The notes below the pieces were generated by a model, which ran no database searches, was not told where the DNA came from, and saw only the letters and a list, made by a program, of their open reading frames with translations. 64,000 bases of DNA from an uncultured Phycisphaerae bacterium. GTDB taxonomy: Bacteria; Planctomycetota; Phycisphaerae; UBA1845; PWPN01. Positions within the stretch are counted from its first letter, which is position 1. Every line of letters begins with the position of its first letter. The DNA lies in the NCBI GenBank assembly GCA_938005315.1, contig CALLOB010000005.1, positions 19,413 through 83,412 of the forward strand. The letters run 5' to 3'. Of the stretch, positions 1 to 64,000 are shown piece after piece. The translations under genes and the position numbers were made by a program.

Positions 1-801
1 GAGTCGCTCCAGCAGCAGGTCGATCGCCTGCCGGGGGTCGGTCATGACCCGGCCGTGGGAGGGCACCAGCAGATCGGCCCCGGCGTCGCGGATGCGTCGA
101 AGGCTTCCGGCCAGCATCCAGCGGGCGCCCATGAAACCGTGGTAGTCGTAGATCGTCCGCTCGCCGCGGGAGAAGCCCTTCTGCAGGCTGTGAAGGTCCC
201 AGACCCGGCCGGCATCGAAGATCGCGTCGCCGCAGAAGATGGTTGTCCTTCCATCGACCCGGACCTGGAGGCTGATCGAGCCGTCGGTGTGGCCCGGCGT
301 GTCCAGGACGGTGATTCGTGCCGGTCCGAAGTCCAGAGTCTGCCCATCAGCCAGCGTATCGTCGGCCGACAGCGGCTCGATCGGCATGAGGCGGCTCGGC
401 CTGAACGCGTAGTTATGCCAGCGTTGCCGGGGATCGTTCCAGAACCGCTCGGGATGATCGAACCACTCCCGTTCCCGGGCCGGTACCAGCACCCGGGCGC
501 CATCGGCCGCGAACCGGCCGGCGCCGCAGAGCTGATCGCGGTGGTAATGGGTGAAGGCCAGCGACACAACCCGGGCGACGCCCAGTGCCTGAAGCGAATC
601 GGCGACCCGGCCGTCGCCGCAGTCGATCAGGAGGGCGCGATCGGCGTCCAGAACGATGCCGGTGTTGACCGGGCCGTGGAACACCGCCAGGTGCTCGGAA
701 AGCCGCGTCAGGCGGGGCTCCCCGGCCCGGGCGGAGACCGCCGCGACCAGCACAAGCCACCATCCGGCCTGCAGCCGCCTGCGCGTCAGATTTGCGATCA
801 T
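1..801 (-). CDS. MBL-fold metallo-hydrolase (3' end cut by window edge)
   Basis: This is my own translation of the minus frame; it is missing from the ORF track because it runs off the window start. The N-terminus MIANLTRRRLQAGWWLVLVAAVSARA is signal-like. Metallo-beta-lactamase motifs are present: LAFTHYHRDQ (HxHxDH-type), LDTPGHTDGS and VPSHG. The ATG complement is at 799-801. The long + ORF 55..867 is its antisense shadow. Confidence 0.7.
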   Translation of the reverse strand, partial: MIANLTRRRLQAGWWLVLVAAVSARAGEPRLTRLSEHLAVFHGPVNTGIVLDADRALLIDCGDGRVADSLQALGVARVVSLAFTHYHRDQLCGAGRFAADGARVLVPAREREWFDHPERFWNDPRQRWHNYAFRPSRLMPIEPLSADDTLADGQTLDFGPARITVLDTPGHTDGSISLQVRVDGRTTIFCGDAIFDAGRVWDLHSLQKGFSRGERTIYDYHGFMGARWMLAGSLRRIRDAGADLLVPSHGRVMTDPRQAIDLLLERL

Positions 802-829
802 CCGTGTCTCCCGCCGTACCCGCCGGGAC

Positions 830-1411
830 TCAGCAGTCCGGACTCCCGGGCATGCCCGGCCCCGTGAGGCATCGCTGCAGAATGCCGAAATCGGCCGCAT
901 CCACGTCGTGGTCGCGGTCCAGGTCCGCCTCGCGGCAGGCCGGGTCCGGCTGCGGCACGCCCGGAGCCGTGCGGAACAAGTTCTCGAAATCCGGGATGTA
1001 CGGCTCGTCGGGCGGAAAACGGTATCCGATGCCCGGGCCGTACTGGTCGAGAATCCCCTGCGGCAGGGCCCAGTCGGGCCTCAGGCGCGAGTGGGCGAAC
1101 ACGGTCAGGCCGCGGGCGAGGGCCTCTTCCACCTGGTGGTCCACGTACGACCAGTCGCACACTCCGCGGACGCGCTCGATGTCCCCCCAGGCGAAGTTGG
1201 CCGGGCAGTTGGTGCCGCCCATCTGGAGGATCCTGTCCATGCTGCGGCGGTCGAACTCCCGGGCGTCCTGCGGCGCCAGTTGCAGCCACTGGCCCCAGGT
1301 GATGCCGCAGCCGAAGATGTACGGCCGGGATTCGGCCGCCGCCGGCACCGCCGCGCCGAACAACGCGGTGATCGAAGCCGTCGCGGTAAAAAGTCGCGGC
1401 GCCGGTCTCAT
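830..1411 (-). CDS. Secreted protein: short glycoside-hydrolase-like fragment plus dockerin/EF-hand-like C-terminal module
   Basis: ORF track, 193 aa. It has a signal peptide (MRPAPRLFTATASITALFGAAVPAAA). The segment FAWGDIERVRGVCDWSYVDHQVEEALARGLTVFA resembles the start of TIM-barrel GH domains (W..IE...G.ydWs.vD..v..a...Gl). The C-terminus is DLDRDHDVDAADFGILQRCLTGPG. Confidence 0.6.
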   Translation of the reverse strand: MRPAPRLFTATASITALFGAAVPAAAESRPYIFGCGITWGQWLQLAPQDAREFDRRSMDRILQMGGTNCPANFAWGDIERVRGVCDWSYVDHQVEEALARGLTVFAHSRLRPDWALPQGILDQYGPGIGYRFPPDEPYIPDFENLFRTAPGVPQPDPACREADLDRDHDVDAADFGILQRCLTGPGMPGSPDC

Positions 1412-2334
1412 CCCCGGCCCCCCATCGGACGTTCAGGCCGGGCCTCGCCGTCCGATAAAGAAACGATTCGTCCGCATTTTGGCCCGTGCGTCCCGGAGAC
1501 CGGGTCGGACCGGGCACCCCCGTCGCGTGCGGCCGGGCCTCGATGGGCGTGCGTTCCCCGGTCCTGCCGGGGGATGCCGGCGGCATCCAACTGCGTCGAT
1601 CATAAATGATCCTATCGACCCGGTTCAACCCCAGTCGCGCATTTCACGTTGGAACATGGGCTTACGTCCTGTCGCGGTTACGGCGAGGTCGAGTCGCTGG
1701 CGGGGCGCATCCGCGTTAGGGGTCGGTCGTCCGGGGTCTCCCGGAGGCCGAAAAACGCCGTGGTCTGTCTGCGTCGAGGGCTCGGTCGGGACCTCGGCGG
1801 TCCGCCCGCTCCCGCAGGGTTCTTCGCCTGAATCCCAGACCTGCTTTGCCGGTCCGTCCGGCGAAGGATTCATTCCCCGGCGGCCCTGCCCGGCCCCGAG
1901 CGTTACCGGGCCCTTTCAAACCGGGTCAAAACTGGTTTTTTCTGGTCTTTGAGACTTGAATCCGTCCGCGCGATACGATAAAGTACAGGAGGTGCAATTC
2001 GGCGGACTGCAAGTCGGCAGAGGAGGAGAGGTGGTCCGCACCGTGCGTCCGCAACGAGGAGGATGAGTATCCGTGGGCTTTGCCCGGGCTTCCCGGCGGC
2101 GTCTGACGGCCCAGGATCCCATTCGGGGTGGAATCGTCGGCAAAAGATGAGGCGCGATGGCCGGTCATGGGTTCCACACGCAGTGCGTGGTGTGTTCCCG
2201 GCGTGCCGAGGCGCTTGAACGAGTCGCACAATAACCAGTCGCACAAGCCACCGCCGGTCGCCTGGTCGACCGATGGACAGTCAGTGAGGTCGGAGTCGTT
2301 TGTGGTGTTCTTCTTGACGCGAAAGGAGCGGGTC

Positions 2335-4671
2335 ATGGTGAAAAGGTCTCATCGTAAGGCCGGATCGGCGAGCAGGGTCGTCGGCGTGTCCGTGGTACTT
2401 GCACTGGCCGGGCAGGCCGTGGCGGCCGAGCTTCTGGTCACCAGCCGCCTGACCAACCAGGTGCTCGAGTTCGACGCCTCCACAGGGGCGTTCGTCGGCA
2501 TCTTCGCCGGCGCCGGAAAGGACGGTAGCGGGCTGCAGGATCCCCGCGGCATCCTGCTGGGTTCCGACGGCAACATCTACGTGGCCAGCTATGCCACCGA
2601 CAGCGTGAAAAAGTACAGCGCCACCGGAACCTACATCGGCGACTTCGTCACCGCCGGCAGCGGCGGCCTGGACGGCCCGGACGGCATGACCTGGGGCCCG
2701 GACGGCAACCTGTACGTCAGCAGCAACCTGAACCACCGCGTTTTGCGGTACCAGGGGCCCGGCGGGGCCTCGCCCGGGGCGTTCATCGACACCTTCGTCA
2801 CCGCCGGAAGCGGCGGACTGAACCAGCCCAGGGGCCTGATGTTCGGCAACGATCAGTTCTCGCCCGGTCCGGTGATCCCCGGCCCGGCCCAGGACGGCTA
2901 TCCCGAGCTGCTGGTCTGCAGCTGGGGCAGCGGCAAGATCCTGCGGTACAACGGCCAGGCCACCCCGAGCCTGGCCGCCGGCGCGTTCCTGGACGTCTAC
3001 GCCGACGCCGCCAATGTTCAGCACCTGATCTTCGAGCGGTTCGTCGAGGACAGCTGGCGCTACGACCGGATCGTCAACGGCAACATCCTGGCTTCGCTGG
3101 ACGCCGGCAACCTGATCGGCATCTACAGCGGCACCTACTCCAAGGCCGAGCACTTCATCGCCACCGGCATGGATACCAACTTCTACGGGCCTTTCTACGT
3201 CGAGCAGCTGTCCTCGCCGCGCGGTTTGGCCTGGGGTCCGGACCGCGGTAGCAACGGCAATGTGGGGTCCAGCTACCGCGACGGCTTCAATGACCTGGCC
3301 ATCGCCAACTATATCTGGGACAACATCCGCGTGGCCGGGGCCGACGAATCCGACCTCGGCATTCTCGTGGCTGCCAAGGCCGGCGGCCTGGACGGACCGA
3401 GCTACCTGCTGTTCAAGTGCGGCGACAAGACGCCGACGCTGGTCCGCAGGGTGGTCAACAACAATGCCCTCCTGGGGAGCACGCATACTCTCCGCCTGCA
3501 GGGCGACAACCTCGCCAGCATCACCGCCGTCCGGCTGCGCAAGATGCGCGACAGCGGTTCGCTGGCCAGCGACGGCACCGGCCGGATCGACGGCTTCAAC
3601 CTCCGCATGGACGGCAACGACGTGCTGGTGGACTTCAACCTGACCGTCAACTATCAGGGCAACCCCGTGGAGTGCGGCCGATACATGGTCCAGCCGTTCG
3701 ACTCCTGCGGCATCAGCAACTGGATGCCCGACACCGTCCTGGTCTACGCCCCCGAGCTGCTGAACACCAGCTTCGAGGAAGGGTATGTGGTCGATCCCCG
3801 GGAGGCCAACAATGTCTGCGAAAACCCCAGCCAATGGGACCCCAACGGCGGCGGCAACAAAACCAAGCCCAAGCACTGGGACGTGCGGAAGTACGGCTGG
3901 CAGACTCAGCTCGACATCAAGCGGGACGGCAACGTGTGGCATCCCTGCACCAGCCCCACCGGCCCCGGCAGCTACGCCGAGGGCATGACCGGCGATCACT
4001 ACGGCAGCATCCACTGCAACATCTCCAACGACGACGAGGCGGTGATGTGGCAGACCATCGCGGCCCCCGACGTCAGCACCAAGCCCTACCGTGTGTATGT
4101 CGATGCCCACATGGCCAGCTTCGAGCGGCTCAGCTACGGCTACATCCGGCTGATCGACGGCATCGACAGGATCGGGGCCGGGGTGGTCATTGCCGAAACG
4201 CAGATCCCCAACACGCAGACCATCGACGACAACGCCATCGTCCGCAGTCCGGACTTCGTGGCCACGGTGCCCCAGGGCTACGTGTTCCAGTCGGATCCGC
4301 CGCTGCTGACGGTGATGTTCGTGCTCAAGTCGGTGACCGGCGACGTATGCCCGGCGGGCTCTCCCGACTGCGGCTATCCCACGGTCGATCTGGCGCTCAA
4401 GGGTCTGCACCTGGACGCGGTCCGCAACACGTTCCAGCCCTGCCCGAACAGCCCGTGGGCGGATACCGACAACGATGACGATGTCGACAGCGACGACTTC
4501 GCCTTCTTCCAGCGCTGCCTGACGGTGGGCGACAACCAGCCGATGGACCCCGCCTGCCAGTGCCTGGACCGCAACGGCGACAACCTGATCGACATCGAGA
4601 ACGACTTCGTCCAGTTCCAGCTGTGCGGAACCGGACCGGGCGTGACCACTGTCGCTCCGGGTTGCGAATAA
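2335..4671 (+). CDS. Large secreted NHL-repeat (beta-propeller) protein with two C-terminal dockerin/EF-hand-like repeats
   Basis: This is the frame of ORF 2128..4671. I place the start at ATG 2335, preceded by gaaaGGAGcgggtc, which gives MVKRSHRKAGSASRVVGVSVVLALAGQAVAA. NHL-like repeats are present (GILLGSDGNIYVASYATDSVKKY, GMTWGPDGNLYVSSNLNHRVLRY). The C-terminus is DTDNDDDVDSDDFAFFQRCLT...DRNGDNLIDIENDFVQFQLCGTGPG. Confidence 0.75.
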   Translation: MVKRSHRKAGSASRVVGVSVVLALAGQAVAAELLVTSRLTNQVLEFDASTGAFVGIFAGAGKDGSGLQDPRGILLGSDGNIYVASYATDSVKKYSATGTYIGDFVTAGSGGLDGPDGMTWGPDGNLYVSSNLNHRVLRYQGPGGASPGAFIDTFVTAGSGGLNQPRGLMFGNDQFSPGPVIPGPAQDGYPELLVCSWGSGKILRYNGQATPSLAAGAFLDVYADAANVQHLIFERFVEDSWRYDRIVNGNILASLDAGNLIGIYSGTYSKAEHFIATGMDTNFYGPFYVEQLSSPRGLAWGPDRGSNGNVGSSYRDGFNDLAIANYIWDNIRVAGADESDLGILVAAKAGGLDGPSYLLFKCGDKTPTLVRRVVNNNALLGSTHTLRLQGDNLASITAVRLRKMRDSGSLASDGTGRIDGFNLRMDGNDVLVDFNLTVNYQGNPVECGRYMVQPFDSCGISNWMPDTVLVYAPELLNTSFEEGYVVDPREANNVCENPSQWDPNGGGNKTKPKHWDVRKYGWQTQLDIKRDGNVWHPCTSPTGPGSYAEGMTGDHYGSIHCNISNDDEAVMWQTIAAPDVSTKPYRVYVDAHMASFERLSYGYIRLIDGIDRIGAGVVIAETQIPNTQTIDDNAIVRSPDFVATVPQGYVFQSDPPLLTVMFVLKSVTGDVCPAGSPDCGYPTVDLALKGLHLDAVRNTFQPCPNSPWADTDNDDDVDSDDFAFFQRCLTVGDNQPMDPACQCLDRNGDNLIDIENDFVQFQLCGTGPGVTTVAPGCE

Positions 4672-4682
4672 GCCCCGGCGCT

Positions 4683-4700
4683 GCGGATCGAACGATCCGC
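4683..4700. terminator. Hairpin in convergent intergenic region (NHL gene / metF)
   Basis: GCGGATCG-AA-CGATCCGC is a perfect 8-nt inverted repeat lying 12 nt after the stop at 4671. A second GC hairpin, GGCCCCCCG-N17-CGGGGGGCC, lies at 4726..4760. Neither is followed by a strong U-tract. Confidence 0.3.
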
Positions 4701-4823
4701 ACCCTTCTGAGGATCTGTTCCCGGCGGCCCCCCGGCGTGCCCAGCGCATGTCGGGGGGCCGCGATCGTCTGCACGACCGCGGGCCGGCCCGGATTCAGGC
4801 CGCCCGGAGCAGGCCGTGCCGGC

Positions 4824-5708
4824 TCAGCCGCCGCCGGCGATGAGCCCCAGGTCGCGCATTACCTCGGCGGTGGAGGCCGCCCGGTTGAGCGTGTAGAAAT
4901 GGATCCCGGGCACCTTGCGGGCGATCAGTTCCCGGCACATGTCCGTGGCCAGTTCCACGCCGTAGCGGCGACAGGAGGCCGGATCGTCGGCGTACTGCTC
5001 CAGGCGGGCCTGCACCGCCGGCGGAATGCGGGCCCCGCACAGCGAACAGAAGCGGTTGATCTGCTGGGTACTGAGAATGGGCAGGACGCCGGCGACAATC
5101 GGCACGGTGACGCCCATGCGGTTGCGCAGGAAGTCCGTGAAGGCCCAGAAGTCCTCCAGGTCATAGAACAGCTGGGTGATGATCACGTCGGCTCCGGCGG
5201 CGACCTTTTCGGCGCAGTGGCGCCAGTCCTCGGTGCGGTCGGGGCACTCGGGATGGCCCTCCGGGTAACCGGCCACCGCGATGTCGAATCCGCCGCGCCG
5301 CCTGATATGGGCGACCAGTTCCGCGGCCCGCTGAAACCCGTCGGGCACCGGGCGAAAACCGGCGTCGCCCCTGGGCGGGTCGCCGCGCAGGGCCACGATG
5401 TTGGCGACGCCCAGGCCCGCGGCCTCGTCGAGGTAGGCGTCGATCTGCTCGCGGGAGGATCCCACGCAGGTCAGGTGGCTGGCGATCTCGATCCCGAATT
5501 CCCGCGCGATCCGGCCGACGACCTCCAGGGTCTGTTCGCGGGTGCTGCCCCCGGCGCCATAGGTGCAGGTCAGGAAAGCCGGCGAGAGTCGCAGCAAGGC
5601 CGGCAGTTCATCTTCGAACAGCCGGGCGTGGGCCTCCGGCGTCTTGGGGGGGAAAAGCTCGAAGGATACGACCAGTTCCCGCTGCCGGTGAAACTCCGAG
5701 AATCGCAA
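4824..5708 (-). CDS. metF: 5,10-methylenetetrahydrofolate reductase
   Basis: MetF-like sequence runs throughout (VSFELFPPKT, TCTYGAGGST, HLTCVG, NIVALRGDPP, AGYPEGHP, ITQLFYD). I trimmed the ORF-track start (5870) to TTG 5708-5706, preceded by caGGAGGGAGtgga. This gives 294 aa, matching the usual MetF length. Confidence 0.85.
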   Translation of the reverse strand: MRFSEFHRQRELVVSFELFPPKTPEAHARLFEDELPALLRLSPAFLTCTYGAGGSTREQTLEVVGRIAREFGIEIASHLTCVGSSREQIDAYLDEAAGLGVANIVALRGDPPRGDAGFRPVPDGFQRAAELVAHIRRRGGFDIAVAGYPEGHPECPDRTEDWRHCAEKVAAGADVIITQLFYDLEDFWAFTDFLRNRMGVTVPIVAGVLPILSTQQINRFCSLCGARIPPAVQARLEQYADDPASCRRYGVELATDMCRELIARKVPGIHFYTLNRAASTAEVMRDLGLIAGGG

Positions 5709-5796
5709 TCCACTCCCTCCTGGCAGGCCGGCCGCTTGAGCCGATCGGACGTTCGCGTGCCGGAGACGCCGACACCGCGCGACCGACCGGCCCGGC

Positions 5797-5826
5797 AGTG
5801 TATTGCACTTCGCGGGCGACATCCAA
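5797..5826 (-). promoter_or_regulatory. Candidate sigma-70-like promoter for metF
   Basis: The minus strand reads TTGGAT-18 nt-TACACT. This would leave an ~80-nt leader before the TTG start. Confidence 0.3.
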
Positions 5827-5866
5827 CCCGCGCCGGAAGCCGACGACTGCTGACGACCCTTTGCGG

Positions 5867-7396
5867 TCACATCCGCCGATCCAGCCGCCGGTACATGACC
5901 GCCTCGGTGAGGTGCTCGGCCCGGATCGGCCCGCCGCCGTCGAGGTCGGCGATGGTGCGCGCGACCCGCAGGATCTTGTCATGGGCCCGGGCGCTGAGCC
6001 CCAGTTCGGTAAGCGCCTGCCGCAGCAGGGCCTCGCCGGCCGGGTCCAGCACGCAGTGGCGGCGGAGCTGGCGGGGACCCATCCGGGCGTTGAGCATGGT
6101 GGTGCCGTCGCCGAACCGCTCGCGCTGCACCTGCCGGGCCCGCAGCACCTGCTCGCGCATGGTCGCGCTGTCGCTGCCCTCGCGGCCGCCGCGCAGCTCG
6201 CGATACGGCACCGGCGGAACCTCGATGTGGATATCGATCCTGTCGATCAGGGGCCCGCTGATGCGCGAGAGGTACTTGTCGATCTGGCTGGGCGAGCACT
6301 TGCAGGGTTTGTTGGGGTCGGTGAAGTAGCCGCAGGGACAGGGGTTCATGGCGGCCACGAGCATGAACCGCGCCGGAAACAGCACCGAGGCATGCGCCCG
6401 GGCGATGGTCACCGTGCCGTCCTCCAGCGGCTGACGCAGCGTCTCCAGGATCGTCCGCGGGAACTCCGGGAACTCGTCCAGGAACAGCAGCCCGTGGTGG
6501 GCCAGCGAGACCTCGCCGGCTTGCGGCACCGTGCCCCCGCCCACCAGGGCCGGACCGCTGGCCGAGTGGTGCGGGCTGCGTACCGGCCTGCGGGCCATCA
6601 ACGGCTCGCCGGGCGGCAGCTTGCCGGCAGCCGACCAGATCCGCGTGGTCTCCAGCGACTCGGCCAGCCCCAGCGGGGGCAGGATCGTCGGCAGCCGCTT
6701 GGAGAGCATCGTCTTGCCGGTGCCCGGCGGCCCGATCAGCAGCACGTTGTGCCCGCCGGCGGCGGCGATCACCAGAGCCCGCTTGGCCGACTCCTGCCCG
6801 CGGACCTCGCCGAAGTCCACGTCGTACTGCGAGGCCTGCCCGAAGACCTCGTCGATGTCGATGGTCGTCGGCTCCAGCGGCAGCTGCTCGTTCAGAAAGC
6901 CCACCGCCTCGGCCAGCGTGCCGATGCCGATGACCTCTACGTCGCCGACCACTGCCGCCTCGGCGGCGTTCTCCCGCGGCACCAGCACGCCGGCCAGCCG
7001 CCGGTCGCGGGCCAGCATGGCCATCGACAGCGCCCCGCGGATCGGCCGGACCCGCCCGTCCAGGGCCAGCTCGCCGGCGATCAGGTAGCGACCGACCTTC
7101 TCCGGCGTGCCCTCGCCCCCGGCGTAGATCATGCCCAGAGCGATCGGCAGGTCGAACGCCGGGCCCTCCTTCTTCGTGTCCGCAGGGGCGAGGTTGACCA
7201 CCGCCTTGGTCCGCGGCCAGTCGTAGCCGCTGTTCCGCAGCGCGGACCGCACGCGCTCCAGGCTCTCCTTGACCGCCGCATCCGGCAGCCCCACGATCAC
7301 CGGCGGGGCCATGCCCGAGGAGGCCACGTCCACCTCGACCTCGCAGCCGATCGCATCGATCCCGACCAAGGCCATGCTGTGGAGACGTGAGAGCAT
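5867..7396 (-). CDS. comM: YifB/ComM family Mg-chelatase-like AAA ATPase
   Basis: The N-terminus is MLSRLHSMALVGIDAIGCEVEVDV. Walker A is GPPGTGKT and Walker B is LFLDEFPEF. The C-terminal helix LSARAHDKILRVARTIADLDG is present. The start is trimmed to the second Met (7396). Confidence 0.85.
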   Translation of the reverse strand: MLSRLHSMALVGIDAIGCEVEVDVASSGMAPPVIVGLPDAAVKESLERVRSALRNSGYDWPRTKAVVNLAPADTKKEGPAFDLPIALGMIYAGGEGTPEKVGRYLIAGELALDGRVRPIRGALSMAMLARDRRLAGVLVPRENAAEAAVVGDVEVIGIGTLAEAVGFLNEQLPLEPTTIDIDEVFGQASQYDVDFGEVRGQESAKRALVIAAAGGHNVLLIGPPGTGKTMLSKRLPTILPPLGLAESLETTRIWSAAGKLPPGEPLMARRPVRSPHHSASGPALVGGGTVPQAGEVSLAHHGLLFLDEFPEFPRTILETLRQPLEDGTVTIARAHASVLFPARFMLVAAMNPCPCGYFTDPNKPCKCSPSQIDKYLSRISGPLIDRIDIHIEVPPVPYRELRGGREGSDSATMREQVLRARQVQRERFGDGTTMLNARMGPRQLRRHCVLDPAGEALLRQALTELGLSARAHDKILRVARTIADLDGGGPIRAEHLTEAVMYRRLDRRM

Positions 7397-7472
7397 GACC
7401 GGGAGTCTAGGTGCACGGACGGAGTTTGGCAAGTGTAAGGGATGCCGTCCCGCGGCCCGCCCGGCCCGGCGC

Positions 7473-7985
7473 TCAGCGGATCCGACCGCCCCGCCGCCGC
7501 ATCAGCGCGAGCCCCAGCAGGCTCAGGCCCGCTGCCTGGCATGCGCCGCCGCCACAGATGGCCGGCACCCAGGCACGGTCCAGGAAGCTTGCCTCGAGGG
7601 CCATCCTGTCGGTCAGCACCACCTCGATCGTCGCAGACGTCGATGAAACCGCGCCGCTCCATCCGGCGAACAGGTCGCAGTCCTCCTCCGCCTCAGCCCG
7701 CAGCACAAGCCGCGTTCCGGCCGGAAAAGCCCTGGGTTCCCCATGACGGAAGAAGGTCGGGGATTCCGCATCGCTGCCGGGGACGCTGCGGATGGTTCCA
7801 GGACCTGTGATCCTGATCGTGAGGCAGCCTTCATCGACACGGCCGTCGCAGTTGTCGTCGCGATCCCGAGGCCAAGCCGGCCATGCCGGCTGCCTCCGAA
7901 GGCGAACGTCACCCCTTCGTCGGCCTTGGCGTTTTGCGGCGCTGCGCATGGGATTGTGCCCGACAGGACGACCTTCAGCATGCAA
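7473..7985 (-). pseudogene. Probable frameshifted gene for a secreted protein with DNxCDGxxDE metal-binding-type motif and a PEP-CTERM-like C-terminal anchor
   Basis: The ORF-track frame (TTG start) has no signal peptide and low GC3 in its first ~35 codons. A different frame starting at ATG 7981 (MLKVVLSGTIPCAAPQNAKADEGVTFAFGGS) has high GC3 there, then decays near ~7860-7880. The C-terminus is VPAICGGGACQAAGLSLLGLALMRRRGGRIR. Confidence 0.4.
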
Positions 7986-8272
7986 GCCCAGCCCCGGACG
8001 ATCCGACCACGCCCCCCGACCGAAACCGGACTAATCCGGCGACCGAAGACCTCTGCGCGGCCTGGCGACGTGGATGGATTCCACACGGCATGCCTCTCTC
8101 CATCGGGAGGACGGTCACCTGGACCCGCTGCGGGCTGGTCCCCGGTCGTTCCCGCCGGACGCCGATGGATCGGCGGCCGGTGCTTGTGGGCGGGGGGTGA
8201 TCGGCTTAGCATGCCCGGCAGCCGGCGGCGCGGGTCGCCGGGCGGGCGACGGCGTATCGCGAGGGCCCCAAC

Positions 8273-9202
8273 GTGTCACCGGAATCCTTTTCGCGTCGGC
8301 GAGTGCTGCGAACGGCCGCGGGAGCGGTCGCCGGCATGGTCCTGAACGGGAACGCCGTCGGGCAGAACTCCGCTCCGGCCGGGTTGGCCGCGGGCGGACG
8401 ACCGCTCCCGGCCCGCCTGAAGCTCAGCCTGGCCGGCTACTCCTTCCGCAAGGAGCTGGACACGCCCGGAAAGCCCGGGGCGATGTCGCTGTTCGACCTG
8501 GCGGACCTCTGCGCCCGGCTGGACCTCGACGCGATCGAGCCGACCTCGTACTACTTCCTGCGGACCGACGACGAATGGCTCTACCGCCTCAAAAGCCACA
8601 TCTTCCGGCTGGGCCTGGAAATCAGCGGCACGCCGATCAACACCAACTTCGCGCTACCGTCCGGCGAGGAGCGCGACGCACAGCTGGCCCACTGCCGCGC
8701 CTGGGTGGACATCGCCGCCAAGCTCGGCTCGCCGACCATCCGCGTGTTCGCCGGACGGCCGCCCCAGGCCGGCACCCGCGAGGAGATGTTCAAGCAGGTG
8801 GTCGACGGCCTGATCCGCTCATGCGAATACGCCGGATCGCGCGGCATCTTCCTGGCCATCGAAAACCACGGCTACCTCACCGAGACGGCCGACGACCTGC
8901 TGCGGATCGTCGAGGCCGTTCGAAGCCCCTGGCTGGGCGTGAACCTCGACAGCGGCAACTTCCACGAGGCTCCTTACGAGAGCTTCGCCCGGGTCGCTCC
9001 GCACGCCATCGTCTGTCAGGTCAAGGCCGAGGTCCGGCTTGGAGGCGACCGCCGCGAGCCCACCGACTACCGCCGCATCGTCTCGATTCTCCGCGAAACC
9101 GGCTACCGGGGCTACCTGGCTTTGGAGTACGAGGGGCCGGACCCGGCCGTCAACGTGCCGATCGAGGTCTGCAAGCTCCAGGAGGCCGTGCGGACTCTCT
9201 GA
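8273..9202 (+). CDS. Sugar phosphate isomerase/epimerase (xylose-isomerase-like TIM barrel), Tat-signal
   Basis: GTG start. The Tat-like N-terminus is SRRRVLRTAAGAVAG. The body LSLAGYSFR...LDLDAIEP...IRVFAG...LAIENHG...NLDSGNF is typical of the AP-endonuclease-2/xylose-isomerase-like fold. Confidence 0.75.
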   Translation: MSPESFSRRRVLRTAAGAVAGMVLNGNAVGQNSAPAGLAAGGRPLPARLKLSLAGYSFRKELDTPGKPGAMSLFDLADLCARLDLDAIEPTSYYFLRTDDEWLYRLKSHIFRLGLEISGTPINTNFALPSGEERDAQLAHCRAWVDIAAKLGSPTIRVFAGRPPQAGTREEMFKQVVDGLIRSCEYAGSRGIFLAIENHGYLTETADDLLRIVEAVRSPWLGVNLDSGNFHEAPYESFARVAPHAIVCQVKAEVRLGGDRREPTDYRRIVSILRETGYRGYLALEYEGPDPAVNVPIEVCKLQEAVRTL

Positions 9203-9368
9203 GTCGGCCGGACCGGGTTTTTCGCCGACCTCGACGGTCAAGGCAGCGGCACAGCGGCCGGAACGCTCGCGCCCGGGCGGGAAGCATTCCTCCCGGAAAC
9301 AGGACTTGTCCGGGTGGCCGACCGGCCGACGATGCGCTAGAATCCCGGGCGATGGGTGAATGAATCCG

Positions 9369-9387
9369 AGGTGCCGGCGCGGCACCT
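9369..9387 (+). promoter_or_regulatory. Perfect 8-bp hairpin/palindrome in the peroxiredoxin leader
   Basis: AGGTGCCG-GCG-CGGCACCT lies ~12 nt upstream of the RBS aaAGGAGG and 27 nt upstream of ATG 9414. Confidence 0.3.
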
Positions 9388-9413
9388 GTCGACATGCAAA
9401 AGGAGGCTTGTTC

Positions 9414-10055
9414 ATGCACGAAGTCGGTGGCAGCTGTTGTCAGCCGGTGCTTCAGGTCGGGCAACCGGCCCCGGCGTTCAAGGGCCCGGCCGTGGTCGGC
9501 AGCCAGTTCGTGGATCTCAGCTATCAGAACGGCGTTCTGACCGTCGGGGACCAGAAGTTCACGGGGAAATACGTGGTGCTGTTTTTCTACCCGCTGGACT
9601 TCACCTTCGTCTGCCCGACCGAGATCATCGCCTTCAGCGACCGGATCGACGAGTTCGAGAAGATCGGGGCCAAGGTGGTCGGAACCTCGATCGACAGCAA
9701 GTATACGCACCTGGCCTGGAAGAACACGCCGCGCAACGCCGGCGGGCTGGGGGAGATCAAGTACCCGCTGCTGAGCGATCTGAACAAGGAAGCGGCGCAT
9801 GCCTACGGGGTTCTGCTGCCGGACGGCATCGCCGCCCGCGGGCTTTTCATCATAGACGACAAGGGCATCCTGCAGAGCTACACGGTCAACAACCTGGGCG
9901 TCGGCCGCAACGTGGACGAGGCCCTGCGGCTCATCCAGGCCTATCAGTACGTGGCCCGGCACGGCGAGGTCTGCCCGGCCAACTGGAAGCCCGGCGACAA
10001 AACCATGAAGCCCGATGTGGAGGGTTCCAAGAGCTACTTCAAGGACGTCAAGTAA
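9414..10055 (+). CDS. Typical 2-Cys peroxiredoxin (AhpC/TSA family)
   Basis: [15 protein letters not shown] carries the peroxidatic Cys and GEVCPANW the resolving Cys. The start is ATG 9414 after aaAGGAGGcttgttc. Confidence 0.9.
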
Positions 10056-10094
10056 GCGCGTCGGCCTCAGGAAGGTCGCGCATCACCGCCTGCC

Positions 10095-10129
10095 CGCGAG
10101 CCGCGCTTCGTGCGGCTCGCGTTTTTTTT
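10095..10129 (+). terminator. Rho-independent terminator after the peroxiredoxin gene
   Basis: CGCGAGCCGC-gcttcgt-GCGGCTCGCG forms a perfect 10-bp stem, followed directly by T8. Confidence 0.75.
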
Positions 10130-10143
10130 CGCCGCCGACTAGC

Positions 10144-11850
10144 ATGGCCGATATGGCCCGGCCGAGCCTCTGGGATCGCCTACTTTTCTATCCGGCGCAG
10201 TGGCACGCCCGTGACGTCTACCGGCGATTCACCTCTGCGGCGCGACGGGCCACGGCCGTGCAGGAGCAGGTCCTGCGAGCGAAGATCCGGGCCGGCGTCG
10301 ACAGCGACTTCGGCCGCCAGCACGGCTTCGACCGGATCGGCTCGGCGGCCGATTTCACGCGGTGCGTTCCCATCCGGGACTACGAAGGCCACAGGCCCTG
10401 GATCGAGCGGGTCAAGTCCGGCGACCTGCGGGCCCTCTTCGGTCCCGGCGAGCGGGTGTTGATGTTCGCCCTGACCAGCGGCACCACGCAGGAACCCAAA
10501 TACATTCCCGTGACCGGCCGATTCCTGGCCGAGTACCGCCGCGGCTGGAACGCCTTCGGCATCAAGGCCCTGCTGGATCACCCGGCGGCGTTTCTGCGGG
10601 GCATCGTGCAGGTAACCTCGCGCATGGACGAGAGCCGCACCGCCGCGGGCATCCCCTGCGGGGCGATCACCGGCCTGATGGCCGCGACGCAGAAGCGGCT
10701 CGTGCGAAAGTACTATGTGACCCCCGAGTGCCTGGCCCGGATCGAGGATCCGGCCTCCAAGTACTACACCATCATGCGCCTGGCACTGCCGGCGGACGTG
10801 GCCTTCGTGATCACGGCCAGTCCGGCCACCCAGCTCAAGCTGGCCCGCGCCGGGGCCGAGCACAGCGCCGCGATCATCCGCGACGTGCACGACGGCACGC
10901 TGCGGGCGGACCTGGCGGTGCCGGGCTCGGTGCGCGAGGCCCTGCGTCCGCGGCTGCGGCCCGACCCGGCGGCGGCGGCGCGGCTGGAGCGCATCGCCGC
11001 GGCGCACGGCCGGCTGCTGCCGCGGCACTGCTGGAACCTGGCGTTCCTGGCCAACTGGACGGGCGGCACCATGGGGCTGTACCTGGCCGACTTTCCCGAG
11101 TACTTCGGCGACGTGCCGGTGCGGGACATCGGACTGCTGGCCAGCGAGGGCCGGGTATCGGTGCCCATCGAGGACGGCACGCCCGCCGGCGTGCTGGACG
11201 TCGGCAGCCACTTCTTCGAGTTCGTGCCCGCCGACCGGATCGACGAGCTTTCTCCTCCCGCATTGCGCAGCCACCAGCTGGACGTCGGCGGCGAGTATTT
11301 CGTGCTGCTGACCACTTCGTCGGGGCTGTACCGCTACGATCTTCGCGACCTGGTGCGGGTGGTCGGATTCTTCGGTGAGGCGCCGGTGATCGAGTTCCTC
11401 AACAAGGGCGACCACGTCTGCTCGCTGGCCGGCGAGAAGCTGACCGAACATCAGGTGGTCCTGGCCATGGAGCGGGCCGGCCGCCGGACCGGCGCGGTCG
11501 TCCACGGTTTCGTCCTGGCGCCGGTGTGGGGCACGCCGCCGCGCTATCGCCTGCACCTCGAGGCGACGGTGGCGGCCCGCCCGGAGCAGGCGGCGGAGCT
11601 GGCCGCGGCCCTGGACGACGAACTGGCGGCCGTGAACATCGAATACGCCTCCCGGCGGCGAAGCGGGCGACTCGAGGCGATGTGCGTCAACATCCTGCCC
11701 GATGGTTTCCTGGCCCGTGAGGACCGTGAACAGGCCGAGCGGCACCGGCGCGGCAACGAGCAGTACAAGCACCGCTACCTGCTCTGCCGGCCGGGCGAGG
11801 ACGACCGCTTTCCCCTGCAGCCGGACGTTCCCTCCCCGGCCCGGCGGTGA
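10144..11850 (+). CDS. GH3 (auxin-responsive promoter) family acyl-acid amido-synthetase-like protein
   Basis: Starts MADMARPSLWDRLLFYPAQW. The motif FALTSGTTQEPKYIPVT and the rest of the length look GH3-like. The start is ATG 10144, downstream of the terminator. Confidence 0.75.
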   Translation: MADMARPSLWDRLLFYPAQWHARDVYRRFTSAARRATAVQEQVLRAKIRAGVDSDFGRQHGFDRIGSAADFTRCVPIRDYEGHRPWIERVKSGDLRALFGPGERVLMFALTSGTTQEPKYIPVTGRFLAEYRRGWNAFGIKALLDHPAAFLRGIVQVTSRMDESRTAAGIPCGAITGLMAATQKRLVRKYYVTPECLARIEDPASKYYTIMRLALPADVAFVITASPATQLKLARAGAEHSAAIIRDVHDGTLRADLAVPGSVREALRPRLRPDPAAAARLERIAAAHGRLLPRHCWNLAFLANWTGGTMGLYLADFPEYFGDVPVRDIGLLASEGRVSVPIEDGTPAGVLDVGSHFFEFVPADRIDELSPPALRSHQLDVGGEYFVLLTTSSGLYRYDLRDLVRVVGFFGEAPVIEFLNKGDHVCSLAGEKLTEHQVVLAMERAGRRTGAVVHGFVLAPVWGTPPRYRLHLEATVAARPEQAAELAAALDDELAAVNIEYASRRRSGRLEAMCVNILPDGFLAREDREQAERHRRGNEQYKHRYLLCRPGEDDRFPLQPDVPSPARR

Positions 11851-11883
11851 GTGCCACCCTCTAAGGCACCCGCGCTCGCCGGG

Positions 11884-12681
11884 TCAGGGATGCGGATCGG
11901 ACATGCATCGCTCGAGAAAGGCCAGCAGCCGCGGGCGGGCCTCGTCGAACCGGTCCTGCATGGCCTCATAGTGGTTGGCCCGCTCCACCAGCCACAGTTC
12001 GCGCGGCTCGCCGGCGGCGGCGTAGAGCCGGCGGGCCATCGAGACCGGCACGATCTCGTCGGCCGTGCCGTGCATGATCAGGATTCCGCGGGGAGCGATC
12101 CGGGCCACGTGGTCGATCGGATCGAATCGCCGGCTGATGAACCACGGCACCCACCAGGCCAGCGGCAACAGCAGCGGACTGCGCAGGATGTGGTATCGGG
12201 CGACCCGCCGGTAGCTGTCAAACGCCCCGTCGACGACGAGTCCCCGGATTTCGCTTCGCCGGGCGGCCAGCACGATGCCCACGGCCCCGCCCAGCGACTG
12301 GCCGAAGGCCGCCACGCGGGCCGGATCGACGTCGCTGCGGGCCAGCAGGAAGTCCAGCGCCGCGCAGGCGTCGTCCAACGTGCCGGCCCGGGTGACCCGG
12401 CCGGTGGATCGGCCATAACCGCGGTAGTCGAAGCAGAGTACGTTCCAGTGGTCGGCCGGCAGCCAGGCGACGTGCTGAAAGTGCCCCGTGACATTGCCCG
12501 CGTTGCCGTGGAGGTGGAGAATCGTGCCGGCGGCGGGGGGTCGTCGGGCGGGGAAGAACCAGCCGTGGAGCCGGACGCCCGCAGTGGAGCGAATGGCGAC
12601 CGTCTCGAAGGACAACCCCAGATCGGCCGGCGAGCCGTAATCGCAGCGATTGGGATGATAGAAGAAGCGGTCCAGCCCCAT
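11884..12681 (-). CDS. Alpha/beta hydrolase (BAAT/prolyl-oligopeptidase-like serine hydrolase)
   Basis: Starts MGLDRFFYHP. Contains HLHGNAGN, the nucleophile elbow GQSLGG, HGTADEIVP and NHYE. The ORF-track 415-aa form is trimmed to ATG 12681. Confidence 0.75.
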   Translation of the reverse strand: MGLDRFFYHPNRCDYGSPADLGLSFETVAIRSTAGVRLHGWFFPARRPPAAGTILHLHGNAGNVTGHFQHVAWLPADHWNVLCFDYRGYGRSTGRVTRAGTLDDACAALDFLLARSDVDPARVAAFGQSLGGAVGIVLAARRSEIRGLVVDGAFDSYRRVARYHILRSPLLLPLAWWVPWFISRRFDPIDHVARIAPRGILIMHGTADEIVPVSMARRLYAAAGEPRELWLVERANHYEAMQDRFDEARPRLLAFLERCMSDPHP

Positions 12682-12708
12682 CGTGCCGCGAGTGTAGGCC
12701 AAACGGCC

Positions 12709-14058
12709 GTGTCGGAAAACCCGGGCCGTTCGCCGGACCCGGCGGGCGGGCCCCGCCGCCGGCAGAAACCGGCACCCTCCGACGGCCGACGGCTTCCCGC
12801 GAGACGATCCCGGCCCGAGCGGCCGGGCACGGGCCGCATCCGCCGCTTTCGTGCCCGGTTGCTGGCGTGGTACGACGCGCACCGCCGGGATCTTCCCTGG
12901 CGCCGCCGGCCCGACGACGCCTGGGCCCAGCTGGTGGCCGAGTTCATGCTCCAACAGACGCAGGTCGCCACCGTCACCGCCTACTACGAGCGGTTCCTGC
13001 GGCGTTTCCCCACGGTGGAGTCCCTGGCCCGGGCCCCGCAGGAGGCTGTCCTGGCCCTGTGGTCGGGCCTGGGCTATTACCGCCGCGCGAGGATGCTTCA
13101 CGAGGCGGCCCGGCGCATTGTTCGGGAGCACGGCGGCGAGGTGCCCTCGACGGTGGATGAACTGGCCCGGCTGCCGGGCATCGGGCGCTACACGGCCGGC
13201 GCCATCGCCAGTATCGTTTTCGGGCGGCGGGAACCGGTGCTGGACGGCAACGTCCGGCGGGTGTTGATCCGCTGGCAGGCAACCGACGGAGACCCGGACG
13301 CGCCGGACCTGCGGAAGCGGTTATGGGACCTGGCCGAGGCGCTGGTTCCGCGGCGGCGACCGGGGGACTTCAACCAGTCGCTGATGGAACTGGGCGCGAC
13401 GGTCTGCACGCCGCGGGCGCCGGGCTGCGGCGTCTGTCCGCTGCGGCGGTCCTGCGCTGCCCGACGCCTGGGACTGACGGAGATCCTTCCGCGAGCGAAA
13501 CGGCGCCGGACTCCGGAAGCTTTGAACATCGTCGCTCTGGCGGTCGAGCGGGACGGACGGCTGCTGTTCGTGCGGCGCCCGGCCAGGGGGCTCTGGGGCG
13601 GGCTCTGGGATCTGCCCACGGAAGCGGTCGCTTGCGGTGAGCGACCGACACAGGCTCTCAGGCGGCTGGTCCGGAGGCTTGCGGGCGGCCGCCGGGCGGT
13701 CGGCCGGCCGGTCGGGCGGATCACGCGTCTGCTGACCCACCGCAAAGTGACGTTCCGCCTTTACCGCCTGACCGGCACGCCCGCGGCGCGGGGCATTCCT
13801 GCGGGCCGGCGGGCCGGCGACACCGGTTACCGATGGCTGAAGCCCGACGAATCCGGCCGGGTGGGCGTGAGCCGCGCGGTACAGTCGCTGATCGCGATGC
13901 TGGACCGGCACCGATCCCGTAGGCGGTTCAGGCGGCCGGAGGCCGACCGGCCGGGGCGTCGTTCCAGAGATCAGCTTCAGGGTGCCGCCGCGGAGGAGGC
14001 TGGCGAGGAGTCGGGCTGCGGCACGGTCAGCCTCACCGGCACTTCCACCGACGGCTGA
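12709..14058 (+). CDS. mutY: A/G-specific adenine DNA glycosylase
   Basis: Contains LLAWYDAHRRDLPWR, FMLQQTQV and the HhH motif LPGIGRYTAGAI. The 4Fe-4S ligands follow CTPRAPGCGVCPLRRSC (C-x6-C-x2-C-x5-C). A NUDIX-like C-terminal part is present. The start is uncertain: GTG 12709 or TTG ~12859. The upstream part of ORF 11851..14058 is antisense to the hydrolase. Confidence 0.75.
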   Translation: MSENPGRSPDPAGGPRRRQKPAPSDGRRLPARRSRPERPGTGRIRRFRARLLAWYDAHRRDLPWRRRPDDAWAQLVAEFMLQQTQVATVTAYYERFLRRFPTVESLARAPQEAVLALWSGLGYYRRARMLHEAARRIVREHGGEVPSTVDELARLPGIGRYTAGAIASIVFGRREPVLDGNVRRVLIRWQATDGDPDAPDLRKRLWDLAEALVPRRRPGDFNQSLMELGATVCTPRAPGCGVCPLRRSCAARRLGLTEILPRAKRRRTPEALNIVALAVERDGRLLFVRRPARGLWGGLWDLPTEAVACGERPTQALRRLVRRLAGGRRAVGRPVGRITRLLTHRKVTFRLYRLTGTPAARGIPAGRRAGDTGYRWLKPDESGRVGVSRAVQSLIAMLDRHRSRRRFRRPEADRPGRRSRDQLQGAAAEEAGEESGCGTVSLTGTSTDG

Positions 14059-16229
14059 GTCGCGCAGTCGGCCGGAACGGTGATCGACGCGCGGTGTTCC
14101 CCCGGCTCGAAGGGACCGTGGGCCTCGATGATCAGCATGGTGTAGGCCTCCTGCGGCGTGGGCTTCAGCACGGCCGAGAACCTGGGGGACGAGGATACGG
14201 GCGGACCGAACTTCACGCCGCCGGGGGCGTTCCAGACCAGCGTGACCAGCCGGGGAACGGAGTGGGTCTGGGGGTTGTCGGAAAAGTCCGCGCCGTCCGG
14301 CGGGTCGACCTCCAGGAAGGGGCGGGTCTGGCCGGTGACGGTCAGATGCACGTCGGGCTGGTTGAGGTCGTCGGTCCTGATCTGCAGGGCGTGAACGAAG
14401 GGCCGCGGCTCGGACGGCGTCGTGAACGTGCAGTTCACGAACCCGTCGGCGCCGGGCTCGACCACCGTCGAGTGATCGGGCAGGATTTTGAGATCCGGTG
14501 AGGGGTTGAGGCTGAGAATCCGCAGCGGGTTCAGCCCGATGTTGCGGAAGCGGAAGGTGTACCGGACCGGCTCCGACAGGCGCACGAGACCGACGTCGTG
14601 CCGGCTGGACTCGACATAGCAGGCCGGTCGGATGCTGGAGGCCGGCTGGTCGAGCGGATCGAGGTTCACGGCCGAGGCCATCATCGGCGCGAAGGGCACA
14701 CTGGGAAAGGCGTCGCGCCCCTTGCCGGCCAGCAGAACGTCCAGCTGGGCGGCGATGTTCTCGGCCAGGCGGTGATGCTCCGGAGGGGGCATTCCGCGGT
14801 GCACGGCACGGACCACCCCCTCCCGGTCGATCACCACCACGAGGGGCACACGGGTAGCTCCGTAGGCGCGAATCGCCTGCCGCTTGCGGTCCAGGCGGAC
14901 GGGGCCGGGCACGTTCATCGCCCTGGCCACGGCCTGGACCTCCTCGGGCGTCGTCAGCTGGTCCACGGCGACCTGCACGAAATCGACGTCCCTGCGGGCG
15001 TACCGGCGGGCGAGGTCGGCGATGATCGGGACCTGACGTCGCGAGCTGGAGCACCAGGTCGCCCAGAAGTTGAGCACCGTGAGCCGGCCGGCCGGCTCGA
15101 TCCGGACCTGCTGACCGGCGGCATCGGTCAGCTCCAGCACCGGCGCGGGCCGATCGATCAGGGCCTCGGCGCTGGCCGCCGGGACGGGAGGCGGCGGCTC
15201 CTCGCGGCCGGTCATGACCGGAACGACGATCGCGGGCCGCTGCTCGAGATCGGTGCGGATCGTGAGCTGGAGGGGCTGGCCGCGGGGCGGCTGGTAGCCG
15301 GGCGGAAAGGTCGCGACGATGCGGTAGTCCCGGCCGGGTCTGGTGACTTCGACGCGGATGGGGATCTGGGGATCGGTAAACTCCGTCGCCAGAACCTCCA
15401 TTGAGCCGGCGTGGTTGTAGCGCAGCAGGACGGTGCGTTCGAAGGGTTTGTCCGGGGCGGCGGTCAGCAGGAGCCGGTTGGGCACCACTTCCACCAGCGC
15501 CGGGCTGAACAGCGAGCAGGGAATGACCAGCTCGGGCTGATCGTCCAGGCCGGTGCTCAGACGGATCTGGGCGGCGTTGAAGCCCTCCCGGAACGGCGGC
15601 ACGGCGGTGATGGTGAGCTCGGCGACCCGGCCGGGCTCGGTTTCGCGCAGCTCCGCGCGGAAGGGGTTCCCGTCGGCCGGCGGCAGAACGGCCAGCCGCA
15701 TGGGGGTGTCGGTGCGGTTGCGGATCGTCAGCCTGCGAACCAGCGAGCTGTCGGGGTTGATCCGGCCCCAGGAGGCCCCCGCGGTCGGCTCGACCTCCAG
15801 GCGCGGGGTCAGTTCAGCCCCGATGGTCAGGACGACCTCGGGAGCGGCCGGGTCGTTGGTGTCCACGTGAATCTGCTTGGCGTTTCGTCCTTTGGCGTTG
15901 GCCGAAGTGGTCAGGATGATGCGGACCCGGCCCGTGCCCCCCGGGGCGATGGTCCGGTCGTAGTCCGGGGCGACGGTGCATCCGCACGTCGAGCGTACGT
16001 TGAGGATCTGCAGTTCGGCCTGGCCGTCGTTGGCGATGACGAAATCATGTTCGACCTTGTCGCCGGCCCAGGCGTTCTTCGCGATGTACTCGGGCTGGTC
16101 GCAGCGGAGCCGCGGGACCGGACCGGCCGGAGCCGTGGAGGTCGCCGGCGGCGCTTCGCCCGGCGGTTCGGCGGCGACCGCCAGTACGGCCAGAGTACAG
16201 ACGGCAAACACGATGCCCGGACGCTGCAT
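13977..16229 (-). CDS. Secreted multi-domain DUF1573-type (Ig-like) protein with an embedded TlpA/thioredoxin-like domain
   Basis: It has a signal peptide (MQRPGIVFAVCTLAVLAVAA). The DUF1573 signature is FVIANDGQAELQILNVRSTCGCTV. The central segment LTVLNFWATWCSSSRRQVPIIADL...VPLVVVIDREGVV is thioredoxin-fold-like. Confidence 0.7.
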   Translation of the reverse strand: MQRPGIVFAVCTLAVLAVAAEPPGEAPPATSTAPAGPVPRLRCDQPEYIAKNAWAGDKVEHDFVIANDGQAELQILNVRSTCGCTVAPDYDRTIAPGGTGRVRIILTTSANAKGRNAKQIHVDTNDPAAPEVVLTIGAELTPRLEVEPTAGASWGRINPDSSLVRRLTIRNRTDTPMRLAVLPPADGNPFRAELRETEPGRVAELTITAVPPFREGFNAAQIRLSTGLDDQPELVIPCSLFSPALVEVVPNRLLLTAAPDKPFERTVLLRYNHAGSMEVLATEFTDPQIPIRVEVTRPGRDYRIVATFPPGYQPPRGQPLQLTIRTDLEQRPAIVVPVMTGREEPPPPVPAASAEALIDRPAPVLELTDAAGQQVRIEPAGRLTVLNFWATWCSSSRRQVPIIADLARRYARRDVDFVQVAVDQLTTPEEVQAVARAMNVPGPVRLDRKRQAIRAYGATRVPLVVVIDREGVVRAVHRGMPPPEHHRLAENIAAQLDVLLAGKGRDAFPSVPFAPMMASAVNLDPLDQPASSIRPACYVESSRHDVGLVRLSEPVRYTFRFRNIGLNPLRILSLNPSPDLKILPDHSTVVEPGADGFVNCTFTTPSEPRPFVHALQIRTDDLNQPDVHLTVTGQTRPFLEVDPPDGADFSDNPQTHSVPRLVTLVWNAPGGVKFGPPVSSSPRFSAVLKPTPQEAYTMLIIEAHGPFEPGEHRASITVPADCATQPSVEVPVRLTVPQPDSSPASSAAAP

Positions 16230-16528
16230 GGCGTTTCCTCCCGGCGACCGGCGCGCCCGGGATTCCGCCCCGGCACGCAGCCACCTTCATTTCTCCGCAT
16301 CGCGGTCATCATAAGGGCACGGCGAACCGTCGCTCAAGCAGGCAAGCCTGCGCCGGCAGCGACATCCGGGCGCGCCTTCTTGCCGCCGCGCGCCGGCGGC
16401 GCTATCATGGGCCCGCGGATCGGGCAACAAGACGGGCGGACGCGCGCCGGCCGCACGAAGCCGCTGCGGTCCGCGTCCCGCGGCCTCGCGCCGCCACGCC
16501 GCCGGATCCGGAAATCCGGGAGCCGTGC

Positions 16529-17233
16529 TTGGCAAGGCTGTCCATCGTCATTCCCGTGTACAACGAGGCGGCCACGCTGCCGGAGATCGTGCGGCGGGTG
16601 TTCGCCGCGCCGGTAGAGCTGGAAAAGGAAGTGATCCTCGTGGACGACGGCTCGACGGACGGCACCCGAGAACTGTATGACGCCATCCGACGGGAGCACG
16701 CCGATCGGAAGCTGAAAGTCCTGCTCCACGAGCGCAACCGCGGCAAGGGGGCGGCGCTGCGGACGGGCTTCGCCGAGGCCACCGGCGACATCGTGCTGAT
16801 CCAGGACGCCGACCTGGAGTACGACCCGGCGGACTACCCCCGCCTGCTGGCCCCGATCCTGCGGGGGCTGGCCGACGTGGTCTACGGCTCGCGGTTCGTG
16901 GGCGGCGAGGCCCACAGAGTGCTTTTATTCTGGCACATGATCGGCAATCGCCTGCTGACGCTGGTCTCGAACGCCCTGACCAACCTCAACCTCACCGACA
17001 TGGAGACCTGCTACAAGGTGTTCCGGGCCGAGGTCCTCAGGGGCCTGCGGATCCGCAGCGACCGGTTCGAGTTCGAGCCGGAGATCACCGCCAAGGTCGC
17101 CCGGGGCGGCTGGCGGATCTACGAGGTGGGCATCAGCTACGCCGGTCGCGATTACGCGGAAGGCAAGAAAATCACCTGGATCGACGGGCTGAAGGCCGTC
17201 GGAGCGATCATCCGCTACCGCTTCTTCGACTGA
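16529..17233 (+). CDS. Family 2 glycosyltransferase (polyprenyl-phosphate sugar synthase-like)
   Basis: TTG start. Contains LSIVIPVYNE, VDDGSTDGT, IQDADLEYDP and a GT2 core. Confidence 0.8.
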   Translation: MARLSIVIPVYNEAATLPEIVRRVFAAPVELEKEVILVDDGSTDGTRELYDAIRREHADRKLKVLLHERNRGKGAALRTGFAEATGDIVLIQDADLEYDPADYPRLLAPILRGLADVVYGSRFVGGEAHRVLLFWHMIGNRLLTLVSNALTNLNLTDMETCYKVFRAEVLRGLRIRSDRFEFEPEITAKVARGGWRIYEVGISYAGRDYAEGKKITWIDGLKAVGAIIRYRFFD

Positions 17234-17274
17234 ACGCCGTGCCGGGCGGGGCCGCCGGCCCGATGGAGAAGGGC

Positions 17275-18369
17275 ATGAAACTGATCAACGTCTGCGGGGC
17301 CCGCCCCAATTTCATGAAGATCGCGCCGCTGATGCGGGCCTACCGGGCGCATCCGGGCATCGCTCCGCTGCTGGTGCACACCGGTCAGCACTACGACGAG
17401 AAGATGAGCCGGCTCTTCTTCGACGAGCTCGAAATACCCCGGCCGGACATCAATCTGGAGGTCGGCAGCGGCTCGCACGCCCGCCAGACCGCGGCCATCC
17501 TGGAGCGTTTCGAGCCGGTGCTGCTGGAACACCGCCCGGACGCCGTGCTGGTGGTCGGCGACGTCAACTCGACGGTGGCCTGCGCCCTGGCCGCGGCCAA
17601 GCTCGGGGCGGCCGTCTTCCACGTGGAGGCCGGCCTGCGGAGCTTCGACCGCCGCATGCCCGAGGAGATCAACCGGGTGCTGACCGACGCGATCAGCGAC
17701 CTGCTGTTCGTCAGCGAGCCCAGCGGGCTGGAGAACCTGCGCCGCGAGGGAATCCCCGAACACCGGATCCACTTCGTCGGCAACGTCATGATCGACACGC
17801 TGGAGCGCTGCCGGGAACGCGCCGCGGCCTCGGGCATTCTGGAGGCCCTCGGCCTGGAACCGGGGAACTATGCGGTTCTCACGCTGCACCGACCCTCCAA
17901 TGTGGACGACCCGGCGGTTCTGGCCGGTCTGGTGGGGGCCTTGGAGGAGATCCAGCGGGACCTGCCGGTGGCCTTTCCGATCCACCCCAGGACGCGCAAG
18001 TCGCTGGCCTGTGCCGGGCTGGAGAACAGGATCAAGGCGATGTCGGGACTGCGGCTGCTGGATCCGCTGGGTTACCTGGATTTCCTGCGGCTGATGTCCG
18101 AGGCGGCGGTGGTGCTGACCGACTCCGGCGGCATCCAGGAGGAAACGACGATCCTGGGGGTCCCGTGCCTGACCTTGCGCGACAGCACCGAGCGACCGGT
18201 GACCATCGCCGAGGGCACGAACCGGCTGGTGGGGATGGATCCCGACCGGCTTCTGGCCGGCTATCGCGAGGCCCGGCGGCAGGGCCGCCGCAGCGGTCGT
18301 CGGCCGGAGAAATGGGATGGCCGGGCGGCCGAACGCATCGCGGCCGTTCTGGCCGACTGGCACCGCTGA
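17275..18369 (+). CDS. wecB: UDP-N-acetylglucosamine 2-epimerase (non-hydrolysing)
   Basis: Starts MKLINVCGARPNFMKIAPL. Contains HTGQHYD, GSGSHARQTA, VVGDVNST, HVEAGLRSFDRRMPEEINR and DSGGIQEE. The start is ATG 17275 after GGAGAAGggc. Confidence 0.85.
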   Translation: MKLINVCGARPNFMKIAPLMRAYRAHPGIAPLLVHTGQHYDEKMSRLFFDELEIPRPDINLEVGSGSHARQTAAILERFEPVLLEHRPDAVLVVGDVNSTVACALAAAKLGAAVFHVEAGLRSFDRRMPEEINRVLTDAISDLLFVSEPSGLENLRREGIPEHRIHFVGNVMIDTLERCRERAAASGILEALGLEPGNYAVLTLHRPSNVDDPAVLAGLVGALEEIQRDLPVAFPIHPRTRKSLACAGLENRIKAMSGLRLLDPLGYLDFLRLMSEAAVVLTDSGGIQEETTILGVPCLTLRDSTERPVTIAEGTNRLVGMDPDRLLAGYREARRQGRRSGRRPEKWDGRAAERIAAVLADWHR

Positions 18370-18452
18370 GCAGGGGAAAGCGGGATGTTGAGCCGGGGCC
18401 GGCCGGGTGCGGGTCGGGCTCGACCCCCCTCCGGAAAGGGGACCCGACGGCG

Positions 18453-18481
18453 TTGCGGTGGGTGAGAAGCGGCTTTATAAT
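18453..18481 (+). promoter_or_regulatory. Candidate sigma-70-like promoter upstream of the bamD-like gene
   Basis: TTGCGG-17 nt-TATAAT lies ~140 nt upstream of ATG 18621. Confidence 0.3.
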
Positions 18482-18620
18482 CCCACCCACGACTGGCTAA
18501 GTGGCGATGATTCCGTCGGTTAGCGATGATGCCGCCGGGCCGCGGGCTGCAAGGCGATGGGCCGGTGTTCGGCGTGTGCCGAACGCCCGCGCAACGAAGC
18601 GGCTGCCAGGGAAACACAGG

Positions 18621-19763
18621 ATGGCCATACCCGCCCGCTTGAGATTCACGTTCGCGCCCGACCGCCGCGCGGGGCCGGCATCGTCGGGCGTGCTCTGCAT
18701 GGGGCTGGCCTGCCTGGTTCTGTGCGCGGGCCAAGCGAACGGCGAGGTCGAGCGCGGCGAGCGTCTGACGTTCGATCCGCAGACCGAGCAGTGGCGGCGG
18801 GTCGCCGAGCCGATCCCGGGTACGCCGGACGGCGACCTGGATCTCGCCCGCCGGCTGGTGGCCCAGGAGCGCTATCCCGAGGCGCTCAAAGCCTTGGAGA
18901 AATGGATCAAGACCTACGGCGCCGAGCCGGACCGGTACCCCGAGGCGCTGTATCTGAAGGCCTCCTGCCTCCTGGAAACCGGCGAATACCGCGACGCTCA
19001 CGACGCCTACAGCGCCCTGCTCAATGATTTCCCCGGCTCCATCTACGCCGAGCGGGCCCTTTCGGGCGAATTCCGGGTAGCCGAACAGTACCTGGCGGGC
19101 AAGCGCAAGAAGATCTGGGGCGGTCTGTTGCGTTTCAAGAACCGGGACGGCGGCGTGGAGATCCTCGACGACATGATCGTGAACTACGCCGACACGCCGC
19201 TGGCCGAGAAAGCCCAGCGGGCCAAGGCGGACTATTACTTCTCCCGCGGGGAGTTCGAGCTGGCCGAGGACGAGTACGCGGTCTTTACCCGAGATTACCC
19301 GCGCAGTCGCTGGCACCCCTACGCGCTTCTGCAGAGTGCCCGGGCGGCGCTGGCCAGCTTTCCGGGCGTGAAGTTCGACGACGCGCCGCTGCTGGAGGCC
19401 CAGGAGCGGTTCACCGAGTTTCTGCGAACCTACCCGGATCAGGCGCGCGAGCTGGACGTCCCGGTGCTGCTGGACGAGATCGCCAACCGCCGGGCGGAGA
19501 AGACGCTAGAAATCGCCCGGTTCTACGACAAGACCAGGCAGATCAACGCGGCACGGTATTATTATCGACAGACGGCGGCCCGGTGGCCGGACTCGCCGGC
19601 GGCCCTGCAGGCCCGGGCGCGGCTGGAAGCCCTGGGCGGAGCGGTGGAGCAACCGCTCGACGAGGCGGCCGCGGACACTGCTGCTCGAACGGGACCGTCG
19701 GCCGGAGGGGCCTCGCGAGGCGGGTCCGGAGGGGCACCGGCCGGATGGGATCGACGCGGATGA
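18621..19763 (+). CDS. bamD: BamD/YfiO-like TPR outer-membrane assembly lipoprotein
   Basis: TPR-like repeats have the BamD-style pattern ([84 protein letters not shown]). A hydrophobic N-terminus is present. The C-terminal tail is low-complexity. Confidence 0.55.
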
Positions 19764-20296
19764 CCAGGAATCCCGGGAGACGGCAGACGTTCAGGAGCGT
19801 CCGGAGGGTCAGGCCCCCGCTGGTGCTGCTGGCGGTCGCGTTGCTGCCGGCGGCCTGTGGTTATTCGGACGAACCGCTGCACCGCACCTCGGTGCGGAGC
19901 GTCTACGTGGAGATGTTTCAGTCCAGGGAGTTCCGCCGGGGGATCGAGTTCCAGCTCACCGAGGCGATCCGCAAGCAGATCGACCGGGCCACTCCGTACA
20001 AGAGCGCCCCCCGTGAAAGAGCCGATACCATCCTCAGCGGCGAGGTGCTGGAGTGGCGTGAGGACACGATCGGCCGCGATTTCATCACCGACCGCCCCCG
20101 GGAGACGGCAGCCAGCCTGGCGGTCCGTTTCCGGTGGCAGGACATGCGCACGGGCAGGATCCTCGCCGAGCAGGACCGCCTCGTGACCACGGTGCAGTAC
20201 GTCCGGCTGGCCGGCGAGGACACGTACAACGCCCGGGACGAGGCCACCGCGAAACTCGCCCGCCGGCTGGTGGAGGCGATGGAAACGGCCTGGTAA
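19760..20296 (+). CDS. lptE: LptE-like lipoprotein
   Basis: The ATG overlaps the bamD-like stop (ATGA at 19760-19763). The lipobox is LLPAACG. The ~160-aa mature part has an LptE-like pattern ([11 protein letters not shown]...LTEAIRKQI...ADTILSGEV...LAVRFRWQD). I assigned it by pattern memory, not by search. Confidence 0.45.
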
Positions 20297-20405
20297 ACCA
20301 GCTACCATGGCACATGGGCTGCCGAGCCCATGAGGCCGCGCGGGTGTTGGGGGCATCCGGCGGCCGCAGCGCCGGGTGACCCGCCGGAACCGTGGAATTT
20401 CGGAC

Positions 20406-22421
20406 ATGCAGGGCAATCGTGACAATCCGCAGGGTGGCAGCCGCCCGTCCGGGCCGCCGGGGCAGTTCCGCGGCGTGACCCTGTGGGCGGTGTTCATCCT
20501 GGTTTCGCTGGTTCTGGTCACGGTGATCGCGGACCGGATGGGCAGCCGGGCGCGGCTGTCGATGGACGAGTTCAAGCGCGAGCTGGAGAACAACAACGTC
20601 GAGGAGCTGACCATCCAGACGGACCGGATGATCGGCCGGCTGAGGGAGGTCCAGGGCAAGGGGCAGTCGCGGGAGTTCGAGGTCGAGTGGCCGCCCGGCG
20701 CGATGGACTCGGCCTTCACCGAATACCTGCTGCAGCACTGCCGTGGGCGGGTGCGCACGGACAACAACAGCGGCGTCCTGCTGCAGATCCTGGGCCAGCT
20801 GGTGCCGTGGGTTCTGGTCCTGGCGATCGTCTGGTTCTTTCTGTTCCGCCAGCTGCGCGGCTTCGGCGGAGGTCCCGGAGGGATGCTGGGCAGCTTCGGG
20901 CGCTCGCGACACCGCGTGACCACGCGTGAGCACACCCACATCACCTTCGCCGACGTCGCGGGCATCGACGAGGCCAAGGAAGAGGTCACCGAGATCATCG
21001 AGTTTTTGAAGAATCCCAAGCGCTTCCAGCGTCTGGGCGGGCGCATCCCCCGTGGGGTGCTCCTGGTCGGCGAGCCGGGCTGCGGCAAGACCCTGCTGGC
21101 CAAGGCGATCGCCGGAGAGGCCGACGTCCCGTTCTTCAGTATCTCCGGCAGCGATTTCGTGGAAATGTTCGTGGGCGTGGGCGCCTCGCGGGTCCGCGAT
21201 CTTTTCAAGCAGGCTAAGGACAATGCCCCCTGCATCATATTCCTGGACGAGATCGACGCCGTCGGCCGGCGGCGGGGCGCCGGGTTCTCCAGCGGCGGGC
21301 ACGACGAGCGTGAGCAGACCCTGAACGCCATCCTGGTGGAGATGGACGGGTTCGATTCCTCTGACCAGGTGATCGTGATCGCGGCCACCAACCGGGCCGA
21401 CGTGCTCGATCCGGCGCTGATCCGCCCGGGGCGCTTCGACCGGCAGGTCTACGTGCCCCTGCCGGACGTCAAGGGGCGGCTGGAGATCCTCAAAGTCCAC
21501 GCCCGCAAGATCAAGATGGGCACCGACGTGGACCTCAGCCGGCTGGCCCGCGGCACACCGCTGTTCAGCGGGGCCGACCTGGCGGCGATCATCAACGAAG
21601 CGGCGCTGCTGGCCACGATGGCCAACAAGGACTTCGTGGAGATGGCCGACCTGGAGGAGGCCCGGGACAAGGTACGATGGGGCCGGGCCAAGAAGAGCCG
21701 GGTCATCGACGAAAAGGAGCGCGTCGCGACCGCCTGGCACGAGGCCGGCCACGCCCTGACGCAGTGCCTGCTGCCGCACGCGGACCCGTTGCACAAGGTC
21801 AGCATCATCCCCCGCGGCCCGTACCTAGGGGCATCCTTCTCGCTGCCGGAGAAGGACCGCACCAGCTACTCCAGCCGATGGATCCAGGCCACCCTGCGGA
21901 TTCTTTGCGCCGGGCGGATCGCCGAGGAGATGGCCTGCGGCGAGGTGAACACCGGGGCCTCGGCCGACATCCGTCAGGTCACCGACATGGCCCGCAAGAT
22001 GGTGACTGAGTGGGGCATGAGCGAGCGCGTCGGGTTCCTCTATTTCGGAACCGATCCCCAGAGGCAGTCCATGTGGGGCGACCTACCCGGCGGGCACGAC
22101 TACTCGCCGGAGACGGCCCGGCTCATCGACGAGGAGGTCCGCGGCATTGTGGACGCAGCGGTCGGCGACGCCCGCCGCCTGCTGACCGAGAACCGCGACA
22201 AGCTCGAGCGCATCGCCCATGCCCTGCTGAAGTACGAGACGCTGGACGCCTCGGAGGTCAAGCGGCTCATCGCTGGCGAGCCGCTGGACCGGCCCACCCT
22301 CGACGACCTGCTGGACGCGGCCGACGGCCAGCGGGGCCCGACGGCCGTCCCGACCGCGCGCAAGATCGATGCCCCTGCCGAACCGGACTTCGGAGCCGGC
22401 CCCCTGCCTCAGCCCGGCTGA
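20406..22421 (+). CDS. ftsH: ATP-dependent zinc metalloprotease FtsH
   Basis: Has two N-terminal TM segments. Walker A is GEPGCGKT and Walker B is IIFLDEID. The SRH region is present, as is the zinc motif HEAGHAL. Confidence 0.9.
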
Positions 22422-22445
22422 TTCACTCCCGGCGAACCGAGCCGT

Positions 22446-23087
22446 TCACCCGGGGCCCCCGGCCGACAAGGCTTCAAGCCGGCGACCCGCTTCCAGCAGC
22501 TCTCTCAGCAATCGCTCCGGCGTTTCCGGACGACCGTCCGCCGGAGCGGTCACGGCCAGCACCCGTCCGCAGGCCTCCCATTCCGCCCCCGGCGGCGACC
22601 GCTCCAGCAGTTCGCGAATCGCCGGGTCGGAGAGCCTCCGGAGCGTTTCGGCGTGGTCGGCGGTCAGCACCGGCCCGCCACCGGCGTCGTCCGGCGGCGC
22701 GGTACTCCAGATGTCCGGCTTCCCCAGCCGCCAGGGTCTGTGCGGCCGGGCGCTCTCCAGCACCGCGACCCAGGCCTGCCGCGTGGTCCGACCGGCGCCG
22801 AAGCCCAGGTCGTAGCTGTACCGGAACAGGGCGACCAGCCCGACCTCCGTCGAGCCGTAGAGCACATTGCGGGCATGCCGCTGATGACCCCGGCGGATGA
22901 GCCGGAGGCTGTTGTAACGGCCGTGCACGCCGATGAGATCGGCACCCGCGAAATTCAGCCGCATGCCGCGGGCCAGGCGGCGGAGGGTCGCGGCCTCCCG
23001 GCGACCGCGGAAGGCTGCGGCGCCGGACACGGCGGCGAGGGCGATGAGCACCAGCAGCAGCCACAGCGGCGACATCGGCGCGGGCAC
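22446..23087 (-). CDS. Hypothetical N-terminally membrane-anchored protein
   Basis: ORF track, 213 aa. The TM segment is PLWLLLVLIALAAVSGAAAF. It lies 1 nt downstream of the preceding minus-strand gene. I recognise no family. Confidence 0.5.
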   Translation of the reverse strand: MPAPMSPLWLLLVLIALAAVSGAAAFRGRREAATLRRLARGMRLNFAGADLIGVHGRYNSLRLIRRGHQRHARNVLYGSTEVGLVALFRYSYDLGFGAGRTTRQAWVAVLESARPHRPWRLGKPDIWSTAPPDDAGGGPVLTADHAETLRRLSDPAIRELLERSPPGAEWEACGRVLAVTAPADGRPETPERLLRELLEAGRRLEALSAGGPG

Positions 23088-23088
23088 C

Positions 23089-24264
23089 TCAGGGTGCCGG
23101 CATGGTCCCGGCCGGCTGCGTCGCGGGCAGGCGACCGATCCCGGTGCCGGCCGGCGGCGGCTCGGGGGCGTCCGGCAGGGCCACGCCGGTACGGATCGGG
23201 AATCGGTTCAGGGCATCGATCCACGCCAACGTCTGCTGGTACTTGAGATCGTCGAAGCCCTTGGGGAACATCGGCTCGATTCTGACCGGGTGTCGCGTGC
23301 CGGCGGCCTGCGCCGGCAGACCGTATTCCAGCAGCAGGCTGGCCGGCGGGTTGTCGCGGTCGATGAGCTTGCGGTTCCCGGAGGACGCCCGGCTGAGCAC
23401 CAGGAAGTTGGTGTACATCGCCGCGGCCGCACCGGCCGAGCCCCGGCCCGACGGGGCGCTGCGGAGGCGAAAGGCCGGGGCCACGGGGGCTCCGTGGCAC
23501 TCGGCGTTGCCGCAGTTTCTCATGATCATCGGGTGCAACGACTTGAACTCGGCGAAGACCCAAGGATCCCCGGCGATCTCGATGCGGGAGGCGAAACGGT
23601 CGCCGGTGTGATAGCGGATCTGCTGCAGCTGCTGAACGGCCGGAAGATCCATGAAGCGCCGGCGGTCCTCGACGCTGGCAAAACCCGGACGGCCGGCCAC
23701 GACCTCCAGGAACTCCTGCAGCACCCCGGGTTCGAAACGGACGCGGCAGGACTCGCGCGGCGGCCCGGAAAACTCGCCCCGCCGCGACGAACGGCCGGAC
23801 CCGCGCCGCGGGCCGGAAGGCTGAGCGGATTCGAGCAATTCCGCGAAACGCAGCCGCTGGATCTGGGCGTCGGTGAGGAACTCCCCGGGGACGGCGGTCG
23901 GATCGGCGGCCTGACGCTTCCGCTCGGCGTACTCGAGCAGCCGGGCGGCGTCGACGTGGTTCCTGTCGAGCTTCAGGACGTAAAGCGCCTGGCGGCGCAG
24001 CAGACGGTAGTCCTGCTGGAGCTCGCACCATTCGGCCAGCTGGTAGTGCCCTTCGATATCGAGGGGATCCAGGGCCTGGAATCGCCGACGATACTCCGCG
24101 TTGATGTCCACGGACGGCCGGGATGCCGCATCTTCATCCGGAACGGGAGCCTGGGCCTCGGCGAGGCCGGCCACTGCCAGAAAAATGGCCAGGGCCGCCG
24201 GCCGGCGGTGGACACTGAACGCTCGGGCTGACAAGGCAGGAAAAAACGGCATGATGGGGCCCAT
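23089..24264 (-). CDS. Hypothetical secreted protein with a C-x4-CH motif
   Basis: This is the frame of ORF 23089..24882, trimmed to ATG 24264 (MGPIMPFFPALSARAFSVHRRPAALAIFLAVAGLAEA). The motif HPMIMRNCGNAECHG recalls planctomycete cytochrome-like (PSCyt) domains, but it is not CxxCH. Confidence 0.55.
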   Translation of the reverse strand: MGPIMPFFPALSARAFSVHRRPAALAIFLAVAGLAEAQAPVPDEDAASRPSVDINAEYRRRFQALDPLDIEGHYQLAEWCELQQDYRLLRRQALYVLKLDRNHVDAARLLEYAERKRQAADPTAVPGEFLTDAQIQRLRFAELLESAQPSGPRRGSGRSSRRGEFSGPPRESCRVRFEPGVLQEFLEVVAGRPGFASVEDRRRFMDLPAVQQLQQIRYHTGDRFASRIEIAGDPWVFAEFKSLHPMIMRNCGNAECHGAPVAPAFRLRSAPSGRGSAGAAAAMYTNFLVLSRASSGNRKLIDRDNPPASLLLEYGLPAQAAGTRHPVRIEPMFPKGFDDLKYQQTLAWIDALNRFPIRTGVALPDAPEPPPAGTGIGRLPATQPAGTMPAP

Positions 24265-24340
24265 GGCGGCCTTCACTCCGGGCGGGACGCCGCCGGCCGG
24301 CACGGGCCGGCCCCGAACGGCGCGTGGATCGACGGTTGTC

Positions 24341-24370
24341 TTGACCCCCGCGTCGGGGCATTCGTAGTAT
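24341..24370 (+). promoter_or_regulatory. Candidate sigma-70-like promoter for the small ORF/galE unit
   Basis: TTGACC-18 nt-TAGTAT lies ~70 nt upstream of ATG 24439. Confidence 0.35.
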
Positions 24371-24438
24371 ACGTGCCCGCGTGGGACGCCCGCCGGCGAG
24401 TATAAAGGCCGTCCGTGCGCGGGGCAAGCAGGGCCGCC

Positions 24439-24720
24439 ATGAGCCAGAACGCCCGCGAATCCGTTGATGCGCTGCTGGGCTGCGAAGTCGTGCTCGACAC
24501 GGACGGACCGATGGTCTATCTCGGCCGGCTGGTGTCCTGCGATTCCGAGGGCTTCTGGCTGGAGGACGCGGACGTGCACAGCACCCGGGAGGGGCACGCG
24601 ACGCGGGAACAGTACATCGCCGAGGCCCGACGCGACGGCATCCGGGTCAATCGCCGGCGGGTGCTGGTGTTCCGCGGCACGGTGACCAGCGTGTCCGCCC
24701 TGCATGACGTGACGGACTGA
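24439..24720 (+). CDS. Small hypothetical protein (possible Sm-like fold)
   Basis: 93 aa from ATG 24439. The pattern LLGCEVVLDTDGPMVYLGRLVSCDSEGFWLEDADVH is LSm-like. It has good GC3 and a promoter-like element upstream. Confidence 0.45.
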   Translation: MSQNARESVDALLGCEVVLDTDGPMVYLGRLVSCDSEGFWLEDADVHSTREGHATREQYIAEARRDGIRVNRRRVLVFRGTVTSVSALHDVTD

Positions 24721-24781
24721 ATGCCGCGGGAACGGCGGTGCGGCCGGTGCCGTGAACCGGCCGCCCCGGGACAGGGGGCAG

Positions 24782-25795
24782 ATGCCGATGCGTGTTTTCG
24801 TGACGGGCGGAGCCGGGTACGTGGGCAGCCACTGCGTGCGCGAACTCTGCGCCCAGGGGCACGACGTGGTGGTCTTCGACAACCTCTCAGAGGGCCACGC
24901 CCAGGCCGTTCACCCCGCGGCCCGCCTGATCGTCGGCGACCTGTCCGACACCGGGGCGCTGGAGCGGGCCCTGTCCGCCGAACCCTTCGACGCGGTCATG
25001 CACTTCGCGGCCTCGGCCTATGTCGGGGTCTCGGTGGACAAGCCGCTGGAGTACTACCGCAACAACGTGGCCAACACCCTCAACCTGCTGGAGCGGATGC
25101 GGGCCCGCGGCATCCGGCGGATGGTGTTCAGCTCCACATGCGCCACCTACGGCACGCCTGCGGAAATCCCGATCCGGGAAACGACCCCCCAGCGGCCGAT
25201 CAACCCCTACGGACGCACCAAGGTCGCGGTGGAGTGGATGCTCCAGGACTCCGCCGTGGCCTGGGGCCTGGGATCGATCGCCCTGCGCTACTTCAACGCC
25301 TGCGGCGCCGCGGCCGACGGCTCGATCGGCGAGGATCACGATCCCGAGACGCATCTCATCCCCCTGGTCCTCCAGGCCGCGACCGGCAGGCGACCCAGCG
25401 TGAACGTGTTCGGCACGGATTACGATACCCCCGACGGAACGTGCATCCGGGACTACATCCATGTGGAGGATCTGGCCGCCGCTCACCGCCTGGCGCTCGA
25501 GGCCGTCCACCCGGGGCAGGCCGAGGCCTTCAACGTCGGCACCGGCCGGGGCCATTCGGTCCGGGAGGTGGTCGAAACGGCCCGCGCGGTCACCGGTCGG
25601 GCGATTCCGGCGGTGGAAAGCCCGCGACGGCCCGGTGACCCCCCCCGCCTGGTCGCCGAGGCCTCCCGGATCCGCGAGCGTCTGGGCTGGGTGCCGGAGT
25701 GGACGGACCTCGCCCGAATCATCGAGTCGGCCTGGCGATGGCATCTGGCCCGTCCCGAGGGTTTCGCCGATCGACCGGCCGGCGCACTGAAGTAA
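24782..25795 (+). CDS. galE: UDP-glucose 4-epimerase
   Basis: Contains MRVFVTGGAGYVGSH (Rossmann) and the YGRTK catalytic Y-x3-K. The length and motifs are GalE-like. The start is ATG 24782 or 24788. Confidence 0.85.
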   Translation: MPMRVFVTGGAGYVGSHCVRELCAQGHDVVVFDNLSEGHAQAVHPAARLIVGDLSDTGALERALSAEPFDAVMHFAASAYVGVSVDKPLEYYRNNVANTLNLLERMRARGIRRMVFSSTCATYGTPAEIPIRETTPQRPINPYGRTKVAVEWMLQDSAVAWGLGSIALRYFNACGAAADGSIGEDHDPETHLIPLVLQAATGRRPSVNVFGTDYDTPDGTCIRDYIHVEDLAAAHRLALEAVHPGQAEAFNVGTGRGHSVREVVETARAVTGRAIPAVESPRRPGDPPRLVAEASRIRERLGWVPEWTDLARIIESAWRWHLARPEGFADRPAGALK

Positions 25796-25827
25796 TCCCT
25801 CAGCGTGGGTCACCGGAGCAGATGTGA

Positions 25828-27702
25828 TTGTCCAGACGTCCGACTGACCAAGGCACAGCCCGAACCGCCGGACGCCGCCGGCCGGTCCCCGCGCGGGCCA
25901 ACGACGCCGCCGGATCCGGGTCCGTGCCGGGCGGCTCGGTCCGGACGGTCGCCGGCGCGGCGGCACTCACGCTGCTGCTGAGCCTGCCGCTGTTTGCGCC
26001 GTGGTCTTTCTGGCCGCTGGCCCATGTCGCTTTCGTGCCCTGGCTGGCGGCCATCGCGGCCTCGCCGCGTGCGGGGCGGGTGTACGCACTGAGCGCCGCC
26101 CTGGGGGCGGCCTTCTTCCTGATCCACTTCAGATGGCTCTACCGCACCACGCCGGAAGGCTACGTGGCCGCGTCTCTGCTGCTGCTGGCCCCGGGCTTCG
26201 TGCTGGGCACGTGGCTCATCCGGCATCTGCGCCGGCATCGGGGCATCCCGCTGGTGCTGAGCTTTCCGCTGGTCTGGGTCGCGGTGGAGTTCCTGCGGGC
26301 CCGCATGCCTCTGGGTTTCCCGTGGTTCCTGCTGGGGCACACTCAGATCCGCCTGCCGGCCATGATCCAGATCGTCGACCTGGCCGGCGTGTACGGCGTG
26401 AGCTTCGTGGTGGCGATGGTGAACGGGCTGATCGCCGAGCTGGTACTGCGGCGAACGGGGCACGGCGCCGGTGCAACCGACGCCGGTCCGCTGCGACGGT
26501 GGGCGGCCGTGGTCGTGGCCGTGGTCGCGGCGGTCAACCTCTACGGCTGGTACCGGCTGGCCCAGACCGACGCCCGGCCCGGTCCTCGAATCGCGGTGCT
26601 CCAGGGCGACTTCGAGCTGCACCCCCGTCCGGTTCGCGGCCGGCGCCCCGCCACCGATGAGCAGAAGCGGGAACTGTACTTCGAGCTGTTTCGCCAGGCC
26701 ACTGCCGGGGCCCCGGACCTGGTGGTTTTCCCGGAAACGCCTTGGTCGATGGTCCTGAACCGCGAGATCCGCGAGATCCACCGCAACCCCGCCCTGCTGG
26801 CGGCCATGAGCGAGGAACGGGCCCGCCAGGCGTTGCTCCTGGGCCTGTCCGGGCAGCGGCATCACGAGCGGTTGCGGGCCCTGGCGGCCGAGTACGGGAC
26901 CGCCATCGTGATCGGCAGTCTGTCCGAGGAACCCCAGCCCGACGGGGTTTACCCGCGGGAGCACCGCTACAACTCCGCCTTCATCTACCGTCCGGACCGC
27001 GACGAGCCCGAGCGCTACGACAAGATCCACCTGGTGCCCTTCGGCGAGGCGATTCCCTTCCGATACAGCCGACGGCTGTTCTGGCTGTACCGTTTTCTCA
27101 ACGACGGCCCCTGGAATCCCTGGGGCGGGAAGGATTTCGAGCACACCCTGACCGCCGGCGACGAGTTCCGCACATTCGCGATTCCCGCGCCCTCGCTGAA
27201 CGGACATGACTACCGCTTCGGGGTGACGATATGCTACGAGGATGTCATTCCCGAGGTGTTCCGTCGCTTCGTGGTCGAGGGATCGGGCCCCAAGCGGGTG
27301 GACTTCATGCTGAACATCAGCAACGACGGCTGGTTCGGTCACGGCAGCCAGCAGGCTCAGCACCTGGTCAACTGCGCCTTCCGGGCGATCGAGAACCGCG
27401 TGGGCATCGCCCGGGCGGTCAACACCGGCGTGAGCGGCTTCGTGGACTCCACCGGGCGCTGGCACGATCTGGTGGTCGAGCCGGGTCGGGGCCCGCACGC
27501 CGGCGGCACCGGTCAGCGCATCGCCCGGGTGGCCGTCGATTCGCGGGTGACGTTGTACAGCCGTTTCGGCGACGTGTTCGCCTGGCTTTGCGGTCTGATG
27601 GCCCAGGCGGCGGGTCTGGACGCCGTCACCCTGCGATGGCAACGGCGGCGTCGTGCCAGCATGGCCGCGCCCGACGTCGCCCGCGAGGGAGAATCGTCGT
27701 GA
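25828..27702 (+). CDS. lnt: Apolipoprotein N-acyltransferase
   Basis: Has a multi-TM N-terminal half and a CN-hydrolase domain (IAVLQGDF, VTICYEDVIPE, LNISNDGWFG, RAIENRVGIARAVNTGVSG). TTG start; the N-terminus is uncertain. Confidence 0.8.
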   Translation: MSRRPTDQGTARTAGRRRPVPARANDAAGSGSVPGGSVRTVAGAAALTLLLSLPLFAPWSFWPLAHVAFVPWLAAIAASPRAGRVYALSAALGAAFFLIHFRWLYRTTPEGYVAASLLLLAPGFVLGTWLIRHLRRHRGIPLVLSFPLVWVAVEFLRARMPLGFPWFLLGHTQIRLPAMIQIVDLAGVYGVSFVVAMVNGLIAELVLRRTGHGAGATDAGPLRRWAAVVVAVVAAVNLYGWYRLAQTDARPGPRIAVLQGDFELHPRPVRGRRPATDEQKRELYFELFRQATAGAPDLVVFPETPWSMVLNREIREIHRNPALLAAMSEERARQALLLGLSGQRHHERLRALAAEYGTAIVIGSLSEEPQPDGVYPREHRYNSAFIYRPDRDEPERYDKIHLVPFGEAIPFRYSRRLFWLYRFLNDGPWNPWGGKDFEHTLTAGDEFRTFAIPAPSLNGHDYRFGVTICYEDVIPEVFRRFVVEGSGPKRVDFMLNISNDGWFGHGSQQAQHLVNCAFRAIENRVGIARAVNTGVSGFVDSTGRWHDLVVEPGRGPHAGGTGQRIARVAVDSRVTLYSRFGDVFAWLCGLMAQAAGLDAVTLRWQRRRRASMAAPDVAREGESS

Positions 27703-28748
27703 CCACGCTCCGCTCCCGGACTCGTCGGTTCCGCTGCACGCCCGCTTGGGCGTTCGCGCTGACCGGCATGCTGGTCGGGTGCGCCGCCACCGGACCGGTT
27801 CCACCCGACGACGTTCTGGCCCGCCAGACCTCAGACCTCATCGGCCGCGCGATCCAGTTCCCGGAGAACCCGCTGATCAGGGTCCAGGGCATTGAGGCCG
27901 CGGCGGAGCTGCGGCTGATTCATCTTCGCCCGGCCATTCTGGCCGCCCTGAGGGACGAATCGCCGGCGGTGCGTTTCGCGGCCTGCGCGGCCCTGGGCGA
28001 ACTGGGCGATGCCAGCAGCAGGGAGGCGATCCGCCCGCTTCTTCAGGACGCCAACCCCAGCGTGCGGCTCGGCGCTTACTACGCCCTGGAACGGCTGGGC
28101 GAGCCCCTCTACCGGCGGCCGTGGGCGGCGGCGCTTCGCGAGGATCCCGACCCGGCGGTCCGCCGCAACGCGGTCCTGCTTCTGGGGCTGCTGAAGGACC
28201 CGCGCGTCCGCCCGCTGCTGATGCGGGCGTCCTCCGAGGACCCCGACGAGGGGGTACGGGTGCAGGCCCTGGAGGGGCTCGCACTGCTGGGCGACGCCGA
28301 GGCCATCGGCCGATGCCGGATGTATGCCTTCGGCGGCGTGGACTACCGCCAGGTGTTCGCCACGCTGGTGCTCGGGCGGGTGGAAGGCGACCAGTGGCTG
28401 GGCGCCCTGCGGGCCCGGCTGACCGGGGCTACGCATCTGGAGACCCGCCTGGCGGCGGCTCGCGGGCTGGGCATGCACGGCCGCGCCGAGGGCTACGATC
28501 TGGCCCTGCAGTCGCTGAGCTTCAACAGTCCCAGGGCCGGCGTGCCGGAGGATCCGCCGGCCAACCAGATCATGCGCGTGCGATCGATGGCGGCGCTGGC
28601 CCTGGGGGAAATCGGCGACCGGCGGGCCCTGGGGCCGCTCTATGCGCTGATGGCCGACCCGGATGATCCGCGGGTGCAGATCGCGGCGGCCCGGGCGATC
28701 CTGATGATTCTTGCCCGCCGGCCGGCGGCCAGCGCCCCGGCCGGCTGA
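27699..28748 (+). CDS. HEAT-repeat lipoprotein
   Basis: The GTG start overlaps the lnt stop (GTGA). The lipobox is LTGMLVGCA. HEAT/PBS-lyase-like repeats recur (DESPAVRFAACAALGELGD, DANPSVRLGAYYALERLG, DPDPAVRRNAVLLLGLL, DPDEGVRVQALEGLALLGD). Confidence 0.7.
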   Translation: MTTLRSRTRRFRCTPAWAFALTGMLVGCAATGPVPPDDVLARQTSDLIGRAIQFPENPLIRVQGIEAAAELRLIHLRPAILAALRDESPAVRFAACAALGELGDASSREAIRPLLQDANPSVRLGAYYALERLGEPLYRRPWAAALREDPDPAVRRNAVLLLGLLKDPRVRPLLMRASSEDPDEGVRVQALEGLALLGDAEAIGRCRMYAFGGVDYRQVFATLVLGRVEGDQWLGALRARLTGATHLETRLAAARGLGMHGRAEGYDLALQSLSFNSPRAGVPEDPPANQIMRVRSMAALALGEIGDRRALGPLYALMADPDDPRVQIAAARAILMILARRPAASAPAG

Positions 28749-28772
28749 GGACGGCCCTCGCCCCGACGACGA

Positions 28773-29348
28773 TCAGGCCGGTCCGGCGAAGTGCGCCTCC
28801 ACGCGTTGACAGATCAGGTGGTAGGCCAGCTGGTGGACTTCCTGCACCCGGTCGCTGGCGTCGTGTTCCACGCAGAGGCAGAGGTCGCAAAGCGGGCGCA
28901 GCCGGCCTCCTGTGCCTCCGGTGAAGCCCAGGACGACGGCCCCGCGCCTTTTGGCCTCGGCGGCCGCCTCCAGGACGTTCACCGAGTTGCCGGAGGTGGA
29001 GAGCACCCACAGCACGTCGCCGGAGCCGACCAGGGCCTCCACCTGCCGGCGGAACACGCCGTCGAAGCCGTAGTCGTTGCCGATGGAGGTCAGCGCGGAG
29101 GTGTCGGTGGTCAGGGCCGTCGCCGGCAGGGCCCGCCGCTCTCGCCGGAACCGCCCCACCAGTTCGGCGGCGATGTGCTGGGCGTCGGCGGCGCTGCCCC
29201 CGTTGCCGGCCAGGTACAGCCGCTGGCCGGCCTCCAGGGCCGTGATGATCGTGGCGGCGAAACGCTCCAGCAGGTCGATCCGCTCCTCGAGCCGCGCTGC
29301 CAGGCGAAGGTGATCGGCGATGCCGGCGCGCCAGGGTGCGTCCATCAT
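28773..29348 (-). CDS. gmhA: D-sedoheptulose-7-phosphate isomerase (SIS domain)
   Basis: Starts MMDAPW. Contains LAGNGGSAADAQHIAAEL, TDTSALTSIGNDYGF and LSTSGNSVNV. It sits directly after the hldE stop. Confidence 0.8.
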   Translation of the reverse strand: MMDAPWRAGIADHLRLAARLEERIDLLERFAATIITALEAGQRLYLAGNGGSAADAQHIAAELVGRFRRERRALPATALTTDTSALTSIGNDYGFDGVFRRQVEALVGSGDVLWVLSTSGNSVNVLEAAAEAKRRGAVVLGFTGGTGGRLRPLCDLCLCVEHDASDRVQEVHQLAYHLICQRVEAHFAGPA

Positions 29349-30829
29349 CTGCCCCCCGCGCGAATGCGGTCGACGACCGACGTGGTGCTCAGCCCCGGCT
29401 TGAGCGGCACGAGGACCACCCGGCCGCCCCGGCCCTCGACGAACTCGCGGCCCACGACGCCTTTCTCGGCCCAGTCCTCGCCCTTGACGAGCACGTCGGG
29501 GCAGACCTGCTCGATCACCGCCGCGGGCGTCGGCTCGTCGAAGATCACCACGTAGTCGACCAGGCTCAGGGCCGCCAGCACCTCCGCGCGTTCGTCCTGG
29601 GGCATGATCGGTCTGCCGGGGGCCTTGTTCTGCGCCCGGACGGACGCGTCCGAGTTGAGCCCGACGACCACCACCTGCCCCAGCGCCCGACATTGCCTGA
29701 AAAAGTGGATGTGCCCGGCGTGCAGCAGGTCGAAACAGCCGTTGGTGAAGACGATCGTCTCGCCGCGGCTGCGGCGCAGGCGCAGCTCCGCCACCAGCCG
29801 CGGCAACGGGCGGATCTTGGCGCTGCCGTCGGCAGCGGACAGCGTGAGATCGGCGATGATCTCCTCGCGGCTGATCGGTACGCAGCCGAACTTCTCGACT
29901 TCCAGGCCGCCGGCGATGTTGGTCAGCTGGGCGGCCTCTTCCCAGGAGGCCCCGCTGGCCGTCGCCGCCACCAGCATGGCCAGCACCGCGTCGCCGGCAC
30001 CGGTGTTGTCGTACACCGCCCGGGGACGGGTCGGGAAATGGATCGGCTCGCGGCCGCGCAGGGCCAGCAGGCAGCCGTCGCGGTCAAGCGTGACCAGCAC
30101 GCCCTGCAGGTCGCAGGCCTCGATCAGGCCCGCGACGTGCGCCTTGATCGTCTCAACCGCGGTTCCCGGGCACCCCGTGGCGAGGCGGAACTCGCTGCGG
30201 TTGGGCGTGAGCATCGTGGCACCGGTGTACTTGGCATAGTCGTCGATCCGCGCCGGATCGACCAGCACCGGCTTGCCAGCCTGCCGGGCCATGTCGATGA
30301 TCCTGCGGCACAGCCCGGCGGTCAGCACGCCCTTGTCGTAGTCCTCCAGGCACACCGCGGCCACGTCCTTCATCGCCCCCGCGATGACCTCCAGGCACGG
30401 CCTGGCGTCCGACTCGCTCATCGGCGCGGTGATCTCATCGTCCACCCGGATGAGCTGCTGCCGGTGACGGTGCTGCGCCAGGCCGATGAAACGCGTCTTG
30501 CGGGTCGTGGGCCGCCCGCTGATCGACACGATGCCGCGGGTGTTGGCGCCCATGCTCTGCAGCAGGGCCCGCAGCCGGTGGCCGGCGTCGTCCAGCCCCA
30601 CCAGGCCGCAGCACACCGTGTTCATGCCGAGTTGCTGAAGGTTGGCCGCGACACTGCCGGCCCCGCCGACACGATCCTCCTCGTACTGCTTGCGGAGCAC
30701 GGGTACCGGCGCCTCCGGACTGATCCGCTCGGCATCGCCGTAGACGTAACGGTCCAGAATGAAGTCGCCGACCAGCAGGATCCGCTGCCGGCCGAACGAT
30801 TCGACGATTTCGATGAGGCGGGAAAGCAA
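29345..30829 (-). CDS. hldE: Bifunctional D-beta-D-heptose 7-phosphate kinase / heptose 1-phosphate adenylyltransferase
   Basis: The N-terminal ribokinase-like part has ILLVGDFILDRYVYGDAERISPEAPVPVL. The C-terminal cytidylyltransferase part has FTNGCFDLLHAGH. I trimmed the start to TTG 30829 after cgaGGAGtgtgc. Confidence 0.85.
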   Translation of the reverse strand: MLSRLIEIVESFGRQRILLVGDFILDRYVYGDAERISPEAPVPVLRKQYEEDRVGGAGSVAANLQQLGMNTVCCGLVGLDDAGHRLRALLQSMGANTRGIVSISGRPTTRKTRFIGLAQHRHRQQLIRVDDEITAPMSESDARPCLEVIAGAMKDVAAVCLEDYDKGVLTAGLCRRIIDMARQAGKPVLVDPARIDDYAKYTGATMLTPNRSEFRLATGCPGTAVETIKAHVAGLIEACDLQGVLVTLDRDGCLLALRGREPIHFPTRPRAVYDNTGAGDAVLAMLVAATASGASWEEAAQLTNIAGGLEVEKFGCVPISREEIIADLTLSAADGSAKIRPLPRLVAELRLRRSRGETIVFTNGCFDLLHAGHIHFFRQCRALGQVVVVGLNSDASVRAQNKAPGRPIMPQDERAEVLAALSLVDYVVIFDEPTPAAVIEQVCPDVLVKGEDWAEKGVVGREFVEGRGGRVVLVPLKPGLSTTSVVDRIRAGGR

Positions 30830-31032
30830 GCACACTCCTCGGCACGGGGTCGGGAAAACGGTCCGGCGGTGCCGCATCCGCGGGCCGACGCCCGAGACGC
30901 CCGCGTCCGGCCGCGCGAGGCATCCTAGGATCGTCCTGCACGCCCGTCAAACAACCGCCGGCCGCCCTCGGACACGCCGCCGGCCGCCCAACCCGGGCGT
31001 ACGCCCGGCCGGCCGAATCGCCCGGCCGGCGG

Positions 31033-31061
31033 TTGAAACCCGACGGCAGCCGACCTACAGT
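31033..31061 (+). promoter_or_regulatory. Candidate sigma-70-like promoter for the aldo/keto reductase gene
   Basis: TTGAAA-17 nt-TACAGT lies ~45 nt upstream of ATG 31104. Confidence 0.45.
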
Positions 31062-31103
31062 CTTCCGCGAAGCGGGGTTTCAGACGACCGCGGAGTGCGA
31101 CGC

Positions 31104-32111
31104 ATGAGTCGGCGCATCGGGCGCAGAGAACTGCTGGAGGCCGCCGGGGCCGGGCTGGCCGGCGGTCTGATGGCCGCCGTCGGCGGCGAAATCGCCGGGT
31201 CGTTGCCCGCGTCACGTCCCGAGGTGGGCACGCTGCGGGACATTCCCCGCCGAAGGCTGGGACGCACCGGCATGGAGGTCGCCCCGCTGAGCCTCGGGAC
31301 CGCCGCCATGGGACACGCCTTCTACCAGGCCGGACCGTTCGAGGAGGTGGTCCATGCGGCCATCGACGCCGGCGTCAACTACATCGACACTGCGCGGCTT
31401 TACGACGTGGCCGAGGAACGCCTCGCCCCGATCCTCGCCCGGCGCCGGCACGAGGTCTTTCTGGTCACCAAGACCTGGGCCCGGAACCGCGACGACGCCC
31501 TGGCCTCGCTGGAGAAAAGCCTGGAGCTGATGGGCGTCGATTCCGTGGACCTGTGCCACATCCACAACGCCGGCCAGTACACTCGCCAGGAGGTCTTCGG
31601 GTCGGCGGGCCTGCTGTCGGCCATGCGCGAGGTGCGCAAGCGCGGGCTCGCACGGTTCATCGGCTGCAGCGGCCACATGAACCCCGACCGCTTCGTGCCG
31701 ATCATCGAGACCGGCGAGATCGACGTGGTCATGCTGGCCATGAACTTCGTGGACGAGCACACCTACCGCTTCCAACAGCGCGTCCTGCCGGCTGCCCGGC
31801 GGCACGACTGCGGCATCATCGCGATGAAGGTCTACGGCGGCGTCACCGGATCGTGGGACGGTTACCGGAAGCGACGCCCCGGGCGGCTGGCCGGCGACGA
31901 ATACCGCCAGCAGGCCTTCGACTTCGCCCTGGGAATCCCCGACGTGGCCACCTGCGTGGTTGGCCTCAAGACTCTGGACGAGCTGCGGCTGGCGATCGCG
32001 GCGGTCCGCAACGCCCGGCCGCTGGAGGGAGATCGCCGGCAGCGGGTGCTGGCCGAGGGTACGGCCCTGGCCGCCGAGTGGGGAGAGCACTTCGGCCCGG
32101 CCAACGAATGA
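31104..32111 (+). CDS. Aldo/keto reductase with Tat-type signal
   Basis: Starts MSRRIGRRELLEAAGAGLAGG. Contains RRLGRTGMEVAPLSLGTAAMG, NYIDTARLYD and DLCHIHN; the body is AKR-like. Confidence 0.8.
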   Translation: MSRRIGRRELLEAAGAGLAGGLMAAVGGEIAGSLPASRPEVGTLRDIPRRRLGRTGMEVAPLSLGTAAMGHAFYQAGPFEEVVHAAIDAGVNYIDTARLYDVAEERLAPILARRRHEVFLVTKTWARNRDDALASLEKSLELMGVDSVDLCHIHNAGQYTRQEVFGSAGLLSAMREVRKRGLARFIGCSGHMNPDRFVPIIETGEIDVVMLAMNFVDEHTYRFQQRVLPAARRHDCGIIAMKVYGGVTGSWDGYRKRRPGRLAGDEYRQQAFDFALGIPDVATCVVGLKTLDELRLAIAAVRNARPLEGDRRQRVLAEGTALAAEWGEHFGPANE

Positions 32112-32298
32112 AGCCCGATGCGGTGCCACCCAGGCCTGAGCTGAACCCCGAAGACCCGGACACCCGCGGCCCTCGACCGCCCGGTCCGGACCCGCCGGAG
32201 CACCGGCAGGCGCGATCGCCGGGGCCGGGAATCATCCAGGCAGGCCCGGCGCCACACTGGGGTCCCCTCCCGGCCCGCCAAACCCGCTGGTGTCCGGA

Positions 32299-32327
32299 TT
32301 GACATCCCAGGCCGCATGGTTTCTAAT
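32299..32327 (+). promoter_or_regulatory. Sigma-70-type promoter of tRNA-Val
   Basis: A perfect TTGACA (32299-32304) is followed by a 17-nt spacer and TCTAAT (32322-32327). The mature tRNA 5' end lies 10 nt downstream. Confidence 0.55.
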
Positions 32328-32336
32328 ACACTACGC

Positions 32337-32410
32337 GGGCGTTTAGCTCAGTTGGCTAGAGCGTACGGATCACACCCGTAAGGTCACTGGTTCGAGTCCA
32401 GTAACGCCCA
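32337..32410 (+). tRNA. tRNA-Val (anticodon CAC)
   Basis: I folded the cloverleaf by hand. Acceptor GGGCGTT/AACGCCC; D stem GCTC/GAGC; anticodon stem TACGG/CCGTA; loop AT-CAC-AC; variable loop AGGTC; T arm ACTGG-TTCGAGT-CCAGT; discriminator A. No CCA is encoded. 74 nt. Confidence 0.9.
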
Positions 32411-32540
32411 TCTCTTTCTTGCCTGAACCCTGGTCAGTGGGAATGTTGCGGTTCCAAGCGCGGTTGGTCGCCGCGAGAAGTGCCGCAGTGCACGGCAGGC
32501 GGCGCGGGCGCGGTCGTCTCGCCGGGTCGCGGCGATGTCG

Positions 32541-32639
32541 GTCGGATAAGGGGACACGGTCGGACAAGGGGACATTTGCATTGGTCGCAAAAGTCGGACA
32601 AGGGGACATTTTCATTGGTCGCAAAAGGGGACATTCTCC
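32541..32639 (+). repeat. Tandem 34-nt direct repeats with core AAGGGGACAT (2 full and 2 partial copies)
   Basis: GTCGGATAAGGGGACAC is followed by two near-identical units GTCGGACAAGGGGACATTT(G/T)CATTGGTCGCAAAA at 32559-32592 and 32593-32626, then AAAGGGGACATTC. The same 13-mer is inverted at 32787-32799. Confidence 0.85.
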
Positions 32640-32880
32640 TTTTTGATTGTCCATCCCACTTTTTGATTGACAATCGCGTGGGATTCTGCGGCGTAGCGTG
32701 AACCGGGGCACCCCCTGAGGTTCGGAAACGTGCCCCCGCGGACGGCCGTGGAAGCCTCCCCCAAAACCCAAGGCGGCACAAAAGTAGAATGTCCCCTTTG
32801 ACATGTTTGCGGACCGAACCGCCGGAAACGAAACGGCGCGAACACCCGCACCAGATGGGACCGGCCCGGCGACCGGATGC

Positions 32881-35800
32881 TCAACCCGCTTTGGCGGCGG
32901 CAAGACCGTGGGTTCGCAGCTCGGGCCAGCGGACCGGAACGACCGGACCTCGCCCCGTGGATTCCTCTGCGTCGGCCGCGCCGATCTTACGGGCGGGCGG
33001 GCGGCCGGCCATGTCGGCGGCACTGCGCGCGATCGCGGCCAGCAATTCCTTGACGGCGGATCCGGCCTCCGAGCCCCGATCGACCAGTTGCCGCAACTCC
33101 TCGGCCACCCCCTCGGCATGACCGACCAGGGCGTCAAGCTGCGCCCGGGATTGACGGCTCTGTTCCTCCAGGCGCCGCCGTGCGACGGCCTCGACCCGCG
33201 CGAGACGCTGAGCCCACTCCTGCTGGCGTTCCTCGGCCTGGCGGAGGCTGTCATGGACCGCATCGTTGCAGCGCTGCAATGCCTTGAGGATGCCCGCCGA
33301 CGACCGGGCCGAGGTCTTGAGCTGCTCAGCCTGAGCACGAACGGCGTCGGCGTTTTCCGACCAGCCCGCCAGCGCCTCGGTCACACGTCGAGCGGAATCC
33401 TCCAGTTGCGTCCCGACGGCCTGGGCCTGCTCGATCAGCGTCTCCAATCGATCGGCCTGGGCTAGAGCCTGTTCATTCAGCCGTCCGAGCCGGGCGGCCG
33501 CCTGCGGGGCGAGTTGGATCTTCACCGGCCGCGGGCGCTCGCGTTCCTCCAGCAGTCTGATGCGCTGGGTCAGGGTTTCAATGACCTCGACGAAGGTCTG
33601 GGCGTCGCTGGCTTGCCGTCCGCCGATCTCGCCCAGACGCGACTTCAGCCCCTCCAGCGCCTGAGTGATCGACTCCTGTGCCGCGCGGAATGTCGCCACC
33701 GGCGTGGAGGAGTTGGCCAGCTGCTCGACGCTGTCCCGCAGCGTTTGCCAGCGGGCCCCCAGGTCGCCGAGACGCTCTTCGTGGCGGCGACGGGTCTCCT
33801 GCAGGCGGGCCAGCAGCGCCCGCACATGCTGGTCGTGCCGTCTGCGGAGTTCGGCCACGTCCTCGTTGGACGCGGCGCGGGCCTCCAGGGCCTGCAGCGC
33901 CGCGCCGGTCTGGTCGCAGCGTCCGTTGACCTGGCGGATCGCCTCCTCCAGTTCCGACTTGCGGGCTGCCACCAGAGCCTCAAACCGCTCGCTGAAGCTC
34001 GCGACCAGGGATTCCAGTTGCGCGCGGCTCTCGCTGACGGCCGTTCTGACCTCCTCGGCGTCGCGGGCCTGCCGGGCGCGCAGCGCCTCCACAGCGACAC
34101 GATCGGCGGCGCGCTCGCGCAGTGCCTCCAGCTGCTCCTGAGTGCGCTCCCAGCGGGACAACGCGCCGTTCAGCCGCTCGTCCATCGACCGCCGGATGCC
34201 CTGCAGCTCCTCCAGCAGACCTTCCACGTCCTGCCGCTGACGGGCGACGAGTCCGGCGAGCTCCTGGCCGCCGGCCTGGGCCGTGCGGCTCAGGCGGTCG
34301 ATTTCCTCCTGGGCGGCGCGGCATAGCGCCTCGAGTTCGTCGAGCCGTCGCCTAGCGTCCTGCCGGCCGGCGGCGATCTCGGCCGTCAACCGCTCATCCA
34401 GCTCGCGCCTCTGGGCGTCCTGCTGTTCGCGGGCCGCCTCCAGGTCTTCCCGGCGGGCGAATTCCTCGGCCAGGACCGACAGCTGCTCCCGGATGTCGGC
34501 ATGCTGGCGGACCAGGCGCTGTCGCAGCCCGGACAGCTCGCAGGCCTCGTCGACAATCCGCTGAGCCAGTTCCTCGAACGCCCGACGCTGCTCTCCGGAA
34601 AGCTCCGCCGCCCGGGCATCGACCTGCCGGCGCATGTCCGCCAGCTCCAGGGCCTGTTGCGCGAGTCGGTTTTCCAGCTCGCCCAGCGCCCGTTCCTGCT
34701 CGTTGCGGACGTGCTCCAGATCGTGCAGGGAGGGCGTCTGCTCGCGCAGGGCGGCCACAGAGGCAGCCACCGCCTCGAGCCGCTCCCCGATATCCCGGGC
34801 CAGCGCCTGCCCGGCGGCCTCGCAACCGGCCACCCTGCTGCCCAGGCGCTCCAGCGTCTCGGCCTGGGCCGCCTGATCGCGCTGCTGCTGGGCCAGTTCC
34901 TTGCCCAGACGCTCCAGCGTCTCGGTCCGGGCCGTCTGATCGCACCGCTGCTGGGCCAGTTCCTCGCTCAGACGCTCCATGTCGCGATCCTGTCGCTCCT
35001 GGTTGAGGGCAAGCGATGCGATGCGGGCTTCGGTGTCCTCGCACTGGCGCTGGATCAGGGGCACCAGTTCAGCGACCTGTGCCTGATAGGCCTCCAGCTG
35101 CCCGACGGCCTCCTCGATGCGTTTCTCGAGCTGGCTCTCCAGTTCCTCGAGCGTCTCGGCACTGACGGCTTCCCGAGCCAGTCCGGCGACGCGCTGGCGG
35201 GTTTCGATCCAGTGTTGCTCGTTCTGCTCGAAGAGCCGCTGGAATTCCTCTCGCTGACGGGCGATTCGTTCCAGCAGCTCAGCCGTACCCTGCTGGTGCA
35301 GGCGTCGGATCTCGTCCAGGGCCTCGGCGGACGAACCGCTCCGGTCGACCCGCTCGATCTGCTGCTCGGCGGCCCGGCAGCGGGCCATGGTCTCGTCAAT
35401 GATCGCGTGCAGATCCTCGCGGCAGATGCCCAGTTCACTGCGGGCGGCGTTCCATCGTGACGCGACCTGGTCGACGATCTCCTCGATCTCCTCGCGCCTC
35501 GGCCGTTCACGGCCGAGCCGGGCCTGCAGCCCTGCGGCCGAGGACTCGATGATCTCCAGAGCCCGTTCGATCCGCCGATGGATGGCCTGCGGCTCCAGAT
35601 CCGGGAGGGTCGAAACCTTCGGGACGCCCCCCTCCACCCCGGCTTCCTGTTCAACACGCTCGGAAACCTGGACGACCTCGGGCCGGACCCCGTAGATGGC
35701 CTCGATGCGGGCCTGGGTCTGTTCGGGCGTCGGCGCGGCCGCCTGCTCCTCGGCCTCCAAAACCTGATCGAGGATGACGTTGTCCACGATCCGGCTGTCC

Positions 35801-36549
35801 AGCCCATAGGCGGTCAGCAGGGCGTTGTCGCAGATCTGGTTGATCACCCGCGGTATGCCCGCCGACGCCCGGAAGATCCGGGCCAGGGCGTGCGGCGTGA
35901 AGACCTCCGTCTCCGGCGGACAGCCGGCGACCGCCATGCGGCTGCGGACGTACTCGGCGGTCTGCTCGGCGGTCAGGGCCCGCAGGTGGAAACGCCGGAA
36001 AAGCCGCTGGTTGAGCTGTCTCATGTCCGACCGTGCGAAACGGTCGCGGAGCTCGGGCTGCCCGAGGATGCAGATCTGGAGGAGCTTGGCGTCGTCGGCC
36101 TCGAGATTGCCCAGCATCCGCAGCATCTCGAAGCTCTCGTCGGGCAGGTCCTGGGCCTCGTCGAGCACCACCACCACCAGCCGGTCGGCGGCGAACTCGC
36201 GGAGCAGGTACTGCTGGAGCGTCTCCACCAGTTGCAGATTGCTGCTCTCGGGCGGGCAGGGAAGGTTGAACTCGGCGCAGATCGCCGCCAGCAGCTGTCG
36301 GGCGGACAGCTGGTTCTGGGTGATGACCGCCACGCTGCCCAGCGGTTCGATCTGGCGGGCGAACATCCGGGCGACAAGCGTCTTGCCGGACCCCACCTCG
36401 CCGGTAATCAGCACGAATCCCTTGCGCTGCTGGCAGGCGTACTGCAGGGTGGCCAGGGCCTCTTCGTGGTCCGGGGTCCGGTAATAGAAGGTCGGATCCG
36501 GGGTGTTGTTGAACGGCGGCCGGTGCAGGCCGAAGTGAGCGCAGTACAT
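32881..36549 (-). CDS. ExeA-like AAA ATPase (PEP-CTERM-locus secretion-ATPase type) fused to a ~950-aa coiled-coil region
   Basis: ORF track, 1222 aa. The N-terminus is MYCAHFGLHRPPFNNTPDPTFYYRTPDHEEALATLQYA. Walker A is GEVGSGKT and Walker B is VVVVLDEAQ. GIPRVINQICDNALL is ExeA/GspA-like. From ~aa 290 onward the sequence is E/R/Q/A/L-rich and heptad-like to the C-terminus. RBS is GGAGAgcgatcc-ATG. No TM segment is visible. Confidence 0.8.
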   Translation of the reverse strand: MYCAHFGLHRPPFNNTPDPTFYYRTPDHEEALATLQYACQQRKGFVLITGEVGSGKTLVARMFARQIEPLGSVAVITQNQLSARQLLAAICAEFNLPCPPESSNLQLVETLQQYLLREFAADRLVVVVLDEAQDLPDESFEMLRMLGNLEADDAKLLQICILGQPELRDRFARSDMRQLNQRLFRRFHLRALTAEQTAEYVRSRMAVAGCPPETEVFTPHALARIFRASAGIPRVINQICDNALLTAYGLDSRIVDNVILDQVLEAEEQAAAPTPEQTQARIEAIYGVRPEVVQVSERVEQEAGVEGGVPKVSTLPDLEPQAIHRRIERALEIIESSAAGLQARLGRERPRREEIEEIVDQVASRWNAARSELGICREDLHAIIDETMARCRAAEQQIERVDRSGSSAEALDEIRRLHQQGTAELLERIARQREEFQRLFEQNEQHWIETRQRVAGLAREAVSAETLEELESQLEKRIEEAVGQLEAYQAQVAELVPLIQRQCEDTEARIASLALNQERQDRDMERLSEELAQQRCDQTARTETLERLGKELAQQQRDQAAQAETLERLGSRVAGCEAAGQALARDIGERLEAVAASVAALREQTPSLHDLEHVRNEQERALGELENRLAQQALELADMRRQVDARAAELSGEQRRAFEELAQRIVDEACELSGLRQRLVRQHADIREQLSVLAEEFARREDLEAAREQQDAQRRELDERLTAEIAAGRQDARRRLDELEALCRAAQEEIDRLSRTAQAGGQELAGLVARQRQDVEGLLEELQGIRRSMDERLNGALSRWERTQEQLEALRERAADRVAVEALRARQARDAEEVRTAVSESRAQLESLVASFSERFEALVAARKSELEEAIRQVNGRCDQTGAALQALEARAASNEDVAELRRRHDQHVRALLARLQETRRRHEERLGDLGARWQTLRDSVEQLANSSTPVATFRAAQESITQALEGLKSRLGEIGGRQASDAQTFVEVIETLTQRIRLLEERERPRPVKIQLAPQAAARLGRLNEQALAQADRLETLIEQAQAVGTQLEDSARRVTEALAGWSENADAVRAQAEQLKTSARSSAGILKALQRCNDAVHDSLRQAEERQQEWAQRLARVEAVARRRLEEQSRQSRAQLDALVGHAEGVAEELRQLVDRGSEAGSAVKELLAAIARSAADMAGRPPARKIGAADAEESTGRGPVVPVRWPELRTHGLAAAKAG
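34841..34980 (-). repeat. 63-nt (21-aa) tandem duplication inside the coiled-coil ORF
   Basis: The units at 34841-34903 and 34904-34966 differ at ~7 of 63 positions by my hand alignment, and a partial third unit follows. The protein units are EELAQQRCDQTARTETLERLG and KELAQQQRDQAAQAETLERLG. Confidence 0.8.
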
Positions 36550-36800
36550 GGATCGCTCTCCTGGGAGCCCGGCGGCCCCGGGTTATCGGACATCCTCCCG
36601 GGTCGACCGGCTCAGCGCGTTCTATCGGACCTGCCCGGAGCCGGCTTGAGGTCGGCGGGAGGGTCCGCAAAAAAAACGGAGATAAGTCACCACCGCCCCA
36701 TCGGGTGCCGATAGTCCCATCACCGAGGGACCGGAGACCGGCGTCGGCCGGATCGGGACCCGGCCCTGCGGGCGGACACGGACGAGCCTTCGCGTCAGGG

Positions 36801-37631
36801 ATGACGACGATGCGATACACCTCCTTGAGACGCTGGCGGAATCCGGCGCTGACGGCGCTGTGCGGACTGGCCGCCGCCGCGTCGGCCGGGTGCGCCAACA
36901 AGTACGACGACATGAAGGTCTTCATGCGGGCCCACGAGAACGAGGTCGCGGGCACGATCTACCGCCTGGAGCCCCCGGACGTGATCGTGATCAACTCGCC
37001 GACCTGCCCGGAGGTGGACAACGAGGTCCAGCGCATCCGGGCCGACGGCAAGATCTCCCTGGACCTGCTGGGCGAGGTCTACGTGGCCGGCATGAGCCCG
37101 GCCGAGATCGCGGCCAAGCTCCAGGAGCAGCTCGCCCGCTACTACGAGAACCCCCGCGTCGATGTGCGCGTGGCCGCCTACGAGAGCAAGAGCGTCTACG
37201 TATTCGGGCAGGTCGCCGTGCCCGGACCGCATCCCTTCACCGGCCGCGACACGCTGATGGACGTGCTGGCGCGGGCCCGACCGACCTTCATCGCCTGGGG
37301 GGCGCAGGTCAAGGTCATCCGTCCCAGCGCCCGTCCCGACGAACGCCGCGAGATCACCGTGGACGTCGACAGGATCGTCGAGACCGGCGACATGCGCGAC
37401 AACCTGCTCCTGCAGGAGGGCGATATCGTCTACGTCCCGCCGACCCCGCTGGGATGGGTCGGGCTGCGGGTCAACGAGGTGCTGTTCCCGGTCTCGCCGA
37501 TGCTGTCGGCCTACCAGATGCCGTACCACTTCCGGGACTCGACCGACCACTACCGTTACGGGTCGTACTACCACTACAAGCATGACGATGACGACAACAA
37601 AGGGGGATACCGGAGGCTGCTGTTCAGGTAG
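36801..37631 (+). CDS. Polysaccharide export (OPX, Wza-like) lipoprotein
   Basis: The lipobox is AAAASAGCA. The Poly_export-like part has YRLEPPDVIVI...IRADGKISLDLLGEVYVAGMSPAEIAAKLQEQL. The SLBB-like part has VYVFGQVAVPGPHPF...LQEGDIVYVP. The C-terminal tail is unusually Tyr/His-rich. Confidence 0.8.
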   Translation: MTTMRYTSLRRWRNPALTALCGLAAAASAGCANKYDDMKVFMRAHENEVAGTIYRLEPPDVIVINSPTCPEVDNEVQRIRADGKISLDLLGEVYVAGMSPAEIAAKLQEQLARYYENPRVDVRVAAYESKSVYVFGQVAVPGPHPFTGRDTLMDVLARARPTFIAWGAQVKVIRPSARPDERREITVDVDRIVETGDMRDNLLLQEGDIVYVPPTPLGWVGLRVNEVLFPVSPMLSAYQMPYHFRDSTDHYRYGSYYHYKHDDDDNKGGYRRLLFR

Positions 37632-37667
37632 GAGGCGGAAGGTCGGAGGCGATCGTGGGATGACCGC

Positions 37668-39446
37668 ATGAGTATACAACCCTCTCCCATCATCCTCGGA
37701 CCGCGGGTCGGAGCCCGTGCCGACGACGCTGAGAACGGCGACCTCGGCCGGGTGCTCGCCCGGGTGATGGCCATTCTGAGCCATCGCCGCTGGCTGTTCG
37801 CCATCCCGCTGCTGGCGGGCATGGCCTTTAGCCTGAGCGTCGCTCTGTGCCTGCCCCGCCAGTACCAGGTGAAGGCGATCATCGAGCGGCGCGACGACGA
37901 GGTCCTCACCAAGCTGGTCAGCTACAACTCCCCGACGCGCTTCGAGACCGTGCGCCGCTCCATCCGCATCGACCTGGCGGGCTACGAGGCCATTCGTCGG
38001 GCCGCCGACGAGCTCGGCCTGCTGGCCGGGCTGCCCCGCGACGCCAACGGCGCCCTGACGCCGCACGGCGAGGCCATGTGCCACGAGTTCCTGAGCAACC
38101 TGGCGTCGCAGCTCACGGTCGGGACCATCGACCAGAGCACCTACCTGGACCTCATCGAGATCCGCTATGCCGGCGACGATCCCGAGATGGCCGTCCGGCT
38201 GATCCGGCAACTCAAGGACAACTACATCGCCCAGACCCAGAACTTCATCACCGAAACCATGCGCGAATCGGAGCAGTTCTTCGAGGACAAGGTCCGCACC
38301 TGCCGCGAACAGGTCGCACGCATGCAGGTCGAACTGCTCCAGATCGAGGCCGAACAGCCCGGCATCTCGCCCAATCGACCCTCCGAGCTCGAGGACCTGA
38401 TCCGGCTGGAGATCAAGTCCATCGAGGAGCTCACCGGACGCAAGGCCCAGGTGGCCATGGACCTCTCCGGGCTCGAGGAAACCCTCCGTCAGCTGGCGGC
38501 CCGCGAACAGGCCGGCGATGCCAGCGGCGGACCGATGCCGGAACTGCTGCCTCTGACCGCAACCCACCTGATCCCCAATCCGCAGCGCTCCGCCCTGATG
38601 GCGGAAATGAACAATGTGCGTTCGCAGATCGCCGACGCCAAGTCCATGCGTCAGATGAAGGACGCCCATCCGACGGTGCTCAACCTCCGCGAGAAGCTCC
38701 GCCAGCTCCAGTCGGAGTTCGAACGGCTTCCGGAGATGATCGAGGCCCAGCCGGCGCCGCAGCCGGCTTCCGCGGACCGCTCCGGCCTGCCGCCGATCGT
38801 GGCCGCCCGCCAGCGGGTCGATCGCGAAATCGAGATCCTCCGCCGCAACCTGGCCAGCCTGGAGGACGCCCTTGCCGGGCATGTCGCCCGCCGCGCCGAA
38901 CTGGAGGCCCAGCGGCAGACCCTGCCCGACCGCCGCAAGGCCTACATGCAGCGGCTCGCGGCCCTGCGCGACGCCCAGGCCGAGGCCGAGATGTGGAGCG
39001 GGCACCTGGCCGACGTCCGCCAGCGTCTGACCGCCGCCGACGAGAACCGCGGCGTCAGGTTCTCCACCGTCGAGGAGCCGCGCGTCCCGATGCGCCCGCT
39101 CTCCCCGAAACTGTCGAGCGTGCTGCTGGTCTCGGCCGGAGTCGGAATGGCTTTGGGTGTCGCCGCCGTCTTCCTCCGGGAAGTCATGGATACCACCCTC
39201 CGGGACCCGATGCGTGTCTCCCAGATCCTCGGGATCCCGGTGCTCGAGATCGTCGGACGCATCAGCGTGACCGGTCGACGGCGCTTCTTCTCGCGCCGAG
39301 GGCTGCTGCCGGCCGTCGCCTGGGTTCAGGGAGTGTTGGTTCTCGTCCTCGGCGGCCTGTTCTACCTGAGCGTCGAGCGGCCGCGGACCTATGACGAGAT
39401 CCGGGAAAAGGCCAGCGGTGTCGTCGCCTCCCTGCGGAGGGACTGA
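37668..39446 (+). CDS. Polysaccharide chain-length determinant (PCP, GumC/Wzz-like)
   Basis: The N-terminal TM segment is WLFAIPLLAGMAFSLSVALCL. A long coiled periplasmic region follows, then the C-terminal TM segment LSSVLLVSAGVGMALGVAAVFL. It sits between the OPX and kinase-like genes. Confidence 0.75.
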   Translation: MSIQPSPIILGPRVGARADDAENGDLGRVLARVMAILSHRRWLFAIPLLAGMAFSLSVALCLPRQYQVKAIIERRDDEVLTKLVSYNSPTRFETVRRSIRIDLAGYEAIRRAADELGLLAGLPRDANGALTPHGEAMCHEFLSNLASQLTVGTIDQSTYLDLIEIRYAGDDPEMAVRLIRQLKDNYIAQTQNFITETMRESEQFFEDKVRTCREQVARMQVELLQIEAEQPGISPNRPSELEDLIRLEIKSIEELTGRKAQVAMDLSGLEETLRQLAAREQAGDASGGPMPELLPLTATHLIPNPQRSALMAEMNNVRSQIADAKSMRQMKDAHPTVLNLREKLRQLQSEFERLPEMIEAQPAPQPASADRSGLPPIVAARQRVDREIEILRRNLASLEDALAGHVARRAELEAQRQTLPDRRKAYMQRLAALRDAQAEAEMWSGHLADVRQRLTAADENRGVRFSTVEEPRVPMRPLSPKLSSVLLVSAGVGMALGVAAVFLREVMDTTLRDPMRVSQILGIPVLEIVGRISVTGRRRFFSRRGLLPAVAWVQGVLVLVLGGLFYLSVERPRTYDEIREKASGVVASLRRD

Positions 39447-39491
39447 CCGCACGGCGGACGGGCCTGCCGTTCCCCCACGGAAGCGTGAGCT

Positions 39492-40424
39492 ATGGGTCGC
39501 ATCGCAGAAGCACTGAAACGCGCACAGGAGGAGAGACTTCGAAGGCGCGAGGCCGCCGGGGCCGCCCCGGGTGGTCCGCCGGCCGGCGCCGCGCGAGAGG
39601 GCGTCCCGGACGCCGGAGCCCGCGCCCCCGACGCCGCAGCCTCCACGACCGCGAGGTTCGGGGCGCTCTTCGACCTCCCGGCCATGCCCCGGCCCTTCAT
39701 CGTCAGCGCCTCCCCGCTGCCGCCGGAATCCGTCGATCGCCGGCTGGTCAGCTTCCACGAACCGTCCCTGGTCGTATCCGAGAAGTACCGGGCCATCCGC
39801 ACGCGGCTCCTGACCGCCAATCCCGACGGCGGCTCGCGCATCTACGCCGTGGCCTCCAGCCTCCACGGAGAGGGCCGGTCGGTCAGCGTCGGCAACCTGG
39901 GATTCTGCTTCGCCGAGCTGCGCCATCTTCGCGTGGCCATGGTGGACTGCGATCTGCGCCGCCGGGGCCTCAGCGATCTGTTCTCCGCCGCCGACAAGCC
40001 CGGCCTGGTGGATGTGATCCGGGGCGACAGACCGCTCTCGGAGGTCTGCCTGCCCGTCGTGCGCGGCAACCTGCATCTCATTCCCTCGGGAGACCCGGCC
40101 GGCGAGAGCCCCAGCGACCTGTTCGGCGGCTCCCGGCTGGCCTCGATCTTCCAGGAGATCCGCGAGCGCTTCCACTACGCGCTGGTGGACACGCCACCCA
40201 TGGACACCTTCGCGGACATCGGCCTGGTGGCTCCACTCTGCCACTCGACGCTGATCGTCATCCGCCTGAACAGCACCCCGGAAGGCGTCCTGCGACGCTG
40301 CGTGCGGATGCTGCAGGCCAACCGGATTCCCATCGCCGGATCTATCCTGGTCGGCGAGTGCCACAACGGCCTGGCCCGGCCCGAGTCCAGCGATTACTAC
40401 AACCCCCTTGCGGCGGAGGCATGA
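39492..40424 (+). CDS. BY-kinase-like (CpsD/CapB/EpsG-type) P-loop protein with Lys-to-Arg Walker A
   Basis: Walker A' is VAMVDCDLRRRGL and Walker B is YALVDTPPM. The Walker A position reads SSLHGEGRSVS where the family has GEGK[ST]. The C-terminus has only a DYY pair. Confidence 0.7.
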   Translation: MGRIAEALKRAQEERLRRREAAGAAPGGPPAGAAREGVPDAGARAPDAAASTTARFGALFDLPAMPRPFIVSASPLPPESVDRRLVSFHEPSLVVSEKYRAIRTRLLTANPDGGSRIYAVASSLHGEGRSVSVGNLGFCFAELRHLRVAMVDCDLRRRGLSDLFSAADKPGLVDVIRGDRPLSEVCLPVVRGNLHLIPSGDPAGESPSDLFGGSRLASIFQEIRERFHYALVDTPPMDTFADIGLVAPLCHSTLIVIRLNSTPEGVLRRCVRMLQANRIPIAGSILVGECHNGLARPESSDYYNPLAAEA

Positions 40425-41491
40425 ACATGCCCCCGACGGTCCGCGAACTCGACGCCGCCGCGCGGGGCCGATGGGACGAGTACGTCCGGGACCATCCGGA
40501 GGCGACCTTCTTCCACACGCCGGTCTGGCAGGATGCCGTGGAGACCGCCTTCGGGCACGCCCCCTGCGCCCTAGCCGCCTGGCGGGGCGAACGGCTGACC
40601 GGCGTGTTTCCGCTGTTCCGCGTCGAGAGCCGTCTGGCCGGGCGCATCCTGGTGAGCACCCCCTACGCGGTGTATGGCGGGACCCTGGCCGACGACGCCG
40701 AATGCCACCAGGCGCTGCTCGAGGCCGCCCTGGAACGCGCCCGGAGCATGCGCGTCCGGTGGATCGACATCCGCTCCGAAAAGGCGCATTGCCCGGACCT
40801 GCCGGTGGTGAATCGCTATGTCACCTTCCGCCGCGCGCTGCCGGAGGACCCGGCCGAGGTTCTCGCCCGGCTGCCCCGCAAAGCCCGGGCGGCCGCACGT
40901 CATGCCCGCGAGCGATTCGGGCTCCAGATCGTCTTCGGCGACGAGTGCCTGCCGACCGTCTGGAAACTCTACAGCCGCAGCATGCGGAGGCTGGGCTCGC
41001 TGAATTACCCGCAGGGATTTTTCGAAGCACTGATACGCAGCACGCCGGCCGGCCCGGCAGATCCCCAGGCGCCCGGCCATCTGGTCCAGCTCGTGCTCCA
41101 CCGTGACAGACCCATCGCCGGCCTGCTGAGCTTCACGTTTCGCGGGGTGATGATGCCCTACTTCGCCGGCTGCGACGAGCGTTTCGAGAGGTACCACCCC
41201 AACAACCTCATGTACCTGGCCGCGATGGAGGAGGCGGTGCGCAGGGGGTGCCGGGTGTTCGATTTCGGCCGCAGCCGCGTCGACAACGCCGGGGTCTGCG
41301 ACTTCAAACGCTTCCAGGGGTTCCAGCCTCGGCCGCTGGAGTACCAGTACGCGTCGCTGCGGGGATCTGAGGCGCCGAACCTGCATCCGGACAACCCCCG
41401 GCTGGCCGTCGCCCGCAGACTCTGGCCGCGGCTTCCGCTGGCGGTCACGCGGCCGCTGGGAGCCTGGCTGGCACGCTCGATTCCGGGCTGA
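40421..41491 (+). CDS. FemAB-related / GNAT-fold acyltransferase (PEP-CTERM-locus type)
   Basis: The ATG overlaps the previous stop (ATGA). Contains WDEYVRDHPEATFFHTPVWQDAV, STPYAVYGG, YSRSMRRLGSLNYPQGFF, MPYFAGCDERFERYHPNNLMY and FDFGRS. Confidence 0.7.
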   Translation: MNMPPTVRELDAAARGRWDEYVRDHPEATFFHTPVWQDAVETAFGHAPCALAAWRGERLTGVFPLFRVESRLAGRILVSTPYAVYGGTLADDAECHQALLEAALERARSMRVRWIDIRSEKAHCPDLPVVNRYVTFRRALPEDPAEVLARLPRKARAAARHARERFGLQIVFGDECLPTVWKLYSRSMRRLGSLNYPQGFFEALIRSTPAGPADPQAPGHLVQLVLHRDRPIAGLLSFTFRGVMMPYFAGCDERFERYHPNNLMYLAAMEEAVRRGCRVFDFGRSRVDNAGVCDFKRFQGFQPRPLEYQYASLRGSEAPNLHPDNPRLAVARRLWPRLPLAVTRPLGAWLARSIPG

Positions 41492-41554
41492 AGAGCCGGC
41501 CGACGCTGAAAAAACGCGGCGGAGCCTGTTTCGGCGGCCGCAACACGGACGAAC

Positions 41555-42859
41555 ATGAGACTGCTGTTTCTCATCCATCGCCTGCCCTGTCCGCCCGACC
41601 GCGGGGCCAAGCTGCGCGCCGCGGCGCTGCTGGACTGGCTGGCCCGCCGCCACGAACTGTGGTGCGCCGGCTTCCTGGATCCGCCCGCCGGCCGGGAGCA
41701 CGCTGCCCAGACCGCCGAGTCCCTGGCCCGCTGGCGCGGCCTCTGCCGGGAGGTCTCGGCCCTGCCGCTTCGCCCGGCGACGGCGACGTGCCGGGCCCTG
41801 GCCGGGCTGACCGCCGGCGGCACCGCCACCGAAAACTACTTCCGCTCGGCCCGCCTCGAACGGCAGATCGCCGACTGGGGTCGGCGGATCGGCTTCGACG
41901 CCGTGCTGGCCTTCTCCTCCAGCATGGCCCCGGCGGCGCTGAGCGTGCCGGCGCCGCGCCGGGTGCTGGTTATGGATGACCTGGACAGCCGCAAGTGGGC
42001 CCAGTCCGCGGCCCGCTCCGTCTGGCCCGCCCGTCAGCTTTATGCCCTGGAGGCCTCCCGGCTGGCCGACCGCGAACGCGCCTGGATCGCGGCCTTCGAC
42101 GCCACCGTGCTGGTCAGCCGACGCGAGGCGGAGGCCGTGACCGACCCCGCCCTGCGCGCCCGGGTGCACGTCATTCCGGCTGGAGCCGGAGCGGGCTTCG
42201 GGGATGCCCCGGCCGCCGACCCGCCGCCGCTGCCGGACGACGATGTCGTCGGCTTCGTCGGGGCCATGGACTACGAGCCCAACATCGACGCCGCCAGGTG
42301 GCTTGCCGGGTCGATCTGGCCGCTGATCCGAGCCCGCCGCCCCTCGGCCCGGCTGTGGATCGTGGGACGCTCTCCGACCCGCGCCGTGCGGCGGCTCGAC
42401 GGGCGCGACGGCATCCGTGTGACCGGCACCGTACCCGACGTCGGCCCCTGGCTGGCCGGCATGTGCGTGCATGTCGCTCCGCTGCGGCTGGCCCGCGGCG
42501 TCCAGATCAAGGTGCTCTCGGCCATGGCGGCCGCGCGGCCCTGCGTGGTGACGCCCGAGGTCGCCGAAGGCCTCGGCGCCGACCCCGGGCGCGACCTGCT
42601 GGTGGCCTCCGGCGCCCGGGACATCGCCGGGGCGGTGGTCGATCTGCTGGAGGACCGAATGCGGGCCCGAACAATCGGGCTGAACGGGCTGGCCTTTGTC
42701 CGGGAAGGCGGCGGCGCCTCCCGGGGCCTGCTGCGTCTGGAGGAACTGTTGGGAGGAAACCCCGGCGACACGGGACGGCCGGCGCACGAACGAACCGCGA
42801 ACCCGGCTGCGATCCGCCGGGTCCCCGCGTCCGGGAGGGTGGTCGCCCTGCCGGCATGA
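41555..42859 (+). CDS. GT4-family glycosyltransferase (resembles the PEP-CTERM/EpsH1-associated sugar transferase type)
   Basis: Starts MRLLFLIHRLPCPPDRGAKLRAAALLDWLARRHEL. Contains FVGAMDYEPNIDAARWL and APLRLARGVQIKVLSAMAAARPCV. Confidence 0.75.
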   Translation: MRLLFLIHRLPCPPDRGAKLRAAALLDWLARRHELWCAGFLDPPAGREHAAQTAESLARWRGLCREVSALPLRPATATCRALAGLTAGGTATENYFRSARLERQIADWGRRIGFDAVLAFSSSMAPAALSVPAPRRVLVMDDLDSRKWAQSAARSVWPARQLYALEASRLADRERAWIAAFDATVLVSRREAEAVTDPALRARVHVIPAGAGAGFGDAPAADPPPLPDDDVVGFVGAMDYEPNIDAARWLAGSIWPLIRARRPSARLWIVGRSPTRAVRRLDGRDGIRVTGTVPDVGPWLAGMCVHVAPLRLARGVQIKVLSAMAAARPCVVTPEVAEGLGADPGRDLLVASGARDIAGAVVDLLEDRMRARTIGLNGLAFVREGGGASRGLLRLEELLGGNPGDTGRPAHERTANPAAIRRVPASGRVVALPA

Positions 42860-42871
42860 GGCTGCATCATC

Positions 42872-44101
42872 ATGATCCGCGACAAGAACATCATCTGTTT
42901 CGCCAGCGGCTGGAACTACCATCCGACGAGCAAGCACCATGTGATGCGTCGGCTCTCGGAGCAGAACAACATCATCTGGGTCAACTGGCACGCCTCCCGG
43001 CGGCCGCGGCTGGACCGGACCGACCTGCGTCACATGGCCGGCCGGCTGTGGCAGATCCGCCAGGGCCCGCAGGCGGTCAGCGACTCGATCACCGTCGTGA
43101 CCCCCTGCCAGCTGCCCCTGCCGGGCTCCTCGGCCGCGCGGCGGTTCAACGCCCGGATGGTCAGCCGGGCGATCAGGGGCATCCTTCGCCGTCTGCCCCG
43201 CAGGCCGGTGCAGATCTGGAGCTTCGCCCCCGACGTGGCCGAGCTGGTCGGCAGGTTCGACGAGGAACTGGTCCTGTACTACTGCGTCGACGCGTTCGGC
43301 GAGTTTCCCGGCTACAACCGGCGGCTCATCGAGGACCGCGAGCGCGAGCTCATCGCCCGCAGCGACGTGATCATCACCACCTCGCCCCCGCTGTACGAGA
43401 ACAAGCGCCGGCTGCACTGGAACGTCCAGCACGTCGAGCACGGCGTGGATCACGGCCACCTCTCGCAGGCCCTGCGGCGGGATGTGCCGCCCCCGGCGGA
43501 CCTGGCGGCCCTGAGCCGCCCGATCTTCGGCTTCGTCGGCGTGATCGGCGACTGGGTGGACCTCGGGCTGATCGCCGGCCTGGCCCGCATGCGCCCGGAC
43601 GCCTCGGTGGTCATGATCGGCCCGACCCAGCAGCAGCGCGGGCCCTGCGCGGGCCTGCGCAACGTGCACTGGCTCGGGCCCAGGGACCATCGCCTGCTGC
43701 CGGACTATCTGCGATGGTTCGACGTCGGCCTGATCCCGTTCAAGGACGTGCCGCTGACCCAGGCCGCCAACCCGATCAAGCTGCACGAATATCTGGCCGC
43801 CGGGGTGCCCACGGTCAGCACTTCCCTGCCGGCCGTGCGGGCGATACCCAATTCGGTGTGGCTGGCCGACGACGCCCAGTCCATGGCCGACTGCTGCGAG
43901 GCCGCGCGGAAGTGCAACAGCCCCGACCAGCGCCGGGCCCGTTCGGAGTCCATGCTGCCGGAATCCTGGGCCCAGCGACTCGAACAGATCAGCCTGATCG
44001 TCGAGCGCACCCTCGCCCATCGGCCTTCCGCGGGCTTCGTGCCCGCCGCTGGCCGGACCCCCGCGCCCCCGGCGCCGGAGCTGGCCGTGACCGCGACGTG
44101 A
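42872..44101 (+). CDS. Glycosyltransferase (GT1/GT4 clan, TuaH-like)
   Basis: Starts MIRDKNIICFASGWNYHPTSKHHVMRRLSEQNNIIWVN. Contains FGFVGVIGDWVDL, GLIPFKDVPLTQAANPIKLHEYLAAGVP. Confidence 0.65.
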   Translation: MIRDKNIICFASGWNYHPTSKHHVMRRLSEQNNIIWVNWHASRRPRLDRTDLRHMAGRLWQIRQGPQAVSDSITVVTPCQLPLPGSSAARRFNARMVSRAIRGILRRLPRRPVQIWSFAPDVAELVGRFDEELVLYYCVDAFGEFPGYNRRLIEDRERELIARSDVIITTSPPLYENKRRLHWNVQHVEHGVDHGHLSQALRRDVPPPADLAALSRPIFGFVGVIGDWVDLGLIAGLARMRPDASVVMIGPTQQQRGPCAGLRNVHWLGPRDHRLLPDYLRWFDVGLIPFKDVPLTQAANPIKLHEYLAAGVPTVSTSLPAVRAIPNSVWLADDAQSMADCCEAARKCNSPDQRRARSESMLPESWAQRLEQISLIVERTLAHRPSAGFVPAAGRTPAPPAPELAVTAT

Positions 44102-44139
44102 GAAGCGAGGCGGTTGCGGATGTCCAGGGAGGATGGCCC

Positions 44140-44940
44140 TTGAGCGAGATCTGGCAGTATCGCGACCTGCTCTTTCAGCTCGTGCGGCGCGAGATCGTCG
44201 TGCGCTACCGCCACTCCCTGCTCGGCGTGGCCTGGGCCCTCCTCCAGCCGCTGGGGCTGATGCTGCTGTTCACCTTCGTGTTCACGCGGGCGGTGTCCGC
44301 CGGAGCGCTGAGCGAACTGGGCGTCCCGTATGCGATCTGGGCCTACATCGGCATCCTGCCCTGGACGCTCTTCGCGGCCGGACTGGGCGGCGCCGTGCTC
44401 AGCCTGGCCGCCCACCGCGACATGGTCACCAAGGTCTACTTCCCCCGGCAGATCCTGCCGATGGCCGCCGTCGCCAGCGCATTCTTCGATTTTCTGGTCG
44501 CCTCGACCGTGCTGGTCGGGCTGGCCGTGTACTACCGGGTCACCTGCGGCCTGACCCTGCCCCTGGGCGCTTCGCTGCTGTGGCTCGGACCGCTGATCGC
44601 CTTCCAGCTGCTGATCATGCTCGGCCTGGGTCTGTGGCTGGCCCTGGCCAACCTCTGGTACCGCGACGTGAAGTACCTGTTCAACGTCGGCATTCAGATG
44701 TGGATGTTCCTGACCAACGTGCTGTATCCGCTGCCGGACGACGGCGGAACGGCCATGCGGCTTCTGTCCCTGGCCAACCCGATGGTGCCGATCATCAGCG
44801 GTTATCGCTCGGTGCTGCTGGAAGGCCGGATGCCCGAGCCGCCGGCCCTGCTCCTGTCCGCGGCCGTCGGGGCGATGCTGACCGCCGGCGCCTGGGCGGC
44901 CTATCGCGTGCTGGAGGGGCGATTCGCCGAAAGGGTCTGA
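44140..44940 (+). CDS. wzm: ABC-2 type polysaccharide exporter permease
   Basis: The TTG start follows caGGGAGGAtggccc. Contains SEIWQYRDLLFQLVRREIVVRYRHSLLGVAWALLQPL. Six hydrophobic spans are visible. This is the 3' part of the read-through ORF 41995..44940. Confidence 0.8.
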   Translation: MSEIWQYRDLLFQLVRREIVVRYRHSLLGVAWALLQPLGLMLLFTFVFTRAVSAGALSELGVPYAIWAYIGILPWTLFAAGLGGAVLSLAAHRDMVTKVYFPRQILPMAAVASAFFDFLVASTVLVGLAVYYRVTCGLTLPLGASLLWLGPLIAFQLLIMLGLGLWLALANLWYRDVKYLFNVGIQMWMFLTNVLYPLPDDGGTAMRLLSLANPMVPIISGYRSVLLEGRMPEPPALLLSAAVGAMLTAGAWAAYRVLEGRFAERV

Positions 44941-44949
44941 CGCCGCCAG

Positions 44950-46059
44950 ATGCCACGGACCCCGCGAGGACTGCGGATGCTCATCGGCCAACGAATCATC
45001 GCCGGCCTGACCTGGCGGGTGGAAGCCCGGGCGGCAGGCCTGTCTCCCGCAGCCCGGGCCCGGGTACGCGACCTCTGCGGCCGGGCGCTGGGCATCGCCC
45101 GGGCCCACGACTGCCTTCCGGACCTCGCCGCGCGGGCCGCGATCCTGTGCTTTCACGGTGTCGGTCGGCGCCCCGATCCCCAGGTCGAGGAGGGCGTGCT
45201 CCCGGTCCGGGGCTTGCGAGCCGTCCTGAACACCCTGCGGCGATCCTTCCGTGTGATTCCACTGGCCGAGCTGGTCAACTGCCTGCGCGAACGCCGCCCG
45301 CTTCCGCCCCGCGCCGTGGTCATCACCTTCGACGACGGTTACGCCAACAATGCCGAGATCGCCGCCGAGGAACTCGACCGTCTGCGGCTGCCCTGGTCGG
45401 CGTTCCTCCCGGCCGGCCTGATCGAACACGGCCGGCGGCAGTGGGTGGACGACCTGCGGCTCCTGGTGCACCGCGGAAGCCGCAAACGCCTGTCGTTGCC
45501 CTGGGAGGGACGCACGCTCGCATTCGAGCTCGACACGCCCGGACGCCGACGCGCGGCGCTGGCCTGGCTGATCGATCATCTCCGCTACCTGCCCGAAGAG
45601 CGGCGAGAAGAACTGTGGCGGCAGCTCGTGGAGCCCTGTCCGCCCGACGAACTGGCCGACCTGCGCGAGCGTTTTCCGGGCTTTGCGCCGATGAGCTGGG
45701 CGCAGGCCCGTCAGCTTCGCCAGGCCGGCGTGGATGTCGGCAGTCACGGCCTGTCGCACATCGCCCTGGCACCGCAGACCCCCGAGCGACTGCGCCACGA
45801 GCTCAGCGAGGCCCGGAGACTGCTGCAACTTCGCCTGGGATCCGATGGACCGCACTTCTCGTACCCCTACGGCCGACCGGCGAGCATCTCCCCGGCCACC
45901 GAAGCCGCCCTGGGCGAGATGGGCTACGCCTGCGGTCTGACCCTCGAGCAGGACACCGTGCGCGGCGAACGTGCCGCCCTTCCGGCCCTGCCGCGGCTGA
46001 TCGTCCCGGCTCAGGCCGGCCGGATTCTCCTGACGCTCTGGCAGCGCTTCGCCCGCTGA
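44950..46059 (+). CDS. Polysaccharide deacetylase (NodB homology domain)
   Basis: Contains VVITFDDGYANN and GSHGLSHIAL, and ends in LIVPAQAG. Confidence 0.75.
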   Translation: MPRTPRGLRMLIGQRIIAGLTWRVEARAAGLSPAARARVRDLCGRALGIARAHDCLPDLAARAAILCFHGVGRRPDPQVEEGVLPVRGLRAVLNTLRRSFRVIPLAELVNCLRERRPLPPRAVVITFDDGYANNAEIAAEELDRLRLPWSAFLPAGLIEHGRRQWVDDLRLLVHRGSRKRLSLPWEGRTLAFELDTPGRRRAALAWLIDHLRYLPEERREELWRQLVEPCPPDELADLRERFPGFAPMSWAQARQLRQAGVDVGSHGLSHIALAPQTPERLRHELSEARRLLQLRLGSDGPHFSYPYGRPASISPATEAALGEMGYACGLTLEQDTVRGERAALPALPRLIVPAQAGRILLTLWQRFAR

Positions 46060-46264
46060 GGCCCGGCATCCGATAACCGCGCAGGCCCCATAATCGCCAC
46101 GAGGGCCGGGACGCCGCGGATTCTTTATGGGGCCGAACTCGCCCGGGCCCTTCCGCCTGCCGACATAACCATCAGCCGCGGACGGCTGGCGGACGGGCCG
46201 CCGCGCGCCGGTCGGCGTGCGCCCGCCGGTCGCCGCCGGCGCCGCGGCATGGAGTCTTCGAAAG

Positions 46265-47272
46265 ATGGCCGTGTTGGAAGCTGAAACCCCCGCGGCCGCG
46301 GGCTCGACGCTCGACATCCGGGCGTACGTCGATCCCCGCCGGCCGCTGAGCTGGTCGGCCCAGATGGTCGCCCTGCTGCGCGACGGGCATTACGCCGAGG
46401 CCTACGGCATCCTGGCCGAGAAGATGCCGTTCGTCGAGAACCAGCTGCGACCCTATGCCGAGTGCCTGGCCGGCGTCCGCAACCACTGGACGATGGTCCA
46501 CGACCGCATCGCCGGCCTGATGCCGCCGGGCGACAACCAGCGGATCCTCGACGTGGGCTGCGCTGTCGGCAGTCACGCCGTCGAGTTCGCCCGCAAGGGC
46601 CACCGCACCTGGGGCGTGGACATCCTGCCGGCGATGATCGACCGCGGCCGCGAGCTGGTCGATTCGCTCGGCCTGCAGGACCGCTGCACGCTGCTGACCG
46701 GCGACATCCGCCGGCTGGAACAGCTCTTCGAGCCGCACACATTCGACGCGGCCGTGGCCTGCGACATCTTCGAGCATCTCGACGATGCGTCGCTGCTGAC
46801 GCTTCTGGCGGGCCTGAGGCATGTGCTGCGGCCCGGCGGCACGATCATCATCCAGACCTCGCCGGGCCGGCATTACTACTGGTTCGACCCGGACCGCATC
46901 AAGCTGCTGGCCCTGCTGGCGCCGATGGCCTGGCTGCCGGACCGTCTGTTCACCGCCTGGGTGCGCGGGCTGGAACGCGGCCCGCTGCGGCGGCTGCGAT
47001 CCGAACACGAGCGCTTCTACCGCCACGAGCACGGGCACTTCAACTGCCTGGATCCGGTCCACCTGCGGGGGCTGCTCCGGCGGGCGGGGCTGCGCGACAT
47101 CCGGGTCTTCGCCGAGCACACCCACCCGGGCTTCAAGGACGAGGGCTGCCGCCGGACTTGGTGGGGCCGGCTGCTGTTCGGACGCAAGTCCGTTGCCTGC
47201 CGCAACCTCTACGGCCTGGCCCGGACGCCCGAATGCCGCGACCGGCCCGCCCCGCCGGAGGACCGGTCATGA
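46265..47272 (+). CDS. Class I SAM-dependent methyltransferase
   Basis: Contains ILDVGCAVGSHAVEFARKGHRTWGVDILPAMI, FDAAVACDIFEHL and LRPGGTIIIQT. Confidence 0.7.
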   Translation: MAVLEAETPAAAGSTLDIRAYVDPRRPLSWSAQMVALLRDGHYAEAYGILAEKMPFVENQLRPYAECLAGVRNHWTMVHDRIAGLMPPGDNQRILDVGCAVGSHAVEFARKGHRTWGVDILPAMIDRGRELVDSLGLQDRCTLLTGDIRRLEQLFEPHTFDAAVACDIFEHLDDASLLTLLAGLRHVLRPGGTIIIQTSPGRHYYWFDPDRIKLLALLAPMAWLPDRLFTAWVRGLERGPLRRLRSEHERFYRHEHGHFNCLDPVHLRGLLRRAGLRDIRVFAEHTHPGFKDEGCRRTWWGRLLFGRKSVACRNLYGLARTPECRDRPAPPEDRS

Positions 47273-48573
47273 GCGCCGCCGGCGGCAACGCCATCGAGGT
47301 TCGCGGGCTGTGGAAGCGCTTCCGCAAGGGCGGCCACGAGGGGCTGCTGTGGGAGCAGCTGGTCCGCGCCGCGGCCCGACTGGCCGGCCGGAGCTCCGGG
47401 CGGGAGTCCTTCTGGGCCCTGCGCGATGTCGGTTTCGAAGTCCGCAGGGGCGAGGCCGTCGGCATCATCGGTCCCAACGGCGCCGGCAAGAGCACCATCC
47501 TCAAGGTGCTCTCCCGCGTCCTGAAGCCCGACCGCGGCGAAGTGGCCGTTCACGGCCGGCTCAGCGGGCTGATCGAGGTCGGCGCCGGCTTCCACGGCGA
47601 CCTCTCCGGCCGCGAGAACATCTTCGTCAACGGGGCCATTCTGGGCATGAGCCGGGCCGAGATCCGCCGCAAGTTCGACCGCATCGTGGACTTCGCCGGC
47701 ATCCGCGAGTTTCTGGACATGCCCGTGAAACGCTACTCCTCGGGCATGTACGTGCGCCTGGGCTTCTCGGTCGCCGCCCACATGGAACCCGACATCCTCC
47801 TGGTCGACGAGGTGCTCAGCGTGGGCGACGTGGCCTTCAAGGTCAAGTGCATGGATGTCATGCGCGGCTTCCTCCGCCGCGGCACGTCGGTGATCTTCGT
47901 CTCGCACAATCTGGCGGCCATCAAGCGTTTCTGCGACCGCGTGGTGCTGCTCGACCACGGCCGCATCCGCCGCATCGGCACACCGGATGAGGCCATCGCG
48001 GAGTACAGCCGGCTGGTGACCGACCTGGAGGACGCCAACCCGGCCGGCGCGGAGGGATCGCACCTCGGCGGACGCGCTGCCGCACCCGGACGCCGGGCCC
48101 GCATCGACGCGGTGCGCCTGCTCAGGGCCGACGGCCGGCCGGCCTCGACGTTCGTATCCGGCGAGCCGGTCCGGCTGGAGATCGACTACCACATCGATCC
48201 GGCCGACGGCGGCCTGGTCGATCCCAACTTCGCCGTGTCGGTCCACATGTTCGGCGCCGGGCTGTTCTTCCAGTTCGACGCCCGGCGCGACGGGCTGCGG
48301 CTGGGACGTTGCGCCGGCAAGGGCACGGTGGCCGTGGACCTGCCCCACCTGGGGCTGGGTGAGGGCATCTACCAGGTCGGAGTGGCCATCGCCGACGAGA
48401 AGGGCCTGCCCGAACACGACTGGCACGACCGCGCGTACCGCATCAGCGTGGTCGCCGACGGAAAGACCGACGGGCCGGTGCATCAGCCGCGGCGATGGAG
48501 CGCCGTCGCCGTTTCGGCACCTCGTGCCGAGACGGGCCGTGAGTCCGCCGCGGCAGTGGAGGCCGTATGCTGA
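47269..48573 (+). CDS. wzt: Polysaccharide ABC exporter ATP-binding protein with C-terminal carbohydrate-binding-type extension
   Basis: The ATG overlaps the previous stop (ATGA). Walker A is GPNGAGKST, the signature is YSSGMYVRL and Walker B is ILLVDEVLS. A ~170-aa beta-rich C-terminal domain is present (VRLLRADGRPASTFVSGEPVRLEIDYH...YRISV). Confidence 0.85.
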   Translation: MSAAGGNAIEVRGLWKRFRKGGHEGLLWEQLVRAAARLAGRSSGRESFWALRDVGFEVRRGEAVGIIGPNGAGKSTILKVLSRVLKPDRGEVAVHGRLSGLIEVGAGFHGDLSGRENIFVNGAILGMSRAEIRRKFDRIVDFAGIREFLDMPVKRYSSGMYVRLGFSVAAHMEPDILLVDEVLSVGDVAFKVKCMDVMRGFLRRGTSVIFVSHNLAAIKRFCDRVVLLDHGRIRRIGTPDEAIAEYSRLVTDLEDANPAGAEGSHLGGRAAAPGRRARIDAVRLLRADGRPASTFVSGEPVRLEIDYHIDPADGGLVDPNFAVSVHMFGAGLFFQFDARRDGLRLGRCAGKGTVAVDLPHLGLGEGIYQVGVAIADEKGLPEHDWHDRAYRISVVADGKTDGPVHQPRRWSAVAVSAPRAETGRESAAAVEAVC

Positions 48574-49520
48574 GCCGCGACGCCGAGGTGTCGGTCATCA
48601 TCCCCTGCCGCGACGCCCGGGCAACGCTGGCGGACGCCATCCGCAGCGCGCTGAACCAGACCGTTCCCCCGCTGGAAGTCCTGGTCATCGACGATCGCAG
48701 CCGCGACGACAGCGCCGCGCTGGCCGCAGGCTTCGGCCCGCCGGTGCGCGTGCTGGCCGGCTCCGGGCGCGGGCCCGGGGCCGCACGCAGAATGGGGGTC
48801 GAGGCCGCACGCGGGCGCTACATCGCCTTCGTCGACGCCGACGACATCGTCGACGCCGCCAAGAACGAACGCCAGCTGGCCGTCCTGAGCGCCGCGCGGA
48901 CCGAAACCGTCGTGCATACCGGGGCCACGCTCCGATGGCTCGGCGACACCCGACCTCCCCGCTTGCGGTCCGGAGGCGAGCGCGCCTCCGGTCGATGCAC
49001 GCGTGCGATCTTCGAATCCAACCCCGTCTGCGGCGCTTCGGTGATGATGCGGCGCGAACTGATCCTGGATCTGGGCAACTTCCGCGCCGATCTGCCCATC
49101 TCCGAGGACTACGCGATGTGGCTGGCGGCCTCGACCCGCGCCGATTTCGTGTATCTGCCCGAGCCGCTGTACCACATCACCCGCCATCAGGGAAACATCA
49201 CCGCCCGCACCGCCCTGGGGGCCCTGTGCCACTGGAAGGCCCAGGAGGGTTTCCGCCAGGCGTTTCCGGATGCCTTCAACGCCCTGCCGGCCGAATCGAT
49301 CCGGCGGTACATGATCGAGCCGGTGCTGGCCGCGGCCCGCGAGGCCTGGTGGCGACGCGATGCGAGAGACGCACGGGCGCTGCTGACCCTCGCGGCCAGA
49401 CTGGCCCCGGAGGACGAGGAAATCCGGCGGCTCGCCCGGCGGGCCCGGCTGCCGATGGGCATCGTGCGGCTGTGGGATCGCCTCGCCGGACAGGCCATGC
49501 CGACCGCGGAGGTGCGTTGA
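48567..49520 (+). CDS. Family 2 glycosyltransferase
   Basis: Contains VSVIIPCRDARATL, VIDDRSRDDS and FVDADD. It overlaps the wzt stop by 7 nt. Confidence 0.8.
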   Translation: MLSRDAEVSVIIPCRDARATLADAIRSALNQTVPPLEVLVIDDRSRDDSAALAAGFGPPVRVLAGSGRGPGAARRMGVEAARGRYIAFVDADDIVDAAKNERQLAVLSAARTETVVHTGATLRWLGDTRPPRLRSGGERASGRCTRAIFESNPVCGASVMMRRELILDLGNFRADLPISEDYAMWLAASTRADFVYLPEPLYHITRHQGNITARTALGALCHWKAQEGFRQAFPDAFNALPAESIRRYMIEPVLAAAREAWWRRDARDARALLTLAARLAPEDEEIRRLARRARLPMGIVRLWDRLAGQAMPTAEVR

Positions 49521-50786
49521 ATGATCAACGACATCCCCCGCGAGACATCCCTGCATGTTGCCCTTGTCGTCGCCCATCCCGGCGGCATCGGCGGCCTGGA
49601 ACGCGCCTGCCGTTTCGTGACCGAAACCATGCTCTCGGCCGGCTGGGGGGTCACTGTGGCCCTGTCCGGGCAGGACATTTACAGCCCCGTCACGTGGGCG
49701 ACGCGAGGTCGGCTGAGGGTGGAAACGGTCGGCTGGGTCGATTCGACCATCGCGGGCGACCGTGAGTACCGGCTGGATCGCATCCGGCGGAGCCACCGCT
49801 GGTTCCGCCGGGTCCGGCCGGATGTGGCCCTGTTCGTCCAGTCATCCAACACGCCGTTCCGGGCCGCGGTCATCGCAGCCCGCCTGGCCGGCGTACCGGT
49901 GGTCGTGACCCACCGGACCATGCCGTGGCCGGTCGCGGATCACGGCTCGCGCCGCCACATGTTCGGCCTGGTGCCCGGCCTGGGCCTGTACCGGCGGAAG
50001 GCCGTTCTCAAAACGCGTCTGACGGCCATGCAGGCCCGCGCCATCGTCTACAACAGCCATGCCGTCCGCGAGGGCTACGAGCGCATCTACGGTTATCCGC
50101 GTGCCCGGGGGCGGGTGATTCCCAACGCCGTCGCCGCACCTGTCGGCCCGGAGCCTCGCCGGCCGGCCGGGCCGCCGGTGATCGGCTTCGTGGGCCGCAT
50201 CGGCCGCGAAAAACGCCTGGACGTGCTGCTGCACGCCTTCGCGCGCCTCCGTTCGAGTCCCGCGCCCCGTCTGGTGCTGGTCGGCGAAGGTCCTGAACGA
50301 CCCGCTCTCGACAGACTGGCGTCCGAACTCGGCCTCGTCGGCCGCGTCACCTGGACCGGGCCGACCGACGACGTCCGGCCGGCCTACGCGGGCATGGATG
50401 TGGTCGTGTTGTGCTCGCCTCGCGAATCCTCGAGCAACATGGTCCTGGAGGCCATGGCCGCCGGACGCGCGGTCGTGGTCACCACCGCCGGCGGACTTCC
50501 CGAACTGGTCGATTACGGACGCTGCGGCCTGCTGGTGCCGCCGCTGGACATCGATGCCCTGGCCGGGACGCTCGCGCGGCTGCTGGCCGACCAGGCGCTT
50601 CGCACTGAACTTGGCCGCCGGGCCGCTGAACTGGCCCGAACGCGACACGACCCTCAGGACATCCGCAGGCAGTGGCTGGACACGCTGCGGTCCGCCACCC
50701 GGGCGAAACGCGCTGCAAAGCATGCATCGGCTGCAAACAAGGCCAGGGAGTATCGGTTTGAGCCCCGGACTGTTCATGGTGTTTGA
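49521..50786 (+). CDS. GT4-family glycosyltransferase
   Basis: The ATG follows the previous TGA directly. Contains GGIGGLERA, FVGRIGREKRLDVLL and SPRESSSNMVLEAMAAGRAVV. Confidence 0.8.
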   Translation: MINDIPRETSLHVALVVAHPGGIGGLERACRFVTETMLSAGWGVTVALSGQDIYSPVTWATRGRLRVETVGWVDSTIAGDREYRLDRIRRSHRWFRRVRPDVALFVQSSNTPFRAAVIAARLAGVPVVVTHRTMPWPVADHGSRRHMFGLVPGLGLYRRKAVLKTRLTAMQARAIVYNSHAVREGYERIYGYPRARGRVIPNAVAAPVGPEPRRPAGPPVIGFVGRIGREKRLDVLLHAFARLRSSPAPRLVLVGEGPERPALDRLASELGLVGRVTWTGPTDDVRPAYAGMDVVVLCSPRESSSNMVLEAMAAGRAVVVTTAGGLPELVDYGRCGLLVPPLDIDALAGTLARLLADQALRTELGRRAAELARTRHDPQDIRRQWLDTLRSATRAKRAAKHASAANKAREYRFEPRTVHGV

Positions 50787-52710
50787 TTCCCGGCCCGGCG
50801 AAGCCTGCCTGGCCGTCCAGCGGATGCTGGCACGAACCGGTCTGCCGCCCGATCGGCGGATCGCCGCCGCCAGGGGCCGCGACTGGGCCTTGGCCGCGGC
50901 GGCCCCCGCAGCCGATGAGCCGACCTGCGGGGCGGGCGTGGCGACATCGGAAGGCCACGTGCTGGCCTGGACCGGCGATCTGCTGGTGCCCGACGACTGG
51001 CGCGACGGGCAGCACGGCCGGCACGAACCCCGCATGATCGGGACGGCGGTGCTGCGCCGCCTCGCCCGCCGCGGGCTCGACTGCCTGGCCGAAGTGGACG
51101 GCTCGTTCTGCGGCGCCTGGTACGACCCCCGCGCCGACCGTTGGCAGATCTTCAACGACAAGCTCGGCCTGATTCCGGTGTTCTGGACGAGCCAGCGCGG
51201 CCGCGACGTGATCGGACCGACTCCCGACGCCGTGCGGATCGGCGCTCAGGCACCGCCGGCGCTGTGGGACGAGGGCCTGACCGACCTGCTGAGGACCGGC
51301 AACATGGTCGACGATCGCACGCTGATCCGTGGCGTGCGCTGGCTGATCGGCGGGCACGTTCTGACGCGGACACCGCAGGGCCTGCAGCCCCGCTGTTACT
51401 GGGAGTTCCGCCATCTTCCGGTAGCCGAGACCGACGTCGGGCGTCTGGTCGACAGCGCCGCAGAGGTCCTCGAACGGTGCGTCCGCCGCCAGGCCGACAC
51501 CCGCTCGCCGCTGCTGCTGGGACTCAGCGGCGGCATGGACTCGCGCTGCATCCTGGCGGCCGCACACGCGACCGGACGGGTGCCGTTCTGCTTCACCACC
51601 GGCACGGCCGTCAGCGAGGACGTGCGCTTCGCCCCGCGCGTGGCCCGCGCCGCCGGCGCCGCCCACCAGTGGCTGCCGTATGAGCCGCGCGAGGCGGTCG
51701 AGCCGCTGATGGGACTGATCCGCCGCACGCAGGGCCTGCACAGTGCACGCCACCTGGCCGCGGCGGCGATGATTCCCCGGTGGCTGGAGGCCCGCAGGCC
51801 GTGCGTGCTGCTCGAGGGCTATCTGATGGGCGCACTGGCCGGCGTGCATCTGCCCGACGCCCGGGACATGCTGCCCGACCGGCCGCCCCACCAGTGGGCC
51901 TGGGCCTGCGCCCGCCTCCACGGCGGCGGCCGAATCGAGGCGGTGGACGACCTGCTCCGGCCGGACCTGGCGCGCAGCAGTTTCGAACGCTGGGCCGAGC
52001 GGATCGACCGGCGTTTTCGACAGGCCCAGGTCGATGACCCCGTCCGAAAGGCCGAATTCGTCGTGGTCGCCGGCCGCAGCGGCCGCAACGACGTGATCGG
52101 CACGTGGATGCTCACGCCGCACGCCGTGCTCCGCTGCCCCGGCAGCGACCGGGCGATGCTCGACTGGTATGCGGCCGCGCCGCCGGACCTGCTGCGCGGC
52201 AAGCGCTTCCACATGGAACTGATCCGCCGCCGCTATCCGCGTTTCGCGCGCGCCCAGCGCGCCAGCTACGACGGCCTGCCCCTGACCACCGATGCCTGGA
52301 GCCGCAACTGGTGCTGGCAGAAGGAAAAGCTCTTCCGCGCGTGGGCACGACTGCGCCACCCCTGGACCCGCGAGGTCGGCCTGGGCGCGGCGGGCATGCT
52401 GATGCTCACCCTGCGGGCCTGGAAGGCCTCGGGGGCGCTGGATATGTTGCTGGAACCGGACGCGCGGGTTCTCGAATGCCTCCGCCGGGACAGCCTGAAA
52501 CGTCTGTGGCACCAGGCCGACGTCGACAAGGACGCCCTGGCGCTGCTGATGGGCGTCGCCACCGCCGAGATCGCCCTGCGCGACCTGGAGGATGCCCGGC
52601 CGGCGACGCCGCCGACCGTGGTGGGCGAAGTCCGCTTCCGGTCGATGGAAACCCGCGGAAAGGCCGCCAACGCCGCGACCGCTGAAGATGTCGTGGGGGT
52701 GCACCCGTGA
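50776..52710 (+). CDS. Asparagine-synthetase-B-like protein lacking the N-terminal Cys nucleophile
   Basis: It starts MVFDSRPG, with no Cys2. It keeps VDGSFCGAWYD...NDKLGLIPVFW and the PP-loop LGLSGGMDSR. This is the 3' part of ORF 50398..52710. Confidence 0.65.
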   Translation: MVFDSRPGEACLAVQRMLARTGLPPDRRIAAARGRDWALAAAAPAADEPTCGAGVATSEGHVLAWTGDLLVPDDWRDGQHGRHEPRMIGTAVLRRLARRGLDCLAEVDGSFCGAWYDPRADRWQIFNDKLGLIPVFWTSQRGRDVIGPTPDAVRIGAQAPPALWDEGLTDLLRTGNMVDDRTLIRGVRWLIGGHVLTRTPQGLQPRCYWEFRHLPVAETDVGRLVDSAAEVLERCVRRQADTRSPLLLGLSGGMDSRCILAAAHATGRVPFCFTTGTAVSEDVRFAPRVARAAGAAHQWLPYEPREAVEPLMGLIRRTQGLHSARHLAAAAMIPRWLEARRPCVLLEGYLMGALAGVHLPDARDMLPDRPPHQWAWACARLHGGGRIEAVDDLLRPDLARSSFERWAERIDRRFRQAQVDDPVRKAEFVVVAGRSGRNDVIGTWMLTPHAVLRCPGSDRAMLDWYAAAPPDLLRGKRFHMELIRRRYPRFARAQRASYDGLPLTTDAWSRNWCWQKEKLFRAWARLRHPWTREVGLGAAGMLMLTLRAWKASGALDMLLEPDARVLECLRRDSLKRLWHQADVDKDALALLMGVATAEIALRDLEDARPATPPTVVGEVRFRSMETRGKAANAATAEDVVGVHP

Positions 52711-53678
52711 AGACCCTGCTGGCCGGACCCTACGTCGGTGAGATCGGCTGGGAGCTGATGTCCTGGCAGGCTCACGTCCGGCGGGTGTTCCGGGAGGAAG
52801 GCTTCGACCGCCTGGTGGTCCTCGGTGCCGCCGGTCGTGAGGCCTTCTACGAAGACATGGCTGCCGACTACCGCGTCGTCGATCTGAGCGGCCTGCCCGG
52901 CGAACCCTGCGAGGACCGCCGCGTCGATGCCCACCGCCGCCCCCTGCCGGTGCCGCAGATCCGGGCCTGCATCGAACCGATGCTGCAGAGCGCGGTCCGG
53001 ACGCTCCGGGACGCGGGTGCGGCCGTCACGACCCTCCTGCCGGCCATGGAGGGGCGACTCCTGCCCTGCGACGCGGCTCACCAGAGGTTCATTCAGTTCC
53101 GGCGCGTCCCGCGCGACCCGATGGATGCCCCCTGGGTCGTCCTGGTCATGCGGCAGCGGGCCTTCAATGCCGACCAGAACTGGCCGACGGCCTGCTGGGA
53201 GGAACTGTACGATCTGCTCATCGACCGGGGCATCAACGTCAGCAGCTATCCCAACGAGGCCGCCTCGGCCATCGAGGCGCTGTCGGCCTGCGACCTGGCC
53301 GTCGGGCACTCCACCGGCGGGCTTCACCTGGCGGCCCTGTGCGGCTGCCCGCGCCTGGTATGGTCCTGGGATGACTCGGTGCGCGACTTCCCCTGGGGCA
53401 TGACCCAGCGGCAGCGCTACCAGACGCTCTGGAACCCGCTGGGCAGCCCGGTGATCTTTCACGGCCAGGGCGAGTTGCCTTCACCGGCCATGGTGGCCGC
53501 ATGGGTCCAGCAGGCGCTGGAGCGCATCGGCCGTCGGACCGGGCGGGCGTGGCACCGCCGGGCGTTCCGTGCCGCCTGGCGGGTCCGGAACGGCCTCTAC
53601 GATAGCGTCGTCCGCCGGCCCTCGTTCAGGCGGTGGCCCTGGCGACTGCAGGAGTTCGTGCGTTACGGACTGATCTGA
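52707..53678 (+). CDS. Hypothetical protein, possible GT9 (heptosyltransferase)-like GT-B glycosyltransferase
   Basis: The GTG start overlaps the previous stop (GTGA). The N-terminus is MKTLLAGPYVGEIGWELMSW. The segment AVGHSTGGLHLAALCGCPRLVWS resembles the GT9 C-terminal motif (nDSGxmHLAAAlGtPxv). The assignment is weak. Confidence 0.4.
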   Translation: MKTLLAGPYVGEIGWELMSWQAHVRRVFREEGFDRLVVLGAAGREAFYEDMAADYRVVDLSGLPGEPCEDRRVDAHRRPLPVPQIRACIEPMLQSAVRTLRDAGAAVTTLLPAMEGRLLPCDAAHQRFIQFRRVPRDPMDAPWVVLVMRQRAFNADQNWPTACWEELYDLLIDRGINVSSYPNEAASAIEALSACDLAVGHSTGGLHLAALCGCPRLVWSWDDSVRDFPWGMTQRQRYQTLWNPLGSPVIFHGQGELPSPAMVAAWVQQALERIGRRTGRAWHRRAFRAAWRVRNGLYDSVVRRPSFRRWPWRLQEFVRYGLI

Positions 53679-53679
53679 C

Positions 53680-54735
53680 ATGGCGGAAGCCGGATTGACA
53701 GGCTGCTGTTCGCCCCGGATCGCCGGCGGCCAGCGTTCATCCGCCCGGCGGTCGCCGGCCTGCGCATGCTGCGGCGCGCACGACAGCCGCCCGTTGTGGC
53801 CCCGGCACGCCGGGACCGGTCGCCTGACACTTCCGCTGCACCGTTGCCGGAGATGCGGCCTGATCTTCGCCTGGCCGCAACCGGACGCTCAGGAGATCCG
53901 CGGCTTCTACGACGCCGACTACTACGTCTTCCACGAGCCGCCCGCCAAACGCTGGGGGCGGGCCGCGCAGCTTTACATCGAATACCTTCTGCCGCTGGAG
54001 TCGCGCGGCGGCCGCCGCCTTCTGGAGGTCGGTTGTGCTCAGGGCGAACTGCTGGTTCTGGCCCGGCGGCGCGGGTGGAACGTCGTCGGTATAGAACTCT
54101 CTTCCCCGGCGGCCGAATATGCCCGCCGGCAATGGGATTTGAACGTCCGCACCGGCACGATCGAGCAACACGCGGCCGACGTGCCCCCCTGCGACCTGGC
54201 TGTCGCGACCGATGTCATCGAGCATGTGCCGGAGCCGCGACGTTTTCTTGGGAGCATGGCTTCAGCCCTCGGGCCCGGCGGACTCGTACTGCTGGAAACA
54301 CCGAACTGGGACAGCCCATGGCGAAGGCTTGGCGGCCGACACTGGATCGGCCTGAATCCCTTCCACATCTTCCTGTACGGCACCCGCAGCCTGACCACGC
54401 TGGCCCGGCAGTGCGGCCTGGAAAACGTCGAGATGCGCAGCGTCACCCATTTCGCCCATGCGCTGTGGGGCCATCGGCCCGAACTGGACTGTCTGGTGCG
54501 GCGACTGCCCGAGAGCCTCGCATGGCGGGTGCGGGCGGGTCTGGATCGCCTGACTCCCCCCTCCCGGTCGCGGGCTTTGTGCCTGGACCCGCCGGACTCC
54601 TGCGACTCCGCTCTGGCACGGATCGAGGCCGCCGCCCGAAACGGCGCGGCTCCGAAGAAACAGGGCGTCTTCCATCCCTGGCGAACCTCCCTGGGCGACA
54701 ATCTGGCCCTGCTGGCGCGGCGCCAAGACCGATAA
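53680..54735 (+). CDS. Class I SAM-dependent methyltransferase with N-terminal Cys-rich (zinc-ribbon-like) segment
   Basis: The Cys-rich part is CACCGAHD...HRCRRCGLIF. The methyltransferase part has RLLEVGCAQGELLVLARRRGWNVVGIELS, DLAVATDVIEHVPEP and LGPGGLVLLETP. Confidence 0.7.
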   Translation: MAEAGLTGCCSPRIAGGQRSSARRSPACACCGAHDSRPLWPRHAGTGRLTLPLHRCRRCGLIFAWPQPDAQEIRGFYDADYYVFHEPPAKRWGRAAQLYIEYLLPLESRGGRRLLEVGCAQGELLVLARRRGWNVVGIELSSPAAEYARRQWDLNVRTGTIEQHAADVPPCDLAVATDVIEHVPEPRRFLGSMASALGPGGLVLLETPNWDSPWRRLGGRHWIGLNPFHIFLYGTRSLTTLARQCGLENVEMRSVTHFAHALWGHRPELDCLVRRLPESLAWRVRAGLDRLTPPSRSRALCLDPPDSCDSALARIEAAARNGAAPKKQGVFHPWRTSLGDNLALLARRQDR

Positions 54736-54799
54736 TATCGCCCGCCGGGCCCACGCAAACGCCGATCAGGCCTATTGGACGCGGTTGCGGCCGATATTC

Positions 54800-54852
54800 C
54801 TCAACTTTTCTGCGGACCGACCGATATCCCAATCGAGAGCGGTTATCGGAGT
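54800..54852 (+). promoter_or_regulatory. Three-block conserved intergenic element, copy A
   Basis: The element is CTCAACTT-N10-CGACCGATATCC-N12-GTTATCGG-AGT. The same blocks at the same spacing recur at 56561-56614. It ends 41 nt upstream of ATG 54893. Confidence 0.5.
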
Positions 54853-54892
54853 TCCCGCTCGCGGGCGCTGCCCGATACCCGAGGTCGATGCG

Positions 54893-56404
54893 ATGCCGGC
54901 CGGCTCAACGATGATCAAGGGAGCCCGCCCGGCGGCGGACGACCGGGCGTATCGGGAAGCCTTGGAACGCTGGCGGCGATGGCTCGATCACGAGCCCGAG
55001 CTGCCGGGAGCCGATCGCCGCGGGGCCGCCCCGCCGAGGCGCGTCCTGCTGATCAGCTACATGTTCCCGCCCGCGGGCGGAGCCACCCTGCAGCGGCCGG
55101 CCAGGCTCGCCGCGTACCTGCCGACCTGCGGGTGGTCGGTCGAAGTCGTCACCGCGAACCATGAGCGGTTCGCCTGGTACGACGCCACGATGGAGGACAG
55201 CGCCGGCAGCGGCGTTCACCGCGTCAGCGGCTGGGAACCCGCGTGCCTGGCAGGTCGCATCGCTTCGTTGTTCCGGTTGCATACGGGAACGGATGCCCGT
55301 CACCATGCACGAGTTGAGGTCGGTCGACAGGGACGTCGACCGACCTCACGCTTTGAAGACGCCCTCTACTGGCGCCTGACCGCCCTGGCCGAGCGGCTCG
55401 GCGCAGGCGACGGCAGCAGCCTCTGGCAAGGTCCGGCTTTTCGCGCCGCTCTCCGGCTTCACCGCGCATGCCCGTTCGACGCCGTGGTCTCCACCGGCCC
55501 GCCGCACTTCGTGCACCGCATCGCCGCACGCCTGACCGCCGTCGCCGGCCTGCCCTGGCTGGCCGATCTGCGCGATCCGCTGATCAGCGACTTCGACCGG
55601 GGATGCGTCGGTCATCAGCCGGATTCCGCGTCTGCGAAACTGGAACGCATGATCCTGCGGCAGGCCCGTATCGTCGTGACCACCTGTCCGGCGCTGCGCG
55701 AGGATCTGCTGAGCCGCTACCCCGACAGGTCCCGCGACAGCATCCGGTGTGTGACCAACGGCTTCGATCGTCGTGACCTGCATCCGCTTCTGAGGGATCC
55801 CGCGTTCACGTCGCCCAGGACAGACCACTGCATTCTGGCGTGCGCGGGATCGCTATACGGCCGCCGCGAGCTGTCGCGCATCGTCGAGCCGCTGGCCGGC
55901 GTGCTTTCGGCCCGGCCCGACTGGGCGGCAAAGGTCCGACTCGTGGTGGCCGGCACGATCGACCGCGAACAGCGCCGATTCTGGCAGCAGTGCGCTCCTG
56001 AATGGCTGACCTTCGCCGGATATCTCGATCACCGGCAGGCACTGGCACTGGCAGCCGGTGCGGCCTGCAATCTCGTCATCGTCCCGGACTGCGCGCACGG
56101 CCGGATGAGCATACCGGGCAAGACCTTCGAGCTGCTGGCCCTGCCGCCGCACATCCTGGGCATGGTTCCGCCGGAAAGCGACACCGCCCGCATCCTGCGG
56201 CGGGCCGGCAACGCTACCGTGGTGCCGTTCGAGGATGCCGGGGCGGTCCGGGCCGCCTTCGAGCGCATCATCGCCGCGCACCTGGCGGGACGGCTCATTC
56301 CGGACCGCAACTGGCAGGCCGTCGAGCCCTACGACCGCCGTCGCATCGCCCGGCGGTTCGCCGCCTGCCTTTCTGCGGCAGTCCAGTGCCACTGCGGAAG
56401 CTGA
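54893..56404 (+). CDS. Glycosyltransferase (GT4-like)
   Basis: Starts MPAGSTMIKG. Contains RVLLISYMFPPAGGATLQRPARLAAYLPTCGWSVEVVT and GKTFELLALPPHILG. The start is ATG 54893 after GAGGtcgatgcg. Confidence 0.6.
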   Translation: MPAGSTMIKGARPAADDRAYREALERWRRWLDHEPELPGADRRGAAPPRRVLLISYMFPPAGGATLQRPARLAAYLPTCGWSVEVVTANHERFAWYDATMEDSAGSGVHRVSGWEPACLAGRIASLFRLHTGTDARHHARVEVGRQGRRPTSRFEDALYWRLTALAERLGAGDGSSLWQGPAFRAALRLHRACPFDAVVSTGPPHFVHRIAARLTAVAGLPWLADLRDPLISDFDRGCVGHQPDSASAKLERMILRQARIVVTTCPALREDLLSRYPDRSRDSIRCVTNGFDRRDLHPLLRDPAFTSPRTDHCILACAGSLYGRRELSRIVEPLAGVLSARPDWAAKVRLVVAGTIDREQRRFWQQCAPEWLTFAGYLDHRQALALAAGAACNLVIVPDCAHGRMSIPGKTFELLALPPHILGMVPPESDTARILRRAGNATVVPFEDAGAVRAAFERIIAAHLAGRLIPDRNWQAVEPYDRRRIARRFAACLSAAVQCHCGS

Positions 56405-56560
56405 GTCCGCCGTGTATCCCTTGCCGGAAGAACCGCCGGCGGCCGCAGGTCGGCAGGCGTGGACACGTCCGATAATCAGGCGGTTCTCAGGCCTCCGGCG
56501 GGCTGGGCATTTCCCTGGCTGGCGGGATCTGCCGGGGGCGGCCGGAATGACCGGGGGGAC

Positions 56561-56614
56561 CTCAACTTATCCTGCCAGCGACCGATATCCACCATAGCGA
56601 CTGTTATCGGGAGT
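56561..56614 (+). promoter_or_regulatory. Three-block conserved intergenic element, copy B
   Basis: The element is CTCAACTT-N10-CGACCGATATCC-N12-GTTATCGG-GAGT. It lies 170 nt upstream of ATG 56784, inside a 379-nt gap. Confidence 0.5.
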
Positions 56615-56783
56615 GCTTGTGCGGCAATGGGTTAGCGCGCAAGCCACCCGCCCGGAAGGATCCGAACGAACGTTCGCCAGGGATGGCGTCATGCCCCCGC
56701 CGATTCGCGCGGCGCAAGCACGCCCGGACTTCCCGGCGACAAGCAGCCCGGCTGTTGCCCGGGGATTGCGTGAAAGGCCCGCA

Positions 56784-58037
56784 ATGAGCCGCCCCATCGC
56801 CAGACCCTTCTTCGTCAGCGACGCGCCGCATTTTGGCGGGGCCGAGCGCTACATCGTGGCGATGTGCGCGGCGGCGCGCCGTCGGGGTTTGTCGCCGGGG
56901 ATCCTGTGGATCGACCGGGGCATCGCCGGTGAAGCGGTGATGGAGCGGCTGCGACAAGAGGGCGCGCCGGTGAAGGTTCTTGATGGGCGGCGAGGCGCCG
57001 GCACCGGACTGGTGCGCGGTTTTCTTTCGGCCCTCGATGAGACCGGGGCGGATGCACTGATCTTCAACGCCTGTGGACGGGCGGGATTCTGGCTGTTGCC
57101 GTGGGCGGCGCGGTGCAGAGGACTGCCGGCCGTATGGGTGCATCAGATGGTTGATGCCCGCGATCACCGCCGACTGCCGGCACGGTGGTGGAACGGCCGG
57201 ATGGAGGGCCTGCAGACCTGGCGTGTGCCGCAGGCTGTGCGGCACACGCTGGCCATGGCCGCCTGCCGGGCGGCGGTGACGCTGAACGAGGCCGACGGCG
57301 AGCGCATCGTCCGCTGGCTGCGGGCGCCGCGCGACCGGCTGCATGTCGTTCCGCACGGCGTGGACTGCACGGAGTACCGCTACGATGCCGCCGCGGGGAT
57401 GCGGCTTCGTGCCGCGCTGAAGCTGCCGCCGCCGGGGGCCGGGCCATTCGTGGTCGGCACCGCCGGCCGGCTGGTTCGCGGCAAGGGTGTGGACCTGCTG
57501 ATCCGTGCGGCCGCGCTTTTGAAGGATCGCGGCCTGGACGTGGAAGTGCTGGTGGCCGGCGACGGCGAGGCCAAAACCGAGCTGGCGGAGCTGGCGGCGG
57601 GGTTGGGCGTGGCGGGCCGGGTGCATTTCGCCGGTTTCATGGAGGACATGCCGGCCTTCTACAGCGCCCTGGACGCCTTCGCGCTGTGCAGCCTCACCGA
57701 GTCGTTCGGCCTGGCGATCGCCGAGGCCATGGCCTGCTGCCGGCCGGTGATCGCGACGCCCACGGCCGGGGCCTTGCGTCAGATCGAGCACGGCGTGAAC
57801 GGCCTGCTATTGCCGGGTTTCGACGCCGGCGCCCTGGCCGAGGCGATTGCGCGGCTGGCGGGCGATTCCCGCGCTGCCGCGCGCCTGGGCGAGGCCGGGC
57901 GCCGCAGCGTACTGCAACACTACAGCATCGACCTCACGCTCGAGCGGACGCTGCGAGCCTTGCGCGGCCGGGCCCGGGCCTGCAGCTGTCCGGTCGATCC
58001 GCCGCAGGTCGTCGCGGTCGGGGAGGAGCGAGCATGA
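56784..58037 (+). CDS. GT4-family glycosyltransferase
   Basis: Starts MSRPIARPFFVSDAPHFGGAERY. Contains GRLVRGKGVDLLI and SLTESFGLAIAEAMACCRPVIAT. The ORF-track N-terminal extension (56613) is trimmed. Confidence 0.8.
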   Translation: MSRPIARPFFVSDAPHFGGAERYIVAMCAAARRRGLSPGILWIDRGIAGEAVMERLRQEGAPVKVLDGRRGAGTGLVRGFLSALDETGADALIFNACGRAGFWLLPWAARCRGLPAVWVHQMVDARDHRRLPARWWNGRMEGLQTWRVPQAVRHTLAMAACRAAVTLNEADGERIVRWLRAPRDRLHVVPHGVDCTEYRYDAAAGMRLRAALKLPPPGAGPFVVGTAGRLVRGKGVDLLIRAAALLKDRGLDVEVLVAGDGEAKTELAELAAGLGVAGRVHFAGFMEDMPAFYSALDAFALCSLTESFGLAIAEAMACCRPVIATPTAGALRQIEHGVNGLLLPGFDAGALAEAIARLAGDSRAAARLGEAGRRSVLQHYSIDLTLERTLRALRGRARACSCPVDPPQVVAVGEERA

Positions 58038-59287
58038 GAATCCTTGTGCCCCTGCCCTTCGACCCTTCGGACACCGCTCACGGCCGGAATCTGCGGGTGG
58101 TGAACCTGCTGGCGCACATGAGCGGGCTGGCCGAGGTTCGCTGTCTTGTCGAGAACGCAGAGGTGGCCGCGCGGCTGGGGCCGATGCTTCCGTCGGCCCG
58201 GGTGGAAGCCGCGGAGGCGATGCTTTCCCGCTCCGACCGCCGGCTGCCGCGGGTTTCGCGTGTCGGGGCGTACTTCGGGAGCTCGCCGGAGCTGGTGGCG
58301 GCGACGGCGGCCGCCGCCAGACAGGCCGAGGCAGTGTTGGGCTTCGATCTGCCCTCGATCAACGCGGTGCTGGCGGCCCGGTCGGTCGCGGACCGTCCGC
58401 GGCTGATCCTGGACGTCATTGACGACCCATGGCAGACGTGGCGGAGCGGTTGTCGGTCGGAGCGTCTGGGGCTGACGGGCTTGAAGACGGCGTTGTGCGT
58501 GCGGCTGGCTCGGCGGTTTCTGCTCGCGCGGCTCGATGCCGTCGTGGCTATCTCGCCGCAGGATGCCGCAAGCCTGGGCCGGGCATGCGGAAAACGCGTC
58601 CACGTCGTGCCTAACGGGGTGGATCCGCAGCCCCCAACATGTCTCACGGAACCGCGCGAGGCCATGGTGATCTTCACCGGAGCGATGGATTTCGGGCCTA
58701 ACGAGGAGGCGGCGTGTTTTCTGGCCAGGCAGCTGTGGCCGGGCATCCGGCGGGCGGCCGCGGAACGTGATGCCGGTCGGGCCGCTTCGCTGGAGCTGGT
58801 GATCGCCGGGTCGAATCCGACCGCGGCGGTGCGGGCGCTGGCCGGGATTCCCGGCGTGCGGGTCACGGGCCGGGTGCCGGATCTCGGCGCGTGGCTGCGG
58901 CGGGCCTGCGTGGCGACAGCCCCGATGCGCTCGGGCACGGGGATGAAGAACAAGGTGCTGGAGGCCCTGGCCGCGGCGTGCCCGGTGGTGGCGACCAGCG
59001 CCGGCGCGGCGGGCCTGCCGCAGGGAAAGGAGCATGGTCTGCTCGTAGAGGACGACTCGAATCGCCTGGCCGAGGTCATCGGGGCACTGGCCGCGGATCC
59101 CGAGCGGGCGCGGCGGCTGGGCCGGGCGGGATGGCGGACGGTCCGCGACCGGTACGCCTGGGCGGACTGTGCTCGTCTGATGATCGAAACCGTCGGCGAG
59201 CTGGTGCGCCGGGTCCGCACGGCGCCGGCCGCGCCGGCCGGCCCTCGAACGGGCGAACAGGAGGCGCTGCCCCATGCCGCTTCGTAG
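58034..59287 (+). CDS. GT4-family glycosyltransferase
   Basis: The ATG overlaps the previous stop (ATGA) after GGGAGGAGcgagc. Starts MRILVPLPFDPSDTAHGRNLR. Contains FTGAMDFGPNEEAACFL and APMRSGTGMKNKVLEALAAACPVV. Confidence 0.75.
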   Translation: MRILVPLPFDPSDTAHGRNLRVVNLLAHMSGLAEVRCLVENAEVAARLGPMLPSARVEAAEAMLSRSDRRLPRVSRVGAYFGSSPELVAATAAAARQAEAVLGFDLPSINAVLAARSVADRPRLILDVIDDPWQTWRSGCRSERLGLTGLKTALCVRLARRFLLARLDAVVAISPQDAASLGRACGKRVHVVPNGVDPQPPTCLTEPREAMVIFTGAMDFGPNEEAACFLARQLWPGIRRAAAERDAGRAASLELVIAGSNPTAAVRALAGIPGVRVTGRVPDLGAWLRRACVATAPMRSGTGMKNKVLEALAAACPVVATSAGAAGLPQGKEHGLLVEDDSNRLAEVIGALAADPERARRLGRAGWRTVRDRYAWADCARLMIETVGELVRRVRTAPAAPAGPRTGEQEALPHAAS

Positions 59288-60635
59288 TGTCGCGTTTCTG
59301 CTCTACTTCTTCGGCAGCTGCGGCGCCGCGTTCATCTACCCGATGGTCGGGGTGGTCTGCTACGTGGTGCTCTACCAGGTCTACCCCCAGACCACGTGGT
59401 GGGGCCAGCCGCTGGACGTCTACGGCATCCGCTACTCGTTCGTCTGCGGGCTGTGCCTGACGGTGGGCATGCTGCTGAACATCAAGCGGCTGCCGGCCGG
59501 CCGGCAGATCATGCACCCGGTGGAGATCGGCACGGTCTGCGTCTTTCTGGCGATGCTGCTGTCCTCGCTGATCGGCGCCAGCCGCAACCACTTCACGGAG
59601 CTGTACCTGGACAAGATGGCCAAGGTGGTGGTGTTTCTGCTGGTGATGTCGCGGGTGGTGGTGACCCGGGACCGGCTCTGGATCATGGTGCTGACGTTCA
59701 CGGCGATGGCCTGGTACCTCGGCCACGAGGCCACCAACGCCCCGCCGGGCGCGTTTCACCGCAACCGCGTGGACGGCATCGGCGGCCCGGACTTCCGCGA
59801 GGCCTCGTCGCTGGCGATCCACCTGAGTTCGCTGTTGCCGTTCGTGGCCATCACGCTGAGCGACCGGCGGCTTTACGTCCGGCTTTTCGCGGTCGCCGCC
59901 GCGGCCTACGCGGTCAACGGCATTCTGCTGTGCCGGGCGCGGTCGGCGTTCCTGGGAGCCGTGATCGCCGCTGGCGTGGCCCTTTTCTACGTGCCGCGCC
60001 GTTACCGCAGCCTGCTGATCGGGGCGATGATCCTGGGAACCGCGGGCATGCTGGTGCTCAGCGACGACTGGTTCTGGGACCGCATGGTGACCATCGCCAG
60101 CCCGTCGGAGGAGCGCGACCAGTCGGCGGCGGTGCGGCTGATCGTGTGGCGGGCCGCCTGGGACATGTTCCGCGATTACCCGATGGGCATCGGCGTGGGG
60201 CAGTTCCAGTGGCAGATCCGGCAGTACAGCGAGGAGCTCAACTGGATCCGGCGCGACGCGCACAACACCTACATCCTCTGCGCCTGCGAGCTGGGCATCT
60301 TCGGCCTGATCGCCTACCTGGCCACGCTGGGCGGCGGCTGGTGGACGCTCAACCACGCCATCCGGCGTGCCAGGCAGTGGCTGCCGACGCCGGGGAGATA
60401 CGAGCTGATCATCTTCGCATCGCGCATCAGCCTGGTGGTGTACGCGATCTCGGGGCTGTTCGTCAGCCGTCTGTACACCGAGGCCGCCTGGTGGCTGATC
60501 ATGCTGCCGGTCTGCATCCACCGGGCGGTCGAAAGCGAGATCCGCGCCGAGGCCCGCGCCGAAGAGCAGGTTTACGCGCGGCTTGCGCGGTGGCTGACGA
60601 ACCCGGAGGCGCCCGGGGCGGCGCCGGCCTACTGA
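59274..60635 (+). CDS. O-antigen ligase/polymerase-like (Wzy_C) polytopic membrane protein
   Basis: About 10-12 hydrophobic spans are visible. The Wzy_C-type motif is RDAHNTYILCACELGIFGLIAY. It resembles the O-glycosylation-ligase type found in exosortase loci. Confidence 0.75.
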   Translation: MPLRSVAFLLYFFGSCGAAFIYPMVGVVCYVVLYQVYPQTTWWGQPLDVYGIRYSFVCGLCLTVGMLLNIKRLPAGRQIMHPVEIGTVCVFLAMLLSSLIGASRNHFTELYLDKMAKVVVFLLVMSRVVVTRDRLWIMVLTFTAMAWYLGHEATNAPPGAFHRNRVDGIGGPDFREASSLAIHLSSLLPFVAITLSDRRLYVRLFAVAAAAYAVNGILLCRARSAFLGAVIAAGVALFYVPRRYRSLLIGAMILGTAGMLVLSDDWFWDRMVTIASPSEERDQSAAVRLIVWRAAWDMFRDYPMGIGVGQFQWQIRQYSEELNWIRRDAHNTYILCACELGIFGLIAYLATLGGGWWTLNHAIRRARQWLPTPGRYELIIFASRISLVVYAISGLFVSRLYTEAAWWLIMLPVCIHRAVESEIRAEARAEEQVYARLARWLTNPEAPGAAPAY

Positions 60636-60651
60636 CCCCAGGAGTCCTGCG

Positions 60652-61704
60652 TTGCGGAGCAGCGCCGCCACAACCGAACCCCGGGAAATCCGCGCGGCGG
60701 CGATCCGCCGGGTGAACCGGAGCTTCCACGCCCGGGCCCAGGCGTGCTTCGATCGCGAGCACCGCCGGCGGCACCGGGCCGAACGGGGCTTCTGGGAGCA
60801 GGTCGCCCTCCGGCTGCTCCGCGAGCGCCGGGCCGGCGCGGGGCCGGCCGGCCGCGGCCTGGTGGTCGTGGACCTGGCCTGCGGGACAGGCTTCGCCGGC
60901 CGCGTGCTGGGCCGCCGGCTGGGGCCGGGCGTCCGGCTTCTTTCCCTGGACCTCACCGAGGAGGCCATCCGCACGGTGCGGAATAAGTGGCATCACGATC
61001 CGGTTCCGGACGGGCCGCGGCTGATCGGCAGTGCCGCCGACGCCGCGGCTCTGCCCCTGGCCGACGCGTCGGTGGACCTGGTGGCGATGAACGCCGCCCT
61101 GCACCATATGCCGGCGCCGGCGGATGTGCTGGCCGAGGTCGACCGCGTGCTGCGGCCCGGGGGGCTGTTCGCGCTGGGTTTCGAGCCCAATGCGGCCCAT
61201 TTCCGGAACACCGCCCTGCGCGGCCTGTCGGCCGGCCTCGACCGGCTGGCGTGGTACCTCGATTTCAGACAGAACCGCCGCCGCCTGAGGCGTCTGGGGC
61301 ACAGCCTTGGACTGGTCTGCCCGGGCGAAAAAGCCCGCCGGACGCCCGACGGGCCGGATACGGCGGATCGGATCGGCGGCGTGGAGGTGGTCGAGGAGGA
61401 TCTGCCCCGGGAGGTTCTGGAACTGCTCGACCCTCACGCCAGGGGAGCCGGCGGGCGGGCGGGTTTCGATCCGCATGAGCTGCTGGCGGGATTGCCTCGT
61501 GCCTACGAGGTGATTCTCATCCGCTCGAGCGACTATCTGGGCGACGCGGCCCGGCGGCTGCCGCCGCTGCGAGGGTTGGCGGACGCCGTCATGGGGGCGC
61601 TATGGCCGGGCCAGGGTGTCCTTTTCTCCTGGCTGGTGCGCAAGCCCGGCGTCGGCCGGGAGGGATGCCCGAACGCGCCGATCGGCGGCAGGGCCCGGGC
61701 GTGA
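60652..61704 (+). CDS. Class I SAM-dependent methyltransferase
   Basis: The TTG start follows GGAGtcctgcg. Contains VVVDLACGTGFAGRVL, VDLVAMNAALHHM and LRPGGLFALGFEPN. Confidence 0.7.
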   Translation: MRSSAATTEPREIRAAAIRRVNRSFHARAQACFDREHRRRHRAERGFWEQVALRLLRERRAGAGPAGRGLVVVDLACGTGFAGRVLGRRLGPGVRLLSLDLTEEAIRTVRNKWHHDPVPDGPRLIGSAADAAALPLADASVDLVAMNAALHHMPAPADVLAEVDRVLRPGGLFALGFEPNAAHFRNTALRGLSAGLDRLAWYLDFRQNRRRLRRLGHSLGLVCPGEKARRTPDGPDTADRIGGVEVVEEDLPREVLELLDPHARGAGGRAGFDPHELLAGLPRAYEVILIRSSDYLGDAARRLPPLRGLADAVMGALWPGQGVLFSWLVRKPGVGREGCPNAPIGGRARA

Positions 61705-61719
61705 CCAGGGGTGCGATGC

Positions 61720-63678
61720 GTGTGCGGGATCGCGGGACTGGTACGGTTGGACGGGCTGACGCCGGCGGAGCGGGGCGTCGGGGCGCGCATGGCCCGGACG
61801 CTGCGCCACCGCGGACCGGACGGCCTGGGCGCCTACGAGGACGCCTGCGCGAGCCTGGGCCATACCCGGCTGAGCATCGTGGACCTCTCCAACGGCCGTC
61901 AGCCGATGGCCAACGAGGACGGCACGGTGTGGGTCACGTTCAACGGCGAAATCCACAACCACCTCGAGCTGGCCGAGGGTCTGCGTGCCCGGGGCCACGT
62001 GCTGCGGACCCGCTGCGACACGGAGGTGCTCGTCCACCTCTACGAGGAGTACGGCGAGGACTTCGTCGAGCGGCTCAACGGGATGTTCGCCGTCGCATTG
62101 TGGGACGTCCGCCGGCACCGGCTGATACTGGCCCGTGACCGGCTGGGCATCAAACCGCTGTACTGGCACGACGACGGCCACCGGATCGTCTTCGGCTCGG
62201 AGCTCAAGGCCCTGCTGGTGCCCGGCGACATCTCCCGAGAGGTGTGTCCGGAGGCCCTGCACGACTTTCTGACCTTCGGCCACGTCCAGAGCCCGCGGAC
62301 GATCTACCGCGGCGTGCGACAGCTGGAGCCCGGCGAACTGCTGTGCCGCACCACCGCCGGACTGCGTCGGCGGCGCTACTGGGACCTACCGGTCGGGCAG
62401 GCGGACACGGAGGTCGCGGCGGGGGACGAAACCCGCTGGATCGACCGCTTCGCGGCCTTGTTCGAGCATGCGGTCGGTCTGCGCATGGCGGCGGACGTGC
62501 CGCTGGGCGTGTTTCTCAGCGGCGGCGTGGACTCGGCCGCGGTGACCGCGGCGATGTGTCGCCGGGCGGACGGGCCGGTGCTGACGCGAACCGTCGGATT
62601 CGACGAGAGCGATCATGACGAACGTCGCGCGGCCGCGGATCTGGCCGGGCGACTGGGCACCGATCACCGCGAGATCGTCGTCCGGCCCGACGCCGTCGCG
62701 GCCCTGGAACGCCTGGCCGGGTGCTTCGACGAGCCCTTCGCCGATCCCTGTGCCGTACCCATGTACCACCTGGCCGCCGCCGCCCGGCAGAGCGTGACCG
62801 TCGCTCTCTCCGGTGACGGCGGCGACGAGCTGCTGGCAGGCTACCGCCGCTACCGTTTCGACCTGGCCGAGAGTCGTCTTCGCCGGGCGATGCCGGCGTG
62901 GCTGCGGTGGGCCGCCGCCGGCGCCGGGCGGCATTGGCCTTCCGGCGGGCGTCTGCCGCAGGCGTTGCGCGCCGGCCGCACGCTGGAAAACCTGGCCCGC
63001 GACGACATCGCCGCCCACCTGCGGAGCACGGCGATCGTGGGCGGCACCCTCCCGCAAACGGTACTCCGGCCGGAATGGCGCCGGGCGGGTCTGGCGGACC
63101 CCTTCGACAAGGGGCGGGCCTGCTTCGACCGTGCCGCGGGAGCCGCGCTGCTCAACCGGCTGCTGTACGTCGATATCAAGACGCTTATGGCGGACGGCAT
63201 TCTGACCAAGGTGGACCGGGCCTCGATGGCCGTCGCCCTGGAGGTGCGTCCGCCGCTGCTGGACCACCGGCTGGTGGAGCTCTGCGCGGCGATGCCCGAT
63301 GATCTGAAACTGCAACGCGGCCGCGGCAAGATCGTGCTGCGCCGTATGCTGGCCCGTTGGCTGGGCGATGCGGTGGCCGCGCGTCCCAAGCGCGGCTTCG
63401 ACGTGCCGGTCGACGTCTGGCTTCGCGGGCCGTTGCGACCGATGGTGACCGACCTGCTGTTGACGGCGGACGCCCGTTGCCTGGAGTGGCTGGATCGCCG
63501 TGCGGTCGCGCGACTCGCCGAGGAGCACGCCCGCGGCCGGCGCTCCGGCGGCCTGGCCCTCTGGACGCTGCTCAACCTGGAGCTGTGGGCCCGCAGTGCC
63601 GCGACGTGCAGCCGCCCGTCGAGCGAAGCTGCGGCAGCGGGCCGGCAGGGGAAGGAGAACCTCTTATGCGCGTGCTGA
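61720..63678 (+). CDS. asnB: Asparagine synthase (glutamine-hydrolysing)-type amidotransferase
   Basis: I set the start to GTG 61720 so that the product begins M-CGIAGLV, with the Ntn Cys at position 2. Contains HRGPDG, NGEIHNH, RDRLGIKPLYW and the PP-loop FLSGGVDSA. Confidence 0.85.
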   Translation: MCGIAGLVRLDGLTPAERGVGARMARTLRHRGPDGLGAYEDACASLGHTRLSIVDLSNGRQPMANEDGTVWVTFNGEIHNHLELAEGLRARGHVLRTRCDTEVLVHLYEEYGEDFVERLNGMFAVALWDVRRHRLILARDRLGIKPLYWHDDGHRIVFGSELKALLVPGDISREVCPEALHDFLTFGHVQSPRTIYRGVRQLEPGELLCRTTAGLRRRRYWDLPVGQADTEVAAGDETRWIDRFAALFEHAVGLRMAADVPLGVFLSGGVDSAAVTAAMCRRADGPVLTRTVGFDESDHDERRAAADLAGRLGTDHREIVVRPDAVAALERLAGCFDEPFADPCAVPMYHLAAAARQSVTVALSGDGGDELLAGYRRYRFDLAESRLRRAMPAWLRWAAAGAGRHWPSGGRLPQALRAGRTLENLARDDIAAHLRSTAIVGGTLPQTVLRPEWRRAGLADPFDKGRACFDRAAGAALLNRLLYVDIKTLMADGILTKVDRASMAVALEVRPPLLDHRLVELCAAMPDDLKLQRGRGKIVLRRMLARWLGDAVAARPKRGFDVPVDVWLRGPLRPMVTDLLLTADARCLEWLDRRAVARLAEEHARGRRSGGLALWTLLNLELWARSAATCSRPSSEAAAAGRQGKENLLCAC

Positions 63679-64000
63679 GCGCCACACTCTGCTACCCGGC
63701 GGCTGACGCCCCTGAGGAGGGGATTTTCGTCCAGCGGCGTCTGGTCGCCCTGGCCCGCCGCTATCCGGTGGACGTGCGGGTGGTGGCCCCGCGGCTGCGA
63801 TGTCCGCTGCTGCGCAGCCGCCGACCGCAGGACCCGGTCGGGGAACCGCTGAAGGCCTGTTACCCCTCGATGCCCAGCGTGCCGCTGCTGGGCCGCCTGA
63901 CCGACGGGATGGCCTTTGCCCGTTGCCTTCAGCGCGCGATCCTTGCCGGAGGCGAATGGCGACCCGACCTGCTGGACGCTCACTTCGAGTACCCCGACGG
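63666..64000 (+). CDS. GT4-family glycosyltransferase (5' part; continues beyond window)
   Basis: ATG 63666 overlaps the asnB end. The sequence MRVLSATLCYPAADAPEEGIFVQRRLVALARRYPVDVRVVAP is typical of a GT4 N-terminus. There is no stop before the window end. Confidence 0.6.
   Translation, partial: MRVLSATLCYPAADAPEEGIFVQRRLVALARRYPVDVRVVAPRLRCPLLRSRRPQDPVGEPLKACYPSMPSVPLLGRLTDGMAFARCLQRAILAGGEWRPDLLDAHFEYPD

Follow-up and report, generated by a model that had tools for sequence, protein, structure and literature searches.

What occupies the 470 bp between the tRNA-Val gene and an exopolysaccharide locus near the middle of the window, the 64-kb stretch of DNA analysed here, and why are repeats so dense in this segment (32411-32880)? 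A preliminary description offered three readings of the segment, an iteron or operator array, a MITE-like remnant with terminal inverted repeats, and a structured non-coding RNA, and pointed out that integration scars occur at the 3' ends of tRNA genes.

Position and gene content of the segment

The GC content of the window is ~70%, but only 61% in 32411-32880 and 55% in 32541-32810. The nearest named relatives of the proteins encoded in the window belong to Phycisphaerae and other Planctomycetota metagenome bins. Because the segment is flanked by the 3' end of tRNA-Val and by a convergent gene for an AAA_22/AAA_16 ATPase, it lies between two 3' ends (Table 1). The ATPase gene is the first of the exopolysaccharide locus, which encodes Poly_export, several glycosyltransferases, a FemAB-like acetyltransferase, a polysaccharide deacetylase, and Wzy_C, and contains two asparagine-synthase-like genes. 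The terminator-like hairpin of the ATPase gene forms the right boundary of the free intergenic DNA. Within the ATPase gene (34839-34979), a 78-nt segment is repeated with an offset of 63 nt and ~90% identity, which is probably a tandem duplication in the coiled-coil part of the protein.

A sister contig (L121; ENA ERZ6863929, 25.9 kb) was found through the flanking ATPase protein and shares 99.96% identity with the window across 9.1 kb. Gene calling on this contig placed no gene in the 470-bp segment.

Table 1. Features of the segment and its borders (window coordinates).
Feature	Position	Strand	Basis and remarks
tRNA-Val (CAC)	32337-32410	+	ARAGORN; Rfam tRNA, 67 bits; context, outside the repeat family
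22-bp attachment core	32390-32411	+	L121 alignment breaks here; unoccupied in the window; context
U1, degenerate motif copy (GTCGGATAAGGGGACACG)	32541-32558	+	AAGGGGACA core kept, TTCTNCTTTT tail lost; comparison with the family logo
U2, variant motif copy, first 34-nt tandem unit (GTCGGACAAGGGGACATTTGCATTGGTCGCAAAA)	32559-32592	+	
U3, variant motif copy, second 34-nt tandem unit	32593-32622	+	last bases overlap the start of U4
U4, canonical motif copy (AAAAGGGGACATTCTCCTTTTT)	32623-32644	+	left terminal inverted repeat of the 176-nt unit
Interior of the 176-nt unit	32645-32779	.	lineage-specific
U5, canonical motif copy (AAAGGGGACATTCTACTTTT on the minus strand)	32780-32799	-	right terminal inverted repeat
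Terminator-like hairpin with T-rich tail	32834-32853	-	assigned to the convergent AAA_22 gene; context
Gene for 1222-aa AAA_22/AAA_16 ATPase	32881-36549	-	Pfam; converges on the tRNA; context

Organization of the repeats

All the repeats listed in the preliminary description are present where it placed them, and they exceed chance: the exact 9-mer AAGGGGACA occurs five times within 260 bp (32548-32798) and nowhere else in the 64 kb, and the central 188 nt fold better than all shuffled versions. The plus-strand copies of the 9-mer start at 32548, 32566, 32600, and 32625, and the minus-strand copy spans 32790-32798. The 34-nt unit, from the array previously placed at 32541-32639, forms 2.0 tandem copies with 97% identity, which span 32559-32627. 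Together with an 18-nt unit, also present in 2.0 copies (32539-32574), they give the four direct copies of the AAGGGGACA core.

The inverted repeat, noted before as a perfect 13-bp match, is real and extends to 20 nt with 95% complementarity (32624-32643 and 32780-32799), leaving 136 nt between the arms. The sequence TTTTTGATTG at 32640 and 32660 is part of a 20-nt direct repeat (32632-32651 and 32652-32671, 80% identity), in which the tail of U4, the fourth motif copy, is partly duplicated. The supposed perfect palindrome GATTGACAATC (32665-32675) has 5-nt palindromic arms, but its central base is unpaired, and it is not a fully self-complementary 11-mer. The short complementary sequences are GATTGTC/GACAATC at 32645 and 32669, ATCCCAC/GTGGGAT at 32653 and 32678, and GGGGCAC/GTGCCCC at 32705 and 32730.

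These repeats can be described as five copies of one motif, U1 to U5, arranged in the order '++++-'. U4 and U5 fit the consensus of the motif family described below fully, whereas U1-U3 keep the core and differ in the tail. U4, the left arm of the inverted repeat, agrees with the consensus AAAAGGGGACATTCT(A/G)CTTTT at the conserved positions, and a predicted single-stranded DNA hairpin pairs U5 with U4. The interior between them holds the tail duplication (32652-32671), both 7-nt complementary pairs, and the GGGGCAC-N18-GTGCCCC hairpin (32705-32736).

Binding sites through which a protein of the host or of a plasmid controls transcription or replication at the locus could be arrayed in a similar way: four direct repeats spaced by 18, 34, and 25 nt and one inverted copy flank an AT-richer core, and a weak promoter-like match is present on the minus strand (32673-32646). 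However, both the 3' end of the tRNA and the stop codon and terminator of the AAA_22 gene are located here, so that there is no promoter to regulate, and the segment contains no credible open reading frame. The reading of the motif as a DnaA box was rejected, since it shares only ACA with TTATCCACA. Also rejected was a small open reading frame on the minus strand (ATG at 32634, 66 codons, following AAGGAG). It reads the 34-nt repeat in shifting frames, its GC3 is ~69% (counted by hand) compared to 80-94% in the open reading frames kept as genes, its Shine-Dalgarno spacing is 1 nt, and no gene was called at this place on the sister contig.

The central 188 nt, folded as DNA, are more stable than all of 200 shuffled sequences (z = -4.4). 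The central segment folded as RNA also surpasses all shuffles, with z = -3.0 for the plus strand and -3.5 for the minus strand, as would be expected of a structured RNA gene of ~180 nt closed by the 20-bp stem. Nevertheless, the inverted repeat accounts for this stability, which is about the same on both strands, and the search of Rfam suggested previously matched only the tRNA, with nothing else in 32411-32880 even at E <= 10. The proposed pseudoknot of the two 7-nt pairs in a-b-a'-b' order was rejected, since its geometry would require a 2-nt loop to cross a 7-bp stem, which by reasoning is sterically implausible, and since it is not conserved.

The tRNA-Val gene as an attachment site

The sister contig contains 8,060 extra bp between tRNA-Val and the repeat segment (L121 9105-17164). 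The genes of this element encode a tyrosine integrase beside the tRNA, HTH_3 and TubC_N proteins, an 800-aa primase-like DUF3987 protein, an HTH_17 protein, and several small open reading frames. The gene set is satellite- or P4-like. The 3' end of tRNA-Val bounds the element on one side, and a 22-bp copy of it, differing at two positions, bounds it on the other. The tRNA-Val gene is a live attachment site, and the window represents its empty state. The inspection of repeats within the 8-kb element itself yielded nothing interpretable.

The nearest relative (L157) is 87% identical to the window in nucleotide sequence over 6.1 kb and is collinear with it to 4 nt past tRNA-Val. The comparison of synteny, proposed in the preliminary description as a check, thus showed that collinearity ends at the tRNA, and the polysaccharide locus is missing from this position in the relative. 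In its place are genes for SRP RNA (6775-6872), dnaX, ybaB, recR, and rpoN, none of which occurs in the window. From this break it follows that tRNA-Val is a rearrangement point. From position 6126 to the SRP RNA gene, the relative has ~650 bp of non-coding DNA of its own that also holds repeats: a 14-nt unit (GAAATGCAGAGTTG), present in ~2 copies, near 6300, and a 22-nt unit repeated 2.5 times near 6650.

Four independent assemblies of the species or a relative (L123, L124, L158, and L159) end ~110-280 bp past the aldo/keto reductase gene, either before tRNA-Val or shortly after its start, and no tRNA was found on any of them. These ends are consistent with heterogeneity of the population at the site.

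The use of tRNA-Val as an attachment site, the stop in synteny 4 nt after it, and the breaks of several assemblies here would fit a scar of integration, in which the segment is the leftover end, with integrase arm-type sites or an iteron origin, of an element that once resided at tRNA-Val. The part of the earlier suggestion that concerns the tRNA therefore stands. However, the 470-bp segment lies outside the direct repeats of the 8,060-bp element and does not differ by a single base between the occupied and empty alleles, the element contains no copy of the motif, and the tRNA 3' end occurs only once in the window. A reading of the polysaccharide locus as an island likewise finds no support, since the tRNA end is not duplicated and the genes of the locus have native GC3, yet the locus is absent at this position in L157.

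A dispersed family of inverted motif copies

Metagenomes were scanned for inverted pairs with the pattern AAGGGGACATTC-N135-165-GAATGTCCCCTT, which specifies 24 bases. The scan identified 55 loci, whereas the number expected by chance was estimated to be well under one. The short core of the motif is AAAAGGGGACATTCTNCTTTT. A 19-base version of the motif had no match in 2.9 million viral contigs, and BLAST searches with the 470-bp segment found no match among plasmids and phages.

The feature common to the 55 loci is a motif of ~22 nt, AAAAGGGGACATTCT(A/G)CTTTT, and nothing else. The logo calculated from 220 unique instances, (G/A)(A/G)AAAAGGGGACATTCT(A/G)CTTTT(T/C), is conserved also outside the searched bases, and the same conservation, AAA before the core and TTCT.CTTTT after it, is present in 102 additional copies that were not selected by the pattern. 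A single copy of the motif is barely self-complementary (AAAAG/CTTTT only).

The interiors enclosed by the inverted copies are unrelated across lineages. That of the 176-nt unit has no similarity to the interiors of the 55 related loci, and no relative of it was found anywhere searched. The covariation analysis recommended in the preliminary description therefore has nothing to work on, and the lack of a conserved interior, added to the Rfam and folding results, makes a structured RNA gene extremely improbable.

Unrelated housekeeping genes adjoin the clusters, among them purD, ychF, rsgA, and genes for a nitroreductase, FG-GAP proteins, and a PEP-CTERM protein. Approximately half of the clusters are located between convergent genes and one between divergent genes, according to a rough count based on open reading frames in 17 longer loci, which include several close relatives and make the count indicative only. 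The occurrence of the motif beside unrelated genes in many organisms, and as inverted repeats flanking transposase genes, is at odds with an operator or iteron array, and this function is considered very unlikely for the segment. A tRNA gene is present in only three of the 55 loci, in none of them closer than ~600 nt to the motif, and the neighbours are ordinary. The integration scar is thereby largely refuted, with little probability left to it, and integrase arm-type sites were rejected on the same grounds, since the element lacks the motif and loci of the family rarely have a tRNA. The position of the cluster beside tRNA-Val appears to be coincidental.

In clusters with many copies, runs of plus copies are mostly followed by runs of minus copies (for example '++++++------' and '++++++++---'). 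This order was found in 59 of 82 clusters, a statistic with some circularity, as a minus copy after a plus copy was itself a requirement of the search. The '++++-' order in the window agrees with it.

Looser searches were less specific. A scan of genome contigs for three copies of AGGGGACA returned CRISPR-like and tandem repeats, and direct comparison recognised none of the at least 120 loci as homologues of the segment, although L091, which was among the matches listed, later proved to be a true member of the family. The three-copy pattern in viral contigs detected unrelated tandem repeats, and the look-alike in L138 encodes a peptide repeat. An Opitutales bin (L055 4371-4440) has three tandem copies of GAGAGGGGACATT, two of which continue as CCTGTCCCCGGTCC. 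They share GGGGACATT with the family but are of a different, self-complementary design.

Association of the motif with Y1 transposase genes

The gene that recurs beside the motif encodes an IS200-like (RAYT-like) Y1 transposase. In L222, a Y1 gene (3001-3669) is positioned between 46-nt inverted repeats (2912-2957 and 3672-3717) that begin with AAAGGGGACATTGCTAAATAA. In the complete genome of Aquisphaera giovannonii (L223, CP042997.1), a Y1 gene (3001-3696) has a plus copy of the motif at 2920, 70 nt upstream, and a minus copy at 3725, ~15 nt downstream. A Planctomycetota bin (L091) contains 11 direct motif copies ~110 nt upstream of a full-length gene for a 236-aa Y1 protein, which scores 60 bits with Pfam Y1_Tnp and 79.2 bits with NCBIfam REP_Tyr_transpos (cut-off 80). 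In L187, a Y1 gene cut off by the end of the contig is preceded, at a distance of ~95 nt, by a motif cluster.

The Y1 proteins narrowly miss the cut-off of the NCBIfam family of REP-associated tyrosine transposases, with scores of 75.6-79.2 bits. They are ~225-236 aa long and carry the HUH (NHFHL) and class 2 Y---NP (RYIERNP) motifs, which are invariant in the alignment (A1). A Bac_DnaA_C or HTH domain was not detected in them. The L091 protein has 7,518 homologues at E <= 1e-20, the best of which mostly lie on contigs of ~1 kb. A 198-aa Y1 homologue without the N-terminus (L221 3001-3597) has no motif copy within 3 kb and an IS110-family transposase gene downstream, and is probably a decayed copy.

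Shorter derivatives are also present. A 187-nt unit with inverted motif copies at its ends carries the 5' untranslated region and the first ~30 codons of the transposase gene (MPRTARASAGGVCYHVMNRGN), and occurs in at least ten different flanking contexts in one metagenome with 90-95% identity. This has the signature of a MITE that would have arisen when an autonomous element suffered an internal deletion. L185, L201, and L188 contain similar remnants, and the pattern of the N-terminal peptide of the Y1 protein was found in eight of the 55 family loci and in none of 164 control loci. As judged from the sequences of these other genomes, the motif of the family thus forms inverted ends around Y1 genes and MITE-like derivatives. 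The link between motif and transposase is an association of this kind, and a tblastn search of the 64-kb window found no transposase gene.

In the copies of the 187-nt unit in L166, L175, L183, L189, L194, L200, L205, and L210, and in a relative in L214, the bases outside the inverted repeats are often mutually complementary but vary from copy to copy, as in CCAGGGGAA ... TTCCCTGG. The targets of insertion may have been palindromic, or the ends may be longer and diverging.

Two loci (L170 11031-13140 and L176 3087-5173) contain a gene for a 386-aa ISL3-like DDE transposase between two complete motif clusters, and in L223 motif copies are present on both sides of a DDE_Tnp_1 gene. The cluster in the window might therefore derive, as a MITE, from an ISL3-like or IS4/IS5-like DDE transposon instead of a Y1 element. 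However, the motif copies nearest to the ISL3-like genes face outward ('- gene +'), opposite to the orientation of terminal inverted repeats, and therefore are not the ends of these genes. The DDE element in L223 has its own ends (AATAGTGTTC...) and appears to be inserted in one motif copy, the right-hand one of the Y1 unit, with a duplication of GGGGACATTCC (L223 3725 and 5232). Moreover, the MITE-like units hold remnants of Y1 genes and not of DDE genes. A DDE origin is accordingly rated as a very small likelihood.

Proposed origin of the cluster

Window positions 32541-32799 are probably a cluster of non-autonomous terminal inverted repeat (TIR) sequences from a family mobilised in Planctomycetota by IS200-like HUH/Y1 transposases of the RAYT/TIRYT type. 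As such, the cluster is a known, already described kind of selfish repeat, REP/BIME-like, between two convergent 3' ends. Among the readings proposed at the outset, the MITE-like remnant with terminal inverted repeats comes nearest, since the inverted pair belongs to a dispersed, Y1-linked TIR family.

The canonical copies U4 and U5 are the inverted ends of a 176-nt MITE- or REPIN-like unit, beside which the degenerate left-end copies U1-U3 are stacked in tandem. Because the window contains no transposase gene, the cluster would be a passenger or a fossil that needs an enzyme acting in trans. Mobilisation by Y1 enzymes through single-stranded intermediates is established for IS608, ISDra2, and TnpA-REP of E. 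coli. By analogy with IS200/IS605 and RAYT systems, a Y1 transposase encoded elsewhere may recognise, cut, and rejoin the ends on single-stranded DNA, and copies may build up at tolerated intergenic sites, mostly at the 3' ends of genes. Slippage could produce the stacked '+++ ---' arrays, as could insertions that recur at existing ends or inside them. The cluster in the window, which has three degenerate left ends and one partly duplicated tail, may be an ageing example. It is possible that the long hairpin affects the host as a barrier between two convergent transcripts.

Some observations fit this explanation less well. One cluster per 64 kb is a low density for a REP-like family, the motif is barely self-complementary, unlike the hairpin ends used by characterised Y1 enzymes, and the Y1 proteins fall slightly short of the NCBIfam RAYT cut-off.

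A more tentative proposal, which we regard as possible but rather doubtful, is that the motif family constitutes a branch within the TIRYT-type Y1 transposases that is active and IS-like. The ~22-nt head is nearly unchanged across many lineages of Planctomycetota, while tails and interiors diverge. Pointing in the same direction are the MITEs that keep the 5' end of the transposase gene and the nested '+++ ---' arrays, which look as if new copies enter beside or inside existing ends. To our knowledge, surveys have recorded few or no dispersed repeats for the TIRYT group, and we know of no demonstration of TIRYT enzyme activity. If the proposal is true, the group gains a clear mobile substrate with a defined recognition sequence.

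Identification of the segment as selfish repeat DNA removes a false lead, whether towards control of the polysaccharide locus, towards an RNA gene, or towards an island scar. It also provides a sharp 22-nt consensus for a TIR-repeat family of Planctomycetota that is tied to more than 7,500 Y1 proteins of ~225 aa in databases (E <= 1e-20). The consensus may be used for masking assemblies, explaining contig breaks, and choosing substrates for TIRYT biochemistry.

Comparison with known systems

The family resembles REP, BIME, and REPIN sequences and their RAYT transposases (Nunvar 2010; Bertels & Rainey 2011, PMC3116915) in being composed of short extragenic repeats whose inverted pairs form long hairpins, in clustering at the 3' ends of genes, and in being non-autonomous, dependent on a Y1 transposase whose gene the repeats flank. 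In contrast to REP sequences, which are imperfect palindromes of 20-40 nt, a single copy of the motif forms no GC-rich palindrome. The 5' GT[AG]G of REP sequences is not conserved, and its equivalent (logo positions 12-13) is GTAG in about half and GCAG in ~30% of the copies. A further difference is the spacing of the inverted copies, which is long and variable, from tens of nt to ~190 nt.

The transposases belong to the same superfamily as those of IS200/IS605 elements (Pfam Y1_Tnp), and the retention of both ends and a tnpA stub after internal deletion is known from palindrome-associated derivatives of these elements. However, IS200/IS605 elements have subterminal hairpins, no terminal inverted repeats, and another Y motif, whereas the family described here has inverted-repeat ends and class 2 Y---NP enzymes.

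The closest counterparts are TIRtrons. In the passages of Di Nocera et al. (2013, PMC3733652) used for this comparison, RAYT-like genes are flanked by TIRs and not by REP hairpins, and the units are called TIRtrons and their enzymes TIRYTs. Many of the TIRs share GGGGWSAS, and the TIR repeats form moderately abundant families that occur as dimers or clusters. In the corresponding passages of Quentin et al. (2018, PMC6006769), TIRYTs are subclass 2.1 of TnpA-Y1, with the consensus GGGG[AT][CG]A[CG] and the class 2 signature Y---NP. The resemblance is as follows: RAYT-like Y1 genes lie between terminal inverted repeats and not REP hairpins (L222 and L223), the TIRs occur away from the gene too, as singles, dimers, and clusters (55 loci with unrelated neighbours), and the proteins carry HUH and Y---NP. 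The core GGGGACAT fits seven of the eight positions of GGGGWSAS, a published consensus that is itself loose, and differs at the last position, which is T and not C or G. The proteins, putative members of subclass 2.1, differ further in their length of ~225-236 aa and in having no detected Bac_DnaA_C or HTH domain. Unlike a TIRtron, the cluster in the window is not accompanied by an enzyme gene. Two further features of the family, nested and stacked arrays and MITE-like units in which part of the transposase gene is retained, are not mentioned in the passages of PMC3733652 considered here.

Follow-up and report, generated by a model that had tools for sequence, protein, structure and literature searches.

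A large Phycisphaerae family joins an ExeA-type AAA+ ATPase to a long helical tail and is encoded divergently from polysaccharide export genes

An AAA+ ATPase that runs on into a long helical tail is encoded head-to-head with polysaccharide export genes in the window analysed here, a 64-kb stretch of DNA from an uncultured Phycisphaerae bacterium, and it belongs to a large conserved Phycisphaerae family, not to an oddity of one genome. Relatives are encoded in 152 species-level genomes, and the 80 genomes that were inspected all proved to be Phycisphaerae/Planctomycetota MAGs (80/80). The family is common in this mostly uncultured group, yet it is unstudied. Our search of the literature found no description of an ATPase carrying such a tail, which agrees with the earlier note, where the architecture was regarded as undescribed. 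That note had also considered that the fusion might turn out to be a common, already characterised family; common it is (152 genomes), characterised in the literature it is not, so that only half of this description applies. We propose that the protein works in the cytoplasm as an accessory ATPase specific to the adjacent polysaccharide polymerisation/export machine, made up of OPX, PCP, a BY-kinase-like protein and glycosyltransferases, a role for which we would place belief and doubt at about the same level.

The gene is real, intact and selected. Its complete CDS (32881..36549, minus strand, on which all features of the protein given below also lie) is one uninterrupted ORF of 1222 aa, and the full-length protein was found identical on two other contigs (P0001/P0121), including a second assembly. 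With an orthologue at 77-87% identity as reference, dN/dS was 0.08 for the AAA+ domain, 0.59 for the linker, 0.24 for the tail and 0.26 for the C-terminal block; the tail is thus under purifying selection. The second assembly and the dN/dS of the tail bear out the claim that the ORF is full-length with no split between ATPase and tail. It was nonetheless reasonable to suspect that the ORF is mis-joined or frameshifted, or is a long shadow frame in a 70% GC genome, as long spurious ORFs do arise in high-GC DNA (one such is the antisense ORF of 320 aa at 34501-35460) and the nearest orthologous contig, L005, shows a frame change at codon ~530. We consider this explanation refuted; the break in L005 is a 100-N scaffold gap, which excludes a real frameshift, and the identical copies and the selection on the tail are joined by end-to-end alignment with dozens of full-length homologues and by a GC3 that stays high (0.78-0.92) through codons 1-1200, falling to 0.68 in the last 22 codons.

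Beyond the ATPase start lies a divergent intergenic region of ~250 bp (36550..36800), after which the export genes run on the plus strand. They encode an OPX lipoprotein of 276 aa with a Poly_export and one SLBB domain (36801..37631), a PCP / chain-length-determinant-like protein of 592 aa (37668..39446; TIGR03007 E 4e-29, weak GNVR), a BY-kinase-like P-loop protein of 310 aa (39492..40424; TIGR03018 E 8e-29, AAA_31), whose Walker A reads GEGRS in this locus, a FemAB-family XrtA/PEP-CTERM system-associated protein (40427..41491; TIGR03019, 302.1 bits, cut-off 260.35) and the stp1 PEP-CTERM/XrtA system glycosyltransferase (41555..42859; TIGR03087, 339.6 bits, cut-off 316.65). The divergent neighbours are the OPX, PCP and kinase-like genes that had been read there before, and the last two are markers of XrtA/PEP-CTERM-type EPS loci that score above their curated cut-offs. 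The 64-kb window showed neither an exosortase nor a PEP-CTERM protein, which counts against the accessory export ATPase. In all 59 loci where the ORF is complete and 5 kb or more of sequence is available upstream (59/59), OPX lies directly upstream on the opposite strand and is followed by the BY-kinase-like gene, with a median of 344 bp (range 154-686 bp) from the ATPase start to the OPX hit. The ATPase gene is invariably the divergent partner of these two genes, and its flank away from OPX is variable among loci. Taken together, the 59/59 synteny, the variable far flank and the XrtA/PEP-CTERM-type markers suggest a functional tie between the ATPase and the export genes.

The N-terminal part (residues 1-270; 35740..36549) is an AAA+ domain of the ExeA/GspA/TIGR03015 type with an alpha/beta core and a helical lid. 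Pfam AAA_22 matched residues 41-171 (E 3.6e-26) and the best family for residues 1-264 was NCBIfam TIGR03015 pepcterm_ATPase (E 1.2e-67, 228 bits), in line with the ExeA/GspA/PEP-CTERM-locus type assigned to this module from the letters. Its 228 bits fall below the curated cut-off of 324.5, which is a second point against the accessory export ATPase. The AF2 model of residues 1-270 had good pLDDT, and an alignment of 42 homologues revealed ~70 invariant columns in the domain. Walker A GEVGSGKT (residues 50-57; 36379..36402; G50, G53, G55, K56 and T57 invariant), Walker B VVVVLDEAQ (residues 125-133; 36151..36177; D130, E131 and Q133 invariant) and GIPRVINQICDNALL (residues 231-245; 35815..35859; G231, P233, R234, N237, D241 and L245 invariant), a lid helix with R234 as candidate sensor 2, all lie where the earlier note had them. 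Between the last two, GQPELRDR (residues 163-170; 36040..36063) comes after strand beta4 (E158-162) in the AF2 model; its G163, Q164, P165, E166 and L167 are invariant and R168 and R170 are kept in at least 90% of the homologues, and from AAA+ topology it is a candidate sensor-1 / arginine-finger region. The conserved N-terminus, MYCxHFGL...PF, belongs to the ATPase domain as well. The domain has an AAA+ fold with invariant catalytic motifs.

In Foldseek, the structural neighbours of residues 1-270 were Cdc6 (1fnn, E 2.6e-6), ORC, RuvB and MuB, which share the core-plus-lid fold (E 2.6e-6 to 1e-3, probability 1.0) at 15-19% identity. These are DNA-binding AAA+ proteins. The ATPase gene is a transcription unit of its own, divergent from the operon, and this layout, also typical of regulators, again speaks against an accessory ATPase. 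Perhaps, then, the protein is an AAA+ switch that controls transcription of the OPX-PCP-kinase operon by acting at the ~250-bp intergenic region between them, comparable to large transcription regulators with AAA_16/AAA_22 modules or to DNA-binding Cdc6/MuB; weak AAA_16 and Sigma54_activ_2 matches would fit as well. We find this improbable, since Pfam, NCBIfam and AF2 gave no DNA-binding domain across the 1222 aa, be it HTH, winged-helix or another type, and the genomic context also differs from that of Cdc6/ORC, MuB and RuvB. Moreover, the closest sequence family, TIGR03015/ExeA, comprises machine-associated ATPases, and such regulators offer no precedent for a 900-aa helical tail.

Comparison with known systems likewise places the ATPase domain near export machines. 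With the XrtA/PEP-CTERM ATPase of TIGR03015 it shares the P-loop and DEAQ box and a setting in an EPS locus where FemAB and the stp1 glycosyltransferase pass the XrtA-system models; it departs from that single-domain model of ~269 positions by ~950 extra residues, and from that system by its divergent transcription, its restriction to Phycisphaerae and the want of exosortase and PEP-CTERM protein in the window. GspA/ExeA of type II secretion and MshM of the MSHA pilus are accessory ATPases with a cytoplasmic AAA_22 ATPase and a conserved N-terminal FGL..PF segment, encoded beside an outer-membrane export channel, and these three traits are found here too. ExeA, however, contains a TM segment, carries a peptidoglycan-binding domain in the periplasm and acts with ExeB in secretin assembly, whereas our protein has neither TM segment nor peptidoglycan-binding domain, nor an ExeB or secretin neighbour, and the channel with which it is paired is of the OPX type. 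By context, the ATPase can be likened to PrmE of the promonan cluster of Sphingomonas sp. LM7, a precedent for an accessory export ATPase. PrmE is an AAA+ ATPase whose gene sits between those of Wza and Wzz, in a neighbourhood that also includes BY-kinase genes; it is needed for EPS production and was presented as an ATPase new to polysaccharide assembly (PMC11340318). Unlike the gene described here, prmE is alphaproteobacterial and lies inside the operon, and no long tail was reported for its product (PMC11340318).

The remainder of the protein (residues 271-1222) consists to 64% of A/E/R/Q/L. It begins with a disordered linker of 50 aa (residues 271-320; 35590..35739; AF2 pLDDT <50) that has 6 prolines and a semi-conserved RIEAIYGVRPE motif, followed by an all-helical amphipathic tail of ~840 aa (residues 321-1162; 33064..35589). 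AF2, run on the monomer only, divided it into 11 predicted helices (40-148 aa each) with interruptions of 2-12 aa between them, at a mean pLDDT of 77.5 over residues 321-1010, and every predicted helix had a hydrophobic periodicity of 3.5-3.65 residues (z = 3.8-10.5 against shuffles). The tail had no match in the PDB by fold or by sequence. Self-comparison of the protein revealed three clear copies of a 56-aa helical repeat at residues 407-462 (35164..35331; AF2 helix 408-459), 760-815 (34105..34272; AF2 helix 762-812) and 894-949 (33703..33870; AF2 helix 896-948), and an HMM built from them matched 55/124 family proteins and 0 shuffled tails. The strongest self-diagonal, at offset 21, is a 21-aa tandem unit (ETLERLGKELAQQQRDQAAQA) in ~2.5 copies (residues ~524-570; 34840..34980). 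The assembly gap of L005 falls exactly at these copies. Further on, residues 1004-1180 (33010..33540) form a conserved C-terminal block that begins with ERPRPVKIQL and has invariant P12, L18, W60 and W109 (alignment A3 numbering) and many columns at least 90% conserved; AF2 models its residues 1015-1162 as a single long helix. Behind a disordered spacer comes the C-terminal peptide WPELR (residues 1208-1212; 32914..32928), of the family form [IV]xWPxxR with which most subfamily-1 proteins end, and whose counterpart in the ~720-aa subfamily is RWPIR.

The tail is helical, repetitive and length-variable, and its dN/dS, conserved 56-aa repeats, C-terminal block and WPxxR motif argue that it is functional. 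Of the tail described in the earlier note, the E/R/Q/A/L-rich, heptad-like character stands, but the tail is neither homogeneous nor featureless, given the linker, the 11 helices, the repeats and the C-terminal block. A long helical extension with neither TM segment nor peptidoglycan-binding domain was rightly read; the top 19-residue hydropathy of the 1222-aa protein is 1.08, with no TM segment, and Pfam and NCBIfam searches of the tail gave no further domain, only weak SMC/Rad50-type compositional matches. No signal peptide was found either, and the protein should therefore be cytoplasmic, which makes the suggested polymer ruler unlikely. An SMC-scale coiled coil is not borne out, since the AF2 monomer consists of segmented helices and short turns and the SMC matches are compositional; judging by the model, the tail could equally well be a series of helical hairpins or bundles or a single long rod of two strands.

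Those matches (SMC_prok_B at E 6.6e-14, ASRP and Rad50, over residues 710-1137) and the database name 'ExeA/chromosome segregation ATPase' of some homologues could be taken to indicate a coiled-coil ATPase associated with DNA or chromosomes, SMC/Rad50-like or otherwise, with no tie to polysaccharide export. As in SMC, Rad50 and MukB, the protein combines an ATPase with heptad-like helix that extends over hundreds of residues; in those proteins, however, an ABC-type head is split over the N- and C-termini and a hinge or zinc hook is present, whereas here a complete AAA+ module stands at the N-terminus only, with no hinge and no C-terminal head half. The scores, confined to the helical region, lie ~10-fold under the cut-offs (50.6 against 567), and the 59/59 OPX synteny would be left unexplained. 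We disfavour this explanation as very improbable.

A tail that self-assembles while the AAA+ head regulates polymer dynamics deserves more weight, although we still judge it unlikely. Such a positional or cytoskeletal organiser would determine where in the cell the export machines sit or gather, and would not act on their assembly chemistry. Scy, FilP and crescentin are coiled-coil-rich scaffolds without an ATPase domain, and their helical regions are long, repetitive and of differing length. The tail resembles them in being long, repetitive, heptad-like and helical, and the family ranges from 514 to 1943 aa, a variability expected of a structural element; repeat types differ between subfamilies while the helical character stays (subfamily 2 gives apolipoprotein-like Pfam matches), and the linkage to the export operon is conserved. 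Yet no sequence or fold similarity of the protein to Scy, FilP or crescentin was detected. The ~52-aa helices and tight turns of the AF2 tail fit intramolecular bundles equally well, and the conserved terminal peptide suggests docking, not a lattice. This organiser also overlaps the accessory ATPase and is inseparable from it in silico; a scaffold or positional-organiser role is possible.

For the accessory ATPase, the N-terminal 270 residues would be an oligomerising AAA+ switch whose ATP binding and hydrolysis control the assembly or activity of the export machine on the inner surface of the cytoplasmic membrane. The tail would serve as an elongated tether or scaffold, and the C-terminal block and terminal WPxxR peptide may dock on a partner, most plausibly a portion of the BY-kinase-like or PCP module that lies in the cytoplasm. 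That the head oligomerises, which partner it has, that the C-terminus docks and that export is affected are all inferred. Tail sequences and C-terminal motifs vary between subfamilies, which argues against one universal partner surface. In favour of the accessory ATPase, its length follows the content of the locus: the PCP gene is present in 38/59 loci, those with long ATPases, and long forms also accompany the FemAB and stp1 glycosyltransferase genes. Where a PCP gene is present the ATPases have a median of 1314 aa, and where it is missing, of 591 aa, a correlation that may be mere phylogeny.

The gene at 32881..36549 (-) is an uninterrupted ORF for a 1222-aa protein in which an AAA+ head (residues 1-270) is followed by a linker and a long helical tail, and the best-supported reading makes it a cytoplasmic AAA+ ATPase, accessory to the polysaccharide export machine encoded alongside. 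An earlier note, made from the sequence alone, had described an ExeA-like ATPase and a long extension within one ORF, and no break was found between them. An artefact, whether a mis-joined or frameshifted ORF, as the same note had considered, or a spurious one, is refuted by several findings. In this window of ~70% GC, the GC3 of the ATPase gene is 0.78-0.92 across codons 1-1200 and falls only in the final 22. The same 1222-aa protein, identical, is present on two other contigs (25.9 and 158 kb), and more than 40 full-length homologues can be aligned from residue 1 through the C-terminal motif. Identity to the nearest species-level orthologue, from the GTDB representative locus L005, is 87% over residues 1-530 and 77% over residues 519-1216, and dN/dS against it, computed from the tblastn HSPs on either side of a 100-N gap in L005, is 0.08 for the ATPase domain, 0.59 for the linker, 0.24 for the helical tail and 0.26 for the C-terminal block. 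An apparent frame change at codon ~530 of the L005 gene is this same scaffold gap (L005 ~7080-7180, corresponding to window 34840-34980), which lies right on a 21-aa tandem unit present here in ~2.5 copies (residues ~524-570, window 34840-34980). It makes gene callers split the gene, as in P0125, a 685-aa call of the tail only. The L005 break is an assembly-fragile spot and not a split gene, and internal repeats are weak points in short-read assemblies of this family. An antisense ORF inside the gene (34501-35460 (+), 320 aa, GC3 0.82) is not a gene but a shadow ORF cast by the high-GC coding strand.

The motifs quoted in the earlier note were all recovered: Walker A GEVGSGKT at residues 50-57 and Walker B VVVVLDEAQ, with its DEAQ box, at residues 125-133, both invariant in the family, and GIPRVINQICDNALL at residues 231-245. 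Pfam AAA_22 (PF13401) matches residues 41-171 (E 3.6e-26), and an AF2 model of residues 1-1200, based on an alignment of 42 sequences, has a confident alpha/beta domain at residues 1-270. When the model was compared with the PDB by Foldseek, matches were obtained in the N-domain only, to Cdc6 (1fnn, E 2.6e-6), ORC subunits, RuvB, RuvBL and MuB, all with a probability of 1.0, and they identify the N-domain as an AAA+ core plus helical lid. A PDB search by sequence with this domain returned a marginal UvrB match only (E 0.008). The head carries the features of the AAA+ superfamily, Walker A and B together with a candidate sensor-1/arginine-finger region and a candidate sensor-2, for which we infer the roles of the individual residues. 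Walker A, Walker B, G163-Q-P-E-L167 with R168 and R170, and P233-R234 are invariant or nearly so in the family, which indicates that the head would be an active, oligomerisation-dependent ATPase.

The top NCBIfam model for the protein is TIGR03015 (XrtA/PEP-CTERM system-associated ATPase), which aligns over residues 1-264 (model positions 1-263 of 269, E 1.2e-67) with 228.1 bits, under its curated cut-off of 324.5. TIGR03015 proteins resemble the head in their P-loop GxxGxGKT and DEAQ box and lie, likewise, in an EPS locus with XrtA-system markers, but they are single domains of ~270 aa compared with 1222 aa here. With a score under the cut-off and a different architecture, the ATPase appears to lie outside this family. 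GspA/ExeA share the N-terminal cytoplasmic AAA_22 ATPase, yet there it is followed by a TM segment and a periplasmic peptidoglycan-binding domain, both absent here as the earlier note had held: the tail has no hydrophobic segment, the highest 19-residue Kyte-Doolittle mean of the whole protein (1.08) falls inside the ATPase core, no PG_binding match was found at E <= 1 and the tail is all helix. GspA/ExeA also adjoin GspB/ExeB and the T2SS secretin, whereas the ATPase adjoins OPX, PCP, BY-kinase-like, FemAB and glycosyltransferase genes. The N-domain probably works like TIGR03015 and GspA/ExeA, to which it is most similar, whereas the whole protein does not qualify for either.

The final 952 residues consist to 64% of A/E/R/Q/L. 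AF2 predicts a disordered linker at 271-320 and then helix alone up to residue 1162, in 11 helices of 83, 52, 72, 60, 40, 105, 51, 70, 53, 52 and 148 residues separated by breaks of 2-12 residues, and a separate run on residues 321-1010 repeated the pattern with a mean pLDDT of 77.5. Hydrophobic residues recur every 3.5-3.65 residues in all 11 helices (z = 3.8-10.5 against shuffles), so the tail is heptad-like and amphipathic. The coiled coil proposed in the earlier note thus stands as regards long helix and heptad-type periodicity, but the AF2 monomer predictions equally fit antiparallel hairpins or bundles. A chain of these would be at least as likely as one long two-stranded coiled coil, because helices of ~52 residues are joined by turns of 3-4 residues. 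The tail gave no significant structural match in the PDB by Foldseek, only non-significant ones to generic helical bundles, and no PDB match by sequence.

The reading as an SMC-like chromosome protein is disfavoured; the earlier note had likened the coiled coil to SMC in scale. No Pfam or NCBIfam domain model matched in the tail beyond weak compositional matches to SMC, Rad50 and apolipoprotein, and SMC_prok_B, whose cut-off is 567, scores just 50.6 bits and aligns with residues 722-1035 alone. The ATPase is also of the wrong class, since SMC/Rad50 heads are of the ABC type and are formed from N- and C-terminal halves, while here an AAA+ N-domain is folded, and no non-helical globular segment in residues 321-1162 corresponds to the hinge or zinc hook that SMC/Rad50 carry mid coil. 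An SMC-like role would, moreover, leave the synteny with OPX unexplained. The protein is neither an SMC nor a Rad50 protein.

Within the tail, a 56-aa repeat occurs in three copies (residues 407-462, 760-815 and 894-949), each corresponding to one AF2 helix. A seed model built from these three copies alone and tested on other proteins and on shuffles detected the repeat in 55 of 124 family proteins, at 1-8 copies each, but not in any shuffle of matched composition. An iterative self-HMM on the single ATPase was dropped; from iteration 2 it takes in most of the tail and is circular on low-complexity helix. The tail also has a conserved C-terminal block (residues 1004-1180), which opens with ERPRPVKIxL and has an invariant P, L and two W. 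Beyond it, past a disordered spacer, comes the terminal motif [IV]xWPxxR, here VRWPELR at 1206-1212. Searched against an index of 5.8 billion proteins, where the word pre-filter was swamped by low-complexity helix, the profile of the block (alignment A3) gave 0 matches and a tail-only query retrieved only itself, the orthologue and the family protein P0035. Tails and conserved C-terminal peptides differ between subfamilies, the latter being SLGEIVxRNQKLNEWLR in proteins of 1000-2000 aa, RSFRWPIRGLFTRLRK in proteins of ~720 aa, PPLIEFDxRRA, and LARDLTHLAGMLNG. The first of these ends a second long subfamily (proteins P0058-P0119, loci L023-L084) with apolipoprotein-like Pfam matches in the tail, and with neither the 56-aa repeat nor WPxxR; its head and synteny are kept, and its tail is replaced or diverged beyond recognition. 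Short forms of the family, of 480-700 aa, have polar helical tails too and no TM segment.

The head-to-head placement with export genes that the earlier note described is seen in the window, where OPX (36801-37631 (+)), PCP (37668-39446 (+)) and a BY-kinase-like gene (39492-40424 (+)) diverge from the ATPase, and it recurs throughout the family. Of the loci, 59 have a complete ORF together with 5 kb or more of sequence upstream, and in every one of these 59 OPX is the next gene upstream of the ATPase, on the opposite strand, and is followed by the BY-kinase-like gene. The downstream flank differs and is unrelated from locus to locus (in the window, tRNA-Val and an aldo/keto reductase). Across loci the ATPase measures 514-1943 aa, with a median of 1314 aa where PCP is present (n=38) against 591 aa where none is detectable (n=21), a co-variation that may be phylogenetic. 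Loci with PCP usually also have FemAB and the stp1 glycosyltransferase; one minimal locus without it consists of the ATPase and, divergently, OPX, the BY-kinase-like protein and a GT4. The divergent operon in the window begins at 36.8 kb, extends to at least 64 kb and encodes OPX, PCP, BY-kinase-like, FemAB, stp1 and further glycosyltransferases, a deacetylase, methyltransferases, a Wzt-like ABC ATPase, a Wzy_C/O-ligase-like protein and AsnB-type amidotransferases. FemAB passes TIGR03019 (302.1, cut-off 260.35) and the stp1 glycosyltransferase TIGR03087 (339.6, cut-off 316.65), and XrtA-system models are the best matches, below threshold, for OPX, PCP, TyrK, the amidotransferase and the O-ligase-like gene. 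The ORFs scanned across the 64-kb window yielded no exosortase, no PEP-CTERM protein and no C-terminal PEP motif. The position of the ATPase gene would also suit a regulator of the divergent operon, but this alternative is weakened by the lack of a DNA-binding domain of any kind.

A protein search with the ATPase gave at least 172 relatives from Phycisphaerae/Planctomycetota MAGs, nearly all of 700-2100 aa, whose sole database names are 'AAA family ATPase', 'general secretion pathway protein A' and 'ExeA/chromosome segregation ATPase'. Searched exhaustively, the N-domain has 29,535 relatives at E <= 1e-3, of which 8,315 remain at E <= 1e-30. Among cluster representatives, the top 150 are nearly all at least 50% identical and span 329-2137 aa, about half exceeding 800 aa, with the AAA+ domain starting at or near residue 1 in almost all. 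At one genome per GTDB species, 152 genomes have a relative, and all 80 that were retrieved are Phycisphaerae/Planctomycetota MAGs, a restriction that is partly by construction, the search patterns being specific to this subfamily. The earlier note had allowed that the fusion might prove common and already characterised. Common it is, and conserved in Phycisphaerae, yet it is uncharacterised: as that note had supposed, no description was found in the literature searched of an ExeA-like ATPase that carries a long helical tail and belongs to a polysaccharide locus, and the ATPase goes unmentioned in the PEP-CTERM paper of Haft 2006. One functional precedent alone was found, PrmE of Sphingomonas LM7, likened here by its gene setting: it is an AAA+ ATPase encoded between Wza and Wzz, is required for EPS production and was described as an ATPase that had not been linked to polysaccharide assembly before (PMC11340318). 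The tailed architecture is real and is a lineage-specific elaboration of a known accessory ATPase, one that comes as a surprise for the polysaccharide-export field.

That the ATPase is strictly paired with OPX and BY-kinase-like genes, that its tail is under purifying selection and that its terminal motifs are conserved all point to a dedicated, partner-interacting role, and we infer how the accessory ATPase might work. The head would be an ATP-driven oligomeric switch, by analogy with GspA/ExeA and structurally similar AAA+ switches, the helical-repeat tail would form an elongated tether or scaffold, and the conserved C-terminal block and peptide would dock on a partner, most plausibly the cytoplasmic BY-kinase-like/PCP module. 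A rival reading, a cytoskeleton-like positional organiser, overlaps with this accessory role. We regard as rather improbable a bolder version, in which an AAA+ hub with long helical arms would be a cytoplasmic platform physically gathering and positioning several OPX/PCP/BY-kinase machines, for example at a pole or holdfast-like site, ATP turnover controlling its assembly, WPxxR serving as docking hook and tail length setting reach or spacing; if true, it would be a previously unknown cytoskeleton-like control layer over polysaccharide secretion. The earlier note had suggested a molecular ruler; a ruler of polymer length was judged unlikely, since the ATPase, with no export signal or TM segment, has no way of leaving the cytoplasm.

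Accounts of Wzx/Wzy-type polysaccharide export usually include a single cytoplasmic P-loop component, the BY-kinase, and we know of no mechanism for the second, AAA+ ATPase of such loci (TIGR03015 proteins, PrmE). Here one whole bacterial class keeps such a second ATPase strictly paired with OPX and BY-kinase-like genes and has lengthened it with helical repeats, 250 to 1700 residues in all, that terminate in a conserved peptide. The family offers handles on the role and contact of the second ATPase, in the form of catalytic mutants, tail truncations and the terminal motif, and, for Planctomycetota, whose cell biology is sparse, it is a further large family of uncharacterised proteins.

Several neighbours deserve mention in their own right. 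OPX (36801-37631 (+)) is a 276-aa lipoprotein (lipobox SAGC) with Poly_export and one SLBB domain. Since it lacks a C-terminal outer-membrane helix of the Wza type, it would need a separate outer-membrane partner, and none was identified adjoining its gene. The Walker A of the BY-kinase-like protein (39492-40424 (+), residues 126-130) is GEGRS, with K->R, in the window, in L005 and in L001, a sister assembly with an identical ATPase. Elsewhere it is QEGRT at locus L016 (K->R too), REGAT at locus L024 and GEGK[ST] at the other 60 or more loci. The C-terminus of the protein has only 'DYY' and no tyrosine cluster, and in this lineage the kinase may have become impaired or otherwise altered. The Wzt-like ABC ATPase (46462-48573 (+), start codon uncertain) carries a Wzt_C carbohydrate-binding domain, the Wzy_C/O-antigen-ligase-like membrane protein (59274-60635 (+)) has TIGR03097 as its top match, and their presence in one polysaccharide locus suggests a mixture of ABC-dependent and Wzy-dependent components. 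No Wzm permease was identified.

On the other flank, L001 carries an 8,061-bp insert between the ATPase and aldo/keto reductase genes (L001 9083-17186), encoding a tyrosine integrase, a DUF3987 primase-like protein and HTH proteins and flanked by a 22-bp direct repeat that matches the 3' end of tRNA-Val(cac) (window 32337-32410; repeat 32390-32411). The window represents the empty state of this integrative element, with its attachment site at tRNA-Val unoccupied. The spacer from the ATPase stop to tRNA-Val also contains a pair of imperfect direct repeats (32559-32633) of ~42 bp each, which are 93% identical and offset by ~33 bp. A terminator-like hairpin 28 nt past the stop (32853-32834 (-)) is well placed, but was rejected, such sites being no commoner than chance. 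Further away, a 750-aa protein (13977-16229 (-)) combines an OS_HP2 family (seleno)protein domain, at 103 bits just over the NCBIfam cut-off of 100, with a ResA-like thioredoxin domain.

Follow-up and report, generated by a model that had tools for sequence, protein, structure and literature searches.

In the psc1 loci of Rubrivivax and Thauera, genes for wza, a PCP, a kinase, an ATPase, a deacetylase, FemAB and GT1 are followed by those for AsnB, GTs, CapK and wzy (PMC3684757). Here, we analyzed a 64,000-nucleotide stretch of DNA (the window) from an uncultured Phycisphaerae bacterium (Planctomycetota), which contains the left part (~31 kb) of a surface-polysaccharide locus ~38.5 kb in length, whose ends are at 32881 and about 71388 (window-equivalent coordinates). 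The locus has a PEP-CTERM/exosortase-type plan with an inserted O-antigen-type ABC exporter. Its backbone begins with a divergent ExeA-like ATPase gene and continues with the genes for OPX, PCP and a BY-kinase-like protein, FemAB and stp1, and a run of glycosyltransferases (GTs), followed by Wzy_C, AsnB, a GT and a CapK-like adenylating enzyme, with EpsB_2 at the far end.

Gene content of the locus

GC3-guided gene calling combined with HMM scans identified 23 closely packed genes in 32881-64000 and recovered, with its coordinates, the gene set that an initial annotation of this DNA had claimed. An ABC exporter, a PCP, an OPX and accessory genes of exosortase loci were likewise confirmed to lie together in one co-oriented block. 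Six products (stp1, Wzt, Wzy_C, AsnB, PCP and the BY-kinase-like protein) exactly match public protein calls on a 158,322-bp NCBI/ENA contig; the start positions given here for OPX, FemAB and the deacetylase had no match among these calls. All start/stop overlaps listed earlier are real (ATGA at 40421, 47269 and 58034, GTGA at 52707 and TGAATG at 49518), and a further GTGA lies at 44098. The division into four transcription units proposed initially has gap sizes as its sole basis; terminator-like sites are about as frequent as expected by chance (5 vs 5.3). Genes of the window described below are on the plus strand unless marked (-).

The left edge of the locus is the gene for a 1222-aa divergent ATPase (32881-36549, (-); AAA_22, 92 bits), in which an N-terminal AAA_22/ExeA-like domain of 264 aa precedes a long coiled-coil tail with SMC-like matches. 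Its best match is TIGR03015 pepcterm_ATPase, aligned over positions 1-263 of the 269-position model at a sub-cutoff score (228 bits, cutoff 324.5). The ATPase family is common in Phycisphaerae, and the gene is also divergent to the OPX gene in two related loci, L103 and L107. OPX (36801-37631), a short outer-membrane polysaccharide export lipoprotein with a lipobox-like N-terminus, matches Poly_export (62.7 bits) and SLBB_2, and its best match is TIGR03027 pepcterm_export (86.5 bits, below the cutoff of 180). The PCP (37668-39446) is a GumC/ChnLen-type chain-length determinant of 592 aa with 2-3 TM segments, matching TIGR03007 pepcterm_ChnLen best (101 bits, cutoff 279) and GNVR weakly. Encoded separately from it is a BY-kinase-like ATPase (39492-40424) with TIGR03018 pepcterm_TyrKin as best match (100.5 bits, cutoff 231). 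The Walker A motif of this protein is GEGRS, with Arg replacing Lys; the same replacement occurs in L017, and Lys is retained in L023.

FemAB proteins form a family of aminoacyl-transferases. The member encoded here (40421-41491) belongs to the XrtA/PEP-CTERM-associated subfamily TIGR03019 (302.1 bits, above the 260.35 cutoff) and also matches Acetyltransf_6 and FemAB. It is followed by stp1 (41555-42859), a GT of the PEP-CTERM/XrtA-system family TIGR03087 (339.6 bits, above the cutoff of 316.65).

Including stp1, nine GTs were confirmed, as claimed initially, the ninth being a previously unannotated protein. A GT-B enzyme distantly similar to TuaH (42872-44101; Glyco_trans_1_4) is followed in relatives either by Wzm or directly by a GT2, the latter represented here by 48567-49520 (Glycos_transf_2, 92.5 bits). 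A GT4 (49521-50786; Glyco_trans_1_4, 137 bits) has stp2 TIGR03088 as its best NCBIfam match (112 bits, cutoff 409). The ninth GT (52707-53678) belongs to a Phycisphaerae-restricted family annotated as "hypothetical", and the protein itself had no match in Pfam or NCBIfam. However, 13 of 75 homologue clusters carry PF01075, the family profile matched only WaaC heptosyltransferase chains in the PDB (E = 0.004), and the top fold matches of its AlphaFold2 model (pLDDT 92.6) are WaaC, TibC and GT9 structures. By family profile and predicted structure, this product is a GT9-like GT-B glycosyltransferase. A divergent GT4-like protein of 503 aa (54893-56404), weakly matching Glyco_transf_4 and stp3, is conserved in relatives, where it matches Pfam Glyco_trans_4_4. 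It is followed by a GT4 (56784-58037; Glycos_transf_1, 129.7 bits) and an stp1-like GT (58034-59287) with TIGR03087 as best match (158 bits, cutoff 317). The last GT, a GT4 of 418 aa, is cut at the window end (63666-64000, 5' part). Moreover, a polytopic Wzy_C protein with 10-11 hydrophobic segments (59274-60635; Wzy_C, 75.2 bits) is a predicted ligase or polymerase; TIGR03097 PEP_O_lig_1 is its sole NCBIfam match (110 bits, cutoff 188), and a sequence search for a relative of solved structure found none.

Several products may modify the chain. A NodB-type polysaccharide deacetylase (44950-46059; Polysacc_deac_1, 58.7 bits) lies between Wzm and a methyltransferase only in the closest relatives, being present in L017 and L023 and missing from most other cassettes. 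Of the two AsnB-type amidotransferases claimed initially, one is an intact glutamine-dependent enzyme (61720-63678; Asn_synthase, 322 bits), whose true start, GTG at 61720 giving MCGIAG, agrees with the public gene call and whose best match is TIGR03108 eps_aminotran_1 (635 bits, cutoff 817). The other, of 644 aa (50776-52710; Asn_synthase 39.6 bits, GATase_7 25.1 vs a cutoff of 25), is degenerate: its N-terminus (MVFD...) lacks the catalytic Cys2 nucleophile, as in relatives, and its synthetase domain is weak. Pfam scans confirmed three SAM methyltransferases, MT1 (46265-47272; Methyltransf_25/23/11), MT2 (53680-54735; Methyltransf_23, 97 bits) and MT3 (60652-61704; Methyltransf_11, 67.8 bits).

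The ABC-exporter cassette and conservation among relatives

Wzm (44098-44940) is an ABC-2 permease with 6 TM segments by TM profile (ABC2_membrane, 54.9 bits). Wzt (47269-48573) combines an ABC ATPase (ABC_tran, 68.5 bits) with a C-terminal Wzt_C carbohydrate-binding domain (50.6 bits vs a 30.4 cutoff). With TagH and Wzt/RfbE types as best NCBIfam matches and chain 8dku/7k2t, deposited as "ABC transporter", as top PDB match (E = 1e-64), it is assigned as an O-antigen/TagH-type exporter ATPase with Wzt_C. The two genes are not adjacent, being separated by the deacetylase and MT1 genes. MT1 lies between the ABC genes, an order (Wzm-MT1-Wzt) kept in more than 15 loci, and is a candidate chain-end capping enzyme.

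The cassette begins directly after the 42872-44101 GT (GT409), with the GT2 gene on its other side. In the window, L017, L023, L032 and L105, Wzm-MT-Wzt separates GT409 from GT2, and the same junction lacks it in L103/L104 and L106. Therefore, Wzm-methyltransferase-Wzt behaves as a facultative three-gene cassette, polymorphic at one site among relatives. Because the cassette-lacking relatives retain the rest of the locus intact, Wzm/Wzt are not required in cis. Furthermore, L018-L020 and L026/L028 carry the cassette and GT core without the preceding OPX/PCP/FemAB block, so that any coupling between the ABC exporter and PCP/OPX is hypothetical; to our knowledge, a Wzm/Wzt exporter does not work with a PCP-2b/BY-kinase/OPX translocon in any characterised system.

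The architecture is conserved, being found again in many metagenome contigs of Phycisphaerae. Apart from one Haliscomenobacter match of 32% identity, every related locus is titled as a Phycisphaerae or Planctomycetota MAG. The combination of ABC exporter, PCP, OPX and accessory genes recurs in L017, L023, L032 and L105/L107, with a more distant version in L038. By region, L017, L023 and L032 share the left and middle parts, L105/L107 (another genome) share the genes running from the ATPase into AsnB, and the right half (stp1-like, Wzy_C, AsnB, GT, CapK, EpsB_2) is conserved in L005, L007, L008, L010, L011, L015 and L099. In addition, a true PEP-CTERM protein, with a signal peptide and the C-terminal end ...TPEPASLALLGLGGLAFLRRRRGR, is encoded within the homologous locus of L104 (L104:12354-12974), which lacks the cassette.

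Continuation of the locus beyond the window

A contig 99.98% identical to window positions 58652-64000 (L001) showed that the locus continues beyond 64000. In window-equivalent coordinates taken from L001, the downstream genes encode a CapK-like ligase (64919-66316), a polytopic membrane protein of 539 aa (66313-67932), a methyltransferase (67983-68678, (-)), a lipoprotein-like protein of 271 aa (68812-69627, (-)) and an EpsB_2 polyprenyl-phosphate sugar-1-P (priming) transferase (69871-71388). The last gene starts 5.9 kb past the window end, and its product exceeds the cutoffs of both TIGR03013, the XrtA/PEP-CTERM EpsB_2 model (395.1 vs 393.35 bits), and TIGR03025 (388 vs 295.55 bits).

Discussion

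One reading is a conventional XrtA-type locus completed downstream by an initiating transferase, an exosortase and Wzx. The transferase was indeed found, but the other two were not seen. The initial report that the window holds no exosortase, Wzx or priming transferase was confirmed across all 64 kb: the only polytopic coding ORFs in a TM census are Lnt, Wzm and Wzy_C, and in 1-32 kb Pfam and NCBIfam scans of the GC3-supported ORFs, except the short 1926-2336 and 24415-24720, gave housekeeping and envelope genes or no match. Neither exosortase nor Wzx was seen in the next ~9 kb (L001), in 10 kb following the transferase gene of a 97% relative, or in sequence flanking some ten related loci. Since no inspected flank showed them, their genes probably lie at other positions in the genome.

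The initial annotation instead read the region as an ABC-transporter-dependent, capsule-like pathway with recruited exosortase-locus enzymes. The co-location stands, but not the capsule-like character or the direction of recruitment, which looks reversed, with an XrtA-type EPS backbone and a facultative ABC cassette, because the backbone is XrtA-like in content and order and relatives differ in whether this one site holds the cassette. A capsule-like pathway of the Kps type was rejected on the ChnLen/GumC-type PCP with its separate BY-kinase-like ATPase and on the O-antigen/TagH-type Wzt with Wzt_C, and HMM scans gave no family suggesting a KpsC/KpsS-type linker transferase.

For the XrtA-type backbone with a facultative cassette, a mechanism can be proposed from established family roles: priming by phosphoglycosyl transferases (PGTs), Wzt_C cap recognition as in E. 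coli O8/O9a-type systems, Wzy_C ligases/polymerases and PCP-2/OPX export. EpsB_2 would prime undecaprenyl phosphate, and about ten GTs would elongate the chain on the cytoplasmic face, the GT9-like enzyme possibly supplied by the nearby HldE ADP-heptose pathway. Deacetylase, FemAB, AsnB, CapK-like and methyltransferase enzymes would modify the chain. In cassette-bearing genomes such as this one, Wzt_C may read a methyl cap added by the cassette methyltransferase, and the lipid-linked chain would cross the inner membrane via Wzm/Wzt. At the periplasmic face, the Wzy_C protein would ligate or polymerise the chain, which PCP and OPX would carry through the outer membrane, and PEP-CTERM cargo would be processed by an exosortase encoded elsewhere.

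Several observations count against this reading of the locus. Wzm/Wzt are not needed in cis, and the BY-kinase-like protein has the altered Walker A. The placement of the accessory genes in PEP-CTERM-locus subfamilies, as initially claimed, holds by curated cutoffs for FemAB and stp1, and for EpsB_2 beyond the window, but the ATPase, OPX, PCP, kinase, Wzy_C and AsnB have such subfamilies as best matches at sub-cutoff scores, and TIGR03006, the model for PEP-CTERM deacetylases, gave no match to the deacetylase. Moreover, the ~82 kb of this genome inspected showed no gene for an exosortase, PEP-CTERM cargo or a PrsK/R/T regulator.

Taking locus identity and mechanism together, we consider moderately likely the explanation in which the backbone corresponds, in Phycisphaerae, to XrtA/PEP-CTERM-type EPS loci and works with the ABC cassette as proposed above. 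In both gene content and order, the backbone parallels the proteobacterial XrtA-type EPS locus, Rubrivivax psc1 (PMC3684757).

Gene content of the locus and its left flank

At the ~70% G+C found across the window, raw ORF lists were full of spurious frames; genes were called by third-position GC bias (GC3), and all called products of the locus were searched against NCBIfam and Pfam. The locus comprises, up to the window end, 22 co-oriented genes from 36.8 kb and one divergent gene (32881-36549) for a 1222-aa AAA_22 ATPase. From left to right, the co-oriented genes encode OPX, PCP, a BY-kinase-like ATPase, FemAB, a stp1 glycosyltransferase (GT) and a GT-B GT, followed by Wzm, a NodB-type deacetylase, a methyltransferase (MTase) and Wzt (ABC_tran plus Wzt_C), then by a GT2, a GT4, a degenerate AsnB-like protein, a 323-aa protein without HMM match, an MTase, a weak GT4, a GT4 and a stp1-like GT, and finally by a Wzy_C membrane protein, an MTase, an intact AsnB and the 5' end of a further GT4. 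The products of six gene calls are exactly identical to proteins called on a public 158-kb contig. The start/stop overlaps listed in the initial annotation were all found in the sequence, together with one more at 44098, and its count of nine GTs is reached with the GT9-like product of 52707-53678 as the ninth. Of its two AsnB-type amidotransferases, one is intact, with its true start at the GTG at 61720 (N-terminus MCGIAG), but the other lacks Cys2 and is degenerate. As for operon boundaries, a promoter/terminator scan returned no promoter-like and five terminator-like sites against 5.3 expected, which favours neither side. To either side of the locus edge the GC content stays at 0.67-0.72, a composition without sign of recent transfer, and a genomic island was rejected.

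The only RNA gene recovered by Rfam and tRNA scans is a tRNA-Val(CAC) (32337-32410, +), which lies in the 770-bp gap between an aldo-keto reductase gene and the 3' end of the divergent ATPase gene, the left edge of the locus. In L103 and L107, contigs carrying related loci, the ATPase is flanked by PhoD and/or ValRS genes instead; thus, the left flank is not conserved. Further left (1-32 kb), all GC3-supported ORFs except two short ones were searched and proved to be housekeeping or envelope genes or, in several cases, to match no family. The matches are a metallo-beta-lactamase-fold protein, MTHFR, a Mg-chelatase-like ATPase, a peroxiredoxin, a GH3-family protein, a polyprenyl-phosphate-type GT2, WecB, a YfiO/TPR lipoprotein, LptE, FtsH, GalE, Lnt, HldE and the aldo-keto reductase. 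The TPR protein (18501-19763) matches only Pfam YfiO, an outer-membrane lipoprotein family, and TPR models. A 170-aa ORF (7473-7985, -) with modest GC3 support (0.73) and no match in Pfam or NCBIfam ends in ...VPAICGGGACQAAGLSLLGLALMRRRGGRIR, in which a Cys/Gly motif, a hydrophobic helix and an Arg cluster are laid out as in MYXO-CTERM or another C-terminal sorting tag.

A hydropathy census of the 64 kb identified Lnt, Wzm and the Wzy_C protein as the only polytopic coding ORFs, and together with HMM scans of the ORFs it revealed no exosortase, Wzx or WecA/WbaP-type enzyme in the window, in agreement with the initial annotation, which had seen no exosortase, flippase or initiating transferase there. 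A motif search of the window found no PEP-CTERM cargo (TIGR02595-type); a single 'APEP', without TM or basic tail, was discarded as spurious.

An EpsB_2-type priming transferase at the right end of the locus

The AsnB protein was located on L001, a 14.5-kb Logan contig that overlaps the window end (58652-64000) at 99.98% identity and extends beyond it. Downstream, L001 encodes, in order, the full GT4, a CapK/PaaK-like adenylating enzyme, a 539-aa polytopic membrane protein, a fourth MTase (-), a 271-aa lipoprotein-like protein (-; hereafter unk271) and a 505-aa Bac_transf protein. This last product (L001 11220-12737, +) passes both TIGR03013, the model of the XrtA/PEP-CTERM EpsB_2 (395.1 bits against a cutoff of 393.35), and TIGR03025 (388 against 295.55). 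An initiating transferase therefore exists at this locus, its gene starting 5.9 kb past the window end, and the locus measures ~38.5 kb. After EpsB_2, L001 carries genes for a GDSL protein and an oxidoreductase, through window-equivalent position 73.1 kb, and no exosortase or Wzx Pfam family was found in the next 10 kb of L097, a 97% relative. Since unrelated genes come after EpsB_2 in the related loci that reach past it, we consider that the locus ends there. The initial annotation had advised looking downstream for an exosortase, a Wzx and an initiating transferase: the transferase was found, whereas the other two were not seen in the inspected range.

Further scans agreed with this result. 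No HMM match to exosortase XrtA (TIGR03109/TIGR02602) was obtained among ORFs scanned from the window, L001 and L097, and PrsK, PrsR and PrsT were absent among ORFs scanned from the window or flanks. For a MOP-family Wzx, neither a polytopic candidate nor a Polysacc_synt-type match was detected in the window, on L001 or L097, or in sequence flanking the related loci; Wzx may be encoded elsewhere. When six polytopic ORFs from the flanks of related loci were checked for a hidden exosortase, they proved to be CstA, an amino-acid permease, a prepilin peptidase, a SNF symporter and two proteins without Pfam match, and the proteins of 310 aa in L097, 499 aa in L004 and 392 aa in L014 did not match an exosortase either.

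Neither the 539-aa protein nor unk271 matches Pfam or NCBIfam. The former (L001 7662-9281), whose gene was seen only in the closest relatives, L003 and L097, has nine hydrophobic segments and an SDD motif after TM1, and from this topology and motif it might be a GT-C. In the window, a 234-aa polyprenyl-phosphate-type GT2 (AglJ/ArnC/PpgS-like, 16529-17233) adjoins WecB (the pair at 16529-18369, +), and this GT2 could form with the 539-aa protein a pair for periplasmic lipid-sugar glycosylation. The unk271 gene (L001 10161-10976, -) lies divergently and directly upstream of the EpsB_2 gene. This divergent pair was present in all of the related loci L003-L005, L007-L015, L097 and L099, and it was kept in L004, L009 and L012-L014 even though the rest of the locus is elsewhere. 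This pairing across loci suggests that the lipoprotein-like unk271 serves the priming transferase specifically, as its partner or regulator.

Conservation of the locus in Phycisphaerae

Scanning a genome collection for EpsB_2 returned 14 loci, 13 of them in MAGs titled Phycisphaerae or Planctomycetota and the fourteenth in Haliscomenobacter (32% identity). The order of the right half is kept at 50-68% amino acid identity, namely stp1-like GT, Wzy_C protein, (MTase), AsnB, GT4, CapK, unk271 on the opposite strand and EpsB_2, and in every related locus that spans its right end, the conserved block closes with the EpsB_2-type transferase (PGT). A Wzt scan of metagenomes returned 80 loci. The ~20 closest of them (57-94% identity) share the gene order of the middle part, and the upstream PCP-kinase-FemAB-stp1 block is present in part or whole in L017, L023 and L032. 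A second genome (L105/L107, a 96-kb contig) has the same architecture from the divergent ATPase into AsnB. In the much more distant L038, whose Wzt is 44% identical, the same mix recurs, with a TIGR03006 deacetylase (387 bits against 276), FemAB and PEP_O_lig_1, all above cutoffs, flanking Wzm/Wzt.

Several additional genes were noted in or beside these loci. The left flank of L107 (19788-23741) contains a Y_phosphatase3-type protein, possibly the phosphatase that acts with the BY-kinase-like protein, and a second ABC_tran/ABC2_membrane pair with an O-methyltransferase. A B12-binding/Met_asp_mut_E-like gene (661-678 aa) lies between GT4 and the AsnB-like gene in two loci without the ABC exporter (L104 6027-8012 and L106 5991-8027) and is missing from the loci that bear it. 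A B12-radical-SAM gene is located downstream of EpsB_2 in L005, with ORFs of the same size (matched on size only) at that position in L010 and L011, and a PduO-type adenosyltransferase is encoded within the cluster of L038.

Affinity to exosortase/PEP-CTERM systems

Two products pass the cutoffs of PEP-CTERM-locus models, FemAB (TIGR03019, 302.1 bits against 260.35) and the stp1 GT (TIGR03087, 339.6 against 316.65). For six others such models are the best NCBIfam matches but score below cutoff: export (TIGR03027, 86.5 against 180), chain length (TIGR03007, 101 against 279), kinase (TIGR03018, 100.5 against 231), ATPase (TIGR03015, 228 against 324.5), O-ligase (TIGR03097, 110 against 188) and amidotransferase (TIGR03108, 635 against 817). 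The deacetylase (44950-46059) matches Polysacc_deac_1 and not TIGR03006. The initial assignment of the accessory genes to PEP-CTERM-locus subfamilies is borne out for FemAB and stp1 and not for the deacetylase; for the Wzy_C protein and the intact AsnB, these subfamilies are the best match at a score below cutoff.

The content and order of the locus match the published table of psc1 of Rubrivivax/Thauera, a locus where an exosortase-like membrane protein and wzxC are present in addition (PMC3684757). In Aquincola, epsB2 lies with prsK/prsR apart from the main, large EPS cluster (PMC9850573), and split XrtA-type systems are on this account normal. Moreover, between the homologues of an MTase (53680-54735) and a GT (54893-56404), the related locus L104 encodes a 206-aa secreted protein (12354-12974, +) that ends in ...YPTPEPASLALLGLGGLAFLRRRRGR, a textbook PEP-CTERM tail. 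The presence of this bona fide PEP-CTERM gene inside a homologous locus implies an exosortase in the L104 lineage. Beside it lies an oppositely oriented 312-aa gene (L104 13194-14132, -); the equivalent site in the window is the 157-bp gap 54735-54893, and this arrangement fits the transcription-unit boundary that had been placed there initially. Taken together, we conclude that the locus is a Phycisphaerae variant of the XrtA-type locus, with its exosortase most likely encoded elsewhere.

The BY-kinase-like protein (39492-40424, +) has Arg in place of Lys in its Walker A sequence (GEGRS), as in L017, and KEGKT is kept in L023; its C-terminus has only DYY and no Tyr cluster. Owing to the Arg here and in L017, the protein may, to judge by its sequence, not be a working kinase and may act as a pseudo-kinase scaffold.

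The ABC exporter is a facultative cassette

Wzm matches ABC2_membrane (54.9 bits), and Wzt matches ABC_tran (68.5 bits) and Wzt_C (50.6 bits against a cutoff of 30.4), so that both the ABC-2 permease and the Wzt/TagH-type ATPase needed for Wzm/Wzt glycan export are encoded. The best NCBIfam matches of Wzt are TagH and galactan Wzt/RfbE types, and its best PDB chain is 8dku/7k2t (E = 1e-64), entries titled only 'ABC transporter' that we take to be the Aquifex aeolicus WzmWzt exporter. Nearly all of the ~20 close loci have an MTase gene between or beside the transporter genes, and in more than 15 loci such a gene separates wzm from wzt. Exceptions are L033, with an intervening GT2, and L034 and L037, in which no MTase was detected by wzm/wzt; the deacetylase stands between Wzm and the MTase in the closest relatives only. 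The cassette MTase would cap the polymer and Wzt_C would read the cap.

In L103/L104 (a 399-kb contig) and L106, the order runs from the ATPase through OPX, PCP, kinase, FemAB, stp1, GT, GT2 and GT4 to the AsnB-like protein, the GT9-like protein and an MTase, with no Wzm, MTase or Wzt between GT and GT2. Conversely, in L018-L020 and L026/L028, unrelated genes, for sialic-acid synthesis or a 2-oxoacid oxidoreductase, replace the OPX/PCP/FemAB block ahead of the Wzm-MTase-Wzt-GT core. Ahead of the cassette, the L018-L020 lineage has genes of the cytidylyltransferase (CTP_transf_3), NeuB and UDP-GlcNAc 2-epimerase families (L018 1299-4431), which suggests a sialic-acid-type sugar in that polymer variant. 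The ABC exporter is a facultative three-gene cassette at one fixed site, and the GT core is constant. The initial observation that OPX/PCP, ABC-transporter and PEP-CTERM-locus genes are mixed here is confirmed, and the mix is conserved in relatives. However, its interpretation as an ABC pathway that recruited exosortase-locus enzymes appears to have the direction reversed: the backbone is an exosortase-type locus and the ABC exporter is the add-on.

A GT9-like family and a possible link to heptose

The family of the 323-aa protein (52707-53678) carries the annotation 'hypothetical' and occurs almost only in Phycisphaerae MAGs. Pfam Glyco_transf_9 was detected in 13 of 75 homologue clusters, and the WaaC heptosyltransferase was the only match of the family profile among solved structures. 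The AlphaFold2 model of the protein (pLDDT 92.6) has its best fold matches among GT-B enzymes, with WaaC, TibC and other GT9 proteins at the top of the list at modest TM-scores (0.44-0.47). This family is thus likely a GT9-like glycosyltransferase by predicted fold and role. A bifunctional HldE of the ADP-heptose pathway is encoded 2 kb from the locus edge (29345-30877, -), with 431 bits against model NF008454, under its 521-bit cutoff. HldE and the GT9-like enzyme hint at heptose in the chain.

Discussion

From the established roles of these families, we infer the following pathway. EpsB_2 would prime undecaprenyl phosphate, and the GTs would build the chain in the cytoplasm, possibly with heptose. 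The chain would be modified by the deacetylase, FemAB, the intact AsnB, the Cys2-less AsnB-like protein, the CapK-like ligase and methyltransferases, and, once capped by the cassette MTase and recognized by Wzt_C, the lipid-linked polymer would be exported by Wzm/Wzt. The Wzy_C protein would then ligate or polymerize it, and PCP and OPX would carry it across the outer membrane. The Wzy_C protein, PCP, kinase-like ATPase and OPX are all encoded; for the Wzy_C protein, a sequence search against solved structures gave no match, and its sequence does not separate ligase from polymerase.

The main rival explanation is that two products are made. The cassette, with some adjacent GTs and MTases, would make and export a separate capped O-antigen-like or glycoprotein glycan, which might share the EpsB_2 primer and use the Wzy_C protein as its ligase, while the EPS would pass through an unlinked Wzx, be polymerized and leave by PCP/OPX. 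The modules are indeed separable, as the cassette and GT core occur without adjacent OPX/PCP/FemAB in L018-L020 and L026/L028, and L103/L104 and L106 combine the OPX/PCP block with the GT core but lack the cassette. In addition, a PGT, a Wzt_C-bearing ABC exporter and a Wzy_C-family ligase make up a complete O-antigen-style route, and psc1, a proteobacterial XrtA-type locus, has its own wzxC (PMC3684757). However, a single Wzy_C gene and a single PGT would have to serve both pathways, and no Wzx was seen in any flank inspected. Moreover, because the GT core is common to loci with and without the cassette, no GT subset visibly moves with it besides the MTase. We regard this explanation as a whole as somewhat unlikely.

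A hybrid, fourth route is a tentative proposal, which we consider unlikely as matters stand. In cassette-bearing Phycisphaerae, a PGT-primed, cytoplasm-built and methyl-capped polymer would pass from a cap-reading Wzm/Wzt to PCP-2b, the BY-kinase-like protein and OPX, with a Wzy_C ligase, and Wzx would be replaced altogether. If true, the textbook split of ABC-dependent and Wzy-dependent pathways would be broken, and the cassette would be a swappable inner-membrane export module on a common GT core. No known rule is broken by these data yet, and the cassette polymorphism is a handle on ABC-for-Wzx substitution. Genomes that bear the cassette, set against those that lack it, would tell whether one lipid-linked polymer can be served by ABC exporters as well as by Wzx flippases, and whether a PCP-2/OPX translocon can receive its substrate from an ABC exporter.

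Cassette-bearing Phycisphaerae might instead have lost protein sorting and kept the XrtA accessory set without any exosortase, purely for polysaccharide. Consistent with this, neither an exosortase nor a PEP-CTERM gene was found in the window, the 9 kb downstream, the 10 kb beyond in the 97% relative or related flanks. However, this negative result covers ~82 kb of this genome, XrtA-type components can be split among loci, as are epsB2/prsK of Aquincola (PMC9850573), and a relative carries bona fide PEP-CTERM cargo in its homologous locus; such a loss therefore seems improbable.

The initial annotation had proposed a capsule-like pathway (ABC exporter, PCP and OPX) into which exosortase-locus enzymes were recruited; such a pathway would need no polyprenyl-phosphate priming transferase. 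On paper this resembles group 2/3 capsules (KpsMT-KpsE-KpsD), the ABC exporter, PCP and OPX genes are co-oriented and kept together in several genomes, and inside the window a PGT is absent. The mix on which the proposal rested is conserved, but the EpsB_2-type PGT that closes the locus weakens it. Furthermore, the PCP is of the ChnLen/GumC type with a separate kinase-like ATPase and not KpsE-like (PCP-3), Wzt is of the O-antigen/TagH and not the KpsT type, the scans gave no family suggestive of a KpsC/KpsS-type beta-Kdo linker GT, and the facultative element is the cassette, not the exosortase-type backbone. We therefore consider a capsule-like pathway very doubtful.

A conventional XrtA locus with exosortase and Wzx immediately downstream of the window is hardly credible and is refuted for the inspected range: the priming transferase did appear there, but through 73.1 kb it is accompanied only by the GT4, CapK-like, 539-aa, MTase, 271-aa, GDSL and oxidoreductase genes, the 539-aa membrane protein matches no exosortase or Wzx HMM, the next 10 kb of the 97% relative hold neither Pfam family, and related loci continue past EpsB_2 with unrelated genes.

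The preferred reading, a Phycisphaerae variant of the XrtA-type locus with an inserted ABC exporter, can be compared with several known systems. In enterococcal Epa and lactococcal rhamnan-PSP systems, Wzy-type machinery and an ABC exporter that serves one chain are encoded in a single locus, and extracytoplasmic glycosylation is performed by a polyprenyl-phosphate GT2 and a polytopic membrane transferase. The ArnC/AglJ-like GT2 (16529-17233) and the downstream 539-aa polytopic protein may offer a parallel, by analogy only, as the Gram-positive systems have a different envelope, no OPX/PCP and unrelated accessory enzymes. The likeness to ABC-dependent O-antigen export (E. coli O8/O9a type; Aquifex aeolicus WzmWzt) lies in Wzm and a Wzt with C-terminal Wzt_C, an MTase gene tightly linked to the transporter genes, and an Und-P-priming enzyme and a Wzy_C/WaaL-family protein in one locus. 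In contrast, the transporter genes here lie in the midst of genes for PCP-2b, a BY-kinase-like protein, OPX and exosortase-locus enzymes, a large PGT takes the place of WecA in priming, and both a capping function of the MTase and a ligand for Wzt_C are putative.

The XrtA EPS loci of Rubrivivax gelatinosus/Thauera (psc1), Zoogloea ('zooglan'), Aquincola and Methylobacillus (methanolan eps) have the same components in largely the same order (PMC3684757, table): OPX, PCP, a tyrosine-kinase-like ATPase, an ExeA-like ATPase, deacetylase, FemAB, stp-type GT4s, AsnB amidotransferases, a CapK-like ligase, a Wzy_C-type protein and the EpsB_2 PGT. Compared with these proteobacterial loci, XrtA/EpsI, PrsK/PrsR/PrsT and Wzx are not found in cis here and most subfamily scores are below cutoff. 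The host is a planctomycete, the ATPase has a ~950-aa coiled-coil tail, and four methyltransferases, the GT9-like GT and the Wzm-MTase-Wzt cassette are extra. Among the papers searched in full text, none describes a Phycisphaerae exosortase/PEP-CTERM-type polysaccharide locus. For annotation, a 'hypothetical' family gains a likely GT9-like role, and a conserved lipoprotein-like partner of the priming transferase is flagged. Studied until now in proteobacterial hosts, the XrtA-type EPS genes thus have a conserved counterpart in planctomycetes.
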